Origin: a virus
Lineage: Duplodnaviria > Caudoviricetes
Length of the DNA stretch: 56,658 nt
Direction: 5' to 3' (one strand)
IMG/VR virus record: IMGVR_UViG_3300035565_000019
Coordinates: 1-56,658 of that record
Shown here: one piece after another, positions 1 to 56,658 of the stretch
Layout of the letters: every line of letters begins with the position of its first letter
Numbering within the stretch: the first letter of the stretch is position 1
Position numbers and translations under genes: made by a program
The notes under the pieces: generated by a model
The model's database searches: none
What the model was told of the DNA's origin: nothing
What the model saw: the letters and a program-made list of their open reading frames with translations, nothing else

Positions 1-123
1 ACGAAGCCAATGAAGTTGTCAACCAGCGCATCGACAACGTGAAGTTCGTACTGAACAAAAAGTGGTTTATCAAGCGCGGCAAAGATGTGGATATTCAAGG
101 TTTGGTGCGCAACGTACCAGGTG
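1..123. repeat. Terminal direct repeat (circular assembly overlap), copy 1
   Basis: Bases 1-123 are identical to 56536-56658; the portal reading frame continues across the join. Confidence 0.95.
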
Positions 124-1013
124 GCGTGGTGTCGATGGATGATCCGGCTAATGATGTACGCGAAATTAGTTGGCCAGACGTCACACAGTCCGCATACGAA
201 GAACAGACGCGCATTGATAACGACTTGTCTGAGCTGCTCGGCAACTTCAGCCCTGCCCAGGTAATGGCAGACCATGGAATAAATGGACCGGCAAGGAACA
301 TGGCGATGCTGTCACAGTCTGCAGGTACGCTTGTTGAATATCTATTGCGTACATATGTAGAGACATTTGTGCAGCCTGTCTTGCGCCAGATTGTTATGCT
401 GGAACAAGAATACGAAACAGACCAGGTTATTTTGGCGCTTGCTGCAAAGAAGTCAAAGACCTTCCAGCGTTTCCACATGGACCAATTGACAGACCAGTTG
501 CTCAACCAGGAATTGACGTTGAATGTCAATGTTGGAATGGGCGCGACAGACCCTGGCACCAAGTTGCAGAAGTTCATGACAGGCGTCACATCATATGCGC
601 AGATTGTCAAACTTGCTCCGCCAGGACTTAATATGCAGGAAGTAGGCAAGGAAGTCTTCGGGCATCTTGGATACTCGGATGGCTCGAGGTTCTTCACCGA
701 TGATAATCCTGCCGTTGCCGCGCTCAAGGCGCAGATCGAGACCATGCATAAAGAAATGGGAGAGCTTGACAAGAAGGCCAAAGATAAGATGGCTGGCCAT
801 CAGACCAAGATCGCAGTCACACAAGACACTAACCAGACCAAGTTGCAGATTGCCCACTTGCACGAAGAGAACCAGAATCTCCGTGACTCCGTCATACATA
901 TGAGGGCTTTGGTAGAGGCACAGCAGAGCCAGACGCATGAAATGAAGACAATGGGCCTGCAGCATGCTCATGAAAGATCAATGCCGCAAAAAACGATGGG
1001 AGAAGCTAAGTGA
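1..1013 (+). CDS. Portal protein, C-terminal part (continues from 55224 across the circular join)
   Basis: Frame ...DEANEVVNQRIDNVKFVLNKKW is continuous with the ORF starting at 55224; P22/N4-like portal character, coiled-coil C-terminus, upstream of scaffold and capsid. Confidence 0.85.
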   Translation, partial: EANEVVNQRIDNVKFVLNKKWFIKRGKDVDIQGLVRNVPGGVVSMDDPANDVREISWPDVTQSAYEEQTRIDNDLSELLGNFSPAQVMADHGINGPARNMAMLSQSAGTLVEYLLRTYVETFVQPVLRQIVMLEQEYETDQVILALAAKKSKTFQRFHMDQLTDQLLNQELTLNVNVGMGATDPGTKLQKFMTGVTSYAQIVKLAPPGLNMQEVGKEVFGHLGYSDGSRFFTDDNPAVAALKAQIETMHKEMGELDKKAKDKMAGHQTKIAVTQDTNQTKLQIAHLHEENQNLRDSVIHMRALVEAQQSQTHEMKTMGLQHAHERSMPQKTMGEAK

Positions 1014-1294
1014 GTAAGGTAACTGAAGAAAACGAGGCTTTGTATCGCAAGGCTGCTTTTGGCAAGATAATAGAAGACTTTCAAAGCTCAGATATTGGGA
1101 TCTACTTGATAAGGCGCGCAGAATCAGAGGCGGAACAAGCAATAGAAAAACTAAAAACTTGTGACCCTAAAGATGGAAAAGTGGTACAATCGCTTCAAAA
1201 TGAGGTGTGGAAAGCAGAATCCTTTCAGAAATGGTTGGCCGACGCTATTTTGGACGGGCTTCAAGCCCATAACATGATCGATAACGAGGAGTAA
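1010..1294 (+). CDS. Small head-module protein between portal and scaffold
   Basis: 94 aa ORF overlapping the portal stop (GTGA); helical. Confidence 0.6.
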   Translation: MSKVTEENEALYRKAAFGKIIEDFQSSDIGIYLIRRAESEAEQAIEKLKTCDPKDGKVVQSLQNEVWKAESFQKWLADAILDGLQAHNMIDNEE

Positions 1295-1299
1295 ATATT

Positions 1300-2349
1300 A
1301 TGCTTATAGCTAAATTTAAATTGCTAGGAATGAAATATCGTGCTGAAGATGATGGCGATTCTAGCGCTGGCAGCGGCGCTATAGGCACTGGCAATGATTC
1401 TCGTCTTACTTTGCTGGCGCAGATCAATGATGCAAATGATGCAGCCGCCGCAGAAGGCGGTGATTTATATGATGTGAAGGATGATGGTACTACTGAAGCC
1501 TTTGTCGTGCAGAAAGCAGATGGCACCAAAGAAGCACTGACAGATGAAGCCAAGCATGAACAGATAGTTGACCATGATGCAGACAAGATTGCGGCAGACG
1601 CTTTAGAAGAAACAATAAAAGAAGAAATTGCAGCATCACCAACAATCAAACACAAAATTAAAGTCAATGGTGTAGAACAAGAACTCACCTTTGATGAACT
1701 TGTAACACGTGCACAAAAAGTTTCGTCGGCCGATCAATATTTGGCAGAAGCAGCACGGTTACGCAATGAAGCAGCAACACAAGCGAAGCCACCCATAGCG
1801 GACGCTTCAAAGCAAGACAGCAATGAAGAATTGCTAGCCACTGCCCGGGCGATACAAATGGGCAGCGAAGAAGAAGCGGTAGCAGCACTGCAGAAAATAA
1901 TCAATAAAGGTCCATCCCAGGACGACCTTGCCAAGACTATTGACGAGCGGCTAACCTTCAATGAGGCAATTGCAAAGTTCCGATCAGACTTTAAAGATTT
2001 GGTCAGCGACCCACACCTGCACAAGATGGTATTGGACAGGGATGCAGAGCTGATCCGGCAAGGTGATCGTCGCCCTTATGACGAGCGCTATACTGCCGTA
2101 GGCACAGAAGTCCGTAACTGGGTGGCGAAGTTCAAGCCAGCCGTTGCTGACACTAAACCTGATCCTAAACCTGTCGTCGACAAAGCAGCTCGTAAAGCAG
2201 CAGCGGAAGGCGTACCCAAAGCAGCGGGCGGCAAAGTTCCGAATGTTGTAGATGAAGATAAAGAAGAGTCTAGCTCGGATGTTATAGCCAATATGGCTGC
2301 TTCCCGCGGCGGTCCTCAATGGATGCGTAGAGAGAAGCTATCAGCATAG
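1300..2349 (+). CDS. Capsid scaffolding protein
   Basis: Acidic, Ala/Lys-rich; KIKVNGVEQELTFDEL motif typical of podoviral scaffolds; directly upstream of the capsid gene. Confidence 0.75.
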   Translation: MLIAKFKLLGMKYRAEDDGDSSAGSGAIGTGNDSRLTLLAQINDANDAAAAEGGDLYDVKDDGTTEAFVVQKADGTKEALTDEAKHEQIVDHDADKIAADALEETIKEEIAASPTIKHKIKVNGVEQELTFDELVTRAQKVSSADQYLAEAARLRNEAATQAKPPIADASKQDSNEELLATARAIQMGSEEEAVAALQKIINKGPSQDDLAKTIDERLTFNEAIAKFRSDFKDLVSDPHLHKMVLDRDAELIRQGDRRPYDERYTAVGTEVRNWVAKFKPAVADTKPDPKPVVDKAARKAAAEGVPKAAGGKVPNVVDEDKEESSSDVIANMAASRGGPQWMRREKLSA

Positions 2350-2393
2350 CACCGACTAGGTTGAGTCGTTAAAATCAATCAAGGAGAATTAAA

Positions 2394-3383
2394 ATGGCAG
2401 GTCAAGTGTGGGCAGTAAACAGTTTGGGCGGCTTTATGTATTCCCGCCAACTGTCAAACGTTTTGCGTATGGCGGTTCAACCGCTGGTGAAGTTTCGCCA
2501 GTTCTGCGACGTCCGCGACGCATCACAACAAGGTAAGAAAAAAGGCGACATCTTTACATGGGACGTCTTTTCTGACGTTGCGACTGCTGGCGGTGTGTTG
2601 ACTGAAACAAACACTATGCCAGAAAGCAACTTCACCATCGTTCAAGGTACTTTGACTATCACCGAGGCCGGCAATAGCGTGCCTTACTCTGGTAAACTGG
2701 ACAACCTATCCAAGTTCCCAGTGATGGAACTGGTACAGAAAGTCCTGAAGAACGATGCTGTGAAGACCTTCGACCGTTTGGCATGGGCGCAATTCAACAG
2801 CACCTTGCTTCGTGCAATTCCAGTAGCCGGCACTGATACTGCTGCGATCACGCTGTATACCAACGGCACCATCACAGGCACCAACACCATCGCCTATGGC
2901 AATGCGCACGCCAAATCGATTGTTGACCTGATGAAGGAACGTAATATTCCAGCATATCTGGGTGATGACTACTATGCTCTGGCATGGCCTACAACTCTGC
3001 GCACCCTCAAGAACAACTTGGAAACTATCCACCAGTATTCGGATACAGGCTTCAAGCTCATCATGAACGGCGAGATCGGTCGTTACGAAAATACCCGTTA
3101 CGTCGAGCAGACCAACATTGCCAAAGGCATAGGTACTACTGGTATTGCCACGGCAGCAGGCGGTGACATGGTTGGCTGGTCACAGGCCAAGTCTGACTGG
3201 ATTTTCTTCATGGGTAATGACACGGTGGCGGAAGCTATTGCGGTGCCTGAAGAGATGCGCGGTAAGATTCCGACTGATTTCGGCCGTAGCAAAGGTGTGG
3301 CGTGGTACTACTTGGGTGGCTTCGGAATTGTCCATACTTTGGCATCCAACGCTCGTATCGTCAAGTGGGATAGCTTGGCATAA
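2394..3383 (+). CDS. Major capsid protein (N4-gp56-like family)
   Basis: 329 aa, strong RBS AAGGAG, GEIGRYENTRYVE and DFGRSKGVAWY motifs, position after scaffold. Confidence 0.85.
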   Translation: MAGQVWAVNSLGGFMYSRQLSNVLRMAVQPLVKFRQFCDVRDASQQGKKKGDIFTWDVFSDVATAGGVLTETNTMPESNFTIVQGTLTITEAGNSVPYSGKLDNLSKFPVMELVQKVLKNDAVKTFDRLAWAQFNSTLLRAIPVAGTDTAAITLYTNGTITGTNTIAYGNAHAKSIVDLMKERNIPAYLGDDYYALAWPTTLRTLKNNLETIHQYSDTGFKLIMNGEIGRYENTRYVEQTNIAKGIGTTGIATAAGGDMVGWSQAKSDWIFFMGNDTVAEAIAVPEEMRGKIPTDFGRSKGVAWYYLGGFGIVHTLASNARIVKWDSLA

Positions 3384-3399
3384 AGTAACTCCAAACCAG

Positions 3400-3425
3400 G
3401 GCCAAGAGACCTTCTCCTCTTGGCC
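3400..3425 (+). terminator. Stem-loop downstream of the capsid gene
   Basis: GGCCAAGAG-N8-CTCTTGGCC; no U-tract, so it may be a stabiliser or processing hairpin. Confidence 0.4.
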
Positions 3426-3474
3426 GGTTACTGGATACAATGCCTGAGAGGTAGGCATAATAAGGAGATTCAAA

Positions 3475-4038
3475 ATGACTACAAAAAGTATGGGCTACGA
3501 TCATCCAGCTTACCAAGCTCGGCTGACACATGCCTTCCCCGCCCTTGCTGCTGGCGCTTCTGGTGCTACAAGTAAGTTTGTGGCGTTTACCGCGTTGACT
3601 GTATTCGCCTTGACAGCGAGTGCCGTTGCCACTGGCAGCTCTACGTATAACTTGTGGAACGGCTCGACGACTCAAACCGGTGTTGGCTGTGATACGGTGC
3701 AACTGATCCGTATCATGAACAACGCTGCATTGGGTGCTGCGCCGTCGCTGTCTACTGCAACATATGGCCCATTCTGCGTAAACAACACTGCATTGGGCGC
3801 TACTGGTATCACTACTGGTACTGTGACCAATTCGTCTGCGCCAGGATATACGAACTATATCCAGTTGTATGGCACAGGCACTACAGGCCAGCTGCAAGTC
3901 GGTAGCAACACGGCAAACGGCGGTATCCAAGTCAACCAAGGTGACCAGCTTTACATCTTGCGCGGCACTGATGCAACGGCAATCACTGGAGTGTCGCTGG
4001 AATACAGCATCACGCCTCTGGCCAACGTGTCTTACTAA
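3475..4038 (+). CDS. Putative capsid decoration/minor structural protein
   Basis: Thr/Gly/Ala-rich, beta-type composition, strong RBS, follows the capsid gene. Confidence 0.55.
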   Translation: MTTKSMGYDHPAYQARLTHAFPALAAGASGATSKFVAFTALTVFALTASAVATGSSTYNLWNGSTTQTGVGCDTVQLIRIMNNAALGAAPSLSTATYGPFCVNNTALGATGITTGTVTNSSAPGYTNYIQLYGTGTTGQLQVGSNTANGGIQVNQGDQLYILRGTDATAITGVSLEYSITPLANVSY

Positions 4039-4049
4039 GGAGAATTAAA

Positions 4050-4427
4050 ATGAATGTAAAACCAAACTTGCCTTCGGGCAAAGGCCAAGTAGATAAAGGC
4101 CAAATGGCAGAAACCACCAAATTTGCCAAAGCATTTGAGCCTGTCGATGGTGGCATTGATGGTATGGGCGGCGTAGTAAATGATATTGGCGAAAAGTCTG
4201 GGTTTCAGGCTAGCACTGATGACTACATCGTTAAAAAAGGAATGGTGTATGGTGAGGCTGCAAAGTTGAACATCATGCCTCCAGGCATGGACATTAACGA
4301 CCAGCCATACCGCGACATTCGCGACATGCCTCTCAGATTGTATTCGAGTGGAATGAGCTTTCCTAACGATGGCTGGAATGCTGGCGATGTCTCAGAAGGT
4401 TACCCTTCCAAGGGCAGCCTAGCGTAG
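4050..4427 (+). CDS. Hypothetical head-module protein
   Basis: RBS AAGGAG, 125 aa ORF. Confidence 0.6.
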   Translation: MNVKPNLPSGKGQVDKGQMAETTKFAKAFEPVDGGIDGMGGVVNDIGEKSGFQASTDDYIVKKGMVYGEAAKLNIMPPGMDINDQPYRDIRDMPLRLYSSGMSFPNDGWNAGDVSEGYPSKGSLA

Positions 4428-4437
4428 TAAAAACTCG

Positions 4438-4459
4438 GAAGGCGGCTTCGGTCGCCTTC
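4438..4459 (+). terminator. C(UUCG)G tetraloop hairpin after the capsid transcription block
   Basis: GAAGGCGGC-TTCG-GTCGCCTTC, 9-bp stem; poor U-tract. Confidence 0.55.
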
Positions 4460-4486
4460 TCCTAATTCTTGAAAGGAAGGTGATCC

Positions 4487-5008
4487 GTGGTCTTGCTTGA
4501 AACTATTGTTGGGCGCGATCATATCGCAGATATGTGCGGGATTGCGGCTGGCCTTCCAGAAGGTTGTTTTGTAGAGGTTGGCGTTTATAAAGGCGGCTGT
4601 GCCCAACAATTCGAGTTTCTTGCAGTGCAGCAAGGACGCAAGATGTTTGCGTACGATACATTTACCGGTATACCGTATCGCTGTGATAAAGACTCTCACA
4701 AGGTAGGGGATTTTAACGATACGTCTTACGAGGCAGTAAAGGCCGGGCTGCCCAATACGACAGTAGTGCAGGGTGTCTTTCCTGCCAGCGCTGTTGAAAT
4801 GCCGCCGATCGCATTCGTGCATCTTGACTGCGACCAATACCAGTCTATCAAAGATTCAGTAGAATATTTGAAAGATAAAATGGTAGAAGGCGGCGTGATG
4901 ATATTTGATGATTATGGCTGCTTGCCTGGTGCAACAGAAGCAGTAGATGAATTGTTTGGCGATAAGGTACAGCGCACCAAGCACAGCAAGGCAATAGTAA
5001 CCTTTTAA
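4487..5008 (+). CDS. TylF/MycF-family (macrocin O-methyltransferase-like) SAM-dependent methyltransferase
   Basis: VEVGVYKGG, YDTFTG, VHLDCDQYQS and IFDDYG motifs. Confidence 0.85.
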   Translation: MVLLETIVGRDHIADMCGIAAGLPEGCFVEVGVYKGGCAQQFEFLAVQQGRKMFAYDTFTGIPYRCDKDSHKVGDFNDTSYEAVKAGLPNTTVVQGVFPASAVEMPPIAFVHLDCDQYQSIKDSVEYLKDKMVEGGVMIFDDYGCLPGATEAVDELFGDKVQRTKHSKAIVTF

Positions 5009-5018
5009 GGAGAAGAAA

Positions 5019-5387
5019 ATGTCATTAGCTGAAAAGTTTCAAATAACGACACCGTATATTGACGAGGGCAAGCCTGATGAAAAGTGGGTCACTCCAACAC
5101 ATCATCATGATGGCGTACCGCAAAGAGATGATAAATTTAATGTTTTGCCCATCGGCTACGAAGCCACAAGTGAACGCGATAAATTTGTCCATGGATTCGG
5201 CGGCAATACTGATGTCTCTGGCGGGCTTGAACCTGAAGTGTTCGTCAAAGGATTCAAGCGTCGCGATATGAAGGCTACTGACGACCAGTATGGTGGCGAG
5301 CATATCGATTTGTTCTATGGCGAAGCAGTAGACGAAAAGGGGCAAGTTGGTTTTGCTGAACGGAACAATTACCTCGACCGGTTATAA
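5019..5387 (+). CDS. Hypothetical protein
   Basis: RBS AAGGAG, 122 aa. Confidence 0.6.
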   Translation: MSLAEKFQITTPYIDEGKPDEKWVTPTHHHDGVPQRDDKFNVLPIGYEATSERDKFVHGFGGNTDVSGGLEPEVFVKGFKRRDMKATDDQYGGEHIDLFYGEAVDEKGQVGFAERNNYLDRL

Positions 5388-5390
5388 GCC

Positions 5391-5843
5391 ATGTCTCTGC
5401 CACAATCAGCCTATATTCATAAGACACAGCTGACAGATAATGACGGCTTTCAGTCTGAGAATGTAAATAAGGTCGCAGTTTATTACTGGGACTCTATAGG
5501 TCTTGCCTGGGTAAAAGGAACTCAGGCAAGCGGAGGAGGCGGAGGTGGTGCTGTAACAATTGCGGATGGCGCTGATGTGGCGCAAGGATCTACTGCTGAC
5601 GCAGCAATAATTGGAGATATTGCAGGCACGTTGTCTGCTAAGTTACGCGGTATCAATGCAACACTGCAAAAAATACCAGGACTTGCGTTGCCTATTTACG
5701 ATTATGTTTTACAAACACAAAGCGCAACGCAAGATGTTTGGGTGTTTAAGACAGGTGGCGGGGCAGGCACTACAGTAGCAACTGTAACGATCAATTACAC
5801 AGACAGCACAAAAGCAGTAATAACTAACGTGGCTAAAACTTAA
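5391..5843 (+). CDS. Putative virion structural/fibre-associated protein
   Basis: Gly-rich linker, VTIADGADVAQG and TVATVTINYTD segments typical of phage structural proteins. Confidence 0.55.
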   Translation: MSLPQSAYIHKTQLTDNDGFQSENVNKVAVYYWDSIGLAWVKGTQASGGGGGGAVTIADGADVAQGSTADAAIIGDIAGTLSAKLRGINATLQKIPGLALPIYDYVLQTQSATQDVWVFKTGGGAGTTVATVTINYTDSTKAVITNVAKT

Positions 5844-5844
5844 A

Positions 5845-6882
5845 ATGCCGTATACTTTTAACCCATTAACAGGGCAATTTGATTACTACCAGACCGCCAC
5901 TGGAGCGACAGGCCCGCAGGGGCCGGCAGGCCCGATGACATTCGGGCGTGACGGGGATGACGGAGAAGATGGTCTGTCTATAGTAGGGGCACCTGGCGCT
6001 CCGGCTACTCCGGGTAATGCTGCCTATGGCGAAATGGTGATTATCAACAATGCCACAGGGTTGGCAATGACCTTGCAAAACACCGCATATCAAGTGGTTG
6101 CAGGTTGGCAGGTTGATGACACGAATGGATTTACGTTCGCTGGGAGTGCTTTGACCACACAGACAGCGGGAGCGTTCTTCACAACTTGCTCGGTATCTGT
6201 CCAGAGTACATCATCGAATCAGGTTTATAACTTCCAGGTTTTTCGTAATGGGGTTGCAATTCCGGCCCACAATGCCTTATTAAAATTAACTAATAGTGCA
6301 GATATAAATTCAATAACAGTTGTCGGTACTATAGATGGAGTAAACAAGAATGACGTATTTACTCTGTGGGCAACTAATCAGACAAGTGCAGGTCAGACAC
6401 TTACGGTTTCTTATGCGAACTTTTCCATCACCGCGATACAAGGCTCGACAGGACAGCAAGGAATAGCGGGATTTGGCTTTGATGGTGAGCCGGGAGAAGA
6501 TGGATTCTCTATTGCTGGGGCACAGGGTGTTGCTGGAACCAACGGAACAATAGGCCGTGACGGATTGACGGTTATTGGTCAGGATGGGGTTGACGGGGAA
6601 GATTCATTCGCTTTCTCTATGCCTTTATACCCAGCGACTACTGTGGTAACTGGAACCACAGCTAGCCAAACTCCCGCTGTTGGAGTATCTTTGAATTATG
6701 CAAGGGAAGACCACACTCACGGTACTCCGGCAGCGGGAGCAGGAAGCAACTGGACGACTGTCAAGAACAGTGTTGGTGGGGCTGAGACTTTAACAATAGG
6801 TTCTGGATTTCAGTTTCTTTGTTGGAATAACTTTGTTAATAACAACATAATTAATAATAGTGGGGATATGGTGATTTTATGA
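5845..6882 (+). CDS. Collagen-like fibre protein with a central beta-sandwich domain
   Basis: Several short Gly-X-Y runs (GATGPQGPAGP, GRDGDDGEDG, GAQGVAGTNGTIGRDG); N-terminal FNPLTGQFD motif. Confidence 0.7.
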   Translation: MPYTFNPLTGQFDYYQTATGATGPQGPAGPMTFGRDGDDGEDGLSIVGAPGAPATPGNAAYGEMVIINNATGLAMTLQNTAYQVVAGWQVDDTNGFTFAGSALTTQTAGAFFTTCSVSVQSTSSNQVYNFQVFRNGVAIPAHNALLKLTNSADINSITVVGTIDGVNKNDVFTLWATNQTSAGQTLTVSYANFSITAIQGSTGQQGIAGFGFDGEPGEDGFSIAGAQGVAGTNGTIGRDGLTVIGQDGVDGEDSFAFSMPLYPATTVVTGTTASQTPAVGVSLNYAREDHTHGTPAAGAGSNWTTVKNSVGGAETLTIGSGFQFLCWNNFVNNNIINNSGDMVIL

Positions 6883-7070
6883 GTACCTACACTGCAACAG
6901 AGCAAGCTACTCCGGCAACACCCTCTGCCGGACAACAAACAGTTTATCCCAAAGTAGGAGGTCAATATGTTATAGATTCTGGTGGGCTGGAGAAGCAAAT
7001 AGTAGCAGGTCAAGGTTCTCCAAGTGGACCACTGATGCAATATCTTTATATTCAATTCGGGGGCATGTAA
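6879..7070 (+). CDS. Small structural-module protein
   Basis: ATGA overlap with the upstream gene. Confidence 0.5.
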   Translation: MSTYTATEQATPATPSAGQQTVYPKVGGQYVIDSGGLEKQIVAGQGSPSGPLMQYLYIQFGGM

Positions 7071-7073
7071 AAC

Positions 7074-7472
7074 ATGGCAAATAATTACGCAGCACCAATG
7101 GTTCAGACTCCGGTTATCGGAGTTGCCTCAGTTACGACGGCCCTAACAACAAGAACAAACATTACAGGCACTACAGGGCTTGTACAGCTTACTGTCTTAA
7201 ACGCCACCCAACCAACCAAGGTTGATGCAATTGACGTGCAAGGTACTGCAACAGGGGCGGCTTGCCTTGTCTGGATATGGCTATACAACGGAACTACGTC
7301 ATATCTCTGGAATGAAATTGTGATGAATGGAGCAACAGGTTCTACTACAGTCGCGGGCGATAATAAGACATTGCCGTTATATAACTTTATTGTTCCTGCA
7401 GGATGGCAACTTTATGCCAGTGCAACAGTAACGCAAAACATGAACGTATATGCTCGTGGAGGCCAGTTCTAA
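7074..7472 (+). CDS. Putative virion beta-sandwich protein
   Basis: Thr-rich 132 aa ORF in the structural operon. Confidence 0.55.
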   Translation: MANNYAAPMVQTPVIGVASVTTALTTRTNITGTTGLVQLTVLNATQPTKVDAIDVQGTATGAACLVWIWLYNGTTSYLWNEIVMNGATGSTTVAGDNKTLPLYNFIVPAGWQLYASATVTQNMNVYARGGQF

Positions 7473-7473
7473 A

Positions 7474-8322
7474 ATGGCTAGTTTTGACGGACAACCTGCC
7501 CTTCAAAAAATTATGCGGATGATGGGCAAGTCTGGTGATATTGACATCATCAGTCAAGACCCTTCTCCGTTTACGTTCGGTTCTTTTAGCTTACTTACAT
7601 ACAGTAATAATGCTAATAATATTTGGGTTATTGCCGGTAACCAACCTGTTATGGGTTATTGGAAGCATAACTTTGATTTTGATACTCTAGGTAACGTACA
7701 AGGAAGAAATGAAGCAGATGCTTGTTCGTTGTGGTTGCTAGGCGAAGATAATACGATGCGGTACTTCGGAGCACCTACAGGTCCGAGATTTTCAACACCA
7801 ACATTCACTTTATACAAGACATTTAATTTATTGACAGGTGCCGAAACTTATGTTGGACCAGTCATACCGAGCCAGACAGTAGGTATTACAGGTACGACGA
7901 CAAATAACTCAGCGCAGGCTGGCGCGATTGGCGAAGTCATCTCAGCTACCATTGCAACTCCTGGAACTTCTCTTACTACAGCAACTCCAGCTAACGTAAT
8001 CACTACTCCATTCTTGGCTTTGACAGCAGGTGATTGGGATGTGTGGGGTGAGATATGTTTCTTGCCAGCAGCAACGACAAGCATTACGCAACTGGCTTTT
8101 GGTCTTAACTCTGTATCTGCAACGCTCCCAGCAGCTAACTCAGGGTTGGTACAAAACACTTTCACAGCATTTGTTCCTACCGCCATTCCTCAATGTGATA
8201 ATGTAACAGCGCGCAGAGTTTCCTTATCTGGAGCAACGACATATTATTTAGTAGCGCAAGCAGCATTTACAGTAAGCACCCTATCGGCATTTGGTACACT
8301 TTACGCAAGACGCAGACGTTAA
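7474..8322 (+). CDS. Putative tail fibre/virion protein
   Basis: GTTTNNSAQAGAIGE, LTAGDWDVWG and terminal ARRRR motifs seen at the C-termini of phage fibres. Confidence 0.6.
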   Translation: MASFDGQPALQKIMRMMGKSGDIDIISQDPSPFTFGSFSLLTYSNNANNIWVIAGNQPVMGYWKHNFDFDTLGNVQGRNEADACSLWLLGEDNTMRYFGAPTGPRFSTPTFTLYKTFNLLTGAETYVGPVIPSQTVGITGTTTNNSAQAGAIGEVISATIATPGTSLTTATPANVITTPFLALTAGDWDVWGEICFLPAATTSITQLAFGLNSVSATLPAANSGLVQNTFTAFVPTAIPQCDNVTARRVSLSGATTYYLVAQAAFTVSTLSAFGTLYARRRR

Positions 8323-8337
8323 TTAAAGGAGAAAAAG

Positions 8338-8745
8338 ATGGCATCAAATAAAGCAATACGCATAGGCCCGATTCAGTTGGGCACGACAACTACTACCAAC
8401 CTGTTCAATCCGCCTACGCTGACCGGCGGCGTGAATCCGCCCGCATTGAGCACGGCATCGTATGTCATCATCAGGCATATCCGAGTGACGAACAATACGG
8501 CTGGGGCATTGCAGTTTGCCACTTGGCTCGGAACAACGGGCACGAATGCAACGGCAGCGGCATTTGCGTTCCCCGGTATCGCGTCGGCAGGCACGCTGAC
8601 GAACGGTGTGTCTGTGGCGGCCAACTCGTATGTCGATTGGTATGGCGCGGTTCGCATGGATACGGCGGATTTCTTGGTTGGGGGTGCATTAACTTCTGCT
8701 ACCGGACTGACTCTGGAAATGGAAGGCGAGATTGGCGTAGCATAA
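8338..8745 (+). CDS. Putative virion beta-sandwich protein
   Basis: RBS AAGGAG; Thr/Ala-rich; IRHIRVTN and SVAANSYVDW segments. Confidence 0.55.
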   Translation: MASNKAIRIGPIQLGTTTTTNLFNPPTLTGGVNPPALSTASYVIIRHIRVTNNTAGALQFATWLGTTGTNATAAAFAFPGIASAGTLTNGVSVAANSYVDWYGAVRMDTADFLVGGALTSATGLTLEMEGEIGVA

Positions 8746-8756
8746 CAGGAGGCAGT

Positions 8757-8993
8757 ATGAAAGAATCAATAGTACAATCTAGGCATTGGGATAATCCTGA
8801 AATAAAAGTCAGGATTGACCAAAAAGGAATCGAAGTAGAAATCTCACTGGAAGATTTTTGCAAAGCAGTAGTTGCAGAGATACCACATCCAGCGTTTACA
8901 TTTACTCGTAAGAGTCTTGAAACGGATATTCTCGGAGCATTAGAGATTGTTCTTAACAAGACAAAAGAAGCGACCAACCACGCAGTACATTAA
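8757..8993 (+). CDS. Hypothetical protein
   Basis: RBS AGGAGG before ATG 8757; 3' part of the listed 8523-8993 ORF. Confidence 0.55.
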   Translation: MKESIVQSRHWDNPEIKVRIDQKGIEVEISLEDFCKAVVAEIPHPAFTFTRKSLETDILGALEIVLNKTKEATNHAVH

Positions 8994-9005
8994 AGGAGTT
9001 TTGCT

Positions 9006-9371
9006 ATGCAAACCAAGTTTGACCCTACAAAAAATCATGGCGTTATTTATAATCATCCCGCTGCTATGTTCGAACAAAACGGCATTTTATATGACGGTGT
9101 TGGCGAGCCTATTGAGCAAGCCAAGCCAAAGTCTACGACGCCTTACAAGCAGCCAGTGGCCAAAACTAAAATTGCTAAAAACGTAACGCCTGAAGATTTT
9201 CTAAGTGACATTCTTGATGGCGGGCCTGTAACCCAGGCCAATGTGAAAAAAGAATCCGAACTGCGCAAGCTAGATTGGTCTGACATACAAATGGCAGCCA
9301 TTACAATGAACATTGAAAAGTTCAAGAAAGGCTCGACTAATATGTGGAAGTTGGCAGAGGAGCAAGCATAA
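9006..9371 (+). CDS. Hypothetical protein, possible C-terminal winged-helix-like domain
   Basis: RBS AAGGAG; C-terminal FLSDILDGGPV...WKL pattern. Confidence 0.5.
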   Translation: MQTKFDPTKNHGVIYNHPAAMFEQNGILYDGVGEPIEQAKPKSTTPYKQPVAKTKIAKNVTPEDFLSDILDGGPVTQANVKKESELRKLDWSDIQMAAITMNIEKFKKGSTNMWKLAEEQA

Positions 9372-10957
9372 TGGTCTGGAAAATCGATGGTGCACAAGGC
9401 GCCGAGAGCAAAAAGATCGTTTGGGAAGCTGCGCCCTATTTGCGCGGCAAAGGACTTGACCTTGGCGCAGGAATGTTCAAGATCATCCCGCATGCTATCT
9501 CTGTAGATAGCGGGGATCATGCTGCTTTATTTGGCCATCACTTTGTCGCAGAGTTAAAGTTGAATTGCGAAAAACTGGATATTATCGCTTCGCAGTCCAT
9601 GGATTATGTGTTTAGCAGCCATTTACTGGAGCATATCGAAGATCACAAAGCAGCCTTGAAAGAGTGGTGGCGCGTTATTAAGCAAGGCGGCAAACTCGTA
9701 CTGTATCTGCCGCATGCTGACTTCTATCCGCGCATGGGTCAACCTGGCGCCAACCCGACACATCTGCATGACTTCCTGCCGCAAGATATTATTGACGCTA
9801 TGAAGGAAATATCATCAGAAGCACATCAGTTTGATTTGATAGACTGCCAAGAACGGAACGAAGGCGAGGAGTATTCAATGTTCTTGGTATTCCGGAAGAT
9901 CCAAGCTAAAAGCCCATCGTTTACTTACAAACTTGATAAGTTTAGCGGTCAAAAAAGCGCGCTTGTCTGTCGCTTTGGCGCATTTGGCGACCTGATGCAA
10001 GCATCTAGCGTGTTTGCTGGATTAAAGAAGCAAGGATACCATGTTACATTGATGACTAGCCTGCCTGGAGCTGATGTCGTGTCACAAGACCCACATATTG
10101 ATTCAGTAATGTTGTTGGATGTCGATCAGATTCCTAATGCGAACCTCGGAGACTTTTGGCGCTACCAAGCCAAGAAGTTTGATAAATTCGTCAATCTGTC
10201 TGAGTCAGTCGAAGGCACATTCTTGGCTATGGGCGGACGTACTCCTCATGCATGGCCACCTGCGCTACGTCATAAGATGATGAACAAGAATTATGTCGAG
10301 TTCCAGCATGAGCTAGCTGGAGTGCCGCATGATCCGCAAGTCAAATTCTTTGCAACTGAAGACGAAAAGAAGTGGGCGAAAAAAGAGCGCGCTAAGATGG
10401 ACGAGTTTGTCGTTATGTGGTCACTTGCAGGCTCCAGCGTACACAAAGCATGGGCTGGCCTTGATAACATCATGGCTGCTTTGCTTATACAATATCCTAC
10501 TGTACATATTGTATTGGTAGGCGGGCCAGAGTGCGCAATGCTTGAAGCAGGATGGGAGAAGGAATCCCGTGTAACCAAGACATGCGGCAAATGGAGTATT
10601 CGTCAATCGTTGTCATTTATTACCGAGGCCAATTTACTAATAGGGCCCGAGACTGGAGTTATGAATGCTGCTGCGAATGAAGAAGTGCCGAAGATCTTGT
10701 TTTTATCTCATTCGACTAAAGAGAACCTATCACGTGATTGGGTTAACACAACATCCTTGTATGGTAAAGGAACTAAGTGCAAGGGACGTGGTGATGATGA
10801 AGCACCAGCATGCCACCAAATGCATTATGGGTTCGAGCACTGCACTAAAGACGAGGAGAGCGGTACGTCGCAGTGCCAAAAGGATATTTCGGTCGAGGAA
10901 GTTTTCTATCACGCGACATGCATCATTGACATAGGTGTGGAGAGGATGAGGGCTTAA
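9371..10957 (+). CDS. Class I methyltransferase fused to a GT9 (heptosyltransferase-like) glycosyltransferase
   Basis: N-terminal LDLGAG and FSSHLLEHI...EWWRVIKQGG; C-terminal RFGAFGDLM, LIGPETGVMNAAA and Cys-rich C..DISVEEV tail typical of WaaC/WaaF-like GT9; TAATG coupling. Confidence 0.8.
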   Translation: MVWKIDGAQGAESKKIVWEAAPYLRGKGLDLGAGMFKIIPHAISVDSGDHAALFGHHFVAELKLNCEKLDIIASQSMDYVFSSHLLEHIEDHKAALKEWWRVIKQGGKLVLYLPHADFYPRMGQPGANPTHLHDFLPQDIIDAMKEISSEAHQFDLIDCQERNEGEEYSMFLVFRKIQAKSPSFTYKLDKFSGQKSALVCRFGAFGDLMQASSVFAGLKKQGYHVTLMTSLPGADVVSQDPHIDSVMLLDVDQIPNANLGDFWRYQAKKFDKFVNLSESVEGTFLAMGGRTPHAWPPALRHKMMNKNYVEFQHELAGVPHDPQVKFFATEDEKKWAKKERAKMDEFVVMWSLAGSSVHKAWAGLDNIMAALLIQYPTVHIVLVGGPECAMLEAGWEKESRVTKTCGKWSIRQSLSFITEANLLIGPETGVMNAAANEEVPKILFLSHSTKENLSRDWVNTTSLYGKGTKCKGRGDDEAPACHQMHYGFEHCTKDEESGTSQCQKDISVEEVFYHATCIIDIGVERMRA

Positions 10958-10958
10958 C

Positions 10959-11915
10959 ATGGCGACTTCAGGCACATACAGTTTTACTTGCAATCGAGAC
11001 CAGATCATCCGCGATGCAATGCTTAATATTGCAAAGCTAGATGAAATAGAAGGCCCGACACCTCAAGAAACAATTGATTGTGCCTTTAAGCTGAATATGC
11101 TGGTCAAGCAGTGGATGGGTACAAAAGACTTTGCGCCTGGACTTAAGGAGTGGACGCAACGTCGAGGCTTCCTTTACATGGATGGTCGCACTGGCAAGTA
11201 TAGCCTTAGTCCGACATCTGTTGGATGGACTAACACGTTCAATAGCACCACTACAATGGCGTCAGTATCGTCTGGCTCTATTATTGCAGTTACATCATCT
11301 GCTAACATGACTGCAGGTGATAACATTGGACTTGACCTTGATATAGGGTATATTTACTGGTCTACCATTGCAATCGGCGGAATATCTGGCAATAACATAA
11401 CTATTGCCGGCACTGTTCCGTCGTTGGCGTCTAAAAGCTCAATTGTTTATAGTTACACTACTGGCGCGCAGCAGCCATTAGAAGTGCGCACAGCATTTCT
11501 ACGTGATTCGTTTTACAGTGATACGCCATTAAAATTGATGACTTCTAGCGAGTATGATTATTTGCCAAACAAGACTGATCCTAATAATCTTTCTGATCCA
11601 ACTGCTATTTATTACGAATGGCAATTGGCGCAAGGTAATCTTTACGTCGATGTCGGTGGTGCTGCGGATTTGTCCAAGTATATTTGCTTGACATACTTGG
11701 AGGAGACCCAAGATTTTAATAATCCAGCAGATGCTCCAGAATATCCGCAAGAATGGTTTTTACCATTGACTCTGGGTTTAGCAAAGCAGATAGCGCCAAT
11801 GTATCGTGCAGAGTGGACTCCGTTGCTGCAAGACAACTATACGACTGCGTTGGCAATAGCGCAGAAGAAAGGTGCAAACCGCGAAACGCTGTACTTCCAA
11901 CCAGGGCTAGACTAA
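10959..11915 (+). CDS. Head-tail adaptor/tail tubular protein A-like
   Basis: MATSGTYSF..RDQIIRDA start, PTAIYY and PQEWFLPLTLGLA motifs; upstream of the gp10-like gene. Confidence 0.7.
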   Translation: MATSGTYSFTCNRDQIIRDAMLNIAKLDEIEGPTPQETIDCAFKLNMLVKQWMGTKDFAPGLKEWTQRRGFLYMDGRTGKYSLSPTSVGWTNTFNSTTTMASVSSGSIIAVTSSANMTAGDNIGLDLDIGYIYWSTIAIGGISGNNITIAGTVPSLASKSSIVYSYTTGAQQPLEVRTAFLRDSFYSDTPLKLMTSSEYDYLPNKTDPNNLSDPTAIYYEWQLAQGNLYVDVGGAADLSKYICLTYLEETQDFNNPADAPEYPQEWFLPLTLGLAKQIAPMYRAEWTPLLQDNYTTALAIAQKKGANRETLYFQPGLD

Positions 11916-13399
11916 TGCCGCTCACACCCCTTTCATTGTTCGGAACAAGCATCAAGTCGATATCTCCTGCCATGACAGCACAGAGACGCTTGAATTGCTT
12001 TTACATTCCAAGGGACGATGGTGATAAGAGTTCAATTGCGCTGATTGGTACCCCAGGATTACTTTTGTGGGCATCTTTGCCTACTTACCCCATACGAGGG
12101 TGGCGCGTGGTGGGCTCTACGCTCTACGTAGTCGCGGGTGCCGTATTCTATAAAGTGAGCACAGCAGGCACTATTACTGCCATCCCAGTCACATTCGGTA
12201 CGGGCATACCACTAGGCACTAATAAAGTGAGTATGGTGGATAATGGCGTTCAGCTAGGCATTGTTGATCACATCAACCTGTACTGCTATACCATTACTAC
12301 AGGCTCTTACCAACAGTCTAATTTGAATTCTGCTGAGGCATTCGGTATTGTTTCAGACTTCGCCACCCAGGGCGTTGCTGGCGCGACCACTATCACGTTC
12401 CTTAATGGCCGTTGCACTGCTGAGAAAGCTGGTTCACGTCAGGCTTATACGAGCGGTTCGTATGACATTACTGCATGGGGCGGAAACGCCACACACAGCG
12501 CCCTAATATTCTTCACAAAGGAAAATGCTGCTGATCTATTGGTGGCTGTCGAAGCATTTAATGGCACAATGATTTTATGGGGGGATTCGACGATTGAATA
12601 CTGGCAAGACGTTGGTACTTCACCGTTGCCATATTCCCGTATTCAAGGCGCGACACAGACATATGGGTTAGCTGCTAAATCATCAAGGGCGGTGGTAGAA
12701 AACACATTGTTCTTCTTGGCCAAGAACCCGCAAGGTCATATTAAAGTGATGTCGATATCTAATGGATATGCCCCGCAACGCGTAAGTACCGACGACGTAG
12801 ACGATTTCATAAATGACATGACTTCATTTACAGACGCGGCAGCTCTGACTTATGTCGCCTATGGGCATACGATGTATCAGCTGACCTTCCCCACTGACGG
12901 AAGAACCCTGTTGTATGACACGACGACAAAAGTCTGGCAAGAGGCGCAGACAGGGCTAGATTTGATTGGGCGTCATCAAGCTGAACTCGGCATTTCTTTT
13001 AATGGCCAGAATATCGCTGGTGATTATTCAAGTGGAAGTATGTACACGTTTGATGAATATACCTTCACTGATAATGGTGTGGCTATAAAGCGCCAAGTAG
13101 CGTCCAAACATATCCGTAACGGAGGCAATCCGCTCACCCTGTCAGAGCTTGTGCTTGATATAGAAACTGGTGTCGGATTGCAGGCTAGTCAGGGCAATGA
13201 CCCGCAAATAGCCATGGAGCGCTCTAAGGATGGCGGTAGAACATACGGGCAACCCAGACTGACATCGATGGGCAAGGCTGGCCAGTATCTGTCCCCAAAA
13301 GTTCGCTGGCGCAGACTAGGCACGAGTGATGACCATGTGTTTCGCTTCACCGTGACCGACCCTGTAAAGTTTGTAGTTACTGGAGGCTCTGTATCATGA
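11915..13399 (+). CDS. P22 gp10-like packaged-DNA stabilisation/tail hub protein
   Basis: TPGL start, YQLTFPT..TLLYD, SKDGGRTYG and VRWRRLG motifs; TAATG coupling at 11915. Confidence 0.8.
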   Translation: MPLTPLSLFGTSIKSISPAMTAQRRLNCFYIPRDDGDKSSIALIGTPGLLLWASLPTYPIRGWRVVGSTLYVVAGAVFYKVSTAGTITAIPVTFGTGIPLGTNKVSMVDNGVQLGIVDHINLYCYTITTGSYQQSNLNSAEAFGIVSDFATQGVAGATTITFLNGRCTAEKAGSRQAYTSGSYDITAWGGNATHSALIFFTKENAADLLVAVEAFNGTMILWGDSTIEYWQDVGTSPLPYSRIQGATQTYGLAAKSSRAVVENTLFFLAKNPQGHIKVMSISNGYAPQRVSTDDVDDFINDMTSFTDAAALTYVAYGHTMYQLTFPTDGRTLLYDTTTKVWQEAQTGLDLIGRHQAELGISFNGQNIAGDYSSGSMYTFDEYTFTDNGVAIKRQVASKHIRNGGNPLTLSELVLDIETGVGLQASQGNDPQIAMERSKDGGRTYGQPRLTSMGKAGQYLSPKVRWRRLGTSDDHVFRFTVTDPVKFVVTGGSVS

Positions 13400-13662
13400 G
13401 CGCAAAACTCAGTCCACCCCCGTTTCAAAATGCAGTAGATGAGAACGGTAGTAAATTGTCTAGCTTGTGGAATGCTTGGATAAGCGCTTTGTACAGCTAT
13501 GTTCAGACGGCTAATTCTATAATAACTGAGTCTGCGGCAGTAATATCAGCTAATTATTCGATAAATTCTGGTAACAATGGCGCTAGTGTCAGCCCAGTGA
13601 CAATAGCAAGCGGCATGACTGTAACTGTCCCAACTGGGTCTATTTGGTTAATCTTGGTGTGA
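13396..13662 (+). CDS. Small tail protein
   Basis: Follows the gp10-like gene; PVTIASGMTVTVPTGSIW motif. Confidence 0.55.
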   Translation: MSAKLSPPPFQNAVDENGSKLSSLWNAWISALYSYVQTANSIITESAAVISANYSINSGNNGASVSPVTIASGMTVTVPTGSIWLILV

Positions 13663-13669
13663 GGTCAAA

Positions 13670-14743
13670 ATGTCAGTAGGAATTAGAGCAGGAGCGACAA
13701 GCGGGGCACTTCAAGTGAATGGGGTGGATGCAGTCACGTTCGACTCCACGGGCCTAACAGGAGGTACTGGTTCGATAACTGGGAACATAAATCCGACTTC
13801 TCTGAATTCAGGCCAACTCTCAGGCTTCCGTAATAAAATCATCAACGGCGACATGATGGTGTCGCAGGTGAATGCAAGCACTTCTGTCACGGTGACTGCC
13901 GCCGCTGCATTGAACTATACAATCGACCAATGGTACTCATACTGCACTGGCGCTAACGTAACTGCTCAGCGTGTCGCAGGAACGAGCAATGACAGGTATC
14001 GCTACCAATTCACGGGAGCGGCTTCTGTAACCGCAATAGGCTTCGCTCAACGTATCGAGCAAGCTAACGTGTACGACTTGGCGGGGCAGACGGCAATCGT
14101 CGGGGTTGACCTTTCAAACTCTTTGCTCACTACTGTCACATGGACATTGAATTATGCGAACAGTGCAGATACGTTCGGCACTCTTGCAAGTCCGACAGTA
14201 ACGCAGATTGCTACAGGAGCATTCACGGTAAGCAATTCGCTGACTCGTTTCTACACTCCGGCAATAAGTATTCCGGCAGAGGCAACAACTGGTCTTGAAT
14301 TAAAGTTGACAGTTGGGGCACAAACATCTGGGACTTGGGTAATTGGTAAGGTGCAACTCGAACAAGTATCCGCAGGGGCAACTTTAGGTACAGCGTTCGA
14401 GCATGTTCCTTATGAAACACAGCTCAGGTGGTGTCAGAGGTATGTACGACCTATTTCTACACAAGGCAATGGACAATTTGTGGGGCAAGCATTTAATGCT
14501 ACTGGTGCAAATTGGGTTACTTTTGGAGTACCGATGCGCGGGGCGGTTACTTTGTCGCAAACTACAGGAGCGTATACAACAAATGCCGCTGGTGCTAATC
14601 AAGCTATCACTACATTAGTAGTGCAGCCGGGGGGTCAAGCAGGTGACATTTGGCTAAATACTACAACCGCGACGGGGTTAGTTGCAGGAAATGCTACTGT
14701 TTTACAGCCCGCAACAGGTACTTGCATCTTGTCACAAATGTAA
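13670..14743 (+). CDS. Tail fibre with a carbohydrate-binding-like domain
   Basis: GFRNKIINGDM..SQ, VQLEQ and LRWCQRY motifs of a common phage fibre family. Confidence 0.75.
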   Translation: MSVGIRAGATSGALQVNGVDAVTFDSTGLTGGTGSITGNINPTSLNSGQLSGFRNKIINGDMMVSQVNASTSVTVTAAAALNYTIDQWYSYCTGANVTAQRVAGTSNDRYRYQFTGAASVTAIGFAQRIEQANVYDLAGQTAIVGVDLSNSLLTTVTWTLNYANSADTFGTLASPTVTQIATGAFTVSNSLTRFYTPAISIPAEATTGLELKLTVGAQTSGTWVIGKVQLEQVSAGATLGTAFEHVPYETQLRWCQRYVRPISTQGNGQFVGQAFNATGANWVTFGVPMRGAVTLSQTTGAYTTNAAGANQAITTLVVQPGGQAGDIWLNTTTATGLVAGNATVLQPATGTCILSQM

Positions 14744-14745
14744 TC

Positions 14746-15072
14746 ATGGCATCCTTCTTCTACCCCCTGTACGCAATCGCAAGTCTGCTAGTGACCATCT
14801 CGGCATTCTTTCTCGCGCCTATACTTCCGATATTTGCAAACGACAAAGGAATGCTCCCTTCTTGGCTGTCTTGGTATCAGATGCCAGACAATCCATTATG
14901 GGGAGACAACTTATGGGCAATAGACAATCCTTCCTATAGCAAGTATCGCTTGGCTATGACTTACCAATGGAGGAATCCCGCCTTATGCTTGTCCCGCTTC
15001 TCCGTCTTTTGTGTTAACTATAAATCAAGTAAGCGCAGACTAAATGTTAAAGCTACATACAATAGAATTTGA
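14746..15072 (+). pseudogene. Probably truncated fibre-associated membrane protein
   Basis: TM segment, LPSWLSWYQMPDNPLWGD and WRNPA motifs; the sequence then degrades where the AT-rich hydroxylase cassette begins. Confidence 0.4.
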
Positions 15073-15592
15073 TGTTAAACCTTTATTAAAGGTAATTGAG
15101 GACAACCCACAGCTATGGAACCAGCATACATCGCGCACAAAGTCTCTTGACTCGCCACATCGCGATATGTCGGACATTTGGGTTAGATACAATGATCCCA
15201 AAAATTTTACAGGAGATCGTCTAGCATTCAATGAGCCACATGAGTCAGTATGGTATCCATCAGCCGCCATACCTTATGTCAAGGATATTGTATATGATAT
15301 AATGTGCAGGGTTAAAGGTGAACGTCTTGGGGGCATATTAATTACTAAATTACCAGCGGGTAGGCAATGTTATCCGCATATAGACGGAGGTTGGCATGCC
15401 AAATATTATGATAAATATGCTGTTCAATTAGCCGGGCATCCACTTCAATCATTTAATGTCGGGAACGAAAAATTAGTGACGAAGGCTGGAGATGTGTTTC
15501 AATTTGAGAATGATGTAATTCATTGGGTAGAAAATAACAGCCCTGAAGACAGAATTACCCTTATAGTTTGCATTAGGAGCGATCGTGGATAA
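15044..15592 (+). CDS. Aspartyl/asparaginyl beta-hydroxylase-like 2OG-Fe(II) oxygenase
   Basis: YPHID (HxD), FENDVIHWVENNSPEDRITLIVCIR (distal His and Arg). Confidence 0.8.
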   Translation: MLKLHTIEFDVKPLLKVIEDNPQLWNQHTSRTKSLDSPHRDMSDIWVRYNDPKNFTGDRLAFNEPHESVWYPSAAIPYVKDIVYDIMCRVKGERLGGILITKLPAGRQCYPHIDGGWHAKYYDKYAVQLAGHPLQSFNVGNEKLVTKAGDVFQFENDVIHWVENNSPEDRITLIVCIRSDRG

Positions 15593-15908
15593 AGTTGAAA
15601 TCAAGACACTGCATCATTTTTCCAATGGAGTTTATGCAAAGGAAATGCATATTCCTATGAATCATCATGCTCAAACACATAAGCACTCTTATGACCACAT
15701 GAGCATTTTAGCTAAAGGTAAAGTTGGAATATTTGTAAATGAGAATCCGGAAGTAATTTATGAAGCTCCTGCTTGTATTGAAATTAAAGCTGGTATATCT
15801 CATACAATCAATGCTTATGAAGCCGCAGTCTGGTTTTGCATTCATAAGACAACAGAAACTGATGAGAAAAAAGTAGATTCAATACTGATTGAAAAGAACG
15901 GAGAATAA
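15585..15908 (+). CDS. Cupin-domain protein
   Basis: HHFSNGVYAKE, HKHSYDH, AGISH and WFCIH motifs. Confidence 0.75.
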   Translation: MDKVEIKTLHHFSNGVYAKEMHIPMNHHAQTHKHSYDHMSILAKGKVGIFVNENPEVIYEAPACIEIKAGISHTINAYEAAVWFCIHKTTETDEKKVDSILIEKNGE

Positions 15909-15909
15909 T

Positions 15910-17427
15910 ATGCCATTTGGATACGTAGCAGCGGGGATCGTGGTCGCAAACGTAGTAAGTTCAGCCACTGGGGGAAGCGGCAGCGGTATTTATGACATTA
16001 CAGGAAGCAAAGACCTTGCTAAAATCGGTAATATTTATGCTGCTGGCGTTGGCATTTACACCGGATTAAGCGCAATGGGTGTATTTAATGCGTCTTCTGG
16101 GATGCTTACGGAAGCTGATGCAGCATCTCTAGCTAATTCTGGTATGAGCGATCAAGCTATGACCACAGTTGCGCAGAACGTGGCAAACGGCTCTATGTCG
16201 TCAGCACAGGCAGGAGCATTTTCATCTCAAGTAGCCGCTGGGCAAATATCTTCTGAAGCAGCTACTTCAATTGCCACTGATATCAATAGTGGCGCTGTGT
16301 CGGCCAACGATGCTATTCAAATATCCTCCCAAGCCAATGTGATAAAAGCTGGTGGTACGCCCACAGGACTTGGTGATAAGGCACTGGCGTATATGAAAAC
16401 TGCGCAAGGTATAAATACTATCGCTAGTATACTTACTACAGGCGCGGGAGCAGCATACTCATCTGGCGTCTCTGGGCAGATAGGTCAAACCGCAATGACG
16501 GGGGCACAAAAAGCTGCGGACATTGTAGCCACTGCCGACCTACAAGCCGCAGCACAACAATCCCAAGCAGCGAAGGACGCTTCTGCGCAGCAAATAGCTG
16601 GCGGGCAGGCTGCTAAAACTGATATATCCGGCGCTGCTACACAGCAAACGGCGCTTGCACAACCATACATGTCTGCTGGCACTTCTGCATTGTCGCGGTT
16701 ATCAGAAGGACTAAAAACTGGCGGTGAATTTAATCAGCCATTCAAAATGGAAGAGTCTCCGCAATATAAATTTGCGCTTGAGCAAGGGATGCAGGCTATT
16801 GAAGGTAAAGCTGCTAAAGGTGGGACGCAACTATCCTCAGGAAACTTGGCTGCAATGACGGGATATGCGGTAGGTGAAGCAGGCCAATTCGAGCAGCAAG
16901 CATTTAGTCAATGGTTAGCCAGCAAGAATTTGGATATCGGCACATTGCAGAACATGGTTCGGACTGGCCAAGTGTCTTCACAGCAACTAGCGCAAGAGTT
17001 AGGCCAAGCAGGCGTCAGCCAGGCAACCATCGATCAATATATTGGCAATGTTGGAGCTGCAGGGACAGTAGGCGCAGCAGCAGCAACTGCCAAAGGGATT
17101 ACAGGCGCAGCAGAGGCACAAGCTGCAGGCACTGCTGGAGTGACCAAAGCCCAGACTGATATGATGCAACAACAGGGCGCGATAAGAGGCGGCGCTGGAA
17201 CTGATATTCTTGGTAAGATTCCTTCTGTAATTCAAGGATTAAGCAGTAGTACTCCCGCTAGTACACCCCAAGCACCAGGAACAACACCAATGTCTAACTT
17301 ACCAGCGCCAGGAACTATGAACACAACTCCGATGAGCGCGGGTGTTGTAGATTCTAGCGGCGGATTTGATGCGTTTGGCAACCCGATAGGCGGTGTTACA
17401 GACAATACCGGTAATTACTCAGGATAA
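15910..17427 (+). CDS. DNA ejection/pilot protein (P22 gp7-like)
   Basis: Ala/Gly/Gln-rich; QPYMSAG..AL and SPQYKFALEQG..A motifs. Confidence 0.7.
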   Translation: MPFGYVAAGIVVANVVSSATGGSGSGIYDITGSKDLAKIGNIYAAGVGIYTGLSAMGVFNASSGMLTEADAASLANSGMSDQAMTTVAQNVANGSMSSAQAGAFSSQVAAGQISSEAATSIATDINSGAVSANDAIQISSQANVIKAGGTPTGLGDKALAYMKTAQGINTIASILTTGAGAAYSSGVSGQIGQTAMTGAQKAADIVATADLQAAAQQSQAAKDASAQQIAGGQAAKTDISGAATQQTALAQPYMSAGTSALSRLSEGLKTGGEFNQPFKMEESPQYKFALEQGMQAIEGKAAKGGTQLSSGNLAAMTGYAVGEAGQFEQQAFSQWLASKNLDIGTLQNMVRTGQVSSQQLAQELGQAGVSQATIDQYIGNVGAAGTVGAAAATAKGITGAAEAQAAGTAGVTKAQTDMMQQQGAIRGGAGTDILGKIPSVIQGLSSSTPASTPQAPGTTPMSNLPAPGTMNTTPMSAGVVDSSGGFDAFGNPIGGVTDNTGNYSG

Positions 17428-17445
17428 TAAGTTAAGGAGAAGAAA

Positions 17446-19239
17446 ATGGCTGGAGAACAAATAGCAATGGAAGCGCCTTTGGCTGCTGTAAACCCTCAAA
17501 TAGCAATGGCTTCCACGCAACCAAATCCAGATATTGCACGGAACTTTCAACTTCCTGCGAAAGTCGATATTGAAGGGGGTCAGGCGCACGCAGCAGAAGC
17601 AATGCAGCGTACAGGAGAGGCAAAAGCCAAAACTAATCTGCTTCAGGAAGACGAAACTGACCGCATGATTATCAAGCAAATCAAACAAGTCGATCCTGAC
17701 GCTAACACTTCCACCGTAGAAGGAATGAAAAAATTACTTGGCCATGCTAAAGGCAGCGGATTAAGCGATACAGCAATTACTCGTATTAATAAAGCACTTG
17801 GCGATAAGACTACAGCTGATTTAGATTATAAAAATGTTTTAATGAAAGGATCTTTAGAAACTCTTGATCTTGGGCATAAAGAAGTTCAGTGGACTAATGA
17901 AAATTTGGTACGGCCAATGGTAGAGGCACGCCGCAGTAAATATGCCGAAACTCAAGATGACAAGCAAGCTGACTTAGCATTTGAAACTGCTAAATCTGCT
18001 TCAATAGAACTAGCTGCTCAGCTTAAAAATCCTGATGGTACGCCAAAATTTACAGATGCGCATATAGCCAAAATGAAAGCTGCTACATATGACGAAGTAG
18101 CGCATAACTATAATGTCACGGATGTCGCTGCGCAGCATATGAAAGAAGCTTTAGCTAATAAACAAGCGCAAGCCAAGATTGAATTGGAGCAAGCACAAGC
18201 AATGGCTGCGAGTGGGCGTGCTGAACGTGAATTGGCGCAAGCTGAAAAATTGAGTCGTGATGAAGGTGGCGGTAAACCTGAATTGAAGACGCTTAATGTC
18301 GATGGCAAGCCAGCATCTGTCAATTATAAGGGGGGCAAGATCTTTGGGTTAGATGGTAAGGAAATAGCGCCAGAGCGTGTCACGCCAGTAGAAGGCAGAA
18401 GCTCTTCATTGATAACAGGTCGATACAACCCGCGCACTATTTCGGCTGCAAAAGACGTACTAAATGCACTTCACACTATTAATGAGTCGCCATTTCAAAC
18501 TGAAGGCATATTCGGCTCAAATAAACATAGCGATAGCATACTTGGCGATGTTTCCAAGTATGCGTCAAAAGTACTAACTACTGATAGCGCCCAGCGCTTT
18601 AGCACTGTGCAACTAGACTTAAATCGCGCGCTTGGTATAACACTTGAGATGGGCGGTAAAACGAGCGAGGCAGAGTCTAAGCAACTTTCCGGTTATAGTA
18701 TTGCTGCCGGCGATACTGTAGGCGCTGCACAAATGAAGATTGCTGGATCTGCCCAAGTCGTACGAAATGCACTTGAGTCAATGGAGACCACTAATTTACC
18801 TGCTAGCCAAAGAAAAGAAGTTGATAAGCTACTCGACGAACTTAAACAGTTCCCGACGCAGCGTGAGCTCCAGGCCAAGTACTACGAGGGCGCCAAGAAA
18901 CCAGCGCTTGGTATTACGCCAGCCAAGAAGGCCGAAGGCGGCACGTATGAACAACCCATTGCAGCTGCTTTGGGCCCAGTAGAATCGCATGATAACTTGC
19001 CTGACCCGTCAAAATATACAGGCAAAATAGCAACAGATGAGGATACAAAAGAACAATTTAAATCTGATGGCAAGAAGTGGGTGCCAATACCAGGCGCAAA
19101 GAAAGCAAAGCCTACTCAAGGCACTGCAGATAGCATAGAGTCAATTAGGTCGGCATTTATAAAGGGCGATATAAGTGAAGACGAAGCACATAGCCGCTTA
19201 GTTGCGCTTAATACAGAGGCAGGCAAAGGAACCGCATAA
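17446..19239 (+). CDS. Internal virion/ejection protein
   Basis: 597 aa helical charged protein after the pilot protein; RBS AAGGAG. Confidence 0.6.
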   Translation: MAGEQIAMEAPLAAVNPQIAMASTQPNPDIARNFQLPAKVDIEGGQAHAAEAMQRTGEAKAKTNLLQEDETDRMIIKQIKQVDPDANTSTVEGMKKLLGHAKGSGLSDTAITRINKALGDKTTADLDYKNVLMKGSLETLDLGHKEVQWTNENLVRPMVEARRSKYAETQDDKQADLAFETAKSASIELAAQLKNPDGTPKFTDAHIAKMKAATYDEVAHNYNVTDVAAQHMKEALANKQAQAKIELEQAQAMAASGRAERELAQAEKLSRDEGGGKPELKTLNVDGKPASVNYKGGKIFGLDGKEIAPERVTPVEGRSSSLITGRYNPRTISAAKDVLNALHTINESPFQTEGIFGSNKHSDSILGDVSKYASKVLTTDSAQRFSTVQLDLNRALGITLEMGGKTSEAESKQLSGYSIAAGDTVGAAQMKIAGSAQVVRNALESMETTNLPASQRKEVDKLLDELKQFPTQRELQAKYYEGAKKPALGITPAKKAEGGTYEQPIAAALGPVESHDNLPDPSKYTGKIATDEDTKEQFKSDGKKWVPIPGAKKAKPTQGTADSIESIRSAFIKGDISEDEAHSRLVALNTEAGKGTA

Positions 19240-20246
19240 TGGCAGCCCCTTGGAAAATGGATGATGCGCAAACATCTGACACGCCAGTTTTTACCATGAA
19301 TAGCTCAGATGCTCATATAGGAATGGAACATAAAGAGTCATACAGCCAATTTGGAGAAGGCACAGAGGCATACCCTGGCGGACCTACCATTGCAGAAGCA
19401 CGCCGCGCAAAGACATTTGAGATATTAGTTGATGCGGCAAGTCTTATTGCGCCAGTGGGGCGCGCTGGTATGGGTGCGATATTAGCTAGCGAACCATCAG
19501 AGGTTGAAGCAGCAATAAAAGCGCCATCTGTTAACTGGATTGAGCAAGTTGTTAAAGATTTGCTTCCACATAATTCTAAAGCTTTTACTGCAACAGAGGG
19601 AATGACAGAAAGGCAAAAAGAAGCTCTAAAACTTTATATGCACGCACCTGCGCCATTTCAACCAAGAATAAAACAGCAAAAAGCTGCGCTTGAGCATGCA
19701 GTTAACCAAGGTCATTTTACAAAAGAGCAAGCAGCTAATGTTAATGATTTGCGCAGCAGCTTAAATACCGCGCTATCTACTGAATTAAAATTACCTGGCC
19801 CAATATATCGTGGGCTTTCTGAATATCATCCTGATATGAAAATTGGCGATATTATTGGTGGAGATTCACCTGCATCATTTGGGCATCACCCAGCTTCTGT
19901 AGTTGAAAATTTTCAGTCTTCACCTGAATATATTAGGAAAGTTTCTGCAACACCAGATGTTATGCTGCAAGTTCCGGCAAACTCACTTGTGCGTGGAGTA
20001 GTTCCGAATAAAGATATTTCAGGAAAATATGCGGCAGAGAGTGAAGTGCTTTTGCACCCAGATAATAAGTTAGTTATCCAGAATATTGAAGATAAAGATA
20101 ACAGAAAAATAGTCACTGCTATGCCCGTTAAAAACTCAAATGCTCAAAATGTTAAACTTTGGTCATTAGCGCCTAGCATAGCTTTAAGTCCATCAGTAGC
20201 GAGCACTAATACACTAATAGAAAGCTGGAAGAAGGAGAAAGAATAA
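19239..20246 (+). CDS. ADP-ribosyltransferase (VIP2/C3/T4 Alt-like, R-S-ExE class)
   Basis: IYRGL, PASF and AESEVLL motifs in the correct order and spacing; TAATG-coupled on both sides. Confidence 0.75.
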   Translation: MAAPWKMDDAQTSDTPVFTMNSSDAHIGMEHKESYSQFGEGTEAYPGGPTIAEARRAKTFEILVDAASLIAPVGRAGMGAILASEPSEVEAAIKAPSVNWIEQVVKDLLPHNSKAFTATEGMTERQKEALKLYMHAPAPFQPRIKQQKAALEHAVNQGHFTKEQAANVNDLRSSLNTALSTELKLPGPIYRGLSEYHPDMKIGDIIGGDSPASFGHHPASVVENFQSSPEYIRKVSATPDVMLQVPANSLVRGVVPNKDISGKYAAESEVLLHPDNKLVIQNIEDKDNRKIVTAMPVKNSNAQNVKLWSLAPSIALSPSVASTNTLIESWKKEKE

Positions 20247-22357
20247 TGGCGTTTACAATCTCAGACGATTTAGAAGCAGAGTTGAAAATCCCGCCAGAGG
20301 TGCAACAAGGACGTGATGCTATTGCTGCGGACCAAATACGGCGTGAAGTAGTTAATCCTGATATTAATGAGGAGACTGGGAAGCCTGTTACACTGTCAAA
20401 AGATCTTCTTAAAATAAAACCTGCTAAATTTACTATTACAGACGATCCTGCAGATGCAAAACATGATGCATCTGAGTATGAAGCGCCGCCTATTAAGTCA
20501 TTAAAGCGGCGCATCGGGCGCAATGTGCGCGGCGCCATCGAGGCAGGGCTTACCATGGCTACTGGCGCTTTAGGCGGCATCGCAGGACTTGGCGGCGAAG
20601 CGTATCAACTTGCCCGCCATGAAGCAACGACGCCTCGCCGTGCCGAGAAGTTAATGGAACCTGGCGCTGTGAAAGAGACTATCCAGCAAGCAATGACATA
20701 CCAGCCCCGCACTGAAAAGGGCAAGGAATACGTACAAGATATTGCCACGCCTGAATCGCTTCTTAATCCTTTGACCTATGTCAAGGCGCTAAGCGACGTT
20801 GGTGAAAGCATCAAAGATCAAGTCGATTCTCCTGAAGCCAAAGCCGCAGTAGACTTGACGCTAAATGCGGCATCTATGGCATTGCCTAAAGTAGCTGGCG
20901 CCATAACTAGCGCGCCAAAATATCTTATGTCAGGCAGCGAAACAGCGCGCAAGACCGCGCGCGAGAATATCGCTGCATTCAAAAAAGAAGGCATTACGCC
21001 ATCTCTTGGCCAAGTGTCTGCAGGCGGAGCAACTAAAGGCGCTGGCGGCAGTGAAGCACTAGTTGCGGAAGAAGCGCCAAAGATCGCCGCGCAAGCTACT
21101 AAGCTTGCAGATAAGTTAAGCCCAATTACTACATCTGAAGAAGCAGGCAATGTCATACATGAAGCAATTATGGGCAAGCCTGTAACCGAGACTCTTACGC
21201 CAAAACGTAAAGCCATTGAATCTCCAACTGGTGAGCGTATCGGCGGATGGGAGCAAGATGTTAATGAACGTGAAAGTATATTGCATGATACTTGGAAGAA
21301 AATGGTAGGTGAGGATGCTAAGGTCTATCTAAAGTCTACATTGCTGGCGCTTAAAGAAATGACAACGCCAACTGCTGGCGCAGAAGCTACGACTTCCGGA
21401 TTGCTAAACACAAAGATCATGGATATTCGCCGCAGAATGGTAGATGACACAGGCAAGCCAAGGTCAATGCCGCTTAATGCCATTGAAGACGTGCGCTCGC
21501 TTATCGGTGAACTGACTGACCCTACAATGGAAGTTACTATATCAAAAGGCCAAGCTAATAAATTATATGGCGCCATTAAATCAGATGTTGGCGAAATGGT
21601 TGCTAGTAAAGGAGATAAAGTCAAGGCCGCTTATAATGACGCATTCGAATATTCACGCAAGAAGCACGAAATCGTCAGTAGTTTAATGGAGCCATTGCGC
21701 ACGGCCAAGATTCCTGAGCAAGCATTTACTTTTGCTACGGCTGGCACTCCTGAAGGTGCTAGCCAACTTCGCACTTTGTTCCAGGGAAAAGGTGAAGGAG
21801 TTTCAAAAGTAAGCGGTCTAAATAAAGCTGAGCAAGATGTTGTACGTTCTGTTATGTTCAGAAAGTTAGGAGGCGCAGATGCCGGTGAGTTTAGCCCAAC
21901 CAAGTTCCTTGCTAACTGGAATAACATGCATAATGACGCAAAGGAAGTTCTTTTCGGCGCTCCGGGTTCTGCGCTGCGTAATCATTTAGACGCCTTAAAT
22001 ACGGTTATGCTTAAGTCTAAGAGTACTGCGACAACAATTTATGAATTACGTAACTATGCCGCAGATCATGGCATGATTGGCTCAGCAACTGCGCTAGCTG
22101 TATTATCTGGCCGACATGGAATGGCTTCTATTTTGCTTTCAGGACTTGGCGCTGGGGCTGTAGCAGGTCGGCTAATACAGCGCCCATTCTTTGTCAAGTG
22201 GCTGACTTCTGCCTCGAATAAAAAGCCGGCAAGCATAGTTCCAATGCTTGGCATGTTGGCGCAAAAAGCCGCAACATTGCCACCTAATGACCAACAAGAC
22301 GTAAAAGAATATCTTGCCAATATACAAAGCATCACAGCACCAGGAGGAAAACAATAA
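20246..22357 (+). CDS. Large internal virion/ejection protein
   Basis: 703 aa helical; MTYQPRTEKG and FSPTKFLANWN motifs, C-terminal hydrophobic Gly/Ala segment. Confidence 0.65.
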   Translation: MAFTISDDLEAELKIPPEVQQGRDAIAADQIRREVVNPDINEETGKPVTLSKDLLKIKPAKFTITDDPADAKHDASEYEAPPIKSLKRRIGRNVRGAIEAGLTMATGALGGIAGLGGEAYQLARHEATTPRRAEKLMEPGAVKETIQQAMTYQPRTEKGKEYVQDIATPESLLNPLTYVKALSDVGESIKDQVDSPEAKAAVDLTLNAASMALPKVAGAITSAPKYLMSGSETARKTARENIAAFKKEGITPSLGQVSAGGATKGAGGSEALVAEEAPKIAAQATKLADKLSPITTSEEAGNVIHEAIMGKPVTETLTPKRKAIESPTGERIGGWEQDVNERESILHDTWKKMVGEDAKVYLKSTLLALKEMTTPTAGAEATTSGLLNTKIMDIRRRMVDDTGKPRSMPLNAIEDVRSLIGELTDPTMEVTISKGQANKLYGAIKSDVGEMVASKGDKVKAAYNDAFEYSRKKHEIVSSLMEPLRTAKIPEQAFTFATAGTPEGASQLRTLFQGKGEGVSKVSGLNKAEQDVVRSVMFRKLGGADAGEFSPTKFLANWNNMHNDAKEVLFGAPGSALRNHLDALNTVMLKSKSTATTIYELRNYAADHGMIGSATALAVLSGRHGMASILLSGLGAGAVAGRLIQRPFFVKWLTSASNKKPASIVPMLGMLAQKAATLPPNDQQDVKEYLANIQSITAPGGKQ

Positions 22358-23703
22358 TGGCAAAACTGCTGATAGTCGACACTGATAATGTGGGCTTATC
22401 GCTTGCTTGGCGTTCTGCACAGGCAGGGCATGAAGTGCGCTGGTACGTCAAACCGAAGAAATGTAATCATCCCGATACCGGCCGCGGATTCAAGGGCGTG
22501 ACTAAAGTAGAAAACTTTGTGCCGTCAATGATGTGGGCAGACCTTGTCATTTGTACTAGCAATGATGATTATCTTGATCGCCTGGACTTCTTCAAGAAAA
22601 AAGGCGCTAATGTCTTTGCGCCGACCACTGCTTCTGCAAACTTAGAGATCAGCCGTAAAGACGGTATGGAGCTGATGGAAAAGTGTGGTATCGAGACCGC
22701 GCCATACAAGACATTCAAGCGTATGGAAGACGCGGAAGCCCATGTCAAGAAGACAGAAGAGCGGTTCGTGTTCAAGACGCTTGGCGATAACGAAGACAAG
22801 GCGTTGACCTATGTTTCCAAGAATGCGGCAGATATGCTCGAATGGATGAAGAGGATCCGCGAGTCTGGCGCCGTGCCAAAAGGCGATGTTATGCTGCAGA
22901 CATTTATTGATGGCATAGAGTTTGGTGTTTCCAGGTTCATGGGCCAAGATGGATTCGTCGGTCAATGGAATGAGTCATTCGAGCATAAGAAGCATATGAG
23001 CGGCAATCACGGTTGCAATACAGGTGAAATGGGTACCATTGCCGCCTTTACCAAAGACTCCAAGATAGGCAAAGATACGCTGGCTAAGTGCGAAGCAGAA
23101 CTTGTTAAGCTCGGCCATCTTGGCGATGTAGCCATTGGGTTCATGATCGAGAAGGCGACTGGCAAGCCATATCCGACTGAATGGACATGCCGCTTTGGCT
23201 GGCCTATCGAGAATATGATGATCGCCGCGACCAAAGGAGACCCTATACAGTGGATGATAGACGCCAAGAACGGAAAAGATACGACATCATTCAGTGAGGA
23301 TATTGGATGCTGCCTGGTATTGACACATGGTGACTTCCCGCATGGTAATAAAGACCGCCAGGATGTGACAGGCGTGCCTATTTACGGCGTAACTAAGGGC
23401 AATAAAAAGTACTTGCACCCGCAAGGCGTGAAGATTGATATAATGCATGATATGGAAGGCGACAAGATCGTCGAGCGGCCATTATGGAATTCTGCCGGAG
23501 ATTATCTTGCGGTTGTGACAGGCTTTGGAAATTGCGTTAAACAAGCAGCAGAACGGACTTACAAGACTGCCAAACAATTGCACGTGTCTAATATGCAGCT
23601 ACGCGATGATGTTGGCGAAGGCATGGAAGAGCAATTGCCAGAACTGCATAAGTTCGGCTATGCAACGCACTTCACTTACGATGGCAAAGGAGACAGGAAA
23701 TGA
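22357..23703 (+). CDS. PurD (GAR synthetase)-like ATP-grasp ligase
   Basis: LEISRKDG, EHKKHMSGNHGCNTGEMGT (cf. PurD DHKR..GDxGPNTGGMG), EWTCRFGWP (cf. EFNxRFGDP), LRDDVG. Confidence 0.8.
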   Translation: MAKLLIVDTDNVGLSLAWRSAQAGHEVRWYVKPKKCNHPDTGRGFKGVTKVENFVPSMMWADLVICTSNDDYLDRLDFFKKKGANVFAPTTASANLEISRKDGMELMEKCGIETAPYKTFKRMEDAEAHVKKTEERFVFKTLGDNEDKALTYVSKNAADMLEWMKRIRESGAVPKGDVMLQTFIDGIEFGVSRFMGQDGFVGQWNESFEHKKHMSGNHGCNTGEMGTIAAFTKDSKIGKDTLAKCEAELVKLGHLGDVAIGFMIEKATGKPYPTEWTCRFGWPIENMMIAATKGDPIQWMIDAKNGKDTTSFSEDIGCCLVLTHGDFPHGNKDRQDVTGVPIYGVTKGNKKYLHPQGVKIDIMHDMEGDKIVERPLWNSAGDYLAVVTGFGNCVKQAAERTYKTAKQLHVSNMQLRDDVGEGMEEQLPELHKFGYATHFTYDGKGDRK

Positions 23704-25181
23704 GCAACTACCTTGCGCCGACATTCGGCGTTGGATACCAAGGTTTTAATGCGCAAGGCTTACCGCTTGCCGGCGGTAAACTTTACACCTACCAAGGCGG
23801 CAGCACCAGCACTAACCAGGCTACTTACGCTACCAGCGATACTAGCACCCCTAATGCCAATCCTATAATCCTGGATTCTTCTGGCCGACCAACTACTGAA
23901 GTCTGGCTGCTTCCGCTGCTTAATTACAAATTTGTATTGACTGACTCATTAGGCAGCGCCCTTGGTTCTTGGGACTATGTAGCCGGCATTAATAGCGTGG
24001 CCGCCGCTACTCCGGTAGAGTGGACAGCTTCGGGACTTGCGCCAACATATGTGTCGTCTAACGTGTTCACAGTTCCAGGCAACCAGACTACGCTGCTCCC
24101 TATAAATAGGCGTGTCCAATATTTCTTGGCAGGCGTTCCATATTATGGATATATCTCAAACTCAGTCTATACGTCTGTTACCACAATCACTGTAGTGCCA
24201 GATTCTGTGGCAGTCGACGCCACGATAAGCGCAGTATCTTACGCCTTCCTGAACTCTGTCAATCCAAGCGTACCACAGCAATTGCTGGTAGCCGTAGCTT
24301 CGCAGACCCACGCAGCTGGCGCCGCCACCCCCGCCGACGCGGATGAATTAAATCTGACGCAAAGCCCTTCTTGGACGCTGAAGAAGTTTACGTGGGCGAC
24401 ACTGAAGTCGACGTTGCTTACATACTTCAGTGCGCTGACAGGAACTTGGGCGATTAGCATTACCGGGAATGCAGCGACAGCCACTAATGCAGCGACAGCC
24501 ACTAATGCAGCGACAGCCACTAATGCAACTTACACAACCGGTAGGTCTACAGTAGCATCAGCAACCACGCCGGACATTTTTGCATTTACAGTTAAAGGAA
24601 CTATTGATTACACCGGAACTGTTCTATGCACAGGTTTTGTGGCTGCACCGGAAGATGGGGCAAAAAGAACCTTAATATGCGCTAGTGCATGCTCATTCAC
24701 AACTAGCGCAAATCTTCAAATAGAAGGTGTACCAAGCGGTACAACCATTACTATGGCGGCAAATGCCGAGGTAAATGTGGTTGCGATCAACTCTACCATA
24801 TTCAAGATGACTTATAGTTTGTCTGGGACGTTTACGGCTACAGGGACTGGGTTTACAGCCGGGGTTACAGGAACAGCTTATTATAAGGCTGAAAACGGTT
24901 TGGTTACATTACATTTACCTAGTTTAGGCGGAACTTCAAATGCCGCTACTTTTACTATTACTGGATTACCTGCCGCCGCAGGTACATCTAATTCTGGTTT
25001 GTATTGGACACGTTGTATTGACAATGGCGGTTTAACTTTTGCAGAAGTTTTAATAAGTGGTGTCACAATCACTTTAACCAGAGTCTCCGCAGTCCCTGTT
25101 GAAACAGTATGGACAGCATCTGGAGCAAAATCATTTGGTTATGGGGGAAGTTATACAACAATTGTGTATAACTCATTCTAG
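23700..25181 (+). CDS. Tailspike/tail fibre with a P22-type head-binding N-terminus
   Basis: PLAGGKLYTY and NANPIILDSSGR N-terminal motifs; Thr-rich body. Confidence 0.75.
   Translation: MSNYLAPTFGVGYQGFNAQGLPLAGGKLYTYQGGSTSTNQATYATSDTSTPNANPIILDSSGRPTTEVWLLPLLNYKFVLTDSLGSALGSWDYVAGINSVAAATPVEWTASGLAPTYVSSNVFTVPGNQTTLLPINRRVQYFLAGVPYYGYISNSVYTSVTTITVVPDSVAVDATISAVSYAFLNSVNPSVPQQLLVAVASQTHAAGAATPADADELNLTQSPSWTLKKFTWATLKSTLLTYFSALTGTWAISITGNAATATNAATATNAATATNATYTTGRSTVASATTPDIFAFTVKGTIDYTGTVLCTGFVAAPEDGAKRTLICASACSFTTSANLQIEGVPSGTTITMAANAEVNVVAINSTIFKMTYSLSGTFTATGTGFTAGVTGTAYYKAENGLVTLHLPSLGGTSNAATFTITGLPAAAGTSNSGLYWTRCIDNGGLTFAEVLISGVTITLTRVSAVPVETVWTASGAKSFGYGGSYTTIVYNSF
24468..24527 (+). 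repeat. 18-bp tandem repeat x3.3 encoding NAATAT
   Basis: AATGCAGCGACAGCCACT at 24468, 24486 and 24504, then a partial copy. Confidence 0.95.
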
Positions 25182-25537
25182 AACCTCGCACTTATACCCA
25201 ACTGATGATTATGAAAATCCTCTCTAAACTCGAAACCAATACTCACGTACTGAAAACCGTGCCGCCACTCTTTACGAAGCGCATAGGAGAGCCTAACATG
25301 CGCCAATGCCATTCCAGCAAAGTAACGATTGACTTGCAAAACACTGGGGTGTTCGCCGAGGGCAAATGTAGAGGTGCATTCACGAAATTTATTAGGATGC
25401 TTTGCTATGTTTCGTGTCTGAAGCCAGTCAATAGCATCAAGAAAAAAATAACTTCCTTCACGATATGTGTCCTGACGTGTCCATTCATCAGCAAAACAGG
25501 ATGTTGATATGATAAGTAAAGCAAGAAATGTTTTCAC
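25178..25537 (-). CDS. Moron-like exported protein, antisense to the late operon
   Basis: GTG start after AAGGAG, signal-peptide-like N-terminus (KTFLALLIISTSCFA), C-terminal Phe, own promoter. Confidence 0.6.
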   Translation of the reverse strand: MKTFLALLIISTSCFADEWTRQDTYREGSYFFLDAIDWLQTRNIAKHPNKFRECTSTFALGEHPSVLQVNRYFAGMALAHVRLSYALRKEWRHGFQYVSIGFEFREDFHNHQLGISARF

Positions 25538-25563
25538 AGTTAGCTCCTTAATAATCATTATAT

Positions 25564-25592
25564 ATTATATCGCTTTATAGAGAAAAGTAAAC
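25564..25592 (-). promoter_or_regulatory. Class B promoter GTTTAC-N17-TATAAT
   Basis: Exact motif on the - strand; same architecture at 32526-32554 and 45786-45814. Confidence 0.7.
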
Positions 25593-25595
25593 CAT

Positions 25596-25712
25596 ATGTT
25601 TACCAAGGTACTAACGGCAATGTTGTTGATCGCTTTGGTTGTAATGATGGTGCTTTGTGGTTTTTACGGTTGGATGCATGATGAACTTCAAATTAAAAGA
25701 GTGTTAAAATGA
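25596..25712 (+). CDS. Small single-TM peptide (lysis module)
   Basis: 38 aa MFTKVLTAMLLIALVVMMVLCGFYGW..., ATGA-coupled to the next gene. Confidence 0.4.
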   Translation: MFTKVLTAMLLIALVVMMVLCGFYGWMHDELQIKRVLK

Positions 25713-26080
25713 CAGAAAAAAGAGAAGCGGAACGCACTGCCGAATACGACGCGCTATTTCACATCGTTCGGGAAATGACCGCGAAGATCTCCGACCATAT
25801 GGTAGAAGAGGAGCGCAATCGGGCAAAGGATATGGCTACCATAACGGAAGCCCTGCGCCCTATGTACGATATAATGGACTCCCTTCCAAGGGATGAACGA
25901 GGGCTTCCGTCGCCATACCTTCATCGCGCTCAGCATGAAGGGCTTAGTGCATCTAAAGGAAATTCAAGGCTGTTCAAAAACGAAATAATAAAGAAAACGG
26001 GCGAGTATGCAGTCCTGGCAGTAATCGTACTATTGGCATCAGGTAATTGGGAGCATATTTTAAAGAAGCTTATTGGGTGA
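25709..26080 (+). CDS. Membrane-anchored lysis-module protein
   Basis: C-terminal TM segment; upstream of the putative endolysin. Confidence 0.5.
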   Translation: MTEKREAERTAEYDALFHIVREMTAKISDHMVEEERNRAKDMATITEALRPMYDIMDSLPRDERGLPSPYLHRAQHEGLSASKGNSRLFKNEIIKKTGEYAVLAVIVLLASGNWEHILKKLIG

Positions 26081-26092
26081 CGGAGGTTTCAT

Positions 26093-26479
26093 ATGTGGCT
26101 CTTTGAACAATGTACCGGAAAACTGCGCGATCCTACAGGCGCTATCATAGCCGCAGGTTATGCAGGCGGCAATTGTGGCAAGAATCCTGAAGGCGTTAAT
26201 AATCCCGCTATGCAAGCTATCAAATCTGTTGGCCCTTTGCCTGCCGGTATTTACACCATGGAAGAAGTGCTAGAACAATCACATTTAGGTCCATTCGCCA
26301 TACGCTTAGTTCCTGATGCGGCTAATGTAATGTGCGGCCGCAGCGGGTTTTTCATTCACGGGGATACGACGCCGTCAGGCAACGCATCAGAGGGCTGTAT
26401 CATCATGCCAAGAGCGGTCCGCGAAGCCATGTGGGCTTCTGCTGACCATCGAATCGCAGTGTTAAAGGAGGCTTTATAA
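26093..26479 (+). CDS. Tlde1/DUF2778-like L,D-transpeptidase-fold peptidoglycan enzyme (putative endolysin)
   Basis: GPLPAGIY, RSGFFIHGD and ASEGCII (HxxxxxxxSxGC) motifs; next to a holin. Confidence 0.75.
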   Translation: MWLFEQCTGKLRDPTGAIIAAGYAGGNCGKNPEGVNNPAMQAIKSVGPLPAGIYTMEEVLEQSHLGPFAIRLVPDAANVMCGRSGFFIHGDTTPSGNASEGCIIMPRAVREAMWASADHRIAVLKEAL

Positions 26480-26958
26480 TGGACTGGAAAGACATAGCAA
26501 AAGATGTTGCAAAAGTAGCGCCAGCTTTGGGCGGTGTATTAGGCGGGCCTGCCGGCGCAGGGCTTGGCGGGCTGATCGCTGCAGCTTTGGGATGCGGTCA
26601 GACGCCGTCCGAAGTACAGCAAGCCCTTCTGACCAATCCTGACGCCGCAGTAAAGCTTAAAGAGATCGAAGCACAAGTACAGCTGGCGCAAATCTCTGCC
26701 GCTTCGGCCCAGGTCATAGCGGTCAACCAAACTTTACAGGCCGATGCGCGCGGGGATACATATTGGCAGAAAAGCCATCATGCGTTCGAATCAACATTTG
26801 CATTGTTGATCGTGGCTTCCATCTATATCCTATTGCCTGTTCTCAAGATACCTGTGCCGCTTGTAGACCCAATGGTTTGGATGATGATCGGCGGCATATT
26901 GGGCGTAACGGCCTGGCAGCATGGCGAAGTCAATAAAAAGATAGCCGATCAAGCTTAG
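26479..26958 (+). CDS. Putative holin (3TM/GTA-holin-like)
   Basis: MDWKDIA..VAPALG..LGGPAG start, two C-terminal TM segments. Confidence 0.65.
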   Translation: MDWKDIAKDVAKVAPALGGVLGGPAGAGLGGLIAAALGCGQTPSEVQQALLTNPDAAVKLKEIEAQVQLAQISAASAQVIAVNQTLQADARGDTYWQKSHHAFESTFALLIVASIYILLPVLKIPVPLVDPMVWMMIGGILGVTAWQHGEVNKKIADQA

Positions 26959-27074
26959 CGCTCACCAAACTTATCACGGCCAAGCACTTCAACTATAATC
27001 CAGAAGAAAATATAAATGGCGTATGCTTGAAGTATTGTTGCTATTATAAAAAACTGGATAAGTTTGGCCAACAT
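26955..27074 (-). CDS. Small TM peptide
   Basis: 39 aa MLAKLIQFFIIATILQAYAIYIFFWII..., last gene of the - strand operon. Confidence 0.4.
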   Translation of the reverse strand: MLAKLIQFFIIATILQAYAIYIFFWIIVEVLGRDKFGER

Positions 27075-27087
27075 ATTTTTGATCCTT

Positions 27088-27522
27088 TCAATAATCATAT
27101 TGTAGTTTTTCCCATTTGCGTCCTGCCCGTAGCCAAAGGTCTTTAGGCAACGGATCTATATGCTCTTCCAGGAAGACAATACGGTTGCATGATGTGTTCA
27201 ACAGCAGCTTTAGGCATGGCCGGCAAGGGCTAATAGTGGTAAATACTGATTTTATAGTCCATGGATCTCGGCACTGAAGTATCATGTTCTGCTCTGCATG
27301 GACTGCAAGACATGAGTCTTGGCCTGGCGGTAATTCAAATCCTTTGCATGTATTTTTATTATCGCAGTGCTTTATGCCATGCGGGACTCCATTATAGCCA
27401 ATGCTAAGCACATACCCTCTGGCGTCTACTGCTACAGCACCAACGCTTCTTCGTATACAAGTTGCGCGGGTAGCTGCAATTCTAGCTAATGTCATAAAAT
27501 ACTGATCTTTAGTTGGTCTCAT
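27088..27522 (-). CDS. dCMP deaminase
   Basis: RATCIRRSVGA, GYNGVP, HAEQN and SPCRPC motifs. Confidence 0.9.
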   Translation of the reverse strand: MRPTKDQYFMTLARIAATRATCIRRSVGAVAVDARGYVLSIGYNGVPHGIKHCDNKNTCKGFELPPGQDSCLAVHAEQNMILQCRDPWTIKSVFTTISPCRPCLKLLLNTSCNRIVFLEEHIDPLPKDLWLRAGRKWEKLQYDY

Positions 27523-28088
27523 TCTTTCACCTCATGATCGAATATTGGAAATGGCCCAAGTCCCACAGCCGCGTCGTGGTTTGGCGCTACCCAGCCTGCC
27601 GGCTTTACAATATCCAGCTTAGACCCACGCTTTGACTGTGACGCATTCTCGACCCGTATCTTGGCCATATTGGCGCGCTGTACTTCATGCCACAACATAG
27701 GCCACGGAAGTCCCATCATCAATGCAGTACCATGCACTACATAGATTAAATCTACAAGCGCGTCAGCTGCTTCATGCATGTCACCCTTTGTATGTCCGTC
27801 TTCGAACTCGTTCAGCTCTTCCTGCATGAATTTCAGACGAAACTGGAATGCATCTTCCAGCAAGAAGGACGGCTCTTTTGCCATAGGTATCTCGAACTTC
27901 TGATGGAATGCCAGTACATCATTACGCTCTTTGAATGCGCCTACCATCGGGCGTACCATGGCTACTGGTTGCACGCCATTTCCATCACTAGTTCTGTCTT
28001 GCATTTCATTCAGCGCTGCTTCAACATCTTCTGCCAACTCGATGTCAGTCTTGTTAGTGTTGATTAGCACTGTCAATATTTTTTGCAT
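27519..28088 (-). CDS. MazG-like/PRA-PH-family all-alpha dNTP pyrophosphatase
   Basis: FMQEELNEF, ADALVDLIYV, EVQRANMAK and KPAGW motifs. Confidence 0.8.
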   Translation of the reverse strand: MQKILTVLINTNKTDIELAEDVEAALNEMQDRTSDGNGVQPVAMVRPMVGAFKERNDVLAFHQKFEIPMAKEPSFLLEDAFQFRLKFMQEELNEFEDGHTKGDMHEAADALVDLIYVVHGTALMMGLPWPMLWHEVQRANMAKIRVENASQSKRGSKLDIVKPAGWVAPNHDAAVGLGPFPIFDHEVKE

Positions 28089-28098
28089 GATTTTTCTC

Positions 28099-29466
28099 CT
28101 ATACGTTAAGCGGCGCTGAAACTGCCGCATGTGAAATGTAGTTTACCAGCTTTGCCTGCTCTGGTTTAAAGTTGAAGATTGTCGCTGCTGCATCAAGCTC
28201 CAGCTTCGGCCCTTTGATCTCTTCCCTTTCCAGCACTTCTCGCACTTGATCCTGGTGATTCAAATAGATGTGCGTATCGCCAAGGAAGAAAGTCAAGAAG
28301 CCACTGTTAAGGCCTAAGGATTGCGCCAAGAGACGCTGCAGAAGCGCATAGCTCGCTATGTCGAACGGCAAGCCTAAGAAGAGGTCTACAGAGCGCATAT
28401 ATACGGCCAGATCGAGCCTTTGGTTGTCTCCGATGAACGCCTGGAAGAACATATGACAAGGCGGCAGGCACATCTGACTTAGCTCCCCTGGGTTCCATGC
28501 AGTCACGATGTGGCGCCTTCCGTGCGGCTCTTTGCTCAGGCCTTCTACAAGATTGACAAGTTGGTCTACGTACTGCGCATGCTTTATTGTTTGCACATCC
28601 AGCAACTTAAAACCGTAGCGCGATTTAGCATTCTTTCGGCCTGTCCAAAGGTCACAAAAATTCTTCCCATCTATAGCTTGCTCCGCACAAAACTGATGCG
28701 GGTTTGTAAAGCTGAAAACCTCACCGTCTTCGCGCTCAACAGTATATTTAGTGCAGTCTTTTTTCGGGTGGTTATCTTCAGCAGACACCCAGGCACAATG
28801 CTCTGGCCCGTAACGGAATCCATCCCCTCGTGTATCTTTATCTAGCTGGTAAGCGTGGCTGTCAGCAGCGAGAATAGCCTCTGACCAACCTGGCAGCTTT
28901 ACAGCGTCTTCTGCAAAGGCCTCAAACTCAAGCCAGCGATTATGTACAAAAACGCCGCGAGCTCCATAGTAGGAATAGTTGCGACTATTCAAATTATAAC
29001 ACCGCGCCATCATTCCTTGCCATGTCTTGCCTAGTGGGTGGCTTGCTGAACCGCTGCCATTAGCGATGTTCAAAAATGTTAGCGCTATACCCTCTCGCAA
29101 TTTAGGCCTTGGCTGTTCACGCACTTGAGGCACAGGCCACTTGCGCCACATGTTCCCATAAATTCTGCCCAGGTCTCCTTCAAATCGTGCAAATGGCAGC
29201 CAATAAGGGGAGTTGCCGTTGCCGTCCCAAATAGTGCAACCCATTTTGTGGAAGTCTTCCAGGTTGTCATAACCTTGGAGAAAACAGGCTAGCTCGGCCT
29301 TTACCTGTTCGAATCCCAGTTTCTTCAATGTTACAGCCGGGAACGTCGTGTGATTATCGAACACCAGCTGTTCGCCGAATAAAGCATACGTACCTACGCC
29401 TGTGCGGTCCTGGCGCAGCTCCCCGAATTGCATAGTCTTTTCTAAAATCCTGCGCCATTGTTCCAT
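28099..29466 (-). CDS. thyA: Thymidylate synthase homologue (Asn-to-Asp variant) with an in-frame endonuclease insertion
   Basis: DRTGVGT, YG..WRKW, RRHIVTAWNP, LPPCH, RSVDLFLGLPFDIASY and GDTHIY motifs; ~187 aa insert. Confidence 0.9.
   Translation of the reverse strand: MEQWRRILEKTMQFGELRQDRTGVGTYALFGEQLVFDNHTTFPAVTLKKLGFEQVKAELACFLQGYDNLEDFHKMGCTIWDGNGNSPYWLPFARFEGDLGRIYGNMWRKWPVPQVREQPRPKLREGIALTFLNIANGSGSASHPLGKTWQGMMARCYNLNSRNYSYYGARGVFVHNRWLEFEAFAEDAVKLPGWSEAILAADSHAYQLDKDTRGDGFRYGPEHCAWVSAEDNHPKKDCTKYTVEREDGEVFSFTNPHQFCAEQAIDGKNFCDLWTGRKNAKSRYGFKLLDVQTIKHAQYVDQLVNLVEGLSKEPHGRRHIVTAWNPGELSQMCLPPCHMFFQAFIGDNQRLDLAVYMRSVDLFLGLPFDIASYALLQRLLAQSLGLNSGFLTFFLGDTHIYLNHQDQVREVLEREEIKGPKLELDAAATIFNFKPEQAKLVNYISHAAVSAPLNV
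28573..29133 (-). mobile_element. HNH-like homing endonuclease domain inserted in frame within the TS gene
   Basis: WQGMMARCY, YYGARGVFVHNRWLEFEAFAED and LDKD..G...YGPEHCAWVS..DN motifs; boundaries approximate. Confidence 0.75.
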
Positions 29467-29476
29467 CCAGTTCTCC

Positions 29477-29671
29477 TTATAAGTAACCAACGATTACGCC
29501 AACTGGTGGCACAAATATACCGATAATGCGAAGCGCAAGCAAGCCAACGTGGCCTGCTAAGTCTTCTGTTGCTAGCTTATAAATGTTATCTCCATAGCCA
29601 AACAGAGCAGCTGTTAAAATGCACATTATCAGCAGCAGCCCAATTATATTACTCCAGTCATCTGATTTCAT
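29477..29671 (-). CDS. Small two-TM membrane protein
   Basis: RBS AAGGAG; RIIGIFVPPVGVIVGY motif. Confidence 0.6.
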   Translation of the reverse strand: MKSDDWSNIIGLLLIMCILTAALFGYGDNIYKLATEDLAGHVGLLALRIIGIFVPPVGVIVGYL

Positions 29672-29689
29672 TTTGTCTCTCCTTTATTT

Positions 29690-29827
29690 TTAGCCGTAGC
29701 CGCCACCGCTGCCGCTGCCGCTGCCGTCGCCGTCGCCGTAGCCGTAGCCGCTGCCGTCGCCGTTGCCGTAGCCGTAGCCTATGCCTATGCCTATGCCTAT
29801 GCCTATGCCTATGCCTATGCCTGCCAT
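29690..29827 (-). CDS. 45 aa Gly-X repeat peptide, MAG(IG)7YGYGNGDGSGYGYGDGDGSGSGSGGGYG
   Basis: Read manually; ATG overlaps the end of the upstream gene, TAA at 29690-29692. Confidence 0.6.
   Translation of the reverse strand: MAGIGIGIGIGIGIGIGYGYGNGDGSGYGYGDGDGSGSGSGGGYG
29777..29821. repeat. Perfect hexamer microsatellite (GCCTAT)x7
   Basis: Directly visible; continues as a degenerate GCCGNN array down to 29693. Confidence 0.95.
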
Positions 29828-30183
29828 ACTTTCACACTCGCAATAGACGCTTGCGCCTTGGTTGTACAGTCCAGCAATTCAATCGCGTTCAACAATTCAG
29901 CACGATTTACCTCGCAAGGGAATTTACAGGCATTCGGCTTTGAGAATCCATCCGTAGCCGCTTGAGATAGGCTGGCAGCGCCCTCCCAATACCAGAGACG
30001 TCGAGCCTTACGCAGGACAACCTCTTGTCCATTTCTAGACTCAAGATAGCCGGCAAAAACTCCTGCTGACTGGGTTCTGCAAATAATATACTTCATGCCA
30101 TTAAGCTCTGGCGCTTTATTGCTGACTGAATCAGCGCGAACATACTTTACTTCGTCAATCATAATACTTTCAGGTTTACTCAT
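29815..30183 (-). CDS. DUF6948-like protein
   Basis: ICRTQSAGVFAG and ARRLWYWEGAASLSQ motifs; family recalled as preceding Gly-rich repeats. Confidence 0.6.
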   Translation of the reverse strand: MSKPESIMIDEVKYVRADSVSNKAPELNGMKYIICRTQSAGVFAGYLESRNGQEVVLRKARRLWYWEGAASLSQAATDGFSKPNACKFPCEVNRAELLNAIELLDCTTKAQASIASVKVWQA

Positions 30184-30184
30184 T

Positions 30185-30790
30185 TTACTCTTTCCTTTCT
30201 TGAGCAGCTACAAAAAAGCCTGCATAGTTGATAATGTCCAAAGCCGTATCTCGTAAGCCTTCGAAGCTAGCAGCTTCAGGCTTCTTGGCTAGCGAGATGA
30301 AGCGCTGCGACTTCGTATGCAACATCTGCGCATATGATACGGCGCCAAATGGAAAGTACGGCGAGCGATCTACTTTATGTATGTCTTTATGGCCCATTCC
30401 TTGGTTATAGTCCTGACTTTTACGCACGCATAACAATGCCGCTTCTGCTAACGCCCCAGGATGCCCGCCTCGAGAAGCAAGTTCAGTCAACAACACTACT
30501 GAATCAATAGTGCTTAACTGCCCGGCCAAGAGCGCTGTAACACGCATTTCGGCCTCTGCGCAGTCCATATTTGCTAATCTCTTAAGCCTGAGTTGTTTTT
30601 CTGACAACCATATACATGATCCAACAGGATACTGCCTTTCGTTATTGGTAGTAGTTAGGCGGCACTCTACCCCGTCATTTTGACTAGCAAGCTGAACGAC
30701 AAGCCCCTCAACAGGGATTGCCATCCGATAGCGGTCGTATATAATGACTTCAGAATCTACTTTGAACTGCCCACTATGATAGGCATTCAT
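30185..30790 (-). CDS. Protein with a C-terminal nucleotide-modification-associated domain (DUF1599/Nmad1-like)
   Basis: RKSQDY, HTKSQRF and EGLRDTALDIINYA motifs. Confidence 0.65.
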   Translation of the reverse strand: MNAYHSGQFKVDSEVIIYDRYRMAIPVEGLVVQLASQNDGVECRLTTTNNERQYPVGSCIWLSEKQLRLKRLANMDCAEAEMRVTALLAGQLSTIDSVVLLTELASRGGHPGALAEAALLCVRKSQDYNQGMGHKDIHKVDRSPYFPFGAVSYAQMLHTKSQRFISLAKKPEAASFEGLRDTALDIINYAGFFVAAQERKE

Positions 30791-31641
30791 TACTTCTTCG
30801 CTCCTTTCTTCGGTGCAACCTTGGTCTTGGCCTTAGTTGCTGTTTTCGGTGTCGCAGCGGCCTTTGTAGCAGCCTTAGGCGCAGCTTTTTCTGCTGCTTT
30901 AGGCTTCGCTGCCACTGCATCCTTTGGCAATTTGCCTTCTTGCTTCAACTTGTTGCGATACCAGGACACAGATGAAGTCGATGTATTGGCGCCAGGGAAT
31001 TGTTTCTTGGCGGCAGCAATGACTTCTTCATTTGACTTGCCATTGATGATAAGATCCATACAGAACGCGCCGATACCTGGCTTCTTTGCTCCTGCAGGCT
31101 TATCGCCATTTGCTGCTGCAGAACGCTTGCCAGATGCTTCTGCCGCATTGGCCTTATTCTTTGACTGTTCGCCGGTCAATGCCTTGGCTTTGGATTGCAG
31201 GTCTTCGATCTTGCCGATAAGGCTTTCTTTGCCGGCTTTGGTATCTTTGACAGAATTGACTGTTGGCAGCTTAAGTGCTGTTGCCAAGTCGTTGTGCAGT
31301 TTGAAAAGTTCCTTGATGTCAAGGGCCGAGAGTTTGCTTCCGTTGCTTGCTGCCATGATGTATATCTCCATAATGATTTCATTGACCCCGTCTTCGGGGA
31401 GGTATGCACGCTTTGATGCACGCAAGAACGAGAGTGCGGCTTGTTCTGGCGTTATTGAAAAGACAATCCTGTTGAATCGCTCTTCCAATTTGGTTGTAGT
31501 CTCGCGAAACTTCACAAGACCTTGAGGCTCGAATGCCAAGTATTCAGACCACTTGTCACCGCGAAAATACTCCAGGCAAGTGTGGCTGTTATGGTCTTGG
31601 CGGACGACCAAGTCACTCAATGGTATGTTGATATGTGTCAT
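30790..31641 (-). CDS. DNA-binding protein with an HTH-like domain and histone-H1-like Lys/Ala tail
   Basis: GIGAFC...WYRNK domain shared with 45885-46256; AAPKAATK repeats. Confidence 0.65.
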   Translation of the reverse strand: MTHINIPLSDLVVRQDHNSHTCLEYFRGDKWSEYLAFEPQGLVKFRETTTKLEERFNRIVFSITPEQAALSFLRASKRAYLPEDGVNEIIMEIYIMAASNGSKLSALDIKELFKLHNDLATALKLPTVNSVKDTKAGKESLIGKIEDLQSKAKALTGEQSKNKANAAEASGKRSAAANGDKPAGAKKPGIGAFCMDLIINGKSNEEVIAAAKKQFPGANTSTSSVSWYRNKLKQEGKLPKDAVAAKPKAAEKAAPKAATKAAATPKTATKAKTKVAPKKGAKK

Positions 31642-31654
31642 GATTGTCCCTTTA

Positions 31655-32461
31655 TTAAGCCAAGATACTAGCCATGCGCTCTGTGAGAAGCCATAGCGAC
31701 TTGTTAAGGCGCAGGTCTTCGGACACAGAGGCTATCTTCCTGGTCGTGGTGCGCTTACCAGTAGTGCCTGTGCCGCGCAATCCGCCTTTGATGAAATTCT
31801 CCTGCACCCGATTAAAGGTAGTCCAAAGGTCGTTGGTGTTGTCTGCTGATCGGCGAGGATTGAGCAGTTGTGTCGGCCGTATTGGTGCTGCAGAATTGCC
31901 TTGCTCATTAGTGGGCCAGCGCAGCTCCAGGGCGGCATCGGCAAACGCAAGCTCATGCACAGGGTCTAACTTGACATTTTTGTACTGTTCTACTTTGGCA
32001 AGAATGGCCGGCATTTCCTGGATGATCTCGTAGCTGCCTTCAATCACGTTATCCCTGATGTCGCCAGTGTGACGGACAGAGATGTCGCCGAAGTTTGATG
32101 ATTTTACGGTCATGCCATTAGAGCAGATAAGCCTGAACAGCCCTGCAGACAGTTGAAAGCCGCTTGAGCGATCGTGGCTGTTCACCATGACAAGCTCCGG
32201 TATCTCTGTGCCCACTACCTTGGTATTTTCCAGGTCTTCTATGCGGCGGAAACGCAGCATATGTTTGGCGAACATCTTGCCATCTTCCAGGCGGCTGGCA
32301 GACTGTTGAGCGCGCACTGGCATAAACCCCTCATTGCGCAGCGCATCAATAATACCGATGGTGGGGATGAAAGTATAACGGGCACTAACACTATCATGAG
32401 GTACCTCGGAGAATACGCTTGGCACCATACGTTGCAACTGGTCATTGGATAATACTTGCAT
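31655..32461 (-). CDS. DUF932/DUF945-family protein
   Basis: SARYTFIPT, KHMLRFR, NSHDRSS, GLFRLICSNG and DLWTTFNRVQEN motifs. Confidence 0.85.
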   Translation of the reverse strand: MQVLSNDQLQRMVPSVFSEVPHDSVSARYTFIPTIGIIDALRNEGFMPVRAQQSASRLEDGKMFAKHMLRFRRIEDLENTKVVGTEIPELVMVNSHDRSSGFQLSAGLFRLICSNGMTVKSSNFGDISVRHTGDIRDNVIEGSYEIIQEMPAILAKVEQYKNVKLDPVHELAFADAALELRWPTNEQGNSAAPIRPTQLLNPRRSADNTNDLWTTFNRVQENFIKGGLRGTGTTGKRTTTRKIASVSEDLRLNKSLWLLTERMASILA

Positions 32462-32525
32462 TTCAGTACTCCTTCGTTTGGTTGATAAAAGAACAAATAT
32501 GCAAAATTGCTTACTTGTTACTGAC

Positions 32526-32554
32526 ATTATATACTAATCTAGACCAGAGTAAAC
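32526..32554 (-). promoter_or_regulatory. Class B promoter GTTTAC-N17-TATAAT
   Basis: Exact motif upstream of the DUF932 gene. Confidence 0.7.
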
Positions 32555-32561
32555 CCGCGCG

Positions 32562-34100
32562 CTAAACTTTATTTTTCTTGCGCATTTTGGAGTATTCTTG
32601 CATCGCATCAAGTAACGCGCCTTGTGTTCTTTTCTTCTTTCTAACGGCAATCATTTTAGCAATATCAACTGTTTTTGAAGCGACAATGTGGTGCACCACA
32701 ACACGTAAAGCTTTATTACCGGATCGCAACAATCTAGCAATAGTTTGCTCATACAATTCCAAATCCCAAGTAAGAGAATGAAAAATAATATTTGCAGCGT
32801 TATCTCCTTGAAGATTTAAGCCGTGCCCCATTGAAGCTGGGTGACCTAATAGCACTGGTATTTTACCAGCATTCCAATCCGCCACTATTCCATCTGATTT
32901 AGCTGGGCTAATGCCGCCGCCTATAAACGGCGTATCTTTACCAAACGCTTTTAGCAACCTGGCAAGATCGTGCTCAAAGTCATAAAGTATTAGCGCTGGC
33001 GCACCATTTAACTCTTCTATTAAGTCAACAGTAGCCTCTATCTTCTCTTGATGTAAATCTGCCCACTCTCGCTTTGATGCTTTGCGCCCACTCTCATCTA
33101 CTTCTTGCTGAAGATAAAGCCCTCCATTAGCGATTTGGCAAAGTTTCATAGACGCAACGCCTGCATTTACTGCAGTGATAATGCCTGACTCCAATTCAGT
33201 AATAAACTCGTCTTCCAGTTCGTCATAAATTTTCCTGACTTTAGGCGGCAGCTCTACTTTAACAATATTTTCTATCAACTGCGGTAGCTGCACATGATCT
33301 TTAGCAGATAGCCTGTGGATTACTGGCGCTATACGTTCGTAAATAGCCTCTTCGCTGTCTGCTTGTGGCAGCCATGTATAACCGCCATATCCTGTGGGGT
33401 AAAAATAAGCTGAGCGATAGTGCGATATAAATCTCCCTAGCGACCTGCCAAGATCCAAAATATACATGCTCCCAAACAAATCAAGCAGGCCGTTACTAGC
33501 AGGAGAGCCTGTCAAACCCCATCTGCGATCAAAAGTCGTCAAAACCTGCTTTAATATCTGGAACCTGTCCGTGCTTGTTCGCTTAAATTTACTGATTTCA
33601 TCGATTACTAGAGTCTTTGCGCCAAGCTTTTTGAACTGCTTCAAGTTGTAAGATATAACGGTCTTCTTGCCTTTCTTTTCTTTAGTAACGCCAAGCAGCC
33701 ACTCAAGCCCTTCAGGGTTAATAAGATAGATGTCAGCCTTGCGCTTAATGGCTTCGTCTTTATCTGGGCCATGCAATATCTCATACGTGAAATGGTTGAA
33801 GTCCTTCCACTTTTTAATTTCATTTGGCCAGACGGAATAGCACACCCTAAGTGGCGCGATAATGATAACGGGCTCATCTAGCATGCCCTCTTTCTTCAAC
33901 ACCTTTAATGCGCCTAATGTGGTACTTGTTTTGCGCCAACCTGGATTCCAGTATAGGCCTGCGGCTGCATGCTCAAGCAGGAATTTTACGCCTTCTAGCT
34001 GGAATTTTTCCGGCTTCCAGGGAATGCCCTGTTCTGACGGCGTAGTGCTCTTTGAGAGAGGCAATGGCTTCAGTTTCGCTTGTATGGACTTCGATATCAT
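32562..34100 (-). CDS. SNF2-family (SF2) helicase
   Basis: PGWRKT (Walker A variant), VIDEIS, GLTGSP, GHGLNLQ and QTIARLLRSG motifs. Confidence 0.9.
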   Translation of the reverse strand: MISKSIQAKLKPLPLSKSTTPSEQGIPWKPEKFQLEGVKFLLEHAAAGLYWNPGWRKTSTTLGALKVLKKEGMLDEPVIIIAPLRVCYSVWPNEIKKWKDFNHFTYEILHGPDKDEAIKRKADIYLINPEGLEWLLGVTKEKKGKKTVISYNLKQFKKLGAKTLVIDEISKFKRTSTDRFQILKQVLTTFDRRWGLTGSPASNGLLDLFGSMYILDLGRSLGRFISHYRSAYFYPTGYGGYTWLPQADSEEAIYERIAPVIHRLSAKDHVQLPQLIENIVKVELPPKVRKIYDELEDEFITELESGIITAVNAGVASMKLCQIANGGLYLQQEVDESGRKASKREWADLHQEKIEATVDLIEELNGAPALILYDFEHDLARLLKAFGKDTPFIGGGISPAKSDGIVADWNAGKIPVLLGHPASMGHGLNLQGDNAANIIFHSLTWDLELYEQTIARLLRSGNKALRVVVHHIVASKTVDIAKMIAVRKKKRTQGALLDAMQEYSKMRKKNKV

Positions 34101-34320
34101 AACCTAAGCTCCTTAATTGTTCATGGACGTAAAGCTGCAGTTTTCTTGGTTCTTCGCCCTCGGCTTTAAATTCAATTAAGAGCGGCCGAAATGGTAGCCA
34201 AAAAATTTCATCTGGCCAGCCACGGCGCCCTCTTAATGTCAAAGTCGTATGCGGAATGCCTCGCGACTCCGCCCAGTCATTGGCCCTGACTTGCGCCTTC
34301 TTTTCTCTGACTCGCCGCAT
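33973..34320 (-). CDS. VRR-NUC nuclease
   Basis: GWPD, IEFK and PRKLQ motifs. Confidence 0.8.
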   Translation of the reverse strand: MRRVREKKAQVRANDWAESRGIPHTTLTLRGRRGWPDEIFWLPFRPLLIEFKAEGEEPRKLQLYVHEQLRSLGYDIEVHTSETEAIASLKEHYAVRTGHSLEAGKIPARRRKIPA

Positions 34321-34994
34321 TAGTATTGGCAAGGACCTTTGTTGGCTTTGCTAAAGAAACAATAGCGGCAATTGCTGGATGGCTTTGGCGCGAACCTGGT
34401 ATCATTCAACATGGCCTTAGTCTCCTTCAGCCAATAGGTCTTCAGTGCAGGTAATTCTTTCCTGGTGTAAAGCTTCGGCTCTTCCGGCACTTCATGGCAT
34501 GCGTCAAGATACCACAACCGCACATCTACTGCATCGACCGTTGGGAACTTCAACAACGCGCCCATGGCGTAAAGCTTCAACTGCTCCAGGTGTTCTTCAC
34601 GAATGCGGCCGGTTTTGTTGTCCACTACTAGGAGCGTATTAGTGTCGCGATTCAACGAATAAATGTCAGTCTTGATGCGCAACCATGCATCGGCATCGAA
34701 CCATCCTGTCTCATGCCAGTCTTTGTCGAAGGTCCATTGATCTTCTGTTACGGCTTTGCGTTTGCGCAATTCTTTGAACTCCTCTTCAAATGACTTGATC
34801 TCAGGAGGGCACTTTTTAAGCGTGCCCTTAATAAAATCCTCAGCCATCTTACCGATCGCGCCGCCTCGCGCCATGGCATCATTGCCAGGCTCTTTTATTT
34901 TGTCTACATGCTTATACTTTGCAAAAGCAGGACATTTGCGATAATCCTGCAATCGACTGAATGACCATGCCGTGATTTTTTGAATGACGCCCAT
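34320..34994 (-). CDS. PD-(D/E)XK Cas4-like exonuclease
   Basis: WSFSRL..Y.KCP, VDNKTG, QLKLYA and terminal CRYC...C motifs. Confidence 0.85.
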   Translation of the reverse strand: MGVIQKITAWSFSRLQDYRKCPAFAKYKHVDKIKEPGNDAMARGGAIGKMAEDFIKGTLKKCPPEIKSFEEEFKELRKRKAVTEDQWTFDKDWHETGWFDADAWLRIKTDIYSLNRDTNTLLVVDNKTGRIREEHLEQLKLYAMGALLKFPTVDAVDVRLWYLDACHEVPEEPKLYTRKELPALKTYWLKETKAMLNDTRFAPKPSSNCRYCFFSKANKGPCQY

Positions 34995-34995
34995 T

Positions 34996-36873
34996 TTACT
35001 TCTCCTTAAATTTAGTTAACGCGCCCCAATTAGGGCCTGTGCTACCATCTGACAACATTGGCACGTCAAACTCAACGGACGCCATTACTTCTCGCAACAA
35101 CTGCATTTCGCTTTTCACATGCTGCTTTGGCACGCTGATGTTGATCTCGTCATGGACGGTCAACAGGAACTTGCCATGCACCTTGGCTTCGTCATATCTT
35201 ATCAGCGCTTCTTTAGTACAGTCTGCAGAGGATCCTTGGATAAGGTAGTTAAGCATCTTGTATTCGAATGTGCATACCCTATTCCTGGATTTGACGAATT
35301 TCGGCTCCTCGCAAAAGTATTGCCTTCCGCCCCATGTAGTCAATGGTTCGCCTGCTGCCGCATAATCTTTCAAATCGTCTTGCAGCGCCTCAAGCTCAGG
35401 GAAAATGGCCAGATAAGCAGCCTTGATCTTCTTGGCCGTGTTTATGTCAACGTCTAGGCGTTCTGCGAGAGCACCTAGCCCCATACCGTATAGCAGCCCA
35501 AACCCGATGGTCTTAGTGTCGTCACGTGTTACCTTTAACCCAAATCTTTCATTGATTAGCTTTGCCGCCAAGTCATGGACGTCCAGGCCAGGATGCAGAC
35601 CGAATTGTTCTTGCAGCTCGCCATCGCCGAAATGGCCAAGCACGCGTAACTCTTGCTGCATGTAGTCTCGCTTGCACCACACCTCACCTTTGAATGGCGC
35701 CATATAGAACCGCATGAATGGCAACTCAGGAAGTCCTGCTATGTGCGAAGGATGCGCATATGCATTCTTGCCTGTCTCGCGCTGCTTGAATTCCTTAGGG
35801 ACGTTCATAAACCTGGATGCAGACAACCGGCCAGTCCTGGCGCCTGCCGTATCTTTGCCGTGCCCTGCTTGACGCACTTGGTTCCACGAAGGATGCACTA
35901 TACCGCCGCATGCCGTTGCCTCAAGGAACCATGGATGTAGGAAGGTGCCATAAGCCGTGCTGTGCCTTGAGCGGTATTGCAAAGCAGTCAGCACTTTCTT
36001 ATCTGTCACTGCGCCAATCAAACTATCCTTTGCCACAGACCTGGCGCCGCCTGGCGTCAACAAGAATAACTCATTCTTGGCTTTCTTGCGCATGACAAGT
36101 GCGTCTGCCAGTTGCTCGTCAGAATCCAGGTTAAAGTCTTTGCCTACTTTCAATTGATTGCGAAGCCACTTATCTACCAGCTCTCCTGCCGCTTCGTATT
36201 TGGCATCATCTGCCTTCATCAATTTATAATCTACCGGTACTCCTTGTGTCTCGTTCTTCAACAGTACCGGCAATAAGCGCCGCTCGCGGTCATATGCTTC
36301 TTCCATGCCTCTTTCTAATACGCGAGGGTGCAGCAACTTGAAGAGTTTCAGCGTGCGTATAGTATCGCCGTTGGCATACTTGCCTACCAGTTTCCCTGGT
36401 GCCATATAAATCAAATGCCCGAACTCTTTGGCATTCTTTGGCATGAGCTTATTGTCGATGCACCATTGGCGTATCGCGTCTTGCTCTTCTGCCGGCATTC
36501 CTAAAAGCCTTTCGGAAGCTGGTTTGAGTTTGAGGTCTGGAGAATGTGGATCGTCTAGAAAAATAAGAAACATCGAATCATGAATATGCGACCAGTCGAG
36601 CATTGGCATCCCCATGTGCGTTGTCGCAACTGCGACATCAAACTTAGAGTTATGGCAAAGCACCCCATCTTTAGACTTCCATGCTTTTTCCAATGCGTAT
36701 CGCGCTTCTCTAAATGTACAGTTATTCTCGCTTTTATGCCCCCATGAATAATAACTAGGCTTCTTTCCAGGAAAGATGATAGAGACGCCGACAGGTACAG
36801 GAGGATAATCCGGCCATCCTGCTATCGGCATTGTCTCGAAGTCTATTACTGCTGGCTCTGGTATCTTGATCAC
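34996..36873 (-). CDS. polA: Family A DNA polymerase with 3'-5' exonuclease
   Basis: IDFET, HNSKFD, TGRLS, DYMQQELR (motif A), KTIGFGLLYG (motif B), VHDEI (motif C). Confidence 0.95.
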   Translation of the reverse strand: MIKIPEPAVIDFETMPIAGWPDYPPVPVGVSIIFPGKKPSYYSWGHKSENNCTFREARYALEKAWKSKDGVLCHNSKFDVAVATTHMGMPMLDWSHIHDSMFLIFLDDPHSPDLKLKPASERLLGMPAEEQDAIRQWCIDNKLMPKNAKEFGHLIYMAPGKLVGKYANGDTIRTLKLFKLLHPRVLERGMEEAYDRERRLLPVLLKNETQGVPVDYKLMKADDAKYEAAGELVDKWLRNQLKVGKDFNLDSDEQLADALVMRKKAKNELFLLTPGGARSVAKDSLIGAVTDKKVLTALQYRSRHSTAYGTFLHPWFLEATACGGIVHPSWNQVRQAGHGKDTAGARTGRLSASRFMNVPKEFKQRETGKNAYAHPSHIAGLPELPFMRFYMAPFKGEVWCKRDYMQQELRVLGHFGDGELQEQFGLHPGLDVHDLAAKLINERFGLKVTRDDTKTIGFGLLYGMGLGALAERLDVDINTAKKIKAAYLAIFPELEALQDDLKDYAAAGEPLTTWGGRQYFCEEPKFVKSRNRVCTFEYKMLNYLIQGSSADCTKEALIRYDEAKVHGKFLLTVHDEINISVPKQHVKSEMQLLREVMASVEFDVPMLSDGSTGPNWGALTKFKEK

Positions 36874-36875
36874 AG

Positions 36876-37346
36876 TTATTTTCCTAAATATTTAATGGCT
36901 TTTTTCAAAGCTAAAGGGTTATCTTTAAAATTACCAAGCCCTTTATTGCAATTTTGGCATAAAAGCCCTCTAATGCGGGCTGTAACATGGCAATGGTCTA
37001 TTGCTAAAGCTTGTTTTAAGTTAGCTTGATTAATTCCGCAAATTGCACAACAACTTTTTTGCTTATCTAACAAGGCAATATATTGCTTAGAGGTAATACC
37101 GTACTTGGATTTTCTAGCGGCGTCTCTATAATATTGCGCCCCTCGTGCTTTATAACTTGCTTGCCGCTTTTCTGGATTAGCTTCATTATATGCTTTAGAC
37201 ATAGCATTAGCTTTACCAGGATTAGCTACCATCCATTTTGCTAGCCGAATTTTTTGACATAGCGGGCATGCTTTATTAGCGCTATATCTTTTACCGTTAA
37301 GCTTTACATGCTTAGCACATATTTTACCTAAGTAAAATTCAGTCAT
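36876..37346 (-). CDS. Free-standing endonuclease VII-type homing endonuclease
   Basis: CAICG, IDHCH and RGLLCQNCNKGLG motifs; AT-rich. Confidence 0.85.
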   Translation of the reverse strand: MTEFYLGKICAKHVKLNGKRYSANKACPLCQKIRLAKWMVANPGKANAMSKAYNEANPEKRQASYKARGAQYYRDAARKSKYGITSKQYIALLDKQKSCCAICGINQANLKQALAIDHCHVTARIRGLLCQNCNKGLGNFKDNPLALKKAIKYLGK

Positions 37347-37564
37347 TTTTTAATCTCAAATAGCGTAGCCCTTTCCCTCTTAGCTCTCATACTGTTGAAT
37401 CTAGAGTAGATGCGCAAAAGATATTGCACTCGGCGCTTGTTTTCTTGCTCTATTTTAAGCATCAATTCAGCTTCCTTTTCAGTTGCTGCACGCAAAAAAT
37501 CGTTGCATCCCGGCCAGGTTTTAAGCGCCTGCTCTATATCTTTTTTTGTTTTACTTGACACCAT
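37343..37564 (-). CDS. Hypothetical protein
   Basis: RBS AGGAG; ATGA-coupled to the endonuclease gene. Confidence 0.6.
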   Translation of the reverse strand: MVSSKTKKDIEQALKTWPGCNDFLRAATEKEAELMLKIEQENKRRVQYLLRIYSRFNSMRAKRERATLFEIKK

Positions 37565-37629
37565 ATTATTCTCCTAAACAAGAATTACCAGCACCTCTCG
37601 ATGCTGGCAACCTTGCGTATGGTTGTGAT

Positions 37630-38436
37630 TCAGAATTTACGGCGAGATGCCGCTTTTGCAGGTGCAGGCGCAGAACGGCCGCGAGATGCCGCTGCAGGCT
37701 TGCGAGTCGGCTTAGCAACTTTTGCCTCGAATGCCTGATAAGGGAAGTCGATACCTTTTTCCACAATATCCGCCTTATCCAGTAATGCGCCAAGCAGCTC
37801 ACCGTCTTCGATTGCAGACTGCGCCTTGAATGATACCTTAAGCTGTGTCTTGGCATCAGGCGCTACGCTGATCTCCGTGATGAAGGCCAAAGGCGGCTTC
37901 TTGGATGCTGCCAATTGATTGACGAATCCTGCCCATGCCTTGACAGAAGTCACTGGCACTTCCAGGTAAGCTACTTCGGCAGTGGCTATGGCTTCAGGCC
38001 CGCCATCAAGCACATCGGCAGGTATCACGGCCAAACGGCGAATGTTCTTACAAGCCTTGCCTTTGCCGCCATCACCTGAATCCCATTCATTGTTCGGGCA
38101 ACCTACGCACGAATCACTGATAGGGTCAGCCACTTTGTCATGCGGCTTCATGTCGTCTTCATCACGGCCAAACGCATAGCACGCAGGTCCCTGGGCATTG
38201 TTCGGGTCGTACTTGCCTTCGTAGTACTTGTTCTCCATAATGGAGTCAATGATGACGACATCCATTTTGTTGCCATCGACAGGATTGCCCTGGTATGTCA
38301 TCTGTGCGCCTTTGACGCTGATGAAGCTCCCGGTAGATACAGATGCTTCTGACTTCTTGGCGATTGCCGCGCGTGCCGCCAATGCTTCATCCCACGCCAC
38401 TACTGCCGTTCCCGGCTTCTTTGGTTTTGCTGCCAT
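37630..38436 (-). CDS. Putative ssDNA-binding/recombination protein of the replication module
   Basis: NKYYEGKYDP, CYA, CVGCPNNEW and GKGKACKN motifs; upstream of PolA. Confidence 0.6.
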   Translation of the reverse strand: MAAKPKKPGTAVVAWDEALAARAAIAKKSEASVSTGSFISVKGAQMTYQGNPVDGNKMDVVIIDSIMENKYYEGKYDPNNAQGPACYAFGRDEDDMKPHDKVADPISDSCVGCPNNEWDSGDGGKGKACKNIRRLAVIPADVLDGGPEAIATAEVAYLEVPVTSVKAWAGFVNQLAASKKPPLAFITEISVAPDAKTQLKVSFKAQSAIEDGELLGALLDKADIVEKGIDFPYQAFEAKVAKPTRKPAAASRGRSAPAPAKAASRRKF

Positions 38437-38482
38437 TTCATTCTCCTTGAGAAGTGGGCGCCACTAAGGACGCCCGGTTAGA

Positions 38483-38830
38483 TTACTCAGCTGCTTTGAT
38501 TGCTGCCACTGCTTCCTTGATCGTTGCAGCGCTTTTGACTGCGGCGATACAACGCTTGGTCTCGGCTTTGATGGCCTTTGCTACTGCTTTCTCTACTGCC
38601 AAATCCAATGCTTCTTTGGTGATTACTTTTGCCACGTCGTTTCTCCTTACTTGGTTACCTGGTGTCCGACCAGGTTGCGGTCCTGCTATACTCTTTTCTT
38701 TTGGCTTACATCTGCTATGATACCTATTGCCGTCGACATCATCATACCAGTATTGCGTCTTTGGCTGGATTATTCCGCCACAACTGTCACATACAAACAA
38801 TGTGAATTCTGAAGAGTGAGAGTTTAGCAT
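38483..38830 (-). CDS. Zinc-finger protein with an Ala/Lys-rich tail
   Basis: CDSC...HSRC motif. Confidence 0.55.
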   Translation of the reverse strand: MLNSHSSEFTLFVCDSCGGIIQPKTQYWYDDVDGNRYHSRCKPKEKSIAGPQPGRTPGNQVRRNDVAKVITKEALDLAVEKAVAKAIKAETKRCIAAVKSAATIKEAVAAIKAAE

Positions 38831-38831
38831 T

Positions 38832-39254
38832 TTATTTCTCCGCCGTGCCAATGTCTATAGCAATGCCTTTGAACGTCACGCGAAGACGCCCTGTTGCTTT
38901 GATAAAGTCAAGCTTGACATCTGGGCTTGCAATATTAGGTTCTACTTTGATTTTTGCGGTAGACAAAGATGGCGGCGGCACATGCAAGCTTGATGATGGA
39001 TCCTTCAATGAATATGCAAACTGTGCATGCGGTTCTTCTTTACGGTATATGTGAACTTTTACCAACGTCCCTTCTTTGACCATGGCGCGTACCAGCACAT
39101 CGCCTGTATTTAAGTCCAAAGCTCCTGTATTGGCCGCCACCATCATTGGGTGGTTGCAAATATAACGCACTGTTACTGGCTCCGTGGATAACATCTGCTT
39201 TAGTATGCCGACAACACAAGACCTGCGCGCTGCTCCTAGTTTTATTCCGTTCAT
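38832..39254 (-). CDS. Hypothetical protein, possible winged helix
   Basis: RBS AAGGAG; 140 aa. Confidence 0.55.
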   Translation of the reverse strand: MNGIKLGAARRSCVVGILKQMLSTEPVTVRYICNHPMMVAANTGALDLNTGDVLVRAMVKEGTLVKVHIYRKEEPHAQFAYSLKDPSSSLHVPPPSLSTAKIKVEPNIASPDVKLDFIKATGRLRVTFKGIAIDIGTAEK

Positions 39255-39261
39255 CTTAAGC

Positions 39262-39440
39262 TCCTTCTTAAATTATCAAGTAACCGACTTGATGGCGGTA
39301 TTAAATTAGGCCGGTGGTTGTCATGGTCGCCGGTACCCATTTTTACGCAGTTTCAGCTGCGCCGACATGCAGGAGGTGCTTAACATCTTTTGCGAGACCG
39401 CAGTGGAGCTATCCTTCCACGATGTTTCACTCCCCTGGTT
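39262..39440 (-). ncRNA. Candidate structured intergenic RNA
   Basis: Nested helices AACATC/GATGTT enclosing TGCG/CGCA and GTGGA/TCCAC hairpins, plus CGCAG/CTGCG and ATCAAGT/ACTTGAT hairpins. Confidence 0.4.
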
Positions 39441-39442
39441 CT

Positions 39443-39970
39443 TTAAAGCTTATTAATGGAAACATCTACGACAGTAAAGCGCCCGACGCCTTGTACTTCT
39501 TCACCGGCGTTCCAGGCTTCCGTGACAGCCGCTTTGCCTAATGCGCGGTTAAGCAAGGCAAACGCGCCGTCTTGTTGACCGTCTTTTTTCTTGATGTGCT
39601 TGTTGTAGTTATCAATAATGCCTTTGTACAAATCAGGCCAATTGGTAACTTGAGGCACTTCCTTGGTGGATACAGAGATGCGGCATAGCTTACCTGCCAC
39701 GCCATTGGCGTCTGCCTTCGGAAGGTTCATGATGAGATGCTGCTTATATGCCGTCTCTAATATTTGCAAAGCATCGACATCGCGCTGTATCGCAAGACGG
39801 CTTGCCCTGGTCTGCCATAATAGGTCTGCTGCAAGCCCTAAAGTCTTTGGCTTCTTAAATCCTAGCGGGAACTCATAACCAGGTGTCGCCAAGCTTCCTG
39901 CCGTTTCTGCTGCTGCCTTCAATTTTGTTGCCAATTTCTTGTCTATTGCAGATTCCTTTTTCGCTGCCAT
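39443..39970 (-). CDS. Conserved phage replication-module protein
   Basis: RBS GGAGG; VPQVTNWPDLY and ALLNRAL motifs. Confidence 0.6.
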   Translation of the reverse strand: MAAKKESAIDKKLATKLKAAAETAGSLATPGYEFPLGFKKPKTLGLAADLLWQTRASRLAIQRDVDALQILETAYKQHLIMNLPKADANGVAGKLCRISVSTKEVPQVTNWPDLYKGIIDNYNKHIKKKDGQQDGAFALLNRALGKAAVTEAWNAGEEVQGVGRFTVVDVSINKL

Positions 39971-40017
39971 GATGCTGCTCCTCCAAATCTCCGGGACAAT
40001 ATGCACACCGTTTTAAA

Positions 40018-40052
40018 ATCATAACGCAACTTTAAAGTTGTGTAACCTAGAC
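40018..40052 (-). promoter_or_regulatory. Class A promoter TCTAGGTTACA-N17-TATGAT
   Basis: Motif shared with the sites at 45727, 47872 and 48301; spacer contains the palindrome CAACTTTAAAGTTG. Confidence 0.65.
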
Positions 40053-40622
40053 TACGCGGCGAAGTTTTTCGAATATCTTCAAGGCATGTACGGCCTGTGT
40101 CTTGGCATCACTCAAAGCATTATGATACACTCCTTCACGCACCAATTTAAGGTCTGGCGTCAATGCTTTAAGCGTACGGAAGCAACGATTATTCCAAAAG
40201 CTCCACGGCAGTTCACGCTTATCTGCCATATACGCTACAGCCAGTATGGCATTATCAAAGTCTGAACCGTTGCCCCATACGCGCACATTGGCAAGACCTG
40301 GCTTTGACAGGAATACTTCCAGTTGATTAAGGGCTTCTTTAATCGGCACAGACGCTGCCAACTTTGGCCCTTCAAATCCGCAATGGCTCAATACCTTGCG
40401 CGCTTCAGGCGCTTGCTTCTCCCACCATTTTACGGTATTCTGATCTATGTGCAATCCTATTTCTTCTTGGCCCTCTATCTGTACGACACGATAGAACTCA
40501 TCGCCAAAAGCATGAAGATCAGTGTGCTTTGCCAACGGGTCGAAATAGACCGCCCCAATACTGATAATCGCACAACCAGGTTTATTGCCAAGTGTTTCAA
40601 GGTCAATCATTACGTCTATCAT
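40047..40622 (-). CDS. DEDDh 3'-5' exonuclease (Rv2179c/DUF5051-like)
   Basis: MIDLETLG, WGNGSDFD and HNALSDA motifs. Confidence 0.85.
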   Translation of the reverse strand: MIDVMIDLETLGNKPGCAIISIGAVYFDPLAKHTDLHAFGDEFYRVVQIEGQEEIGLHIDQNTVKWWEKQAPEARKVLSHCGFEGPKLAASVPIKEALNQLEVFLSKPGLANVRVWGNGSDFDNAILAVAYMADKRELPWSFWNNRCFRTLKALTPDLKLVREGVYHNALSDAKTQAVHALKIFEKLRRVV

Positions 40623-40993
40623 TTTTTCTCTCCTTTGATTGTCGGCCAATTAAGCATCATTTCTCGCTGGTCCAAACGAGTGCTTTTAAAACCATATTGT
40701 TTATAAAATGCTATTAATGCTTCTTGCTTGATCTTTGGCTTACTATATGGAATGGCGCGCAAGAACACACGATATCCTTTGCGCTTGGCATACTTAAGTG
40801 CTATTGTCATCAATGCATGAGCCCAGCCACTCTTACGGCGTAATGGGTGCACATGCAAATCACTCAACTCAACATATTTGAGCACTTTATTAGTAATGAC
40901 ATATTTATCGTCCTCGGCCATTTCAAACAATGAAACCTCGCCGATAAACCCGCCGTCGCCTATTACCCACCGTTGTATCAATAGCCCTGGCAT
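40619..40993 (-). CDS. GNAT acetyltransferase
   Basis: LHVHPLRRKSGWAHALM and FYKQYGF motifs. Confidence 0.8.
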   Translation of the reverse strand: MPGLLIQRWVIGDGGFIGEVSLFEMAEDDKYVITNKVLKYVELSDLHVHPLRRKSGWAHALMTIALKYAKRKGYRVFLRAIPYSKPKIKQEALIAFYKQYGFKSTRLDQREMMLNWPTIKGEKK

Positions 40994-41046
40994 TTCACTT
41001 CTCCTTTAAGTTTAACCGCTGGTGATTTTAGGGTGTCTAAATTACG

Positions 41047-41349
41047 TTATACCGCTTCGTAGGTTGCCGCGAAAATATCAGGTTTGCACGGGTAAAACTC
41101 ACCCTTAACTCCACGAATAATGTAATCACCGATGGTTGCTATGTGCTTACCCTCAAGAGTGAAAATAATCAATCCTTCCCGCTCAACTAAATCGCAGTAT
41201 TGCTCCCACATCATCCCTGCGTGGTTGCTGTTTGTTTCCGGTTTTCTGCCGTCTGTAAATTCAATAATTTCCGCCAAGTTTTTGCCGTTCCAAACTTTTG
41301 CATCAATCACTACTGGTTTTTTGCGGTACTGTGCCATTCTGTCCTCCAT
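41047..41349 (-). CDS. Conserved phage protein (YRKKPVVI...GDYII family)
   Basis: YRKKPVVIDA, TLEG and GDYIIRGVKGEFYPCKPDIF motifs. Confidence 0.8.
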   Translation of the reverse strand: MEDRMAQYRKKPVVIDAKVWNGKNLAEIIEFTDGRKPETNSNHAGMMWEQYCDLVEREGLIIFTLEGKHIATIGDYIIRGVKGEFYPCKPDIFAATYEAV

Positions 41350-41383
41350 GTTCCGCGCTTCGTGGGTAGCGCGGTATAACCCA

Positions 41384-41740
41384 TCATTTAAAGCTGGTTA
41401 TTTCCACGTTCGACACCTCAAGTAGCACATCACCATGACATGCTTTTGGGGAGCAGAAGCAAATCAAATCTTTTCCAGCCAGTTCACGCTTGGCTTCCTC
41501 TATCAAGTGCGGCTGTGACAGCAACCATTCTTTGTATTTCTCAATTACCATTTCACGAGTACCATACTCGCTCATCACGAATGGATTACCCCACTTGCTT
41601 GGCCTGCCGATGTAAACTGCACCTTTCGGCATTCCATCTCGATATTTATTTAGTACCTTTGGCATTTTGTCTTCAGTGTCGAGCCTTATATTGTTGCAGG
41701 ACTGCGCTCTAACGGTCTTATTCCAGCTTTCTTCATTCAT
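41384..41740 (-). CDS. DUF4326-family protein
   Basis: VYIGRPSKWGNPF and LAGKDLICFCSPKACHGDVL motifs; true start may be 41665. Confidence 0.85.
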   Translation of the reverse strand: MNEESWNKTVRAQSCNNIRLDTEDKMPKVLNKYRDGMPKGAVYIGRPSKWGNPFVMSEYGTREMVIEKYKEWLLSQPHLIEEAKRELAGKDLICFCSPKACHGDVLLEVSNVEITSFK

Positions 41741-41865
41741 ATAGTCACCTATTCGTTTTAAGTTTCTTAATGCGCCGTTCCAATTTCATATTCTACCCTT
41801 TTAAGTAAGTACCCCCTTAAGTGGCGACTTATATCCTTGCGGATACAGGGGGTTTGCGCCTCGCT

Positions 41866-42102
41866 TCACTTTCCGAAGGAGCATGAAGGCAGTTGCAGGT
41901 AACGGTCAAGTGCCGCGACGTCTACTTTGTTCTCTTTCTTGGCTTCTTTCTTCGGCTTATCAGCGGCCACATCCTTGTTATAGCGCCTCATACAAGTTGT
42001 GCATCTACTGTTTGATATATAGCGCAACCCTTTCAGCTCAGGATGCTTGCCGCATACCTTGCCAATTTTATGTACAGTATTCTTTTGCAAGATAATACTC
42101 AT
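41866..42102 (-). CDS. Stand-alone zinc-finger protein
   Basis: GKVCGKHPELKGLRY...CTTC motif. Confidence 0.6.
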   Translation of the reverse strand: MSIILQKNTVHKIGKVCGKHPELKGLRYISNSRCTTCMRRYNKDVAADKPKKEAKKENKVDVAALDRYLQLPSCSFGK

Positions 42103-42314
42103 TCACTTGTGTAGTTCTCATTCAGCCATTCAATGATGCCGGCCTTTGAAGTCGGCACTTCAACGGCTTCATAGCTGACATCTTTGAGCGGCTTCAAATC
42201 ATACTCTTCTGCCAATTCCCGGCGCATTTTCTTTGCCGCTCCTTCAGACGACGCCCATGCAACTTTCTTTTCACCCTCTATTTCGATCGTTGTCACTTTA
42301 TATACTGTTGCCAT
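42099..42314 (-). CDS. Hypothetical protein
   Basis: RBS AAGGAG before MATVYK; 71 aa. Confidence 0.55.
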   Translation of the reverse strand: MATVYKVTTIEIEGEKKVAWASSEGAAKKMRRELAEEYDLKPLKDVSYEAVEVPTSKAGIIEWLNENYTSE

Positions 42315-42325
42315 TTGCTTCTCCT

Positions 42326-42670
42326 TTACGATTGTCTGGCCACTCGGCCTACTCCCCTGCACATTGTACAGGTGCTTTTCACTTTTTGAGTGAATCCTTT
42401 TTGCGTTGCGACAACTCCCGTTCCGTCGCACTTCTTGCATGGGTCTGTCAATAGCTCGCTTTCCAAGTCATATTGCTTCCTGGTCTTCGGGTCTATCAAT
42501 ATATTATAGGCACAGCTTAACTCGGCAAAGTCTGCCGTTGCCTTTGCAGTGCTGCCATTCTTGTCAGGATGCAACGCTCTTGCTAATATGCGCCAAGCAT
42601 CCAGGATTTCCTTTGGCGTTGCAGTACGAGCTACGCCTAATATCTCATATGCATTTCTTATTTTACCCAT
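42326..42670 (-). CDS. J-domain (DnaJ-like) protein with a CxxCxGxG zinc finger
   Basis: YEILGV, LHPDKN, AYNILID..RKQYD, CKKCDGTG and CTMCRGVG motifs. Confidence 0.85.
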   Translation of the reverse strand: MGKIRNAYEILGVARTATPKEILDAWRILARALHPDKNGSTAKATADFAELSCAYNILIDPKTRKQYDLESELLTDPCKKCDGTGVVATQKGFTQKVKSTCTMCRGVGRVARQS

Positions 42671-43119
42671 AACACACCTTCTAATTTTGACAGCTTCAAG
42701 CTAAGGACATTATCTGCACCATATGCCAGCAGCATATATGGGCTCCACTTACCAACTGACTTTGTGCCGTCAATATAATGGAATAACAATCGCCCTTTAA
42801 GGAACAATACAGCATCACACCCATTTAACGCTTCTTGGCCCCATACAGTTTCGGGTGACTTGGCAGGCAATAGCATTACACCATCATTATGGTTACCCAT
42901 TTTCTTTATCCACAACAGCGGCTTGCTGTATGGCGGGTTACACCACACTCTGCCGCGCCATTTAATTTCTAAGCCATCTTTTGGTTGATGCACCATCATC
43001 TTAGCTGTGCGCCATGGCATCACTTCAGGACAGCATGGATCCAGGTCAAACTTGCCTAAAGCTTTTAATAGCTCCGGCGGCGTTAGCCATGTATCATTTT
43101 GGTTGTGTTTGCGGTTCAC
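42658..43119 (-). CDS. Phage N6-adenine DNA methyltransferase (Dam-like)
   Basis: DTWLTP, FDLDPC and VWCNPPYS motifs. Confidence 0.85.
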   Translation of the reverse strand: MNRKHNQNDTWLTPPELLKALGKFDLDPCCPEVMPWRTAKMMVHQPKDGLEIKWRGRVWCNPPYSKPLLWIKKMGNHNDGVMLLPAKSPETVWGQEALNGCDAVLFLKGRLLFHYIDGTKSVGKWSPYMLLAYGADNVLSLKLSKLEGVLWVK

Positions 43120-43264
43120 TCTTCACCTCTATCAATTCCATTGCGCATTGTATGCAGAACTCGCATATGCATTGCCCTGTTTTAGGATGCGTTACCATCT
43201 TCCTGCTCGGATCTTTCGGCAGCAGGCATATGACACACACTCCGTTCAATGTTGGTATAAACAT
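43094..43264 (-). CDS. ClpX-type C4 zinc-finger protein
   Basis: CVIC...ICEFCIQC pattern resembling the ClpX zinc-binding domain. Confidence 0.5.
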   Translation of the reverse strand: MFIPTLNGVCVICLLPKDPSRKMVTHPKTGQCICEFCIQCAMELIEVKSEPQTQPK

Positions 43265-43277
43265 TCTACTCTCCTTT

Positions 43278-45359
43278 TTAGAATTTTTTCTTTTTTCCGA
43301 CCCCGCCACGAGTCTCATTATAGTGCACTGCCAGTTTCTTCAAGTCCATCGCAGTATCCCACTCATCCTGGTTGCGCACCACGAACAGTCGATGCTGCCC
43401 GCTAGTCGTCTTTACCGGCATTCCGTTATACGCCATACGGAATCCTGCCCGCTTCAGTTCCTTTGCCACGCCGCCTGCAGTGACTTTGGACTTCTTCTCC
43501 GGGTCATATATGAGCAGTAGTTCCGTCGACGGCCAGAGGTCTCCTTTCATCGCCACGTCACCGATGGCGAGCACTGTATCAGGATCATCGCGTAACCTGC
43601 GCACCCATTTGCCAAGGTCTGACAATCCATCGTCTATCATGGCCATCTTGGCCGATGTGTTCGGCGCCCTGTCCTCGGCATCCATGCCCTGCAGGTTCAG
43701 GTGCAGCATGTAGTAGAACAATGCCGAAGCCCCGCCATTCCTGAGCCAGTCCATATAAGCCTTATAGAATTCACGTGGCAATGGCGCGTCTTCTACTTCA
43801 TGTACGAAATTCCTGCGATCGTCGTCTTCTAAAAAGAAAGCATCCGGGTGGTTGGACGTGAACAAATAGTTTATACGGTCTTTGACCGTATATGACGGGA
43901 TATATTTTTGGTCGATACGCATCTCCTGCTGCGTAATCATTTTCTTTAACTTGTCGCTGTATTTCCTTTGTTCTTGCCCTGTCACGTCGTCGCCCATTAC
44001 GAACTGTTTGCTTATGGCCCATTCGTTGCGATCGTCCTGCAGTTCGTTGTCCCCTATCTCCGTGAAGTTCTTGCCGTAGATACGGCCTAATGTATACCCC
44101 ACGAGCGATTTGCCGGTACCTGTCATAACGCCCCACAATACGCATGCGGTGAACATCTTCGCCCCAGGCTGTTGAAGGGGTAATGCGCACCATCGCTCGA
44201 ACCAATCGCGTTCCTTTGAATAAACGCCAAATAGATGGCTCATTAATTGCTTCCATGGTGTCACGTCTCCTTTTACCGGTTGGCAGCCCCAACCTGGCCA
44301 TATGTTAAATTCCCCGCCTTCTGTGATGCGTTCTTTGCCCGGCTCGTAGGCTATCTTTGACAACTCCAGCCGCAACGGCCATTGCAGCCACGCCGATGCC
44401 GCAGGTTTCTTGGTGAATTTATCGTTGCCCTTTGCATCAAGCGATTGCTCCCAATAATGCCTGTTTGCATATGCATGGCCGGTAAAGTCGCTCGCCCTCA
44501 TGCGCAATCCTGATTCCATGACGACCACGATACCAGGATCCTGTATGTATGCCACCTCTGTATTCAGTTCGTGGAGCGCGGCGCTCGGGGCATAGGGCTC
44601 GGCATCATCCAGTACTTGGCGCAATGCATCCTCGCCATCTTGCACATAAAGGTCATCAAGTCCGCGCTTGGCGCCATCTTCGGCAGGAAGCACGTCTGCG
44701 ACGCATGGCAGTGCGCCCAAAGCCAACAGCTCTCGGCACAGCTCGTTCCTAGCCATTACCACCATCGGGTTTGTATGCGCGTCAGAATCGAATGCTATCA
44801 CGACCCGACGCCCTTTCCAATCGAACTCATACAGTATCGGCAGCAATGGCAGTTTCTTCTTCACCGACTTGAACGAATAGACTCCGCCCAATCCGATACA
44901 TGGCGCGACATACTTGGTACAGCATGCGGCTTTGAGCTCGCCTTCCGTAATGACCAGCTCTATAGTCGCAGACTTCTGTATGGCCGACCAATCGACGAAT
45001 GGCGGGAGATATATCTCGCTGACCGTCCCGCCTAATTGTATGTAACGTAGCGGCTTGGCATCTGTCTTGCTTGCGAATCCGTTCCTGGTGTCTTCCAAGT
45101 ATCTCCATCGTTTGAACTTGGTCGGTCTGCCTTCTGCGGTAAAGTACGGTATTTCAAAGGCCTGTTTGGCGGGGAATCCTGCCATTTGCAACTCGTCCTT
45201 ATTAGCAGGCTTCATCATCAAAGCCTTGGCATCCGTCGCATCCAGGCCAGACAAGGCCAGTTTAGGAAGCATCAAACTCTCGCCATTTGCAATCTTCGCT
45301 TTAATAGCTTTCTGCTTCTCGCCATTTGCAGCGCCCTTCAATATGGTGCTCGCGGCCAT
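43278..45359 (-). CDS. Primase-helicase (DUF3854/TOPRIM-like N-terminus, SF3-like C-terminus)
   Basis: ITEGELKA, IAFDSD, KRGLDD; GVMTGTGKS Walker A; FTSNH, DDRR. Confidence 0.9.
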   Translation of the reverse strand: MAASTILKGAANGEKQKAIKAKIANGESLMLPKLALSGLDATDAKALMMKPANKDELQMAGFPAKQAFEIPYFTAEGRPTKFKRWRYLEDTRNGFASKTDAKPLRYIQLGGTVSEIYLPPFVDWSAIQKSATIELVITEGELKAACCTKYVAPCIGLGGVYSFKSVKKKLPLLPILYEFDWKGRRVVIAFDSDAHTNPMVVMARNELCRELLALGALPCVADVLPAEDGAKRGLDDLYVQDGEDALRQVLDDAEPYAPSAALHELNTEVAYIQDPGIVVVMESGLRMRASDFTGHAYANRHYWEQSLDAKGNDKFTKKPAASAWLQWPLRLELSKIAYEPGKERITEGGEFNIWPGWGCQPVKGDVTPWKQLMSHLFGVYSKERDWFERWCALPLQQPGAKMFTACVLWGVMTGTGKSLVGYTLGRIYGKNFTEIGDNELQDDRNEWAISKQFVMGDDVTGQEQRKYSDKLKKMITQQEMRIDQKYIPSYTVKDRINYLFTSNHPDAFFLEDDDRRNFVHEVEDAPLPREFYKAYMDWLRNGGASALFYYMLHLNLQGMDAEDRAPNTSAKMAMIDDGLSDLGKWVRRLRDDPDTVLAIGDVAMKGDLWPSTELLLIYDPEKKSKVTAGGVAKELKRAGFRMAYNGMPVKTTSGQHRLFVVRNQDEWDTAMDLKKLAVHYNETRGGVGKKKKF

Positions 45360-45658
45360 TATGCTGCCCCGCCCTTCATCGCCATGCTCAGGAGTTGGTT
45401 AATCAACCTGGTTCTTGACGGCATTCGTGATGGTACGGATTTCTGCAGTGACTTTATATATGCATTCGCTTTGGTCGCATTTCCATGCTCTTCACAAAGC
45501 TTGAGTGCGATTTCTTTTTGTTGCTTGGTCAACGAAATTATTTGCTTGACATTTTTATTCTCGCTGCGTTGGATTTTTTCCTTTTCTTTTTGCTTTGCCA
45601 CTTCTGAATCGATTCGCGAGAGTAAGCTATTCTCTATCTCAATTATTATTATCGCCAT
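45359..45658 (-). CDS. Split ribbon-helix-helix-like regulator
   Basis: N-terminal beta strand plus helix (IIIIEIENSLLSRID), C-terminal SRTRLINQLL; similar to 47395-47817. Confidence 0.55.
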   Translation of the reverse strand: MAIIIIEIENSLLSRIDSEVAKQKEKEKIQRSENKNVKQIISLTKQQKEIALKLCEEHGNATKANAYIKSLQKSVPSRMPSRTRLINQLLSMAMKGGAA

Positions 45659-45703
45659 TGATTTATCCTTCGAAAAGATTGATAACAGTAAAACAGAACA
45701 GAC

Positions 45704-45738
45704 AATATATACACCATAAATCGATATGTAACCTAGAC
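45704..45738 (-). promoter_or_regulatory. Class A promoter TCTAGGTTACA-N17-TATATT
   Basis: Conserved motif upstream of the replication operon. Confidence 0.65.
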
Positions 45739-45785
45739 TTGTAAGTCATTGATTTATATATAAAATAAAAATACTTGAAAAATAT

Positions 45786-45814
45786 GTTTACTTTTGTTCA
45801 AATCCATATATAAT
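45786..45814 (+). promoter_or_regulatory. Class B promoter GTTTAC-N17-TATAAT
   Basis: Exact motif with an AT-rich upstream element; drives the early + block. Confidence 0.7.
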
Positions 45815-45884
45815 CTCAATCACAAACTATGCAATTGTGAGTTTGTGAATGTAATCTAACTTAACTAACTGAAGGAGTATTATC

Positions 45885-46256
45885 ATGATCGTTACTAACC
45901 CATCTGAATTGCGTTCAATCTTGATGCAAGGCACGAAAGCAACCCCAACTACTACTAACAAAACGAAGAAGGAGAAAGAAGTGAAAGCTCATATCGCAAA
46001 AACTAACAAGACCCTTGCAAAAGGAAAAGCGAAACCTGCGAAAGCAAAACCCGCAAAGGCTAAAAGCAAGAAAGCAACTGCATCATCCGTCAAGCCATCA
46101 AAGCCAATGGGAATTGGAGCATTCTGCATCGACAAGATCGCTGAAGGATTATCCAATGCGGAAGTATTCGCCGCAGTTCAAAAGAAGTTCCCATCTGCTG
46201 CAACGTCAATGAATTGCATTCGTTGGTATCGCAGCAAGAATTTTAACATGGTGTAA
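45885..46256 (+). CDS. Lys-rich DNA-binding protein, paralogue of 30790-31641
   Basis: GIGAFCIDKIAEGLSNAEVFAAVQKKFP...WYRSK domain. Confidence 0.7.
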   Translation: MIVTNPSELRSILMQGTKATPTTTNKTKKEKEVKAHIAKTNKTLAKGKAKPAKAKPAKAKSKKATASSVKPSKPMGIGAFCIDKIAEGLSNAEVFAAVQKKFPSAATSMNCIRWYRSKNFNMV

Positions 46257-46276
46257 TGGGATTCATATCAACCAAC

Positions 46277-46302
46277 AAAGGACTCAGTAATGGGTCCTTT
46301 TT
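46277..46302 (+). terminator. Rho-independent terminator
   Basis: AAAGGACTCA-GTAA-TGGGTCCTTTTT. Confidence 0.7.
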
Positions 46303-46323
46303 AATTTACTCAAGGAGAATATC

Positions 46324-46539
46324 ATGGAAGAAAACAATGGAGCAACAAAGTATCCCAACATCAAAGTAGTTTTGGTTGGGGAAGATGGAAATGCATTCTC
46401 GATAATGGGGCGAGTAAAGAAAGCACTCTCTCGCAATGGAGTATCAGCAGAAGAGCAGAAACAATTCATGGACGAATGCATGAGCGGGGATTATGATAAT
46501 CTTCTTGTGACATGCATGCGTTGGGTTGACTGCGAATAA
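46324..46539 (+). CDS. Conserved small phage early protein
   Basis: LVGEDGNAFSIMGRV and SGDYDNLL motifs; RBS AAGGAG. Confidence 0.75.
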   Translation: MEENNGATKYPNIKVVLVGEDGNAFSIMGRVKKALSRNGVSAEEQKQFMDECMSGDYDNLLVTCMRWVDCE

Positions 46540-46562
46540 TTTTTTAATCAAAGGAGAATATC

Positions 46563-47141
46563 ATGGAACAAATTAAATGGAAGAAAGATCCTTCACTGCA
46601 TGAGCTGGATTCAGCGTTGAAGGAATTACAGAAGAGAGGAATCTATCCATCAGCAGTTCAAGCATATGCAATGGCATTGGACTCTATCGACATGATGCAT
46701 GAGGATAACGAAGCCTTGAAAGAATGCGAAAAACCTCCTCAAACATTGCAAGAAACCATTTGCGAAATACGAGATGCAGAATTGGAAGATGGGGCGGATG
46801 GGATAATCGATTTTTATTCGGATGTCTACAATGTTTCTTTGCTCTTTCTTGCTGCGACATCAGAAGATGAGTTGGTAAGAAAAATGCAGCTTGATATTCT
46901 TACATGCGTCCAACAAAATATCATTCCATCAACCGTCAAATCATTTTCTGAATTGCATGACTATGTGGATGCAAACTGCTTGGGCGGTCTTTGCGATGAT
47001 GTAATGGCGGAGATAATGATACAATGTTATGGCGGACGAGACGAGCATGAAGGAATGCCGCAAGGAATGTTGGATACTATCAACAATGCACAAAATGCGA
47101 TTGATGAATGGATAAAGAAAGGGGGTATAAAAAATGCTTGA
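46563..47141 (+). CDS. Acidic early protein
   Basis: RBS AAGGAG; SFSELHDYVDANCLGG motif. Confidence 0.65.
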   Translation: MEQIKWKKDPSLHELDSALKELQKRGIYPSAVQAYAMALDSIDMMHEDNEALKECEKPPQTLQETICEIRDAELEDGADGIIDFYSDVYNVSLLFLAATSEDELVRKMQLDILTCVQQNIIPSTVKSFSELHDYVDANCLGGLCDDVMAEIMIQCYGGRDEHEGMPQGMLDTINNAQNAIDEWIKKGGIKNA

Positions 47142-47220
47142 GATAATTACTATAATCATTGTTTGTTGTTGGATTTATTTAATCAGCACTTCTTGACTGA
47201 ATAATCTAATGGAAGTATTG

Positions 47221-47250
47221 AAGGGCCAGAGTAAAATCTGGCCCTTTTTT
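47221..47250 (+). terminator. Rho-independent terminator
   Basis: AAGGGCCAGA-GTAAAA-TCTGGCCC followed by T6. Confidence 0.8.
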
Positions 47251-47394
47251 CATTTACGGAGAAAATCGGGCTTTTGAGACGTCCATCCGAGCGTCCTGAT
47301 AGTAGCACCAGGGCAGAGCAGTTCGGATGCGTTCTAGGGTGCTTTTGGTGCGTTCTAGGATACATTCAGGTCTCGACAGTAAGTGCATATCAGG

Positions 47395-47817
47395 CTATTC
47401 GGAGGATTTGGCAAGTGGTATTCCTTTATATGTCTTCAATCCTTCCTCGATCAATTTGACAATCAAATTGGAACGATTTATACGTTCTTCTTTTTGAAGT
47501 TTTTCCTTTGCTCTTTCAGCCAATTCTTTTTCTTTATCTGCCAACTTTATTTGCTCTTGTTCCAGCTGAAATTTGAGTCGAAGATTTTGCAAATATTCGT
47601 TGACTTTATTTTGCCCTTGTTTTTGTGCGATCTCCAATGCCTTATGTTTTTCGATGTCGGTCAACTTATAAATTGCTTTCTTCGGCCGGCCAAGTTGCTT
47701 TGTGCTTTGCTCTTTGCCTTTCGATTTATTGTTTAGTGCATGAAGTTTTAAATCGATTACCAATGCATCAATCGACTCTAAAAGTTGATGAGGAACGATC
47801 ACGGATACTGTTGCCAT
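47395..47817 (-). CDS. Split ribbon-helix-helix-like regulator
   Basis: MATVSVIVPHQLLESIDAL ... INRSNLIVKLIEEGL; RBS AAGGAG. Confidence 0.6.
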   Translation of the reverse strand: MATVSVIVPHQLLESIDALVIDLKLHALNNKSKGKEQSTKQLGRPKKAIYKLTDIEKHKALEIAQKQGQNKVNEYLQNLRLKFQLEQEQIKLADKEKELAERAKEKLQKEERINRSNLIVKLIEEGLKTYKGIPLAKSSE

Positions 47818-47848
47818 AATTAAACTCCTTTGTAATATTAACAGCAGC

Positions 47849-47883
47849 ATTATATTCTCCATCTTTTAAAGTGTAACCTAGAG
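47849..47883 (-). promoter_or_regulatory. Class A promoter CTCTAGGTTACA-N17-TATAAT
   Basis: Perfect -10 with the conserved upstream box. Confidence 0.7.
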
Positions 47884-47910
47884 TGACCTGGCTGAAAAAG
47901 GATTCGAGTT

Positions 47911-48265
47911 TACTACACATCTACACGTCAACTACAGCGAAAACTACACATGAAAAACGTGACGGAATGCATGCAGCTGTAAGCTCCCAATGTCATTCAG
48001 CTACAGTTAAAAAAAAGCTGTCATAACTATTATAATAAATGAATAATTAAACTACTATTAATAATAATATTCTTTTCTTTATATATTCTTTAAACTTTAT
48101 AAAATAAATAAATATACTGTAGAAGTGTAGTAAAAATTACGGAAGGCTTGATTTCATTATCCCGCATCAACTACACTTGACTCGCCACAACTGTAGTTGA
48201 TGTGTAGTAGATTTTCCTCCACAGCGGCGGAAGGCATGCGGTTATTGCTTTGCATCAACTACACT
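47911..48265. other. Candidate replication origin: CTACA(C/G) iteron-like repeats around an AT-rich core
   Basis: 11 copies of CTACAS or its reverse complement, a 14-bp direct repeat GCATCAACTACACT, AT-rich 48007-48116. Confidence 0.6.
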
Positions 48266-48300
48266 AGAATGATAAATTGATCGAAGAAAAAAGTGCTTAG

Positions 48301-48335
48301 CTCTGGGTTACAAATTAACTAATTTGACGTATTGT
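48301..48335 (+). promoter_or_regulatory. Class A promoter CTCTGGGTTACA-N17-TATTGT upstream of terS
   Basis: One mismatch to the class A box, same spacing. Confidence 0.6.
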
Positions 48336-48361
48336 CGCATACACGAATCCAATAAACCTCC

Positions 48362-48874
48362 ATGAAAAAGGAACCAGAAAACATGGCCAAGTCATCCGTA
48401 CCACATAGCAAACTGCAAAACGCATCCAAGCCTAGTGCCAAGCGCAAGGAAGCAGTGAGATTTAATGGGAAGAATGTTTCGAAGGAAGAATTAAAAGCAA
48501 TGGTTGAAAAACTTCCCGCTGACCAACGCGGAGTGACCAAGGGCAAACGACTTCCAGCAAGTCGCAAAGGCATCAAGAATAAAGTTGCAGCGGAAGATAA
48601 ACCCAAGGGCAAACCTCGTGGAGCTTCGCGACTTGGTAAACCTAACACCATCACAAAACAATTGAAGGAAATGATTCTCGGTGCGTTAGACGATCGAGGT
48701 GGGCAACAATATCTCGCCACTCAAGCTATCCTTAATCCAGCACCATTCATGGCATTGCTCGGCAAGATACTTCCGACACAAGTCACAGGCGATGCAGAGA
48801 ATCCATTGCAAGTGCAATTAGTTTCTACTGCTGAAGCTTTGCTCGCGAAGATTCGTGGCGGAGGAGCTGCATGA
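48362..48874 (+). CDS. terS: Terminase small subunit
   Basis: GKPNTITKQLKEMILGALD..GGQQYL, FMALLGKILPTQVTG motifs. Confidence 0.8.
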   Translation: MKKEPENMAKSSVPHSKLQNASKPSAKRKEAVRFNGKNVSKEELKAMVEKLPADQRGVTKGKRLPASRKGIKNKVAAEDKPKGKPRGASRLGKPNTITKQLKEMILGALDDRGGQQYLATQAILNPAPFMALLGKILPTQVTGDAENPLQVQLVSTAEALLAKIRGGGAA

Positions 48875-49032
48875 CTCTCCCCATCATTCACACTCAGTGC
48901 ACTCAGTGCGGGTTCTCTCCACTGCATTGGAAGTCTGTAAGTTATGGAGCGAGAGTAGTTGTCACATACATCTGTGCACTCTGCAAACATAAGTTTGACA
49001 CTGAACATTGTGTTAGAGATTCGCTGGGGTAG
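48871..49032 (+). CDS. 53 aa zinc-ribbon protein
   Basis: Read manually: CTQC...CALC; RBS GGAGG; ATGA overlap with terS. Confidence 0.55.
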   Translation: MTLPIIHTQCTQCGFSPLHWKSVSYGARVVVTYICALCKHKFDTEHCVRDSLG

Positions 49033-49187
49033 GATCCAAGGTACCATGCCCGCAGTTCCTGGGAGAACGGCATCGGAATTTTTTTAAGGGGGTGTAGTAG
49101 TTTTCAAATGGGTTTGCCTCAGGTAGTAGCTTCTAGTTCTAGATTTTTATATTTTCGGTAACGGCTTTCCGGCGGCGCGCCGGGTTT

Positions 49188-49658
49188 TTGGAGATTCCTA
49201 GAGTGATAACGAATATCAAAGTATATATTGCAGCGCCAAGTGAAATGCGCTATAACACTGCCGGAGATTGGCAGCTTATGCCAACTCCATGTCGCCCACT
49301 AGGTGAACAGGCATTGCTCATAACAGTAGCAAAACAAGAAGACAGCCGCGCTCATATGCTCGTCGCCATACATGAACTCGTCGAATCCCTTCTGTGCATA
49401 CAACGAGGCATTACGACCGAAATGGTAGACCACTTCGACATGAACGTGGCCAAAACCGAAGACCCAGGCACCGAGCCCAACTGCCCTTACCAGAAAGAAC
49501 ATGCATTCGCGTCTGCCATCGAACGATTGATCGCCCATGAGATGGGCATCAACTTCGAGAAGTATGATAAGACTATTTCTGAACAACAATATGGAACGCC
49601 GATAGGCCAGATTCCAACACACTTACTTGTCAAGGAGGTAATAAATGCGCCAGCCTAA
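49188..49658 (+). CDS. Hypothetical protein with a HExxE motif
   Basis: RYNTAGDW, VAIHELVE and PYQKEH motifs; start uncertain. Confidence 0.6.
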   Translation: MEIPRVITNIKVYIAAPSEMRYNTAGDWQLMPTPCRPLGEQALLITVAKQEDSRAHMLVAIHELVESLLCIQRGITTEMVDHFDMNVAKTEDPGTEPNCPYQKEHAFASAIERLIAHEMGINFEKYDKTISEQQYGTPIGQIPTHLLVKEVINAPA

Positions 49659-49860
49659 AGGAGTGGTAGAGTACGGTAAGGAAGGGTGCTGCCCTGACGA
49701 GTGGAATCATGTGCCGAACATGACGGGCTCATTCGAGTTGGATGGCGCCATCATGAAGTGCAAGAATGGCGATGCACAGCGTAAGCTGTGCGACTGCATT
49801 GCCAGCGGAGGCAGCGCCTATAAGATCGGTAATGGCTACGCACAGTCGGCGATTGACTGA
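49645..49860 (+). CDS. Small Cys-containing hypothetical protein
   Basis: RBS AGGAGG. Confidence 0.5.
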   Translation: MRQPKGVVEYGKEGCCPDEWNHVPNMTGSFELDGAIMKCKNGDAQRKLCDCIASGGSAYKIGNGYAQSAID

Positions 49861-50076
49861 TGTTGCACCTTAGTTCCCAAGGCAGAGAGCAAGTCTTGCG
49901 CAGTTATGTTGAAGCGTGTCGGCGCCCAAATCTTTTGTATAGAATATTCGTCCAAATGAGAGGAGTCCTGTCATGTCATTGAACGGCCGGCTACCATTGC
50001 TGAAGTTAAAGGAGAAGCGCTCCGCTACCAAGAAGTTCTGGGAGTGGGTCAACCGTATGACGAAGAGAGGACATAA

Positions 50077-50520
50077 GTGAAATACTGCAGAAAATGCATG
50101 GCTATTTTTGAGGGCGTTTATTGTAAGCCTTGTCATGTTATTGCGTCTAACAAATGCCGCCAAGCAAAGTTAGAAGAATATAAGGCATACCAATCAAGTT
50201 ATGCGCGCCTTAATAAAGAAAAAGTAAATGCCAAAACTCGTAAATGGAAAAAAGCAAACCCTGCAAATAGAGCGCATCATCAAGCTAAACATCGCGCAGC
50301 AGTATTTAGTGCGACGCCTTGCTGGGCTAACTTAGTAGAAATTAAACTTATGTATTTAATTGCGCAGCGAGTAAGCAAAGAAACGGGTATTCCGCATCAT
50401 GTCGACCACATTGTGCCTTTAAAAGGGCACTTAGTTTGCGGGCTACATGTTGAAAATAATCTGCAGTTATTAGTTGGCAAAGCTAACATGTCAAAAGGTA
50501 ATCGTTATGCGCCATCTTGA
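50077..50520 (+). CDS. Free-standing HNH endonuclease
   Basis: HVDHIVPL..VCGLHVENNLQ...N..KGN motif. Confidence 0.85.
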   Translation: MKYCRKCMAIFEGVYCKPCHVIASNKCRQAKLEEYKAYQSSYARLNKEKVNAKTRKWKKANPANRAHHQAKHRAAVFSATPCWANLVEIKLMYLIAQRVSKETGIPHHVDHIVPLKGHLVCGLHVENNLQLLVGKANMSKGNRYAPS

Positions 50521-52084
50521 TATGACTATGAATGAAGCAATAGAATTTTGGGATACTATTGACGATGGTGGCAAAGATTTAGGGGGAATACGCGCCTTGT
50601 GCCTGACCGACAGGTTCTACCTGCTCGTCAAGGTGTGCAACCGTATCGACATGCTCCATCCATGGATTTATGCGCGTTGCCGCGAAGTGGAGAAGGCGCC
50701 AGGCGGGTTCATAGACCTGTGGGCGCGGGAGCATTACAAGTCGACCATCATCACGTTCGGCGGGTCGATACAGAGGATCCTGCAGAACCCGGAAATAACC
50801 ATCGGCCTGTTCAGCCACGTGAATTCGATAGCGGCCGACTTCCTGCGGCAAATCAAGGTAGAGCTCGAGACCAACCAGACGCTCAAGACAGTCTTCTCCG
50901 ACATATTATGGCAAGACCCTCAGCGCCAGGCGCAACGCTGGTCAGTCGATGGCGGCCTGGTCGTTAAGCGTAAGACAAACCCGAAAGAAGCGACGATGGA
51001 AGCGTCAGGCCTGGTCGACGGCATGCCGACAGGCAAGCACTTCCGGCTGCGCATATATGATGACGTCGTAACGGACAAATCCGTCTACACCCCTGAACAG
51101 ATCACGAAGACGACAGACGCCTACTCCCTTTCGCAATCCCTTGGTATCGAGGGCGGCGATGAATGGATGATAGGCACGCGGTACTCATATGCCGATACAT
51201 ACGAATGGATATTGAAGCGCGGGGCACTGAAGGCCAGGATCTATGCGGCCACGAACACAGGTCTACGCGATGGCAAGCCTATCCTCTTCTCGCAGGAAGA
51301 GTGGAATAAGCGCTTGCTAAAGAACACCGACAACGATATCGCATGTCAATACCTCCAAAACCCTTTGAGTGGACAGCAACGGATGTTTGATGTCGGTGAC
51401 TTACAAACATATGAAGTGCGGCCTGAGACGCTGGCTATCTATATCATGTGCGACCCGGCCAGGTCGAAGAAGAAAGAATCTGCCAATACCGCGATGGTCG
51501 TTGTTGGCGTCGACTACGCCATGAACAAATATCTCGTGGACGGCATCAACCATAAGATGGACCTCAAGGAAAGATGGGAAAATTTCGCGATGCTTTACAT
51601 GCGATGGAAGCAGATGCCTGGCGTGCAGATCGTGAAGATGGGCTATGAGTCATTCGGTGCGCAGGCCGATATGGATTACTTCAAAGAACAAATGATGATG
51701 CCTGGCCGTCCCTCTTTCGAGATAACTGAGTTACAATGGCCACGTGATGGCGACGGAAGCAAGATCGATCGCGTGCAACGGCTGGTACCGGATATGAAGT
51801 CCCACAAGATATTCCTACCATATCCATCCGATGATAACAGGCTGACGTCTAACCAGCGCAGCATGGCGGCAAGCGGGTATGACTACCGCATCAGCAGGCC
51901 GATCAAGCGCGTCGACGAGAACGGAAACATGTATGACCTGTCCGAACAGTTGAAGATGCAGTTCCATTACTTCCCGTTCGGCGGGCTGAAAGATATCATC
52001 GATGCGCTGGCGCGCATATATGATATGGAGCCTAAGGCTCCAAATTACAGGGAGCCCCGCTATGCGGAGCCCGAATACACATGA
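50507..52084 (+). CDS. terL: Terminase large subunit
   Basis: WAREHYKST (Walker A variant), TGKHF..IYDD, IGTRY, QYLQNP, CDPA and DIIDALA motifs. Confidence 0.9.
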   Translation: MRHLDMTMNEAIEFWDTIDDGGKDLGGIRALCLTDRFYLLVKVCNRIDMLHPWIYARCREVEKAPGGFIDLWAREHYKSTIITFGGSIQRILQNPEITIGLFSHVNSIAADFLRQIKVELETNQTLKTVFSDILWQDPQRQAQRWSVDGGLVVKRKTNPKEATMEASGLVDGMPTGKHFRLRIYDDVVTDKSVYTPEQITKTTDAYSLSQSLGIEGGDEWMIGTRYSYADTYEWILKRGALKARIYAATNTGLRDGKPILFSQEEWNKRLLKNTDNDIACQYLQNPLSGQQRMFDVGDLQTYEVRPETLAIYIMCDPARSKKKESANTAMVVVGVDYAMNKYLVDGINHKMDLKERWENFAMLYMRWKQMPGVQIVKMGYESFGAQADMDYFKEQMMMPGRPSFEITELQWPRDGDGSKIDRVQRLVPDMKSHKIFLPYPSDDNRLTSNQRSMAASGYDYRISRPIKRVDENGNMYDLSEQLKMQFHYFPFGGLKDIIDALARIYDMEPKAPNYREPRYAEPEYT

Positions 52085-52581
52085 CTCTTAAATTTTTTAT
52101 TGGAAAAATTTGTAAAAAGCACCCTGAACTGCAGGGCAGGCGGTATGTTAACCGCAAAATTTGCCCTGCTTGTAGCAAAGAGCAAGCTAAAGCTTTTGCA
52201 ACTGCTAACCCAGAAAAAATTAACGTAAAACGGCCTGCTTGGAATGCTGCAAATCGAGAAAAAGTAAATGCTTATAGCCGCACAAAGAGTAAAGAGCAAG
52301 TTAAAAATACGCGCTTAAAAAATGGATACGGCATTACCTTAGCAGATTATAATAAAATGTTTGAAATACAGGGCGGCTGTTGTATGATATGCAAAAGGCA
52401 CCAAAGCGTTTTAAAGCGGCCTTTAGCTGTCGATCATTGTCATGTAACAAATAAAATAAGGGGGCTTCTTTGCGCTAACTGTAACCCTATGTTAGGCTTT
52501 GCAAAAGACAGCGTTGAAACTTTACAAGCAGCAATTAAGTATTTAGGAGACTCAAATGGCAGGAGCATTAAACCAAAATAA
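52081..52581 (+). CDS. Free-standing endonuclease VII-type homing endonuclease
   Basis: CMIC, VDHCH and RGLLCANCN motifs; AT-rich. Confidence 0.85.
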   Translation: MTLKFFIGKICKKHPELQGRRYVNRKICPACSKEQAKAFATANPEKINVKRPAWNAANREKVNAYSRTKSKEQVKNTRLKNGYGITLADYNKMFEIQGGCCMICKRHQSVLKRPLAVDHCHVTNKIRGLLCANCNPMLGFAKDSVETLQAAIKYLGDSNGRSIKPK

Positions 52582-52753
52582 TTTGGGCGCAAAAGTAGCA
52601 ACGCGCACTATTTTATGGAACGACCTGGTCATGCGTGCATGGGGTTCAGAGTTCCGCGCGCCTGACCATAACATCTACCAGTTCAGTAACAACCGCAACT
52701 TTGATTCTACTGATACAGGTCAGACCGGCATTTATGCGCCTAACCATCCTTAA
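52556..52753 (+). CDS. Hypothetical protein
   Basis: RBS AGGAG. Confidence 0.55.
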   Translation: MAGALNQNNLGAKVATRTILWNDLVMRAWGSEFRAPDHNIYQFSNNRNFDSTDTGQTGIYAPNHP

Positions 52754-52764
52754 GGAGAAATACA

Positions 52765-53214
52765 ATGATCGATGCATTAAAAGTTTACGCAGACAATTTT
52801 GGCACGTCACACGCAGCGGCAGTGGCGGCAGTGCATGACGCCGTCATGGCAGACATGAAAAGCCTGGTCGACTCGGAAGTTGCCAAGCAGACAGGCGTAG
52901 ACGTAGGCGCATTGACTGCCAAGGCCGACGCGCTAACGGCTGCGAATGCCGACTTGACGAATTCCAAATTTGCCATGCAAGCAACGATCGACAGCCAGGC
53001 TGCGCAACTTGCAACGCTGACAACAGTTGCGGCAGACAACGCTGCGCTCAAGGCTGATGTTGTCGATCGCGAGGCGACTATTGCCCAATTGCAGAATGAG
53101 TTGGCGGATATGGTGAACGAATTGAATTCGATCAAGCCTGCGCTCGAAGCTGCTATTCAAGCTGCAATGACTCCAGCTAGTGCTATAGGCGCAACACCAA
53201 CGCCGGCTGCATAA
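52765..53214 (+). CDS. Ala-rich coiled-coil protein
   Basis: RBS AAGGAG; heptad pattern. Confidence 0.6.
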   Translation: MIDALKVYADNFGTSHAAAVAAVHDAVMADMKSLVDSEVAKQTGVDVGALTAKADALTAANADLTNSKFAMQATIDSQAAQLATLTTVAADNAALKADVVDREATIAQLQNELADMVNELNSIKPALEAAIQAAMTPASAIGATPTPAA

Positions 53215-53585
53215 TGGAACAAGCCGATATTCAGACAGTTGAAGTTACTTCTCAAGGTGCGCTTGACCCTGAGTGGTTAGCGATGGAAGTCGTGTGCAAG
53301 AAGGCTGCACTACTTCTCACACGGCTCTATCCTAACCACTTGTGGATGATCGGCTCTGCACCTGGAGCTGTGTTGGTAATCAAGTATGGTGGCGCAGATT
53401 CACGGTTCGGATTTACGGTCGACGTTGCTGACGCACATAGTAGCTCAGAGCTGGAGCATGCGATTGCAATGGCTGGCGGCGAACTGTTAGAAAGACTTGG
53501 CCTTCCCCGTGGCGCATGGGACGGCGAACAGATCGGCCTGAAATATGAAGGCCAGGATGCTTTGACTAAACCAACAGGAGGTTGA
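53214..53585 (+). CDS. Hypothetical protein
   Basis: YPNHLW and AGGELLERLGLPRG motifs; TAATG coupling. Confidence 0.6.
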   Translation: MEQADIQTVEVTSQGALDPEWLAMEVVCKKAALLLTRLYPNHLWMIGSAPGAVLVIKYGGADSRFGFTVDVADAHSSSELEHAIAMAGGELLERLGLPRGAWDGEQIGLKYEGQDALTKPTGG

Positions 53586-53586
53586 T

Positions 53587-53796
53587 ATGTTTCCGATAGC
53601 AGGAGCAGTAGATGCAGGACAGCTAGGAAGTCCTTATAATATAGCTGTTGGCCAGCCGCAAGGACAACCTCAAGTTGCGCCGATTGCCGGTACAACTCCA
53701 AATGTAGGCGGTGCAATAGGAGCTGTTGCGCCACATCCGGCAAGTCATCCTGCGCATCCGCAGCATCAAGCATGGCGCCGTGGACTGATTCGGTAA
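53587..53796 (+). CDS. Pro/Gly/His-rich small protein
   Basis: RBS AGGAGG. Confidence 0.5.
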   Translation: MFPIAGAVDAGQLGSPYNIAVGQPQGQPQVAPIAGTTPNVGGAIGAVAPHPASHPAHPQHQAWRRGLIR

Positions 53797-54336
53797 ATGA
53801 AAGTTACTTGCTTACAATGTAAGATTGAGTTTGAAAAGCCCGCTTGTCACGTTAAGCGAGTTAAAAAAGTATTTTGCTCTAAAAAATGTTATGATGAATA
53901 TCAGACAATTTTTAAAGGTAAAACTTGTGAAATTTGTGGAGATATTTTTAAAATTAAAGGCAATATGTCGCGCTATGTAACATGCGATAAAGAAGATTGT
54001 CGTGCAAAGAAAAAGCAAAAAGAAAATAATGGCATGTGGAATGGCGGTATTTCGTCTGTAAGCCAAAGATTTTATGCGACAGCAAAATATAAAAAATGGC
54101 GGGAAGCAATATTTAAGCGCGACAATTATACTTGTCAGTTTTGCGGTGTACGAGGCGGCATATTAAATGCAGATCATATTCAACCCCAAACATTTTTCCC
54201 AGAGTTAAGATATGACTTAGCTAATGGAAGAACGCTATGCTTAGAATGCCACAAAACAACATATAAATTAGCCTGCTCATACAGAGATAAGCAGAGAGCA
54301 CAAGGAGGCAGCAATGGCAATAGACCAGCGAAATAA
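53797..54336 (+). CDS. Free-standing HNH endonuclease with N-terminal zinc fingers
   Basis: FCSKKC, WREAIFKRDNYTCQFCG, ADHI and NGRTLCLECH motifs. Confidence 0.85.
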   Translation: MKVTCLQCKIEFEKPACHVKRVKKVFCSKKCYDEYQTIFKGKTCEICGDIFKIKGNMSRYVTCDKEDCRAKKKQKENNGMWNGGISSVSQRFYATAKYKKWREAIFKRDNYTCQFCGVRGGILNADHIQPQTFFPELRYDLANGRTLCLECHKTTYKLACSYRDKQRAQGGSNGNRPAK

Positions 54337-54647
54337 TGGCAGTGGTTGGATTGGCGTTGATCTTTGACAACACTCTGGCCAATGGCGAATCCTGGAAAGG
54401 ACATGAGCATGTTGGGGATCCCATACCTGCCATGGTACGACGAGTCAAGGCTTGGTTATCAAGCGGCAAGGATGTTCGTATATTCACGGCCAGGAGCAGC
54501 AAGAGTTATCCAACCATTCGTCGTTGGTGCTTTAAACACCTCGGCAAGACGCTGAAGATCACGAATACGAAAGACAAGTACATGACCGCGCTTTATGACG
54601 ATCGTGCAGTGCAGGTAGTACCTAATACAGGAGAGCTTGTAAAATGA
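54314..54647 (+). CDS. HAD-family phosphatase requiring a +1 frameshift (or a pseudogene)
   Basis: AGGAGG then MAIDQRNNGSGWIGVDL-stop; the +1 frame continues DNTLA...IFTAR...LYDDRA. Confidence 0.65.
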
Positions 54648-54862
54648 GCGAAATCAGTGCGTCAGCAAAGATACTGCGCAAGGTAATGCGCCAGGCAGAT
54701 GAAGCTTCTGGCAGCGATGCAGCGACCGTCATCAAGCGAGCCTACGGCGTGGCGCCTTCGCAAGAAGTAAAGGAGTCTCTCTCTAAAGGCGTAGATGCCG
54801 GCGAGATAGGCAAGTCGTGGGTAGAGCGGTTTACCAAGCCAAAACCTGAGGCGCCAAAATGA
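54644..54862 (+). CDS. Small hypothetical protein (KGVDAG motif, copy 1)
   Basis: ATGA coupling; shares its C-terminal motif with the next gene. Confidence 0.6.
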   Translation: MSEISASAKILRKVMRQADEASGSDAATVIKRAYGVAPSQEVKESLSKGVDAGEIGKSWVERFTKPKPEAPK

Positions 54863-55056
54863 GCGATGAATCTAGCGTTCCAGAGCGCCAGACATTGAAG
54901 GACAAATTCCTTGATGTCGTAGTTCCTGGCCGTAAATCGGCACGGGAGCTAAAACAGAAATCTCCTAAAGCAGTTGATGAAGAGACTGGGCAATTGGATA
55001 AGGGCGTTGATGCCGGACAATTGGGGACTTCTTGGGATGACACCTTTAAAAAGTGA
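54859..55056 (+). CDS. Small hypothetical protein (KGVDAG motif, copy 2)
   Basis: ATGA coupling. Confidence 0.6.
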   Translation: MSDESSVPERQTLKDKFLDVVVPGRKSARELKQKSPKAVDEETGQLDKGVDAGQLGTSWDDTFKK

Positions 55057-55234
55057 GCTGCGCGGGCTCTTTACTGCAAAGTCATGCTTTAGCGGCGATA
55101 AGCGTTGGGTAGCAATTTACTATGACGAATCTGAAACGCCTGGCATAAAGAATGTCTTTTACGGCTATGGAACATCAGAGCAAGACGCTAAAGTCAACGC
55201 ATTCAGGAAGGTAAAAGAATACTATGCAGCCTGA
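55037..55234 (+). CDS. Small hypothetical protein
   Basis: GYGTSEQDAKVNA motif; fills the gap before the portal; start uncertain. Confidence 0.45.
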   Translation: MTPLKSELRGLFTAKSCFSGDKRWVAIYYDESETPGIKNVFYGYGTSEQDAKVNAFRKVKEYYAA

Positions 55235-56658
55235 AAGAAAAAATACGGCGCCAACGGCACAGAAGCTGGAAGATGGCGGGCTTAACAAAGAAGACGCGTC
55301 ATGGATGATACGCGCCCGTGCTGCCATGACTGCCTCTGTGTCATACTATGACAACAACCTGCGCCGCGATATAGACGACAGCATCAGGATGTTCAACAAC
55401 CAGCATCCTAATGACAGCAAGTATAACAGTGTTGCTTATGACAAACGGTCAAAACTCTTCCGTCCTAAAATTCGTTCGATTGCCCGCAAAAATGAAGCAG
55501 CTGGCGCAGCAGCATTCTTCTCTAATATGGAAGTCGTCGACATTCAGGCGCAAGACCAAGGCAATAAGATCGAGCAGGCAAGCGCCGAGGTAATGAAAGA
55601 GCTGTTGCAATACCGCTTGACAAAGTCTATTCCTTGGTTCCAGACTGTACTTGGCGGGTTGCAGGATGCTCAGTCGACAGGTGTTGTCTGCGCCCACATA
55701 TACTGGGAGTATAAGGCAAAGCCAAAAGGAAAAGATGAAGAAGTTACCGAAGAAGACAAGGCAGAGGAAGAAGACGAATATCCGAAGCAAGGAGAATTGC
55801 CAGAAGGCGCAGAGGCAATCGAGGCAAAAGCTCCTGAGATGGAGGCTGACGAGCAACGACCACCTTCTCAACTGGGCGCAATTCCTGCGCCTCTTCCGCA
55901 GGCAAGCGCAATGCAGCAAGGTGCGTCAGTTCTTCCTGCCGCTATGGGCGCTCAACCGTCGCCAATGGCACCGCCAGCCGCTGGTCAACCATCCGCGCAA
56001 CCTGCGCAGCCTACACCAGCCCCTGTTGCAGCCGAAGACGCGCCCTTAATTGACAGGCCAGTAGTAGACTTGATACCTGTCGAGAATTTGCGCATTGATC
56101 CTGCTGCAAACTGGATTGACCCTATCAACTCCTCCCCTTATGTCATCCATCTGATACCTATGTATATTATGGATGTCAAAGAGAAGATGGAAAAAGGCGA
56201 GTGGAATACATACAGTGAAGGTTCGCTTACTGCTGGCAATACTAAAGCAGACTCTACTCGCCTTGCGCGCCAAAAGAATCGCGACGATCAATATGGCAGT
56301 GACGGCAATGGAGTTGCTGATTACGAAATATGCTGGGTGCAGCGTCACATTCATCGTAAAGACGATGTTGATTGGGAATTTTATGTGCTTGGAGACGTTG
56401 GCCTGTTGTCCACGCCGAAACCTCTGAAAGAGTCTGTGTTCCACGGCAAGCGGCCTTATGTCATGGGCAATTGTATACTTGAAGCACATAAGAATTATCC
56501 TTCCAGCCTTGGCCAACTCGGTAAAGGTTTGCAGGACGAAGCCAATGAAGTTGTCAACCAGCGCATCGACAACGTGAAGTTCGTACTGAACAAAAAGTGG
56601 TTTATCAAGCGCGGCAAAGATGTGGATATTCAAGGTTTGGTGCGCAACGTACCAGGTG
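55224..56658 (+). CDS. Portal protein, N-terminal part (total ~774 aa after circularisation)
   Basis: Missing from the ORF track because it runs off the end; read manually MQPERKN...RSKLFRPKIRS...IPVENLRIDP; joins ORF 39-1013 in frame. Confidence 0.85.
   Translation, partial: MQPERKNTAPTAQKLEDGGLNKEDASWMIRARAAMTASVSYYDNNLRRDIDDSIRMFNNQHPNDSKYNSVAYDKRSKLFRPKIRSIARKNEAAGAAAFFSNMEVVDIQAQDQGNKIEQASAEVMKELLQYRLTKSIPWFQTVLGGLQDAQSTGVVCAHIYWEYKAKPKGKDEEVTEEDKAEEEDEYPKQGELPEGAEAIEAKAPEMEADEQRPPSQLGAIPAPLPQASAMQQGASVLPAAMGAQPSPMAPPAAGQPSAQPAQPTPAPVAAEDAPLIDRPVVDLIPVENLRIDPAANWIDPINSSPYVIHLIPMYIMDVKEKMEKGEWNTYSEGSLTAGNTKADSTRLARQKNRDDQYGSDGNGVADYEICWVQRHIHRKDDVDWEFYVLGDVGLLSTPKPLKESVFHGKRPYVMGNCILEAHKNYPSSLGQLGKGLQDEANEVVNQRIDNVKFVLNKKWFIKRGKDVDIQGLVRNVPG
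56536..56658. repeat. Terminal direct repeat, copy 2
   Basis: Identical to 1-123. Confidence 0.95.

Follow-up and report, generated by a model that had tools for sequence, protein, structure and literature searches.

The analysed stretch, hereafter the window, is the complete 56.7-kb genome of an uncultured podovirus (IMGVR_UViG_3300035565_000019; 56,658 nt) whose tail hub is of the P22 type and whose portal is of the SU10 type; the host of this short-tailed phage is probably Gram-negative. A first-pass annotation had noted five enzyme ORFs scattered among its structural genes; we find all five where they had been placed, on the + strand, as genuine genes of the late operon (Table 1). A TylF-type methyltransferase, a methyltransferase-glycosyltransferase fusion (MT-GT9), an AspH-family oxygenase and a PurD-like ATP-grasp ligase are credible enzymes, whereas the fifth, a cupin-like protein, scores below its Pfam cut-off. 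Translational coupling, proposed for several of these genes, applies to four: MT-GT9, AspH, cupin and ATP-grasp overlap their neighbours, as read from the sequence, through TAATG stop/start overlaps at 9371 and 22357, an ATGA overlap at 23700 (end of ATP-grasp, start of the tail fibre), and shared stretches of 8 nt (AspH/cupin) and 29 nt (DUF7338/AspH). TylF is uncoupled, starting 59 nt past the preceding gene and behind a stem-loop resembling a terminator or attenuator. No other single site was as strong, and it lies between genes, although overall site counts were not above those of shuffled sequences. Nucleotide-metabolism genes had been assigned to the opposite arm, and Pfam scans of 16 minus-arm ORFs bear this out, for DNA metabolism as well, with matches to dCMP deaminase, MazG-like, ThyA, SNF2, PD-(D/E)XK nuclease, PolA, EndoVII, exonuclease, primase-helicase and Dam families; four + strand ORFs included in these scans matched no family.

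Table 1. Enzyme genes, neighbouring structural genes and the stem-loop in the late operon of the window
Feature	Coordinates	Strand	Evidence or context
Major capsid protein	2394..3383	+	phrog_1357, E 1.9e-16
Stem-loop, 10 bp, G+C-rich, then T-rich tail	4437..4460	+	gap between capsid gene block and TylF
TylF-type (sugar) O-methyltransferase, accessory	4487..5008	+	Pfam TylF 58.8 bits, cut-off 23
Small conserved ORF directly 5' of MT-GT9	9006..9371	+	blastp, sequence
Class-I SAM methyltransferase + GT9-type GT-B glycosyltransferase fusion (MT-GT9), core	9371..10957 (alternative start 9344)	+	
Conserved neck/tail protein, candidate adaptor, directly 5' of hub	10959..11915	+	phrog_12985, position
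P22 gp10-like tail hub ("packaged DNA stabilization protein")	11753..13399	+	phrog_578, E 1.7e-88
Two tail-fibre-like ORFs, 88 and 357 aa	13396..14743	+	PHROG tail-fibre matches
DUF7338 protein, hydrophobic N-terminal helix	14650..15072	+	Pfam DUF7338 59.6 bits
AspH-family 2-oxoglutarate/Fe(II) oxygenase, accessory	15044..15592	+	Asp_Arg_Hydrox 28.5 bits, cut-off 22.6
Small cupin-like beta-barrel protein, "gp13 slot"	15585..15908	+	Cupin_2 23.0 bits, cut-off 27.2
Four large ORFs, 512/597/335/703 aa, at podovirus ejection/internal virion protein place	15889..22357	+	position
PurD-like ATP-grasp ligase, core, changed substrate sites	22357..23703	+	GARS_A 50.5 bits + GARS_C
Tail fibre/spike	23700..25181	+	conserved N-terminal anchor ~190 aa; variable Ser/Thr-rich C-terminal part

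The structural genes around the enzymes differ in how widely they are shared. The major capsid protein is exceptionally conserved (84-94% identity, 80 related loci kept), the tail hub gave tblastn matches in 43 phage records, and the neck/tail protein before it is conserved in 10 of 14 genomes. The small ORF whose stop overlaps the MT-GT9 start was found by blastp in 6/14 genomes, always immediately preceding MT-GT9, and the two tail-fibre-like ORFs downstream of the hub are specific to this genome, missing in 13 of 14 relatives. Three starts may need moving: the hub ORF probably begins near 11915, the first large ORF probably at ATG 15910, and DUF7338, judged from its sequence, likely at the Met at residue 33. 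Only the first of the four large ORFs has a "DNA ejection" match (phrog_598); the other three would be ejection or internal virion proteins by position. The richness in Ser and Thr noted earlier for nearby virion proteins is real, at 18-26% Ser+Thr in the fibre-like ORFs compared with 9.7% on the minus arm. Such a content is ordinary for fibre proteins.

We followed the enzymes through 27 records of at least 33 kb, drawn from 80 loci with an ATP-grasp gene. MT-GT9 was present in 26 of these; in the one record without it (G008), a linear contig, adaptor and hub are missing too, which reflects a contig break. TylF was found in 8/27, AspH in 11/27 and cupin, weakly, in 6/27, with TylF and AspH mutually independent (Fisher p = 0.68). 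The first-pass annotation had read all five as one decoration system and had named an independent, patchy distribution as what would speak against it; TylF, AspH and cupin are patchy, and the five do not make up a single system. A search starting from the capsid protein gave 12 more records, 11 of which carry MT-GT9 and five ATP-grasp; both enzymes are present in each of the two records with a completeness of 90% or more. The 14 genomes that we fetched have in common terminase, portal, scaffold, capsid, neck, hub, first ejection protein and fibre N-terminus, together with MT-GT9 (47-66% identity) and ATP-grasp (46-66%), while genes of replication and nucleotide metabolism are very seldom held in common (ThyA in 3/14, other nucleotide genes in 0 or 1/14). 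These data support inheritance of MT-GT9 and ATP-grasp with the capsid/tail morphogenesis module rather than with DNA metabolism, replication genes being replaced around them. The more distant phage MW202796 has an ATP-grasp (34% identity) without MT-GT9, and therefore the two enzymes need not act in one pathway.

The enzymes form two tiers. Core to a large group of uncultured phages are MT-GT9, fixed just 5' of the neck and hub genes, and the PurD-derived ATP-grasp, whose fixed place is after the last ejection protein and before the tail fibre. Accessory and patchy are TylF, usually beside MT-GT9, and the AspH-family oxygenase with the cupin-like protein, which occupy a slot of variable content separating the hub from the ejection proteins. 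TylF lies immediately 5' of MT-GT9 in G012, G021, G024, G027 and the G028 copy and 725 nt from it in G004, and a TylF remnant adjoins MT-GT9 in G006. Its PHROG matches are to a methyltransferase family (phrog_6608) and to a "glycosyltransferase" family (phrog_8858, profile positions 243-380 of 395) that includes the same methyltransferase domain.

In MT-GT9, a methyltransferase domain at the N-terminus (residues ~1-180; Methyltransf_11, 39.4 bits) is followed by a GT9 domain (residues ~190-528) whose Glyco_transf_9 score of 21.6 bits is just below the cut-off of 22. Despite this score the GT9 assignment is settled by the predicted fold (AlphaFold2 model, pLDDT 91.4): residues 190-525 match the GT9 structure 3tov (Z 23.9), WaaF (1psw, Z 23.6), WaaC (Z 20.1) and the protein heptosyltransferase TibC (4rap, Z 20.2, 272 residues aligned, rmsd 3.7), and residues 5-180 match class-I methyltransferases (Z 14-16). 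By Z-score the domain resembles the LPS heptosyltransferases (23.9 and 23.6) a little more closely than TibC (20.2), which is a point against a protein-glycosylation reading. The SAM motif (D30/G32/G34), D207 and a Cys/His cluster before the last helix (C470, C481, H482, C491 and C502 in the 528-aa form) are invariant in 45 sequences, and the invariant Asp after the first strand sits in a G-x-x-G-D context.

The ATP-grasp can be aligned over its whole length with Aquifex PurD (2yw2) and has TM scores of 0.76-0.78 to models named PurD that bear GARS_N, GARS_A and GARS_C, although a domain search found no GARS_N signature in it. In the alignment it retains E97, R100, K140, Q181, E188, K211 and R279, the ATP, Mg and acyl residues of Aquifex PurD as their roles are given in PMC8880213. 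The GGREHA motif, whose Arg and Glu are proposed in PMC2978367 to hold the substrate, has become DTDGVGLS; RxGDPE has become RxGWPI, with loss of the proposed general-base Asp (now Trp) and of the glycine-binding Glu (as assigned in PMC8880213 and PMC2978367); and Thr replaces the Asn of the E-x-N motif. The replacements at the phosphoribosylamine Arg/Glu (V/G), the general base (W) and the glycine-binding Glu (I) are conserved across a family that is mostly viral and automatically named "phosphoribosylamine--glycine ligase". Its NCBIfam purD score is 92 bits, against an equivalog cut-off of 288. Without the phosphoribosylamine site and the general base of PurD, the protein is, on its sequence, not a purine enzyme. 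Two independent inteins lie within its active-site motifs (GPN|TGEMG and EWT|CR), a placement that would fit an active and strongly constrained catalytic site; the Trp in place of the general-base Asp and the Thr in place of the E-x-N Asn may point to a non-catalytic role.

The AspH-family protein has an intact HxD...H/R site, with H112, D114, H160 and R170 invariant in 13/13 sequences. For its neighbour, the sub-cut-off Cupin_2 score together with matches to PHROG "short tail fiber/adhesin" families (E ~1e-15) leaves the enzyme label unsecured; proteins of its kind are small, widespread among podoviruses and encoded where T7 has gp13. The occupants of the slot differ between phages: G005 and G013 have GNAT-like proteins there and MW202796 has a GCN5 acetyltransferase, other small proteins are found in some relatives, phiAp1, P26218 and Vibrio 234P9 have a cupin-like protein, and in PfAn1, a cultured Pseudomonas phage, AspH and an acetyltransferase immediately precede the "internal virion proteins".

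The conservation of MT-GT9 and the PurD-like ligase, matching that of terminase in a large phage group, suggests that the particle is built or armed with the help of an enzymatic step not known to have been described. Our preferred reading, held tentatively, is post-translational heptosylation and methylation, possibly with amide ligation, of conserved virion proteins. Late in infection, MT-GT9 would move a heptose-type sugar from a host nucleotide-sugar to Ser/Thr of a conserved virion protein, by analogy with the bacterial GT9 enzymes TibC and AAH acting on beta-helical adhesins; TibC adds heptose to Ser in a beta-helical protein, binding its substrate through a Cys4 iron finger (PMC4358343). 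A difficulty is that the Ser/Thr-rich fibre genes, as candidate targets, differ between relatives in which the enzymes do not change; the acceptor would thus be found among the conserved proteins. The fused methyltransferase, joined by TylF where present, would methylate the transferred sugar, and the PurD-like ligase would use ATP to form an acyl-phosphate and from it an amide or ester linkage, either to a virion component or to the glycan, with substrates other than glycine and phosphoribosylamine. We know of no protein-modifying relative of PurD. On such a mechanism the enzymes would serve particle assembly or surface chemistry and not nucleotide metabolism.

The enzymes might instead act on the host envelope, which we consider unlikely: MT-GT9, with TylF, would add and methylate heptose on the LPS core or another surface glycan, and the AspH-family oxygenase and the membrane protein DUF7338 would also modify envelope lipids or glycans, so that superinfection is blocked or progeny are kept from sticking to debris. 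The closest structures (3tov and WaaF, Z ~24; WaaC, Z 20) are LPS heptosyltransferases, the JGI annotators' family name is "ADP-heptose:LPS heptosyltransferase", TylF-type enzymes methylate sugars by family name, and the gene for DUF7338, with its hydrophobic helix, overlaps that of AspH, whose family (PF05118) presumably also includes the lipid A hydroxylase LpxO. Yet the genes lie in the late structural operon with overlapping stop and start codons, away from integrase or early genes, and stay constant over relatives with differing fibres and so presumably differing receptors and hosts; core LPS assembly late in the lytic cycle would alter little of the existing surface; and, in a comparison with protein-acting TibC, the Cys/His cluster has a parallel there (PMC4358343). 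It is also doubtful that ATP-grasp and the slot enzymes (AspH-like, cupin and, in relatives, GNAT), unconnected to MT-GT9 glycosylation, are made for the ejection apparatus, either modifying ejection proteins or being packaged and injected to act in the new cell or its periplasm. In favour, ATP-grasp always follows large ejection-type proteins (in the window, the 14 genomes, L002/L004 and MW202796), the slot is occupied by the proteins set out above in G005, G013, MW202796, phiAp1, P26218 and Vibrio 234P9 and in PfAn1 adjoins the internal virion proteins, and MW202796 dispenses with MT-GT9. Gene order alone, however, cannot demonstrate packaging, and among longer ATP-grasp homologues (two returned, both intein-bearing) none was fused to a structural or ejection protein.

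Two further readings fare worse. Decoration of phage DNA bases by the glycosyltransferase, methyltransferases, oxygenase and ligase, as in 5-hydroxymethylcytosine (5hmC) glycosylation with hexose or heptose, has a precedent in phage GT-B enzymes, related to LPS enzymes, that put heptose on 5hmC DNA in clusters often linked to thymidylate-synthase homologues (as described in bioRxiv 10.1101/2023.12.21.572611), and the window does encode a dCMP deaminase, a MazG-like protein and a ThyA homologue. We nevertheless hold it improbable. MT-GT9 and ATP-grasp stay with the capsid/tail genes as replication genes are exchanged, and ThyA occurs in only 3/14 genomes, which argues against DNA modification; ThyA, an insertion aside, looks like a canonical thymidylate synthase (E 3e-58 to a solved enzyme); 20 scanned ORFs outside the enzyme region (16 minus-arm) contained no C5-cytosine methyltransferase or TET-like oxygenase; and the fold comparisons point to GT9, with no T4 beta-glucosyltransferase among the matches listed. 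That ATP-grasp is a true purD boosting host purine synthesis, the other enzymes being unrelated metabolic passengers, is very improbable: its full-length PurD homology and automatic names invite this reading, but the low purD score, the absent GARS_N, the altered GGREHA and RxGDPE motifs and the fixed place of a mostly viral family within the structural operon all oppose it.

In mycobacteriophages, virions are glycosylated by glycosyltransferases of the structural operon, and that system resembles the present one in having glycosyltransferase and methyltransferase genes among late-expressed capsid and tail genes; here the glycosyltransferase family is another, the phage is a podovirus, an ATP-grasp is added, and virion glycosylation is putative. 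The cupin-like and AspH-like ORFs, with the tail tube/hub on one side and the first ejection protein on the other, lie at the T7 gp13 position, as do their homologues in phiAp1, P26218, Vibrio 234P9 and PfAn1. The likeness to T7 is one of position, and slot content varies (cupin, GNAT, 2OG oxygenase and others). With PurD (GAR synthetase), the ATP-grasp shares a three-part full-length architecture, the ATP/Mg residues and the acyl-phosphate Arg, and differs in its substrate-site and general-base residues and in falling far below the equivalog cut-off. WaaC/WaaF and 3tov, the best structural matches of MT-GT9, where the Asp after the first strand is invariant, differ from it in its fused methyltransferase, Cys/His cluster and virion-assembly context. 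The GT9-related bacterial autotransporter heptosyltransferases (BAHT: TibC, AAH) share with MT-GT9 the GT-B fold of GT9 type and presumed targets that are Ser/Thr-rich, beta-structured surface proteins, and TibC, like MT-GT9, carries a Cys-rich, metal-type cluster as an insertion into the C-lobe ahead of the last helix (PMC4358343). MT-GT9 carries a SAM methyltransferase domain in place of the N-terminal beta-barrel of TibC, has its cysteines at 470/481/491/502 instead of 339/342/358/370 together with a conserved His, and is encoded in a phage morphogenesis operon rather than beside an autotransporter.

The window, 56,658 bp long, corresponds to an entire IMG/VR virus record and has a terminal repeat of 123 bp, and its portal gene (Pfam SU10_portal) spans both record ends. 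A morphogenesis operon occupies the plus strand from 1 to 27 kb, running from the portal through a scaffold-like ORF, a capsid protein (phrog_1357), several fibre-like ORFs, one of them a collagen-repeat protein, and a P22 gp10-type hub (phrog_578, E 1.7e-88; tblastn matches in 43 phage records) to four large ORFs, which by position would be the ejection proteins, and a tail fibre. The first-pass annotation had proposed that five late enzymes spread through this operon form one system that decorates and camouflages the virion, and all five ORFs were found: a TylF methyltransferase, a class-I methyltransferase fused to a GT9-type glycosyltransferase (MT-GT9), an AspH-like 2OG/Fe(II) oxygenase, a cupin-like protein and a PurD-like ATP-grasp ligase. 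The coupling to structural genes that was proposed for several of them holds for MT-GT9, AspH, cupin and ATP-grasp, which stop/start overlaps tie to their neighbours, and not for TylF, which follows a 59-nt gap containing a strong stem-loop. The fibre-like ORFs are indeed Ser/Thr-rich (Ser+Thr 18–26% versus 9.7% on the minus arm), a composition that is normal for fibres.

The nucleotide-metabolism genes lie, as had also been claimed, on the opposite (minus) arm, which encodes a dCMP deaminase, a MazG-like protein and a thymidylate synthase together with a SNF2 helicase, a PD-(D/E)XK nuclease, PolA, endonuclease VII, an exonuclease, a primase-helicase and a Dam-like methyltransferase. The thymidylate synthase homologue (463 aa) matched solved thymidylate synthase (E 3e-58) over two separate blocks, 12–122 and 306–462; the ~183-aa insertion between them matched nothing and could be a mobile domain or another module. 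No near-identical DNA was present in 50,697 phage records (GenBank phages).

Features of the window discussed in the text, in window coordinates
Feature	Start	End	Strand
Capsid protein	2394	3383	
TylF methyltransferase	4487	5008	+
MT-GT9	9371	10957	+
Neck	10959	11915	
Variable slot	13396	15908	
DUF7338 protein	14650	15072	
AspH-like oxygenase	15044	15592	+
Cupin	15585	15908	+
PurD-like ATP-grasp	22357	23703	+
Fibre	23700	25181	
Thymidylate synthase homologue	28099	29490	-
536-aa ORF upstream of portal	50474	52084	

Homologues of the ATP-grasp protein numbered 615 at E ≤1e-5, the best 120 of them at 61–79% identity and mostly on fragments of a few kb, with some contigs of up to 63 kb; MT-GT9 gave 2434 matches at E ≤0.001, many of which may owe their score only to the methyltransferase domain. 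An ATP-grasp profile led to 80 viral loci, from which the 27 whole records of at least 33 kb were searched for the other genes. MT-GT9 was present in 26 of the 27, and the sole miss (related record G008) is a linear contig broken at that point that is also without neck and hub genes. By contrast, TylF was found in 8 records (once as a 38-aa remnant), AspH in 11 and the cupin, by matches that were all weak, in 6; TylF and AspH occurred together in 4, which is the chance expectation (Fisher p = 0.68). To remove ascertainment bias we also searched with the capsid protein, obtaining 12 records of at least 25 kb outside the first set: MT-GT9 was in 11 and ATP-grasp in 5, and both were in the 2 of 2 that are at least 90% complete. 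The 7 records with no ATP-grasp match either miss that side or have a contig end 3.7–7.5 kb downstream of MT-GT9. Because the two genes are 6.8–11.5 kb apart in complete genomes, five or six of these misses are clearly truncations, and the absence is not decisive in records G042 (7.5 kb) and G043 (7.3 kb).

What the window and 14 fetched genomes have in common is the morphogenesis genes, MT-GT9 and ATP-grasp. Genes for replication and nucleotide metabolism hardly ever belong to this common set, with ThyA in 3 of the 14 in an ORF-level matrix that undercounts in high-G+C relatives (G012, G024); gene counts were taken from tblastn-type searches. The genes keep a conserved order, namely (TylF), MT-GT9, neck, hub, a variable slot, ejection proteins, ATP-grasp and fibre, even in high-G+C relatives of 34–41 kb; TylF lies immediately upstream of MT-GT9 in G012, G021, G024, G027 and the phage copy in G028. 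Identity to the window across the 14 genomes is 47–66% for MT-GT9 and 46–66% for ATP-grasp, against 56–73% for terminase and 42–62% for portal. Since the two enzymes are conserved like terminase and portal over hundreds of metagenomic relatives, they are unlikely to be dispensable passengers, and the comparative data put them in the morphogenesis module. MT-GT9 and ATP-grasp keep their place in the gene neighbourhood, TylF, AspH and cupin are patchy, and the five-enzyme camouflage system is supported only in part.

The 536-aa ORF upstream of the portal, at the position of a large terminase, recurs in 13 of the 14 relatives at 56–73% identity and had no Pfam match at E ≤0.001. The capsid protein is 84–94% identical in the best 80 of 393 related stretches (loci L148–L227), far less diverged than the terminase (56–73%), portal (42–62%) and hub (34–54%) of the same genomes, a ranking that is unusual for a phage.

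Among 50,697 phage records we found no cultured member of the group and none with both MT-GT9 and ATP-grasp; one metagenomic phage, the more distant MW202796, has ATP-grasp only, at 34% identity. A single-protein scan of viral contigs with the hub protein confirmed no relatives. The search of genome contigs for a host gave 5 matches, all on MAG contigs. The only match inside a large contig (a 942-kb MAG contig labelled Thermoplasmata) was rejected as host evidence: at either end of this ~34-kb phage copy (G028:C6:528350-562295; loci L138–L140) lies one half of its capsid gene, C-terminal and N-terminal respectively, its G+C is 47–52% versus 60–62% in the flanks, and it looks like an assembly chimera rather than a prophage. 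A MAG contig labelled Nevskia (L128) gives no more than a weak lead to a host.

Pfam recognizes the methyltransferase half of the window MT-GT9 and, at the borderline, Glyco_transf_9 (PF01075, 21.6 bits versus a cut-off of 22), a domain precomputed on many, not all, of its homologues. An AlphaFold2 model built with 45 homologues (pLDDT 91.4) retrieved 3tov (E 4e-13) and WaaF (E 8e-12) in Foldseek. Its C-terminal 335 residues (190–525) match GT9 structures (VIA; 3tov Z 23.9, WaaF Z 23.6, TibC Z 20.2, WaaC Z 20.1), and residues 1–180 have a class-I methyltransferase fold (Z 14–16); the C-terminal domain is accordingly modelled as a GT-B two-Rossmann fold nearest to GT9 members. Among the 45 sequences the SAM motif is invariant or nearly so, and D207 (R-F-G-A-F-G-D), which follows strand 195–200 of the model, is invariant and is a candidate for the catalytic-base Asp of GT9 enzymes, which is Asp13 in WaaC. 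A cluster formed by C481, H482, C491 and C502 is likewise invariant, with C470 at least 90% conserved.

TibC is described as a GT9-type enzyme that glycosylates Ser of a beta-helical adhesin and holds its protein substrate with a Cys4 iron finger inserted in the C-lobe; its Asp110 may correspond to D207 (PMC4358343). TibC differs in carrying an N-terminal beta-barrel where MT-GT9 has the methyltransferase fold, the alignment beginning at TibC residue 92, and in Cys spacing (470/481/491/502 in MT-GT9 versus Cys339/342/358/370 in TibC; PMC4358343). MT-GT9 genes of G011, G015, G019, G020, G027, G033 and G036 contain single in-frame TAG/TGA codons or short gaps and are otherwise well conserved; these may be sequencing errors, recoding or small insertions.

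The ATP-grasp protein aligns over its full length with PurD (Aquifex PurD, 2yw2) and scores 50.5 bits on GARS_A, yet falls below the NCBIfam purD model (TIGR00877, 92.1 bits versus a cut-off of 288). Its E97, R100, K140, Q181, E188 and K211 align to Aquifex E100, K103, K143, E185, E192 and K214, so that the residues given ATP, Mg and acyl roles in a modelling paper (PMC8880213) are retained; the Asn of the E-x-N motif is Thr277. Its predicted fold and ATP/Mg-binding Lys and Glu residues place it in the ATP-grasp superfamily. The substrate motifs differ: in the alignment to 2yw2, PurD GNGGREHA becomes DTDGVGLS and RLGDPE becomes RLGWPI. The enzymology papers propose the GGREHA Arg and Glu as phosphoribosylamine holders in human GARS (PMC2978367) and RxGDPE as source of a general-base Asp and a glycine-binding Glu (PMC2978367, PMC8880213). 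Both of the latter are lost in RxGWPI, and the substituted residues, W282 and I284 among them, do not vary across 31 viral sequences. In the ESM Atlas the family is mostly viral and carries GARS_A and GARS_C signatures without GARS_N.

LAGLIDADG-type inteins interrupt three homologues (P0057, P0244, P0245) at two different sites, both within conserved catalytic motifs: between N221 and T222 in P0057 (GPN|TGEMG) and between T277 and C278 in P0244 (EWT|CR). Because they lie inside catalytic motifs, we read the site as active and constrained. Longer fused forms, sought as a clue to partners, numbered only 2, both intein-bearing, and a complex prediction that paired the protein with a conserved part of the downstream fibre (its first 190 aa), run without controls, scored 0.00 and is uninformative either way. 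From its sequence, the protein is a predicted ligase with new substrates and not a purine gene, which contradicts automatic annotation as a purine 'auxiliary metabolic gene'. The family offers a clean example of a central-metabolism enzyme re-tooled by viruses, comparable to PurZ, a relative of PurA.

TylF is a short form that scores 58.8 bits against PF05711 (cut-off 23) over profile positions 92–241 of 264. AspH scores 28.5 bits against PF05118 (cut-off 22.6); its HxD...H triad (H112, D114, H160) and 2OG-binding Arg (R170) are the same in all 13 sequences compared, and its model (pLDDT 87) has the double-stranded beta-helix of 2OG oxygenases. Fold comparison with its PDB neighbours (proline hydroxylases, AspH, ALKBH5) did not narrow the substrate, as the targets of these enzymes include proteins and RNA as well as nucleosides and free amino acids. 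The cupin falls under the cut-off of Cupin_2 (PF07883, 23.0 bits versus 27.2) and is better matched by PHROG 'short tail fiber' families (E about 9e-16). It belongs to a family of small proteins that many podoviruses encode between tail tube or hub and first internal virion protein, where T7 has its gp13. The DUF7338 gene, which overlaps the AspH start by 29 nt, encodes a protein with a strongly hydrophobic N-terminal helix, a membrane-type protein within the structural operon. Locus L124 (PQ492659.1, Limnohabitans phage DC33), whose circular genome of 39 kb has an AspH-like gene amid many small ORFs, is recorded as Inoviridae, a classification that looks wrong.

The slot between hub and first ejection protein is a variable cassette whose content, as predicted from sequence, is heterogeneous. 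The window has AspH and cupin there, whereas G005 and G013 have GNAT-like proteins and G006, G009 and G023 another small family; MW202796 (L006) has a GCN5 acetyltransferase, and PfAn1 (L123), a cultured Pseudomonas phage, has AspH with an acetyltransferase. The cassette is also present in G016 and G017, and an unrelated 135-aa family is among its contents. A profile of the relatives' small post-hub proteins matched only the cupin in the window (E 6.5e-8), driven by 2 of 7 sequences.

Our preferred reading, held at somewhat less than an even chance, is that virion proteins are heptosylated, the sugar methylated and a further group ligated at the expense of ATP. The GT9 domain would heptosylate a conserved virion protein (candidates are the capsid protein, ORFs 3475–4038, 4050–4427 and 5019–5387, neck, hub and fibre), with TibC as closest precedent; the fused methyltransferase, and TylF, would methylate the sugar; and the PurD-like enzyme would perform an ATP-dependent amide or ester ligation. 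The same GT9-like fold might instead act on host LPS or envelope, which we consider unlikely, and the same conserved gene order could reflect enzymes acting for the ejection proteins or carried along with them, to which we give an equally small chance. Hypermodification of DNA is improbable, since MT-GT9 and ATP-grasp are inherited with the morphogenesis module. True purine metabolism, despite the full-length PurD alignment, is contradicted by the active-site changes and is very improbable.

Extending the virion-directed reading, it is possible, if doubtful, that P22-hub podoviruses of a widespread group, as yet uncultured, depend on MT-GT9 and a PurD-derived ligase without purine substrates for an infectious particle, with conserved virion proteins bearing a heptose glycan that is methylated, where TylF is present also by that enzyme, and possibly amino-acylated. 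If true, this would be the first enzymatic phage virion glycosylation system outside actinobacteriophages, and also the first PurD relative that acts on proteins or glycans. How phage particles are modified after translation matters for adsorption, stability, immune recognition and evasion of defences at the host surface, and to our knowledge this has hardly been explored except in mycobacteriophages. Our literature search found nothing on heptosyltransferase-methyltransferase or PurD-like/ATP-grasp enzymes within the structural modules of phages; the 'GT9' strings in a DNA-glycan paper (bioRxiv 10.1101/2023.12.21.572611) are contig names such as GT94 and do not denote the glycosyltransferase family. 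Structural operons that carry genes for modification enzymes are of a known kind; here the set of enzymes is a different one.

Follow-up and report, generated by a model that had tools for sequence, protein, structure and literature searches.

The gene at 22357..23703 of the window (the whole 56,658-nucleotide stretch of viral DNA analysed here) encodes a ligase with the PurD fold that is almost certainly not PurD. The best overall explanation, which we consider on balance probable from the sequence, is a PurD-fold ATP-grasp ligase that would act on new substrates, be produced late and be connected with the virion. Its parts carry different weight: an active carboxylate-amine ligase with new substrates is likely given the residues it keeps, and that its target is a virion component, or that the enzyme is itself virion-associated, is put forward tentatively. 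The gene is carried by a large, uncultured lineage of podophages. The ligase and the segments in which it departs from PurD are as follows.

22357..23703, plus strand: PurD-fold ATP-grasp ligase gene, 448 aa, from the ORF, domain matches, AF2 and Foldseek
22366..22413, plus strand: N-domain loop, LLIVDTDNVGLSLAWR replacing PurD GxGGREHALAWK, with R/E/H changed to V/G/L and acidic D8 and D10 gained
22783..22806, plus strand: B-loop GDNEDKAL, replacing the glycine-rich GLAAGKGV of PurD, with K148 kept and a dip in pLDDT (73)
23017..23034, plus strand: NTGEMG motif (NTGGMG in PurD), with E224 in 198 of 212 relatives
23179..23211, plus strand: EWTCRFGWPIE motif (EFNxRFGDPE in PurD), with E275 and R279 kept and Asn changed to T277, Asp to W282 and Glu to I284
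23494..23505, plus strand: AGDY, replacing PurD (S/G)GGR, with Arg changed to Y383 (166 of 212 relatives)
23617..23700, plus strand: family-specific C-terminal extension with a conserved LPxLxxxGYA and a helix at 423-432, absent from PurD in the alignment

The original prediction described a full-length PurD-like architecture, and this was borne out by the AF2 model, the ranking of Foldseek PDB matches and an end-to-end profile match. The model contained the complete four-domain fold (N-B-A-C; pLDDT 95.4, pTM 0.93), including the ATP-grasp fold with its B domain and central A domain, and the top Foldseek matches were all ATP-grasp proteins. The 14 best PDB matches were all PurD (E 1e-32 to 3e-27), followed by a second tier of biotin carboxylase and PurK at an E value of ~1e-17. 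When a profile of 58 relatives was compared with PurD chains, it matched end to end (2yw2, E 2e-55, profile 1-416 on chain 1-422), compared with 1.5e-5 for Ddl and 3e-4 for PurK among other ATP-grasp enzymes. GARS_A matched the ligase with 50.5 bits against a cut-off of 27. Besides the fold, the likeness to PurD (EC 6.3.4.13; TIGR00877; PDB 1gso, 2yw2, 2ys6, 2qk4) takes in the ATP-grasp catalytic residues, the NTGxMG and ExxxRxGxP motifs and the C-terminal RxDIG.

A full-length PurD fold would suit a true, divergent GAR synthetase, an auxiliary metabolic gene boosting purine synthesis, which is what automatic annotation makes of it: JGI labels relatives 'phosphoribosylamine--glycine ligase', and viral purD/GART genes are listed as purine auxiliary metabolic genes, even as 'virus-enriched', in two reports (PMC11097641, PMC11360552) whose genes may belong to this family. 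We consider this reading highly improbable. The ligase scored ~92 bits (91.3-92.1) against TIGR00877, a third of the 288-bit cut-off that 14 of 14 control genomes exceeded. GARS_N (PF02844) gave no match on the ligase itself and matched 1 of 58 family members, compared with 58 for GARS_C and 53 for GARS_A. Where the PROSITE signature PS00184 reads R-[LF]-G-D-P-E-x-[EQIM], as quoted in PMC3261824, the ligase reads RFGWPIEN. A phylogeny against bacterial and archaeal PurD, proposed earlier as a check, placed the family outside PurD in a clade of its own: 58 family rows split from a small PurD side of 9 rows (8 bacterial and 1 archaeal) on a branch of 1.46 with an SH-aLRT of 100, in a quick search supported by SH-aLRT values in place of bootstraps. 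The expected absence of other pur genes was confirmed by a Pfam scan of 33 + 38 further window ORFs, in which the sole pur- or his-sounding match was PF01503 on a MazG-like protein, and the ligase lies in a viral late operon and not in a pur operon. Each of the five genomes or MAGs checked carries, besides its phage-type copy (65-98 bits), a true PurD (330-560 bits, TIGR00877); the hosts keep their own enzyme. With every sequence-based PurD test run here failed, a separate clade and a true PurD alongside, there is strong support for the claim that this gene does not serve purine metabolism as an auxiliary gene.

The active site adds to this evidence. Pocket positions were assigned by sequence alignment to PurD and counted in 212 family rows and 9 PurD rows. 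The ATP-grasp catalytic residues, which in PurD and related ATP-grasp enzymes bind ATP/Mg and steady the acyl-phosphate, were kept in ~95% of the 212 relatives: E97 in 209, K140 in 205, K148 in 184, E188 in 203, K211 in 201, and E275 and R279 in 203 each. R416 was likewise kept, in 203. In contrast, the family differs from PurD in the changes of Gly to D8 (181 of 212), His to L14 (180), Glu to Q181 (206), Asp to E209 (203), Gly to E224 (198), the canonical Mg-ligand Asn to T277 (202), Asp to W/Y/F282 (207), Glu to I/A/L/T284 (184) and Arg to Y383 (166); the Asp of RFGDPE and the Glu that follows it were each present in 9 of 9 PurD rows. The ligase is therefore without the GGREH, glycine-rich B-loop, Asn Mg ligand, Asp and Glu of RFGDPE and Arg of GGRV that PurD has. 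The motif replacements that had been read from the sequence all stood: LLIVDTDNVG (residues 4-13) takes the place of GxGGREH, aligned with V-L-V-I-G-N-G-G-R-E-H of PurD, and NTGEMG and RFGWP are found at N221 to G226 (nt 23017-23034) and R279 to P283 (nt 23191-23205).

Residue roles in human PurD have been assigned to Arg13, Glu14, Arg292, Asp295, Glu297, Asp217 and Arg385 in PMC2978367, with PMC8880213 as a further source. From this contact set, the ligase keeps Arg292 as R279, has Glu209 for Asp217 and has lost the rest. The PRA site of PurD is presented in both papers as proposed rather than solved (PMC8880213, PMC2978367), and it is at the proposed PRA and glycine contact positions that the relatives consistently carry acidic, aromatic or aliphatic residues. 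On this alignment, 5-phosphoribosylamine cannot be the predicted acceptor because its proposed phosphate and ribose contacts are gone (R/E/H of GGREH to V/G/L, Arg of GGRV to Tyr, Asp of RFGDPE to Trp). Free glycine would be an unlikely donor, since of the three acidic positions holding its ammonium group in PurD, two are now Trp and Ile. About eight extra acidic residues (D8, D10, D144, E146, D147, E206, E224 and D257 by sequence alignment) lie in the active-site loops, and they appear to point to a cationic amine, for example a lysine side chain or a polyamine-like compound.

A comparable loss has been described in cellular proteins. The haloarchaeal 'extra' PurD-like proteins rrnAC0307 and Hlac_1553 likewise have no GARS_N match and no Asp in R[LF]GDPE, and Brown et al. 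2011 (PMC3261824) concluded that they are not GAR synthetases. In the passage concerned they are two cellular oddities and not a viral family, with neither a context nor a function put forward, and they are likened to the ligase by description alone.

Loss of the glycine-rich B-loop, replaced by GDNEDK, together with the Asn to Thr change could impair catalysis, and the protein might then be a catalytically dead PurD derivative with a structural, scaffolding or chaperone role for fibre or ejection proteins. The conserved C-terminal extension and the adjoining fibre gene would fit such a role. We nevertheless hold it to be very unlikely, since K140, E188, K211, E275 and R279, which serve only ATP and acyl-phosphate chemistry, are kept in 201-205 of the 212 rows, and the new acidic E224, with D257 or D259/N261, would lie beside the metal site as if compensating. 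Conservation, moreover, peaks at the active-site motifs, which host inteins in relatives. Inserts were present in 17 homologues, with a LAGLIDADG domain in 14 of 21 scanned, and they occupied three sites within NTGEMG and EFT/CR (7, 4 and 6 proteins), corresponding to N221/T222 and G226/T227 in NTGEMG and T277/C278 in EWTCRFGWPIE. Inteins mark conserved sequence and are no proof of catalysis. Purifying selection on the ligase was strong (dN/dS 0.025-0.063 in the 25 pairs listed of 53), and median identity over 82 loci was 50% for the ligase and 39% for Hc3, with internal proteins mostly undetectable.

From the retained catalytic residues, the strong purifying selection and the position of the inteins we infer a repurposed amide ligase, the best reading of the protein and the one first suggested for it. 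ATP and Mg would phosphorylate a carboxylate held by R279, and an amine would then attack the acyl-phosphate in the active site. The role that we tentatively favour is modification of a virion component (fibre or ejection proteins) through an amide or isopeptide bond, unless the enzyme simply travels with these proteins. RimK, tubulin-tyrosine ligase and LysX are protein-modifying ATP-grasp ligases; they form amide bonds on a protein or peptide at the expense of ATP, as proposed here, but lie in other ATP-grasp clades. PurK, PurT, biotin carboxylase, D-Ala-D-Ala ligase and the L-amino-acid ligase YwfE share the superfamily and the chemistry but are far more distant than PurD, and none has the motifs of the ligase family. 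LUZ24-like phages also encode an ATP-grasp protein, in an ATP-grasp/amidoligase cluster, but it is of a different ATP-grasp clade. Its neighbours are early genes, a GATase and an amidoligase included (PMC3890496), whereas the window ligase lies in the tail module.

The association with the virion comes from the locus, which has these features.

11915..13399, plus strand: Hc3 / tail hub-like gene (phrog_578), conserved and anchoring the block on its upstream side
15889..17427, plus strand: ejection-protein-like gene (phrog_598, DNA ejection), three genes upstream of the ligase, where the variable block that closes with the ligase begins
20246..22357, plus strand: fast-evolving 703-aa protein upstream, internal or ejection protein by position alone
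22342..22359, plus strand: Shine-Dalgarno AGGAGG and TAATG stop/start overlap with the upstream gene
23687..23703, plus strand: Shine-Dalgarno AAGGAG and ATGA start/stop overlap with the tail-fibre gene
23700..25181, plus strand: tail-fibre-like gene, 493 aa, whose N-terminal ~100 aa (phrog_26190) are the conserved neighbour of the ligase gene

The Hc3 start is likely near 11915 because the ORF at 11753 overlaps the previous gene. The original prediction had the ligase coupled between an ejection protein and the tailspike. The coupling was found at both ends: at 22355-22359 (TAATG) the upstream TAA overlaps the ligase ATG, with AGGAGG 10 nt upstream, and at 23700-23703 (ATGA) the ligase stop overlaps the ATG of the next gene. 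The names of the neighbours, however, need loosening, since the 703-aa protein matched only weakly, to a PHROG of unknown function, so that its ejection label is positional and the phrog_598 match lies three genes away, and the downstream protein, whose relatives carry tail-fibre PHROGs, is better called tail-fibre-like than a tailspike.

This arrangement recurs in relatives. Where a locus extended at least 8 kb upstream, Hc3 was found on that side and on the same strand in 51 of 53 cases, separated from the ligase by 4.1-9.1 kb, and a homologue of the fibre N-domain lay no more than 150 nt downstream of the ligase in 37 of the 78 loci with enough flank, and 12 of 18 further downstream ORFs tested had a fibre PHROG match. 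Gene order was kept at 39-41% identity (L092, L093) and at 34% (MW202796); in L111 the order is the same and the ligase follows a phrog_511 internal virion protein, and L130 carries the ligase and fibre genes as an inverted pair. The ligase is near-core, being present in 22 of 25 Hc3-anchored loci. It was absent from the other 3 (records 35-69% complete), and L153 and L171 have the fibre N-domain without the ligase, so that virion assembly does not depend on it.

Because a near-core late gene sits between ejection or internal genes and (usually) a fibre gene and is translationally coupled to both, we tentatively propose that the ligase modifies a virion component or travels with one. The evidence for a virion link is confined to conserved gene order and translational coupling, and gene order alone does not prove a virion target. 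Among the longer homologues there was no fusion to a structural protein, the only 2 matches both being intein-bearing, and the extensions of the odd-length homologues P0196, P0212, P0242 and P0245 had no similarity to window proteins or loci. No invariant lysine was seen in the fibre N-domain, and peptidoglycan, also suggested as a target, has no specific support.

The same locus would also suit an enzyme that is packed alongside the ejection proteins, enters the cell with the DNA and, drawing on ATP of the host, modifies the incoming DNA or protein complex or some target in the host before phage gene expression. T4 Alt and the N4 virion RNA polymerase are phage enzymes injected in this way. 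The ligase gene invariably closes the variable block of ejection/internal proteins, and its product is expressed late despite being a cytoplasmic-type enzyme that uses ATP, is far more conserved than the proteins around it, and is dispensable in some relatives, as accessory effectors are. On the other hand, no packaging signal could be recognised, passage through the tail would require a globular 50-kDa enzyme of four domains to unfold, and no fusion with internal proteins was confirmed, the extensions of P0196 and P0212 being N-terminal and without detectable similarity to window proteins. We regard injection as unlikely.

Late expression also fits roles away from the virion, since the Mom protein of Mu is expressed late and yet modifies DNA. 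The ligase might accordingly act on a small molecule, a nucleotide or DNA, for example by amidating a polyamine, a cofactor or a modified base, and lie in the late operon through timing or history. The closed PurD cleft suits small substrates, the acidic pocket would fit polyamine-like amines, the phage has nucleotide-metabolism genes (a ThyA-like gene with an insert, dCMP deaminase and a MazG-like gene), and the C-terminal extension of P0245 has a DxDxT motif and a HAD-like look. However, none of the 82 + 8 loci inspected places the ligase beside genes for replication or nucleotide metabolism, even the inversion in L130 leaves its placement next to the fibre gene intact, and it has no consistent partner enzymes, so that we give a virion-unrelated role little credence. 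The window also has a cupin-like ORF at 15044 and an MTase-GT9 ORF at 9344, for both of which PDB sequence searches gave nothing informative. A 'glycan-modification trio' of the ligase, the MTase-GT9 fusion and the TylF-like methyltransferase was considered and was weakened when no MTase-GT9 turned up in 4 of 5 other records or genomes examined, among them the complete MW202796 genome, G005 and G007 (both with the ligase) and G006, a fragment 22% complete.

The ligase family is large, with 615 clusters at 90% identity (E <=1e-5) and 129 representatives at 50% identity (E <=1e-30), and its Atlas clusters have 57 to 1171 members, are 79-93% viral and are without GARS_N. No cultured member was found in the phage collection, where 28 records matched, the best at 33.6% identity and unannotated. 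PHROGs held no family for the protein, BFVD gave no close viral structure (best matches TMq <=0.43), and megablast of 14000-30000 against phage records gave no match. Our literature searches turned up no report of a phage whose tail or ejection module contains a PurD-like gene.

Taken together, these results bear first on annotation, as public pipelines name a large ligase family PurD or phosphoribosylamine-glycine ligase. If viral purD auxiliary genes such as those in PMC11097641 and PMC11360552 belong to this family, they would not be purine genes, and the metabolic inferences drawn from them are wrong. For enzyme evolution, the family would be a clear natural example in which a ligase of central metabolism held on to its ATP-grasp engine and had its substrate sites rebuilt. 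A ligase under such strong constraint, with a dN/dS of ~0.04 and three intein sites in its active-site motifs, and fixed between ejection proteins and tail fibre in lineages down to ~30% identity, suggests that virion maturation or early infection includes an ATP-dependent step that has gone unrecognised. It is conceivable, though rather doubtful at present, that no ATP-grasp ligase devoted to the infection apparatus of phages has been seen before this one, which would make an amide or isopeptide modification of fibre or ejection proteins or enter the cell with them and act on a host target at the onset of infection. If it does modify the virion or is injected, it would represent a new class of virion-linked enzymatic function.

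The window is a complete virus record of 56,658 bp with direct terminal repeats and a podophage-type gene content, arranged as follows.

Plus strand: SU10-type portal (split across the window ends), terminase, major head protein, Ad3-like adaptor, Hc3 hub, ejection-like protein and fibres
Minus strand: PolA, SNF2 helicase, primase-like protein, ThyA, dCMP deaminase and MazG-like protein
55224-56657 and 3-1013, plus strand: SU10-type portal gene, which runs off the window end and resumes at the start (Pfam profile positions 7-379 and 358-589), a split that fits the reported terminal repeats
28099-29490, minus strand: thymidylate synthase homologue of 462 aa whose Pfam match falls in two stretches (the best, residues 286-461, covers profile positions 89-265), a pattern that points to a large insertion in its first half
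22357-23703, plus strand: PurD-like ligase, 448 aa

The reading frame claimed for the ligase is real, and the motifs named in the original prediction were all found (LLIVDTDNVG at residues 4-13, NTGEMG at 221-226 and RFGWP at 279-283). The stop codon of the upstream gene overlaps the ligase ATG (TAATG), which AGGAGG precedes, the ligase's own stop shares bases with the next gene's ATG (ATGA), and no terminator-like sites were found on the plus strand between the ligase and its neighbours. Pfam scans of the 71 other ORFs revealed no other pur gene in the window, as had been stated.

To Pfam, the ligase is a GARS_A protein (50.5 bits) with a GARS_C match under the cut-off and no match to GARS_N, these being the domains of PurD (GAR synthetase, GARS). 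A profile built from 58 relatives aligned with solved PurDs from one end to the other (2yw2, E 2e-55), while the next families were far weaker (Ddl, 1.5e-5; PurK, 3e-4). The AlphaFold2 model obtained from the same alignment (mean pLDDT 95.4, pTM 0.93) had PurD structures as its 14 best PDB matches in Foldseek (E 1e-32 to 3e-27, TMq 0.67-0.75), followed by biotin carboxylases and PurK at about 1e-17. The predicted structure thus has the PurD fold.

Despite this fold, the ligase scored 92 bits against the NCBIfam equivalog TIGR00877, for which the cut-off is 288 bits and is exceeded in all 14 control genomes. Five genomes or MAGs contain a phage-type copy, which scored 65-98 bits, and each of the five also holds a separate PurD of 330-560 bits. 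GARS_N was detected in only one of 58 family members, while GARS_C was present in all 58. In a maximum-likelihood tree (a quick search under LG+G4, with a small PurD sample of eight bacterial sequences and one archaeal), a branch of 1.46 with an SH-aLRT of 100 parts the 58 family members from the nine bona fide PurDs; bacterial and archaeal PurDs cluster together with the family outside, and therefore the family does not nest within the PurD clades. These results strongly support the part of the original prediction that held the protein not to be PurD, and a true PurD function is very unlikely.

To see what the family has kept of the PurD active site and what it has replaced, we counted residues in an alignment of 212 family proteins (380-520 aa, query included) and the nine PurDs. 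The residues kept in both groups include ATP/Mg binders and the arginine responsible for holding the carboxylate of glycine and the acyl-phosphate, as described in passages of Yamamoto et al. 2022 (PMC8880213) and Welin et al. 2010 (PMC2978367).

Residues kept in both groups (family rows of 212).
E97: 209
K140: 205
K148: 184
E188: 203
K211: 201
N221, T222, G223: 168, 195, 197
G226: 204
E275: 203
R279: 203
G281: 200
P283: 207
R416: 203
D418: 199

Positions replaced in the family, with human GARS roles as given in passages of Welin et al. (PMC2978367); PRA, 5-phosphoribosylamine.
GGREH loop: R/E/H to V/G/L, and the preceding glycines to D8 (181 rows) and D10 (141 rows); Arg13 lies in the sulfate/acyl-phosphate site and Glu14 is proposed to orient the PRA ribose
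RFGDPE, Asp: W (174 rows), Y (30) or F (3); Asp295 is proposed as the base in contact with the PRA amine and glycine
RFGDPE, Glu: I/A/L/T (184 rows); Glu297 is a glycine contact
DHKR, Asp: E209 (203 rows); Asp217 is a glycine contact
GGRV, Arg: Y383 (166 rows); no basic residue other than Arg385 lies at the proposed PRA-phosphate site
NTGGMG, second Gly: E224 (198 rows)
ExN metal motif, Asn: T277 (202 rows)
B-loop GLAAGKG: GD(N/E)EDK(S/A); the loop is named as conserved across all GARS compared

A new acidic residue appears in the preceding strand, as D257 in the query's clade or as D259 with N261 in about 60 rows. Relative to PurD, the active-site loops have gained about eight acidic residues and lost two arginines. 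A C-terminal extension with a conserved LPxLxxxGYA is specific to the family. One family member alone (P0245, 523 aa) has a C-terminal extension at residues 414-523 with a DxDxT motif of the kind present in HAD phosphatases.

The data support a neofunctionalised PurD-fold ligase, in which the ATP-grasp engine would be retained and both substrate sites rebuilt as an acidic, Trp/Tyr-lined pocket. Such a pocket should favour an amine that is cationic and carries no phosphate, and an acyl donor that is not free glycine. Because the PRA site of PurD is proposed rather than solved in the passages of both structural papers (PMC8880213 and PMC2978367), and because we worked from the alignment alone, we infer the character of this pocket.

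Pairwise dN/dS among close homologues was 0.025-0.063 (25 of the 53 computed pairs). Across 82 IMG/VR loci the ligase is full length with a median identity of 50%, compared with 39% for the hub-like Hc3, and the three large upstream proteins are mostly undetectable. Large in-frame inserts occur in 17 homologues, and a LAGLIDADG domain was found in 14 of 21 odd-length proteins scanned. Like inteins, the inserts each have Cys as their first residue and Thr, Ser or Cys just after their end, and all three insert points lie inside the two active-site motifs.

N221|T222: 7 proteins
G226|T227: 4 proteins
T277|C278: 6 proteins

A dead protein with a structural role is a conceivable but unlikely reading; the low dN/dS, the conservation and the insert sites are evidence, at the sequence level, for a functional protein whose active site matters. 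With regard to mobile elements, the window encodes two endonucleases VII and one HNH endonuclease (36876-37346, minus strand; 52081-52581, plus strand; 53797-54336, plus strand), and from these and the inteins in relatives its lineage looks rich in homing-type elements.

At 90% identity the family forms 615 clusters (E of 1e-5 or better), of which many come from contigs of 50-63 kb and several bear the JGI name 'phosphoribosylamine--glycine ligase'. With E at 1e-30 or better, it has 129 representatives at 50% identity. The Atlas clusters, which range from 57 to 1171 members, are 79-93% viral and have no GARS_N. No cultured phage with a family member was found among the 28 matching records of the phage collection, the best of which was the complete uncultured genome MW202796 (33.6% identity, ORF unannotated); the others matched ordinary purD at 22-28%, in records that are bacterial or unverified. 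BFVD yielded no close structure and PHROGs no family for the ligase. Copies with cellular labels come from a Nevskia MAG, a betaproteobacterial MAG and bins labelled Dehalococcoidia, Acidiferrales and Thermoplasmata. The 462-kb contig (462,125 bp) of Rhodanobacteraceae bacterium ZG21-1 (locus L092) contains a copy of the phage block that is probably a prophage, because its fibre gene is followed by endolysin and spanin genes. Another (L091) lies in a 942-kb contig (942,606 bp) of a MAG labelled Thermoplasmata archaeon, a label that looks doubtful because the phage is so close to that of the window.

The placement of the gene is conserved. Of the 53 loci that extend 8 kb or more upstream of the ligase, 51 have Hc3 on that side and on the same strand, 4.1-9.1 kb away, with variable ejection and internal-protein genes in between. 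Downstream, we examined 83 ligase-anchored loci (L002 and L007 being the same contig), 78 of them with at least 700 nt of sequence: in 37 a fibre N-terminal domain homologue begins no more than 150 nt away, in 10 it lies further downstream and in one upstream, and 30 gave no tblastn match. These 30 yielded 28 downstream ORFs, and the 18 tested after near-identical and very short ones were dropped had phrog_26190, the N-terminal PHROG of the fibre-like gene, in 12 and other tail-fibre PHROGs in one, while one is an endolysin and four are unassigned. The order Hc3, ejection proteins, ligase, fibre persists at 39-41% identity (L092 and L093) and at 34% (MW202796); in L111 a phrog_511 internal virion protein precedes the ligase, and L130 has the ligase and fibre genes inverted as a pair.

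Viewed from Hc3, 25 loci reach 9 kb or more downstream, and 22 of them contain the ligase. The other three records (L123, L153 and L171) have no ligase anywhere, though they are only 35-69% complete; L153 and L171 keep the fibre N-terminal domain. The ligase gene is therefore near-core but dispensable for building the particle. In L153, a close relative, an HNH endonuclease ORF (16110-16559; phrog_99, 1.8e-28) takes the place of the ligase, after the last internal protein and before the fibre gene.

Other enzyme-like genes lie near the structural and lysis genes.

4487-5008, plus strand: TylF-like O-methyltransferase, within the structural block
9344-10957, plus strand: SAM-methyltransferase fused to a GT9 (heptosyltransferase-like) domain, within the structural block
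15044-15592, plus strand: ORF of 182 aa with fibre-like and ejection-like genes on either side
26093-26479, plus strand: Tlde1/YkuD-like (L,D-transpeptidase-type) domain protein adjoining a holin-like ORF, in the presumed lysis region

The methyltransferase-GT9 fusion is found in 45 of 53 related loci (median 53% identity) and was not found in MW202796 or in two further records or genomes (G005 and G007); together with the TylF-like gene it may hint at virion or envelope glycan modification. The 182-aa ORF matches Asp/Asn beta-hydroxylase PF05118 (28.5 bits; cut-off 22.6) and is 49-53% identical in the distant L092 and L093, where it is more conserved than the ligase; a PDB sequence search with it was uninformative.

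The closest precedent, likened here by description, is a pair of haloarchaeal 'extra' PurD-like proteins without GARS_N and the PS00184 Asp, judged not to be GARS in a passage of Brown et al. 2011 (PMC3261824). The ATP-grasp genes of LUZ24-like phages, as portrayed in part of PMC3890496, form a different, early-gene system, unlike the ligase. Passages of two viromics studies (PMC11097641 and PMC11360552) count viral purD/GART as purine auxiliary metabolic genes (AMGs). Our full-text literature searches turned up no earlier account of a PurD-like gene within the tail or ejection module of a phage.

Judged from gene context, a virion-linked role of the ligase is the most likely, given its late expression, its coupling to structural genes and how persistently it is paired with the fibre gene; it may modify fibre or ejection proteins or be delivered along with them. 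The ligase might instead act on a small molecule or in a DNA-related role. The virion-directed amide ligase proposed in the original prediction is a plausible hypothesis. We regard the family as of moderate to high interest because it is abundant, may be misannotated as an AMG and has an unusual, conserved placement.

Follow-up and report, generated by a model that had tools for sequence, protein, structure and literature searches.

The replacement of cytosine by a modified base in phage DNA, by modules of the kind considered here, has already been described in print, so the idea itself is not new. DNA of the phage Xp12 contains 100% 5-methylcytosine (5mC) as measured by LC-MS (PMC7653180, Table 1), and in the model given for phages of this type, 5-methyl-dC nucleotides supply both the 5mC of the DNA and, via deamination, the thymidine pool (bioRxiv 10.1101/2024.12.05.627091). 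A single Asn-to-Asp exchange in E. coli ThyA (N177D) or L. casei thymidylate synthase (TS; N229D) redirects the enzyme to dCMP (cited in PMC8670742), and Asp177 synthases adjoining deaminase and PRA-PH genes were reported to mark cytosine-modified phage DNA (eLife 2021, PMC8670742). Such synthases, where a deaminase is linked to them, also showed enrichment as a class in DNA fractions chosen for their modified cytosine (PMC8670742; bioRxiv 10.1101/2024.12.05.627091). In the preprint, the product of Asp-type synthases is classed as “5hmdC or 5mdC”; five of seven deaminase-linked examples made 5mdC in vivo and two gave none. Their deaminases were initially detected through activity on 5hmdC, and one of them, B5, converts 5mdCTP to dTTP (bioRxiv 10.1101/2024.12.05.627091). 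The best-studied linked deaminase of this metavirome (MetaGPA) work is described as requiring triphosphates (PMC8670742; bioRxiv 10.1101/2024.12.05.627091).

The window analyzed here is a complete phage genome of 56.7 kb (56,658 nt), in which a comparable set of genes lies on the minus strand. A ThyA-family gene of 455 aa (28099..29466; PF00303, E 1.3e-77 in two stretches), predicted to encode a 5-methyl-dCMP synthase, is followed by one for a MazG/PRA-PH-like all-alpha NTP pyrophosphohydrolase, a predicted dCTP (or dUTP) pyrophosphatase (27519..28088; PF01503, E 4.4e-13), and one for a dCMP-deaminase-family zinc deaminase (27088..27522; PF00383, dCMP_cyt_deam_1, E 4.7e-17), in which the HAE and PC..C motifs are visible in translation. 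Both downstream neighbors had been recognized in a preliminary description of this DNA. The three genes are packed head to tail, and ribosome-binding sites mark their junctions. The TS open frame extends over 28099..29490, with a likely ATG at 29466 and AAGGAG 7 nt before it; the MazG-like ORF spans 27519–28130 and probably starts at an ATG at 28088, preceded by AGGAG. Upstream of the TS gene is a DUF1599 (Nmad1) domain gene (30185..30790), and a family A DNA polymerase gene (34996..36873, also minus strand; PF00476, E 6.7e-47) belongs to the same replication module, being syntenic with it in 23 of 81 related loci. Two small minus-strand genes between the DUF1599 and TS genes, absent from the preliminary description, are a DUF6948 gene (29815..30183; PF22253, E 9.3e-29) and, directly upstream of the TS gene, a hydrophobic ORF of 64 aa taken from the ORF list (29477..29671) with no Pfam family. 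Neither has a homolog in the 81 related loci searched.

The same elements recur in the described systems. In the metavirome examples, an Asp177 synthase, dCMP_cyt_deam_1, PRA-PH and DNA_pol_A lie within a few kb, and the pathway proposed for them, in which 5mdCMP is synthesized and 5-methyl-dC nucleotides are deaminated to yield thymidine, is the one suggested here. Xanthomonas phage Xp12 (MT664984) and Pseudomonas phage PaMx74 (NC_028809) resemble the window in having PRA-PH/MazG-like and DUF1599-like domains adjoining the synthase, a family A polymerase and a helicase nearby, and no annotated dNMP kinase. Their gene order is “hydrolase”–TS(Asp)–deaminase, with the deaminase directly downstream in the same row. 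DHFR adjoins the module in both, whereas none was found anywhere in the complete window genome.

The first point of comparison is the synthase. Plus-strand positions 28360–28374 read gtc gaa cgg caa gcc, the reverse complement of which, ggc ttg ccg ttc gac, is translated G-L-P-F-D and continues I-A-S. The Asp encoded by this GAC codon (28360..28362, minus strand) aligns with Asn177 of E. coli ThyA, as had been claimed; three alignments agree on this, one made by phmmer with solved TS structures, one by MAFFT with the E. coli reference taken from NC_000913, and one of 86 rows. The protein shares 41% identity with E. coli ThyA (41–42% with ordinary ThyA overall) and retains the catalytic residues R21, E58, W80, Y94, C146, H147, R166, D169, H207 and Y209 as well as the full C-terminal tail. 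Besides N177D, it differs from ThyA by Q165M (ATG codon at 28396..28398, minus strand, cat on the plus strand) and A263N, the last within a C-terminus reading ...APLNV instead of ...APVAI. In the alignments, Asp177 co-varies with the change of Gln165 to Met and with the altered C-terminal motif. Position 165 is Met or Leu in the window, Xp12, PaMx74 and T4 gp42; the E. coli enzyme and most Asn-type rows have Gln there. The tail AP[LM][NS][VI] is highly conserved across the clade of the window synthase. Among the 120 best database homologs, the column at 177 holds Asp in 83, Asn in 36 and a gap in one. These counts, with the co-variation of Met165 and APLNV, rule out chance or a sequencing error, which had been raised as a way in which the Asp might prove spurious. 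The residues support the interpretation of this protein as a putative dCMP-directed TS homolog, resembling a natural version of the laboratory mutants in which one Asn-to-Asp exchange makes a dCMP methylase; unlike those mutants, the natural clade also has Q165M and the changed C-terminal motif, and the window enzyme a large insert besides.

Xp12 and PaMx74 likewise combine Asp177 with a hydrophobic residue 165, but in the Xp12 synthase position 147 is Pro and the tail is shortened, in contrast to the His147, full tail and 183-residue insert of the window enzyme. The two are only about 32% identical, as estimated with P0008, the closest insert-less relative, standing in for the window synthase. 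The latter is therefore nearer to ordinary ThyA (41–42%) than to the Xp12 enzyme, and the case for orthology of the modules rests on the partner genes.

The neighborhoods of 81 viral loci from IMG/VR, 44 with Asp-type and 37 with Asn-type synthases, were compared. A deaminase gene lies within 6 kb in 38/44 Asp-type and 1/37 Asn-type loci, a MazG-like gene in 23 and none, and a DUF1599 gene in 13 and none, respectively; these counts are not independent, since many loci come from one syntenic phage lineage and one search pattern selected for Asp. With clustering at 70% identity, 26 of 31 Asp-type clusters include the deaminase, against one of 21 Asn-type clusters. The distribution of DHFR is the reverse: with three DHFR queries it was found within 6 kb in 0/44 Asp-type and 22/37 Asn-type loci. 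Among the best 80 loci from genomes of prokaryote species, the residue is Asn in 76, unreadable in four and Asp in none.

The partner genes give a closer link to Xp12. Next to their synthases, Xp12 and PaMx74 encode a protein annotated as a HAD hydrolase; that it is a fusion of MazG-like and DUF1599 domains is a new observation of this analysis. Both proteins match PRA-PH (E 7e-15 and 1e-15) and have a DUF1599-like end. The window MazG-like protein aligns with residues 31–139 of the Xp12 “hydrolase” (41% identity, E 1e-23) and the window DUF1599 protein with residues 179–244 (42%, E 2e-15). In Xp12 and PaMx74 the gene for the fused domains precedes that of the synthase, whereas in the window they are encoded by two genes flanking it. 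Because they form one polypeptide in those phages, the DUF1599 protein is probably a functional partner of the MazG-like enzyme. The window DUF1599 protein itself matches PF07659 weakly (E 0.0035, 18.1 bits, below the cut-off of 25), but nine of 14 aligned orthologs, the window protein counted among the 14, match the family (best E 2.6e-9), 24 of 30 Atlas feature matches fall in the DUF1599 set, and its assignment as a DUF1599/Nmad1-like protein stands. It has some 100 additional residues at its N-terminus. Of the two genes suggested to be pyrophosphatase-like, the MazG-like one alone is shown to be so: when the DUF1599 protein was compared with the MazG-like family, profile against profile, the probability was just 0.5%. 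The family phrog_18404 spans both proteins. In the MazG-like protein, R98, E104, E105, E108, D123 and D127 are invariant across 18 homologs. Its nearest solved structures are uncharacterized or DR2231, and no pairwise similarity to the T4 dCTPase gp56 was found. The deaminase is 29–30% identical to those of Xp12 and PaMx74.

Taken together, the four genes most likely form an Xp12-type pathway, with a probability of roughly two in three, through which the phage DNA would carry 5-methylcytosine in place of cytosine and thymidine would be supplied as well; this assessment draws on sequence comparison and on the published association of Asp177 synthases with deaminase and PRA-PH genes (PMC8670742; bioRxiv 10.1101/2024.12.05.627091). 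The MazG-like enzyme would convert dCTP to dCMP, excluding dC from DNA and providing the substrate from which the Asp177/Met165 synthase would make 5-methyl-dCMP and dihydrofolate with methylene-tetrahydrofolate, as the laboratory ThyA mutants do. Host kinases would raise 5-methyl-dCMP to the triphosphate, and the family A polymerase, which would need to accept a modified dCTP, would insert it. The deaminase is predicted to turn part of the 5-methyl-dC nucleotides, as mono- or triphosphates, into dT nucleotides; a dUMP-dependent synthase would therefore be unnecessary. The preliminary description had offered a cytosine-substituted genome and a thymidylate route through 5-methyl-dCMP as alternatives, but in the published pathway they are two halves of one scheme (bioRxiv 10.1101/2024.12.05.627091).

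It is possible, though unlikely, that the synthase is instead a dCMP hydroxymethylase and the DNA contains 5-hydroxymethylcytosine, perhaps further decorated as in T4, with the deaminase making 5-hydroxymethyl-dU or serving another purpose. T4 resembles the window in removing dCTP (gp56), modifying dCMP with an Asp-bearing TS homolog (gp42) and encoding its own deaminase (Cd), and gp42 shares both Asp177 and Met165. A methylase produces dihydrofolate, while a hydroxymethylase returns tetrahydrofolate and leaves the folate unoxidized. The lack of DHFR in the genome and near Asp-type synthases would fit the latter; reliance on host FolA, together with the larger genomes of the Asn-type phages, may be an alternative explanation. 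The Pfam name of DUF1599, “nucleotide modification associated domain,” is in keeping with hydroxymethylation, as are the first detection of the linked deaminases on 5hmdC and the two-product class named in the preprint (bioRxiv 10.1101/2024.12.05.627091). Against this, gp42 is only 23% identical to E. coli ThyA and scores 30.6 bits on the ThyA equivalog model TIGR03284 (cut-off 108), where the window synthase scores 234. Both characterized hydroxymethylases aligned, gp42 and SPO1 gp29, lack the TS tail and His147, which the window enzyme keeps along with Trp80 and Tyr94. His147 and the tail cannot decide the product, however, because in the Xp12 methylase His147 is replaced and the tail ends four residues early. 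T4, unlike the window, also encodes glucosyltransferases and a dNMP kinase; among 59 ORFs of the window scanned with Pfam, none matched a glycosyl-, carbamoyl- or other transferase that acts on hydroxymethyl groups. The 41–42% identity of the partner genes to those of a 5mC phage also favors methylation.

Quite improbable is a thymidylate route only, from dCMP through 5-methyl-dCMP to dTMP, with ordinary cytosine in the virion DNA. The deaminase gene lies close downstream of the synthase in the same row, with the MazG-like gene between them, and several 4-bp palindromes containing C are mildly under-represented (GGCC 0.73, CGCG 0.76, GATC 0.76), which could reflect continued selection by restriction at these sites, although the palindrome statistics as a whole are not informative. 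The search for a phage kinase acting on 5-methyl-dCMP was negative: PF02223 is absent in six frames, the Pfam scans of the 59 ORFs include no kinase family, and the one Walker-A-like motif among ORFs of at least 60 aa (stop to stop) sits inside the TS insert. The missing dNMP kinase was thus correctly described, but it is not a special gap, since the deposited Xp12 annotation lists none and Xp12, with the same gene set, has 100% 5mC (PMC7653180). A route to thymidylate only would also leave the MazG-like enzyme and its DUF1599 partner without a clear role, and the enrichment of the Asp177 class with linked deaminases in modified-cytosine DNA fractions speaks against it (PMC8670742; bioRxiv 10.1101/2024.12.05.627091).

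An ordinary dUMP-dependent TS, with the Asp a tolerated variant or assembly error and the neighbors ordinary nucleotide salvage genes, is very improbable: the TIGR03284 score and 41% identity to ThyA would suit it, but the Asp is shared and co-varying among homologs, was seen in none of the best 80 cellular loci, accompanies a sharp contrast in gene content and by itself switches two TS enzymes to dCMP (cited in PMC8670742).

The TS gene owes its length of 455 aa to an in-frame insert of 183 residues (28576..29124, minus strand), another feature beyond the preliminary description, located between ThyA positions 107 and 108. It matches phrog_2081, “HNH endonuclease” (E 2.3e-35), has free-standing phage homologs at 29–33% identity, and contains conserved W..M..RCY...YG.RGV and LDKD motifs and an I-HmuI-like DNA-binding end, the C-terminal part giving a profile match to residues 108–170 of I-HmuI (1u3e; E 7e-5). 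No Pfam HNH match and no Rfam intron was obtained for it, and no Hint or intein domain (Pfam) or intein junction residues in the protein. As a homing-endonuclease module, whether selfish or domesticated, it stands apart from the chemistry of the synthase. Its relatives are I-HmuI-like homing endonucleases of phages; the family carries the annotation HNH and is found free-standing or within split phage genes, but unlike intron-borne, free-standing or intein homing endonucleases this insert is read through in frame within the synthase. Mobile endonuclease genes classically target thyA/td, and the same insert is present in many other phage thyA genes.

Read from its true start, an ATG at 29466 with AAGGAG before it, the synthase gene of the window (28099–29466, minus strand) encodes a product of 455 aa. 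It matches PF00303 with an E-value of 1.3e-77, and its best match among solved structures (E 2.8e-58) is in two stretches, query residues 12–122 and 306–462; judged by such matches, its fold family is unmistakably that of ThyA. In alignments with E. coli ThyA, whose numbering is used here, the catalytic Cys146 and the phosphate-binding Arg21, Arg126, Arg127, and Arg166 are all kept, as are E58, W80, Y94, H147, D169, H207, Y209, and the whole C-terminal tail. The changes are Asn177 to Asp, Gln165 to Met, and Ala263 to Asn. Asn177 is the uracil-selecting residue of ThyA, and Gln165 stands beside it. The Asp had been picked out in a preliminary description of the sequence, and it does align with Asn177 (GAC at 28360–28362 on the minus strand, in G-L-P-F-D-I-A-S). 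A sequencing error, allowed for in that description, can be set aside: by alignment column, position 177 is Asp in 83 of the best 120 database homologues and Asn in 36, so that the residue is a trait of the lineage. By sequence, the enzyme is one that ThyA profiles recognize and that lacks the Asn177 of dUMP-type ThyA.

The three partner genes named in the preliminary description (all on the minus strand) were correctly identified, with a proviso for the last. The deaminase (27088–27522) scores 62.2 bits against PF00383 (cut-off 25), and the zinc motifs HAE and PC..C are present in its translation and in its alignment to 2hvv and 4p9c. The MazG-like (PRA-PH) protein (27519–28088) scores 49.9 bits against PF01503 (cut-off 21.3); its acidic metal-binding motif EE..E ... 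D...D (E104, E105, E108, D123, D127) is invariant in 18 homologues, and its nearest solved relatives are an uncharacterized NTP pyrophosphohydrolase and DR2231. We infer dCTP as its substrate from context only. Kinship with the T4 dCTPase gp56 was considered, and BLASTP found no similarity. The DUF1599 (Nmad1) protein (30185–30790), which has some 100 more N-terminal residues than its relatives, falls below threshold against PF07659 (18.1 bits, cut-off 25), and its assignment leans on orthologues and on Atlas features: nine of the 14 aligned orthologues scanned, the window's included, match PF07659 (best E 2.6e-9), and 24 of 30 Atlas feature matches are in the DUF1599 set. The description of the MazG-like and DUF1599 genes as two pyrophosphatase-like genes is half right, since for the second no kinship with MazG-like proteins could be detected (hhalign on shallow profiles: probability 0.5%, E 0.12), and a role as a second pyrophosphatase is unsupported.

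Some genes that might be expected are missing. No dNMP kinase had been recognized earlier, and a search of all six frames of the window with PF02223 found none either. Six frames of the complete genome gave no PF00186 match to dihydrofolate reductase (DHFR), nor did phmmer searches of the window with the DHFRs of Xanthomonas phage Xp12, Pseudomonas phage PaMx74, and Bacillus phage 015DV002. Pfam scans of 59 window ORFs found no member of the ThyX or dUTPase families.

The association of these genes with the residue at position 177 was followed across 81 IMG/VR loci, gathered with two peptide patterns (one Asp-specific) and scored for homologues of the window proteins within 6 kb of the synthase. 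The deaminase is present at 38 of 44 Asp-type loci and just one of 37 Asn-type loci, the MazG-like gene at 23 and none, and the DUF1599 gene at 13 and none, counts that overstate independence because many of the loci are kin. With synthases clustered at 70% identity, the deaminase accompanies 26 of 31 Asp-type clusters vs. one of 21 Asn-type clusters. Some 20 loci share the order PolA, PD-(D/E)XK, SNF2, 283-aa protein, DUF1599, synthase, MazG-like, deaminase. DHFR, searched for within the same 6 kb with three queries, was found beside 22 of the 37 Asn-type synthases vs. none of the 44 Asp-type ones; this skew may reflect genome size or host reliance, or may hint at chemistry. Among the best 80 prokaryotic loci, at one genome per species, 76 have Asn at position 177, four are unreadable, and none has Asp.

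Xp12 (MT664984) and PaMx74 (NC_028809) each have the gene order “hydrolase”-synthase-deaminase-DHFR, and in the synthases of both, position 177 is Asp and position 165 is Leu. The gene adjoining the synthase, annotated as a “hydrolase (HAD superfamily)” in Xp12 (46207–46980) and a “hydrolase” in PaMx74 (41389–42126), encodes a PRA-PH/MazG-like domain in both (E 7e-15 and 1e-15, respectively), and neither product has a Pfam match to a HAD family at E <= 0.01. The MazG-like protein of the window is 41% identical to residues 31–139 of the Xp12 “hydrolase” (E 1e-23), residues 179–244 of that “hydrolase” share 42% identity with the DUF1599 protein of the window (E 2e-15), and a single PHROG family, phrog_18404, spans both proteins. 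Judged by these matches, the “hydrolase” of both phages really is a PRA-PH/MazG-like domain fused to a DUF1599-like end. With both halves matched, the window holds every part of the Xp12 module except DHFR: an Asp177 synthase, a linked deaminase, and the PRA-PH/MazG-like and DUF1599-like domains are common to the two, whereas Xp12 has a linked DHFR and a fused MazG-like/DUF1599 gene and the window has no DHFR and two separate genes. The re-reading ties the uncharacterized DUF1599 to a nucleotide pyrophosphatase and supplies a testable partner for it. In one related locus (L081, 1490–2524), the MazG-like ORF is lengthened at its C terminus by a long segment that contains another conserved helical domain, by its sequence another fusion partner for the MazG-like enzyme.

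The class to which this module belongs has already been published, and the preliminary description had read it correctly in kind. In the MetaGPA study (PMC8670742), no residue was linked to cytosine-modified contigs more strongly than that at position 177, which was Asp in modified and Asn in unmodified contigs, and the synthase co-occurs with PRA-PH and dCMP-deaminase domains. A follow-up preprint (bioRxiv 10.1101/2024.12.05.627091) reports deaminase genes at most 3 kb from the synthase for 104 of 149 on modified vs. 17 of 277 on unmodified contigs, 5mdC production by five of seven Asp-type synthases tested in vivo, and conversion of 5mdCTP to dTTP by deaminase B5; its authors conclude that such phages swap C for 5mC and obtain thymidine from 5-methyl-dC nucleotides, like Xp12, and mention the usefulness of the linked deaminases for methylome sequencing. 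The DNA of Xp12 is 100% 5mC by LC-MS (PMC7653180, Table 1). In the preliminary description, a C-substituted genome and a route in which dCMP is methylated and then deaminated to dTMP were posed as alternatives. Under the published Xp12-type model they are two outputs of one pathway. A complete exchange of C for 5mC, with deamination of 5-methyl-dC nucleotides as the thymidine source, is already known from Xp12 and from metavirome screens, and the window is a further case rather than a new principle. Four points are new here: the MazG-like and DUF1599 partners in split form, the reinterpretation of the Xp12 “hydrolase,” the ThyA-like lineage to which this Asp-type enzyme belongs, and an in-frame insert in the synthase.

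For the window, the predicted product is 5-methyl-dCMP, with 5mC in place of C in the virion, and the probability that the phage DNA carries 5mC is put at roughly two in three. That it carries 5hmC, made by an enzyme acting like the dCMP hydroxymethylases of T4 type, is considered unlikely. The Asp at the 177/179 position is common to the window and the T4-type enzymes, and a lack of DHFR, both in this complete genome and beside the Asp-type loci as a group, would suit hydroxymethylation. Apart from its specificity residues, however, the window enzyme is a canonical ThyA, resembling the laboratory mutants ThyA N177D and TS N229D, which methylate dCMP (cited in PMC8670742). Its C-terminal tail (...HAAVSAPLNV) and His147 (PCH) are intact, and T4 gp42 and SPO1 gp29 have lost both, although these features are not decisive on the product because the Xp12 methylase itself is without His147 and part of the tail. 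Against TIGR03284 (cut-off 108) the window synthase scores 234 bits, the Xp12 enzyme 99.6, and gp42 30.6. The partner genes are Xp12-like, and no hydroxymethyl-group transferase was found among the 59 Pfam-scanned ORFs, a set that includes a minority of the structural-region ORFs. The Asp-type enzymes of this lineage are so near ordinary ThyA that standard annotation models call them thymidylate synthase, and cytosine-modified phages of this type will therefore go unrecognized if position 177 is not inspected.

The in-frame insert occupies 28576–29124 (minus strand), or residues 123–305 of a 463-codon ORF (183 residues, 549 nt), between ThyA positions 107 and 108, and leaves the frame unbroken. 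It matches PHROG “HNH endonuclease” families (phrog_2081, E 2.3e-35) and stand-alone phage genes that bear a homing-endonuclease annotation, one of which sits among the pieces of a split polymerase gene; these stand-alone relatives carry PF22083. A profile of the insert family matches the DNA-binding end of I-HmuI (1u3e, residues 108–170) with E 7e-5. No Pfam HNH match was found in the insert even at E 10, and the family has an LDKD motif where a His-containing motif would stand. Of the 120 nearest synthases, 47 (36 Asn-type, 10 Asp-type) have the insert at this site, and in two isolated phages, Klebsiella phage KP13-7 (517 aa) and Bacillus phage 015DV002 (564 aa), it lies inside a single annotated thyA CDS. 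A search of 1.84 billion representatives with the insert as query gave 21,760 matches at E <= 0.001, the best 150 of which include 70 proteins of at least 400 aa, 56 of them PF00303 synthases and one a ThyX. An in-frame endonuclease-family insert in thyA is widespread; no description of one was found in the literature searched, in which bioRxiv 10.1101/2025.01.02.630785 has inteins as its subject and lists thymidylate synthase under IPR003669.

The synthase core of the window is 74–75% identical to those of insert-less sisters, while its insert is 57–61% identical to inserts whose host cores are only 34–55% identical. Conservation is higher in the insert than in the genes that host it. In a core-only FastTree tree the window is nested among seven insert-less rows (SH-like 98), and constraining all 25 insert-less Asp-type rows, a group named after the first tree was seen, to a single clade is 38.85 lnL units worse, with a borderline p-AU of 0.053. 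The 12 residues upstream of the insert junction are more like those of insert-bearing synthases than those of the sisters, which is what co-conversion would give. On these comparisons the insert is read as a mobile or formerly mobile endonuclease-family module tolerated in frame, and it is incidental to the cytosine pathway. A fuller reading is offered tentatively, as somewhat less probable than its negation: a mobile homing-endonuclease module that would remain unspliced in thyA, borne by a functional enzyme as an additional domain on its surface, and that would cross, among unrelated phages, between synthases of the Asn and the Asp type. If true, mobile elements of this kind would have a third means of residing in an essential gene, next to introns and inteins. 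Alternatively, the insert may be an old domain lost many times; the AU test tells against mobility to the extent that it is only borderline, and the nuclease function is putative, while the nesting and the junction flank fit a mobile module. A group I intron or an intein is rejected: no Rfam family matches anywhere in the window at its gathering score, Pfam recognizes neither a Hint nor an intein family in the synthase protein, and the endonuclease-family module almost fills the 549 nt.

The window is a whole virus record, rated complete, with direct terminal repeats of 123 bp and a G+C content of 46.8%; the record ends cut through the portal gene. Megablast of 25000–45000 against 50,697 isolated phage records found no close relative, and tblastn found no synthase in isolated phages with >60% identity over most of its length. 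The only two DNA sequencing runs listed contain 5–6% of the sampled words, and no RNA runs are listed. Observed/expected ratios of 4-bp palindromes, with and without C, range from 0.73 to 1.12, and restriction-site avoidance is uninformative as a proxy for modification. The replication and nucleotide module, at 27–45 kb on the minus strand, includes a family A polymerase, a separate 3'-5' exonuclease, a primase-helicase, an endonuclease VII, a PD-(D/E)XK nuclease, an SNF2 helicase, DUF932, and a Dam-like methyltransferase. The last, an N6-adenine methyltransferase gene (42658–43119), would be a second layer of DNA protection; it lies in the early region with genes for a DUF4326 protein (41384–41740), a GNAT acetyltransferase (40619–40993), and a DnaJ-like protein (42326–42670), all on the minus strand.

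The DUF1599 and synthase genes adjoin each other in the closest relatives; in the window they are separated (29477–30183) by a DUF6948 gene (122 aa) and a hydrophobic ORF of 64 aa, and a search of the 81 related loci found no homologue of either product. Between these two genes is a hexanucleotide tandem array (29691–29822), with about eight copies of GGCATA followed by GGCTAC, GGCGAC, and GGCAGC units; read on the minus strand, starting at an ATG near 29827, it stays open for about 45 codons and would encode a Gly-X repeat peptide. Counting the synthase insert, the genome has several homing-endonuclease-like genes. At 36876–37346 (minus strand), 52081–52581, and 53797–54336 (both plus strand) are two Endonuclease VII-domain genes and one Pfam-HNH gene, and in the former two the domain is preceded by an N-terminal part of about 75 residues.

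Follow-up and report, generated by a model that had tools for sequence, protein, structure and literature searches.

An in-frame, endonuclease-like insert in a phage thymidylate synthase-family gene, probably an unspliced homing element

Homing endonuclease genes are not known to persist in essential genes except by means of self-splicing introns or inteins, and otherwise lie between genes. The window analysed here, a complete phage genome of 56,658 bp, holds a single thymidylate synthase (ThyA) family gene and no ThyX gene, and this one ThyA gene is interrupted by a long in-frame insert that resembles part of a homing endonuclease. The locus raises the question of what the insert is, how it came to be there, and how an enzyme can be made from a gene that carries it. 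The reading preferred here, to which I assign a probability of roughly two in three, is that the insert is a homing element directed at thyA, which stays in the enzyme as a tolerated surface domain, folded and unspliced.

The gene, its reading frame and the question of splicing

The gene spans positions 28099..29466 of the minus strand (455 amino acids from the ATG at 29466), and is wholly contained in a single minus-strand open frame, 28099..29490, which reaches a TTG at 29490 and comprises 463 amino acids counted from that codon; residue numbers given below follow this longer frame. The ATG at 29466 is the likely start, because the database copy has 455 amino acids and the relatives begin MEQW. 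Pfam matches PF00303 (ThyA) in two stretches (E 1.3e-77), and alignment to the solved ThyA structure 3qj7 places residues 12–122 on chain residues 5–106, and residues 306–462 on chain residues 108–263, with ∼183–187 residues standing in place of about one loop residue. The N-terminal part of the ThyA core (29134..29466, minus strand, residues 9–119, PF00303 profile positions 2–105) ends in WRKWP, and the C-terminal part (28102..28572, minus strand, residues 307–463) opens with VDQL. Between them lies the insert (28573..29133, minus strand, residues 120–306, 187 codons), which starts V-P-Q right after WRKWP and finishes H-A-Q-Y right before VDQL. A preliminary description of this DNA had placed an in-frame insert of ∼187 amino acids in this loop, at 28573–29133; the positions coincide exactly with codons 120–306, and the 3qj7 alignment confirms the loop.

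The protein belongs to the ThyA family by its fold, its catalytic residues (including the Cys of the PPCH motif) and its dimer model. The catalytic Cys345 (28456–28458, minus strand) lies in the C-terminal core, and is invariant in 36 aligned insert-bearing ThyAs together with R29, R325, H346, R366, S367, D369, H407 and Y409; R326 is nearly invariant in the same set. The same part of the core holds Asp377 (28360–28362, minus strand), at the position where ordinary thymidylate synthases have an Asn. This Asn reads uracil and goes with specificity for dUMP, as known from ThyA and dCMP hydroxymethylase. The gene directly downstream encodes a MazG-like nucleotide pyrophosphohydrolase (27519..28130, minus strand), followed by a dCMP deaminase gene (27088..27522, minus strand), and on sequence grounds Asp377 and these adjoining genes fit a cytosine-directed enzyme. 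The phage also encodes two endonuclease VII-like genes and an HNH gene (53797–54336).

It had been speculated that a nuclease joined to an enzyme that modifies bases could cut unmodified competitor or host DNA. The two neighbouring genes would suit such a function, as would the Asp, which is found in the window's enzyme and in 9/9 members of its insert-free clade. However, the insert is not linked to the enzyme type, as 30 of the 36 insert-bearing ThyAs, Deinococcus-type alleles included, have the ordinary Asn and only six the Asp, while the Asp-type clade is itself overwhelmingly insert-free. The speculation is not supported, and I consider it hardly credible.

Removal of the insert by splicing would be another possibility. 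The preliminary description saw neither an intein nor an intron signature, and this holds under closer scrutiny. No Hint or intein family is matched in the insert at E≤1 in Pfam, and across the 36 aligned insert-bearing ThyAs the N junction shows no conserved Cys, Ser or Thr, and the C junction no conserved His-Asn followed by a nucleophile. The proposed group I covariance-model search was run with Rfam over 27500–30200, on both strands and at E≤10, and returned no intron, only three chance-level matches (snoR66, CC0196 and isrG). The frame is open throughout, and conservation at the protein level crosses both junctions in the 36 sequences. Two relatives (P0063 and P0168) additionally have, at another place in the protein, a canonical LAGLIDADG intein; Pfam readily detects this intein, in contrast to the insert, in which it finds no Hint domain.

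Other coding arrangements were also considered. Five alternative-frame ORFs overlie the gene; none has a credible Pfam family at E≤1 (the one match, CitMHS_2 with an E of 0.26, is at chance level and well short of the cut-off) or a PHROGs match at E≤0.01. A separate internal start for the insert alone was rejected, as the first Met of the insert comes after the conserved W157, and inspection of the junction by eye showed no convincing ribosome-binding site. At the DNA level, megablast of positions 27000–30500 against phage records gave 0 matches. A single 266-base contig from DNA sequencing runs spans the junction between the insert and the C-terminal core, with one difference; the three DNA runs, with small shares (0.07–0.12), yielded short contig pieces and no joints. 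Among the sequencing runs looked up, no RNA run is listed.

Structure prediction is consistent with a protein that keeps its insert. The AF2 model has a pLDDT of 91 over the whole protein and 93.3 over the insert. The homodimer model scores 0.82, against 0.00 for the best of three controls; the mark for this score is reached by 20/30 proteins solved as one-chain pairs and 1/23 solved as single chains, and the pass may reflect likeness, because ThyA dimers have already been solved. At least 85% of contacts agree between the dimer runs, with a partner pLDDT of at least 85. The predicted interface includes junction residues 117–125 and insert residues 167–184 and 223–230. The ThyA core and its dimer are thus predicted to be intact around a confidently folded insert.

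Cryptic splicing, at the RNA or the protein level and by a mechanism outside current models, would have to leave none of the known marks while acting on a segment that is confidently predicted to fold together with its host core. There are reasons to think of it, namely that the phage has no second ThyA-family gene, that related inserts occur in seemingly chromosomal bacterial thyA genes, and that a large insert adjoining the dimer interface might be expected to be harmful. With the evidence on the junctions, the search models and the predicted dimer against it, I regard it as very improbable. The insert is probably not spliced out, and the fused enzyme presumably still works.

Distribution and transfer of the insert

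In the window's own lineage the insert is sporadic. The 119 proteins closest to the window's C-terminal core, with identities up to 71%, all lack the insert (269–318 amino acids); the insert-bearing ThyAs, whose cores share at most 55% identity with the window's, are absent from those 119. In the tree, the window groups with two insert-free sequences (support 99/89), the nearest being 77% identical. The AU test rejects monophyly for the three insert-bearing sequences in that tree (p-AU 1.5e-5), a group that was chosen in the light of an initial tree. Six phage contigs are syntenic with the locus, running from DNA polymerase, exonuclease and helicase to ThyA, MazG and dCMP deaminase, and all six are insert-free; the MazG gene directly downstream is shared by five of the six, with no MazG match in L089. 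A scan of genome contigs with P0032, a Deinococcus-type insert allele, found at least 80 insert-free ThyA loci, and no Deinococcus-type insert allele among the matches listed. Base composition also sets the insert apart, its GC3 being 0.449, and that of the core parts on either side 0.577 and 0.599.

An independent clade, of Deinococcus-type ThyAs, shows the same pattern at closer range. Three Deinococcus-type insert alleles are each paired with an insert-free allele (92%, 98% and 96% core identity; pair support 100), and monophyly of the insert-bearing ones is rejected (p-AU 3.9e-29). Compared with one another, the three have cores that are 79–81% alike and inserts that are 87–90.5% alike. 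These proteins are probably encoded by bacterial chromosomal genes, judging from their core identity of 92–98% to named Deinococcus ThyAs. Insertion-free alleles, which the preliminary description proposed to look for, are found among the 119 core relatives, the six syntenic phages and the Deinococcus-type pairs.

The sequence next to the insert differs as well. In the window, codons N113-M114 (29149..29154, minus strand) fall within the YGxQWR motif and replace its usual Gln. This Gln is present in 111/119 and 115/117 insert-free ThyAs (226/236), as compared with 7/36 insert-bearing ones. The flank reads WNWRKWG in each of the three Deinococcus-type insert alleles, and [VF]QWRSWP in the insert-free ones. 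Replacement of the Gln near the insert suggests a flank that was co-converted, or that confers target immunity. Sporadic presence among close alleles at one site, and an element history that is discordant with the host gene and accompanied by a co-converted flank, are the marks by which homing is recognised, and both are found here.

The wider set of sequences adds a qualification. There, the insert tree broadly follows the host clades, and vertical descent with repeated precise loss could explain part of the pattern. Over 630 pairs the mean identity is 51% for the insert and 46% for the core, a comparison biased by the fact that the insert-bearing set was collected by insert similarity.

Another explanation, which I judge unlikely, sees the insert as a domesticated or passive DNA-binding domain. 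Its core would be either a pseudo-nuclease or just a module that binds DNA, and the insert would move only when carried along by ordinary recombination, or when other nucleases supply breaks in trans. It may serve its host, for instance by holding the enzyme on DNA or by regulating its own gene. The two endonuclease VII-like genes and the HNH gene of this phage could act in trans in this way, and Krischvirus-type phages (RB49 td, 410 amino acids) carry a degenerate copy, with D-S-D and without a tail, in many of the isolates listed. Against a passive domain stands the distribution itself, with inserts 87–90% alike in hosts 79–81% alike, and alleles 92–98% identical that lack the insert; such discordance, beside near-identical insert-free alleles, implies that the insert is either driven or very often transferred, in a targeted manner, to precisely one site.

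Under the homing reading, the insert would belong to a family of mobile genes of homing-endonuclease type, specialised on one thyA site, the loop after the YGxQWRxW motif. An insert-free thyA would be broken near this site, and repair from an insert-bearing allele would copy the insert and a few flanking codons. With no intron or intein, the insert would be translated within the enzyme, which would tolerate it as one more folded domain, on a loop next to the dimer interface. The preliminary description had arrived at a homing element persisting as a tolerated, unspliced domain fusion, and the sporadic inserts, the discordance, the flank, the missing splicing signature and the predicted fold all fit that proposal. 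A catalytically dead insert fixed across the clade, named there as the contrary observation, is not what is seen, as the insert is sporadic and retains the residues that are invariant in its free-standing relatives.

The DNA-binding tail and the D-K-D core

The insert is modular. It opens with a Pro-rich linker and a conserved lead-in (29041..29133, minus strand; consensus P..IPQPKPKLREG..TYLGVGNG.G), the lead-in being common to the insert and its free-standing relatives. Next is a conserved core module, the putative catalytic domain (28756..29040, minus strand), with the motifs W..M..RCY, YG.RGV, W..F..F..D, LDKD and C.W...N, and then a tail (28585..28773, minus strand, residues 240–302) that is a NUMOD-like helix-turn-helix domain of the I-HmuI type.

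The assignment of the tail rests on both profile and fold. The insert family profile aligns to residues 108–170 of I-HmuI (1u3e) with an E of 1.7e-8, and the modelled tail superposes on chain residues 115–174 of 1u3e with a Z of 7.0 and an rmsd of 2.1 Å over 60 residues. PF22083 is matched in 14/149 relatives, while the window's own tail falls under the Pfam threshold. What had been called a probable DNA-binding tail can thus be identified as an I-HmuI-type C-terminal domain.

The family to which the insert belongs is very large, with 21,703 representatives at E≤0.001, widely labelled 'HNH endonuclease' although they lack a catalytic His. At least 68 of the best 149 50%-identity cluster representatives are ThyAs interrupted by the module at one site, Pfam profile position ∼104–106, and no host family other than ThyA was seen among these 149. 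Closest to the insert are free-standing ORFs of 140–320 amino acids, and free-standing relatives are annotated as homing endonucleases. Every residue that is invariant in the free-standing relatives is retained in the window's insert, which by this measure is not decaying.

The nature of the core is less clear. HNH enzymes have a catalytic His, and the preliminary description termed the insert an HNH-like nuclease. The only support for this comes from PHROG families labelled 'HNH endonuclease' (phrog_2081, E 1.5e-35). No HNH family is matched by the insert at E≤1 in Pfam or NCBIfam, and NCBIfam matches nothing in it at all; no HNH family is found in the 149 relatives at E≤1e-5 or 1e-6, and no His of the insert is invariant in the alignments of 36 and of 62 sequences. 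A comparison of the family profile with the phage's own HNH protein (53797–54336) by hhalign found nothing (probability 0.15). The HNH label is therefore not confirmed.

Fold comparisons point in no single direction. PDB fold searches gave no clear match for the core (insert residues ∼22–120), the match lists being filled by the tail. The full-length model has two strands (214–217 and 233–236) and then a helix (237–244), but this helix, needed to make up a beta-beta-alpha motif, has the lowest pLDDT (71–76), and is missing in the insert-only model. PacI has a Z of 3.5, and the Foldseek alignment with I-HmuI spans 119 columns at an E of 0.046. The nearest ESM Atlas clusters are unnamed, or have NUMOD families in a minority of members, and serve as leads only. 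Two other nuclease folds were tried and rejected for the core: GIY-YIG, as the would-be GIY stretch is predicted helical, and PD-(D/E)xK, as the D/E-x-K spacing is absent.

The most conserved feature of the core is D217-K218-D219 (28834..28842, minus strand), which is invariant in 36/36 sequences of one alignment (A2) and 62/62 of another (A3), and at least 90% conserved in 49 relatives, most of them free-standing. N240 is conserved in at least 90% of both the 36 and the 62 sequences. Conservation of D-K-D and other polar residues across tens of diverse relatives suggests an active site, and speaks against a passive domain. The core co-occurs with NUMOD modules, and in the free-standing relatives core and NUMOD modules make up the entire protein, with no other catalytic domain, which again would be unexpected of a passive module. 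In favour of the latter are the lack of a catalytic His and of any nuclease model match, and the finding that some relatives hold the core two or three times per protein, since repetition is commoner for DNA-binding modules than for catalytic domains. I infer that the D-K-D core itself may cut DNA; the family joins this core to an I-HmuI-type NUMOD helix-turn-helix tail. In the homing cycle outlined above, the break would be made by the D-K-D core, possibly paired in the ThyA dimer.

A bolder version of the homing reading can be offered tentatively. It would see in this family a third life style in essential genes, in which a nuclease, unspliced, stays for good as an in-frame surface domain of the enzyme that it targets. 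The D-K-D core would be a nuclease domain that has so far gone unrecognised, perhaps derived from HNH but lacking the His, and pairing of two nicking modules by the ThyA dimer would produce the double-strand break. Such pairing is proposed because the obligate ThyA dimer puts two copies together beside the two-fold axis. The family would still be active, in phages as well as in bacterial thyA genes of chromosomal type.

Significance and comparison with known systems

A widespread family thus appears to bypass splicing, and to persist as one folded domain within an enzyme that is both essential and well studied; in its ThyA-borne form it spans T4-like, jumbo and environmental phages as well as Deinococcus-type ThyAs. 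If confirmed, this would widen the range of selfish-gene life styles, and provide a natural case of an enzyme that tolerates a large inserted domain next to its dimer interface. It would also give a very large, uncharacterised phage protein family a defined target for testing, the insert-free thyA. For annotation pipelines, it would mean that over-long ThyA genes are not necessarily errors or pseudogenes. A full-text search of openly available literature found no description of an in-frame ThyA insert.

A structural parallel is I-HmuI, an HNH homing endonuclease from the DNA polymerase intron of the Bacillus phage SPO1, whose C-terminal NUMOD-like helix-turn-helix domain is homologous to the insert tail. 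Both are modular, an N-terminal core being followed by a DNA-binding tail. However, the insert has no surrounding group I intron and is embedded in frame in the product of its target gene, and its core has no HNH model match, with D-K-D where HNH enzymes have the catalytic His.

Within the ThyA family, the T4 td group I intron with I-TevI and the ThyA inteins likewise target conserved coding sequence, with co-conversion of flanking markers. These elements restore their host product by RNA or protein splicing, whereas the insert shows neither signature, and its site (Pfam profile position ∼105) differs from those of the td intron and the ThyA inteins.

A parallel in life style is the ShiLan insertion in an actinophage DNA methylase (Arsenault, Gosselin and Gogarten 2025; PMC11855218), for which the authors describe an intein-like sporadic evolutionary pattern, an HNH endonuclease encoded in a different reading frame within the insertion, and a proposed tolerated loop. 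Both can be read through in frame inside a phage enzyme gene, without a recognisable intron or intein. They differ in that the in-frame product of the ThyA insert is itself endonuclease-like, its alternative-frame ORFs matching no family, and also in host gene, in nuclease-like family and in breadth, the ThyA insert being found in phages and in bacterial-type ThyAs.

Finally, the free-standing homing endonuclease genes of phages, such as T4 seg and mob, provide a precedent for homing without an intron and for flanking co-conversion (reviewed in PMC2988022). The seg and mob genes lie between genes, whereas the insert lies within the coding sequence of its target, and needs to be read through.

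An in-frame insert in the ThyA-family gene

The ThyA-family gene is a single open frame on the minus strand (28099..29490), encoding 463 amino acids when counted from a TTG; its start in relatives, and in a 455-residue database copy, is the ATG at 29466. The Pfam thymidylate synthase match of the window protein (PF00303, E 1.3e-77) is split in two stretches, and on alignment to the solved ThyA chain 3qj7, residues 12–122 map to chain residues 5–106 and residues 306–462 to 108–263. Compared to solved ThyA chains, ∼185 residues occupy the place of about one residue in ordinary ThyA. The bounds proposed in the preliminary description (28573–29133) correspond exactly to codons 120–306. I aligned 36 insert-bearing ThyAs, a set gathered via the insert itself (of 37 matches, the window's own copy, P0004, was swapped for P0001, and the 310-residue fragment P0037 was dropped). 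The window protein has the complete set of ThyA catalytic residues, with R29, R325, C345, H346, R366, S367, D369, H407 and Y409 invariant and R326 nearly so. This is the only ThyA-family gene in the genome, which is complete (direct terminal repeats, estimated completeness 100%) and contains no ThyX.

Folded alone, the insert has an AlphaFold2 pLDDT of 93.3; the whole protein reaches 91.0, with the ThyA core kept at high confidence. The preliminary description had proposed an HNH-like nuclease followed by a DNA-binding tail, of which the tail is well supported: the final ∼60 residues correspond to the C-terminal helix-turn-helix DNA-binding domain of I-HmuI, the homing endonuclease of the phage SPO1 intron (Z 7.0, rmsd 2.1 Å over 60 residues), and a profile built from the insert plus 48 relatives, selected as free-standing although at least one (P0147) carries PF00303, matches I-HmuI residues 108–170 (E 1.7e-8). 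The ∼100 residues before the tail form a conserved module, for which PDB fold searches gave no clear solved counterpart. Within the insert, W157, R163, C164, Y165, Y175, G176, G179, V180, W186, D195, D217, K218, D219 and Y227 are invariant in 36/36 sequences, and this still holds for the Y, G, G, W, D-K-D and Y when free-standing relatives are included (62 sequences). PHROG families labelled "HNH endonuclease" match the insert (phrog_2081, E 1.5e-35), but the HNH models of Pfam and NCBIfam do not, and the label is unverified because neither alignment has an invariant His in the insert. The D-K-D..C.W...N pattern may resemble an HNH motif with its His replaced. Among relatives, this core is accompanied by NUMOD1, NUMOD3 and I-HmuI-type modules and by no other catalytic domain, which makes it their obvious nuclease candidate.

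Querying 1.84 billion representatives with the insert in a full HMMER scan yielded 21,703 matches at E ≤ 0.001, of which 508 passed E ≤ 1e-10 and 13 passed E ≤ 1e-30. Besides the window's own protein, 68 of the 149 best matches (43/70 and 25/79) carry PF00303, with ThyA interrupted at Pfam profile position ∼104–106; no other host family occurs among these 149, and the remainder are free-standing proteins of ∼100–660 amino acids. The D-K-D core is found two or three times per protein in the free-standing P0055, P0069, P0084, P0089 and P0090, and in P0055 both cores are followed by stretches which, judged by eye, resemble AP2-type repeats. The insert matches 211 phage records at E ≤ 1e-8, mostly through free-standing "HNH endonuclease" genes. 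Cultured phages also carry the insert. In RB49 td (L001 1501–2733, 410 amino acids) it is degenerate, with D-S-D for D-K-D, most core motifs lost and no helix-turn-helix tail; this form is seen in Krischvirus-type isolates (∼30 Krischvirus records among the matches listed), and looks like a decayed, retained remnant. In Klebsiella phage KP13-7 thyA (L002 1501–3054, 517 amino acids) the insert is longer and includes the small N-terminal beta-rich domain of free-standing relatives, so that the in-frame insertion comprises an entire protein of the free-standing type. At a further locus (L158 7001–8520) ThyA is matched in three pieces, the N-terminal part twice (residues 9–56 and 7–121), which may point to a duplication or to an interruption of another type.

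Splicing signatures and genomic context

The earlier view that the insert lacks any intein or intron signature was confirmed. A covariance-model search with Rfam at E ≤ 10, covering group I, found no intron over 27500–30200 (three matches, all chance-level), and Pfam found no Hint/intein domain in the window protein. The 36 aligned proteins have no conserved Cys/Ser/Thr or His-Asn at the junction columns; the N end is a conserved Pro-rich linker, and the C end a short variable stretch followed by [VI]DQ. None of five alternative-frame ORFs overlapping the gene matched a family credibly, the sole Pfam match being at chance level. Pfam readily detects a canonical LAGLIDADG intein in P0063 (871 amino acids) and P0168 (909 amino acids), downstream of this same insert (profile position ∼141–144); these two ThyA genes thus hold two distinct mobile elements each.

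Asp377 (28360–28362, PFDIASY) stands where thymidylate synthases have Asn, and a MazG-like gene (27519–28130) and a dCMP deaminase gene (27088–27522) follow downstream in an order that is conserved; together these suggest that the enzyme is cytosine-directed (a dCMP methylase or hydroxymethylase) and that there is a modified-base pathway. The same Asp occurs in 9/9 members of the window's insert-free clade. A functional tie between the nuclease and base modification, as speculated previously, is not supported: the usual Asn is found in 30 of the 36 insert-bearing ThyAs, and the window's Asp-type clade is almost entirely insert-free. Two endonuclease VII-like ORFs (36876–37346, minus; 52081–52581, plus), adjoining DNA polymerase and large terminase genes, and an HNH endonuclease ORF (53797–54336, plus) are probably further free-standing homing-type genes of this 56.7-kb genome. 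Just upstream of the ThyA gene, a 45-codon minus-strand ORF (29690–29827), nearly all Gly with Ile, Tyr, Asp and Ser (GIGIGI.., GYGYG..), overlies a hexanucleotide repeat, and read mapping also marks 29690–29828 as repeat.

Distribution of the insert among ThyA lineages

Insert-free alleles, proposed earlier as something to look for, proved common, and the insert is not fixed across the clade. With the C-terminal ThyA core alone as query, the best 119 relatives (identity up to 71%) are all 269–318 amino acids long, i.e., insert-free, while no insert-bearing ThyA has a core more than 55% identical to the window's. In trees built without the insert columns, one of them sampling the 119 at every third row, the window falls within a set of insert-free rows (nearest P0199, 76–77% identity, support 99/89). 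Monophyly of the window with P0005 and P0007, a group chosen after the first tree was seen, is rejected (p-AU 1.5e-5). Six phage contigs from metagenomes with the same gene order as the window (neighbor proteins 39–74% identical) all carry an insert-free ThyA. From these comparisons, the insert appears mobile in the window's lineage.

The same conclusion is suggested by an independent, Deinococcus-type clade. P0032, P0033 and P0034 each have an insert-free partner, with core identities of 92%, 98% and 96%; these partners include ThyAs named Deinococcus antarcticus and Deinococcus sp., and every pair is supported at 100. Their inserts are 87–90.5% alike, against only 79–81% for the cores, and forcing the three to be monophyletic costs 238 log-likelihood units (p-AU 3.9e-29). 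In all three the flank reads WNWRKWG, against [VF]QWRSWP in their insert-free partners. More generally, 226/236 insert-free ThyAs have the Gln of YGxQWR but only 7/36 insert-bearing ones do, as would be expected from short-flank co-conversion, or from a change shielding the filled allele against re-cutting. In the window, GC3 is 0.449 for the insert and 0.577 and 0.599 for the two core parts.

The insert tree largely follows host clades, which points either to transfer mainly between related alleles, as homing would require, or to descent with loss behind part of the pattern. Some pairs differ far more in the insert than in the core (P0014/P0030, core 95% and insert 70% alike; P0006/P0039, 71% and 46%).

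Proposed mechanism and precedents

A two-copy model gives the canonical ThyA dimer (score 0.82, against 0.00 for the best of three controls), with runs sharing at least 85% of their contacts and pLDDT of at least 85. Among proteins solved as one-chain pairs, 20 of 30 reach this mark, against 1 of 23 among those solved as single chains; likeness to solved ThyA dimers may explain the pass. The predicted interface holds junction residues 117–125 and insert residues 167–184 and 223–230, and the two inserts would therefore sit near the two-fold axis.

I propose that the element is translated through and retained as part of the enzyme. The fusion, or its dimer, would recognize insert-free thyA at the YGxQWR/DQL coding sequence via the helix-turn-helix tail and break it, and repair would copy the insert in. 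Of the earlier suggestion of a homing element tolerated as an unspliced fusion, the mobile distribution and lack of splicing signatures are borne out by sequence comparison; persistence of the fusion as an active enzyme, and cleavage, are the putative parts. I rate the insert as a probable homing endonuclease gene with unusual, splicing-free, in-frame persistence.

The full-text literature searched, as far as its text was available, held no description of a ThyA insert of this kind. Whereas the window's alternative frames lack a credible nuclease family, the ShiLan element, inserted in an actinophage DNA methylase, encodes its nuclease out of frame, according to the 2025 report (PMC11855218). 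It is the closest precedent, differing in that respect.
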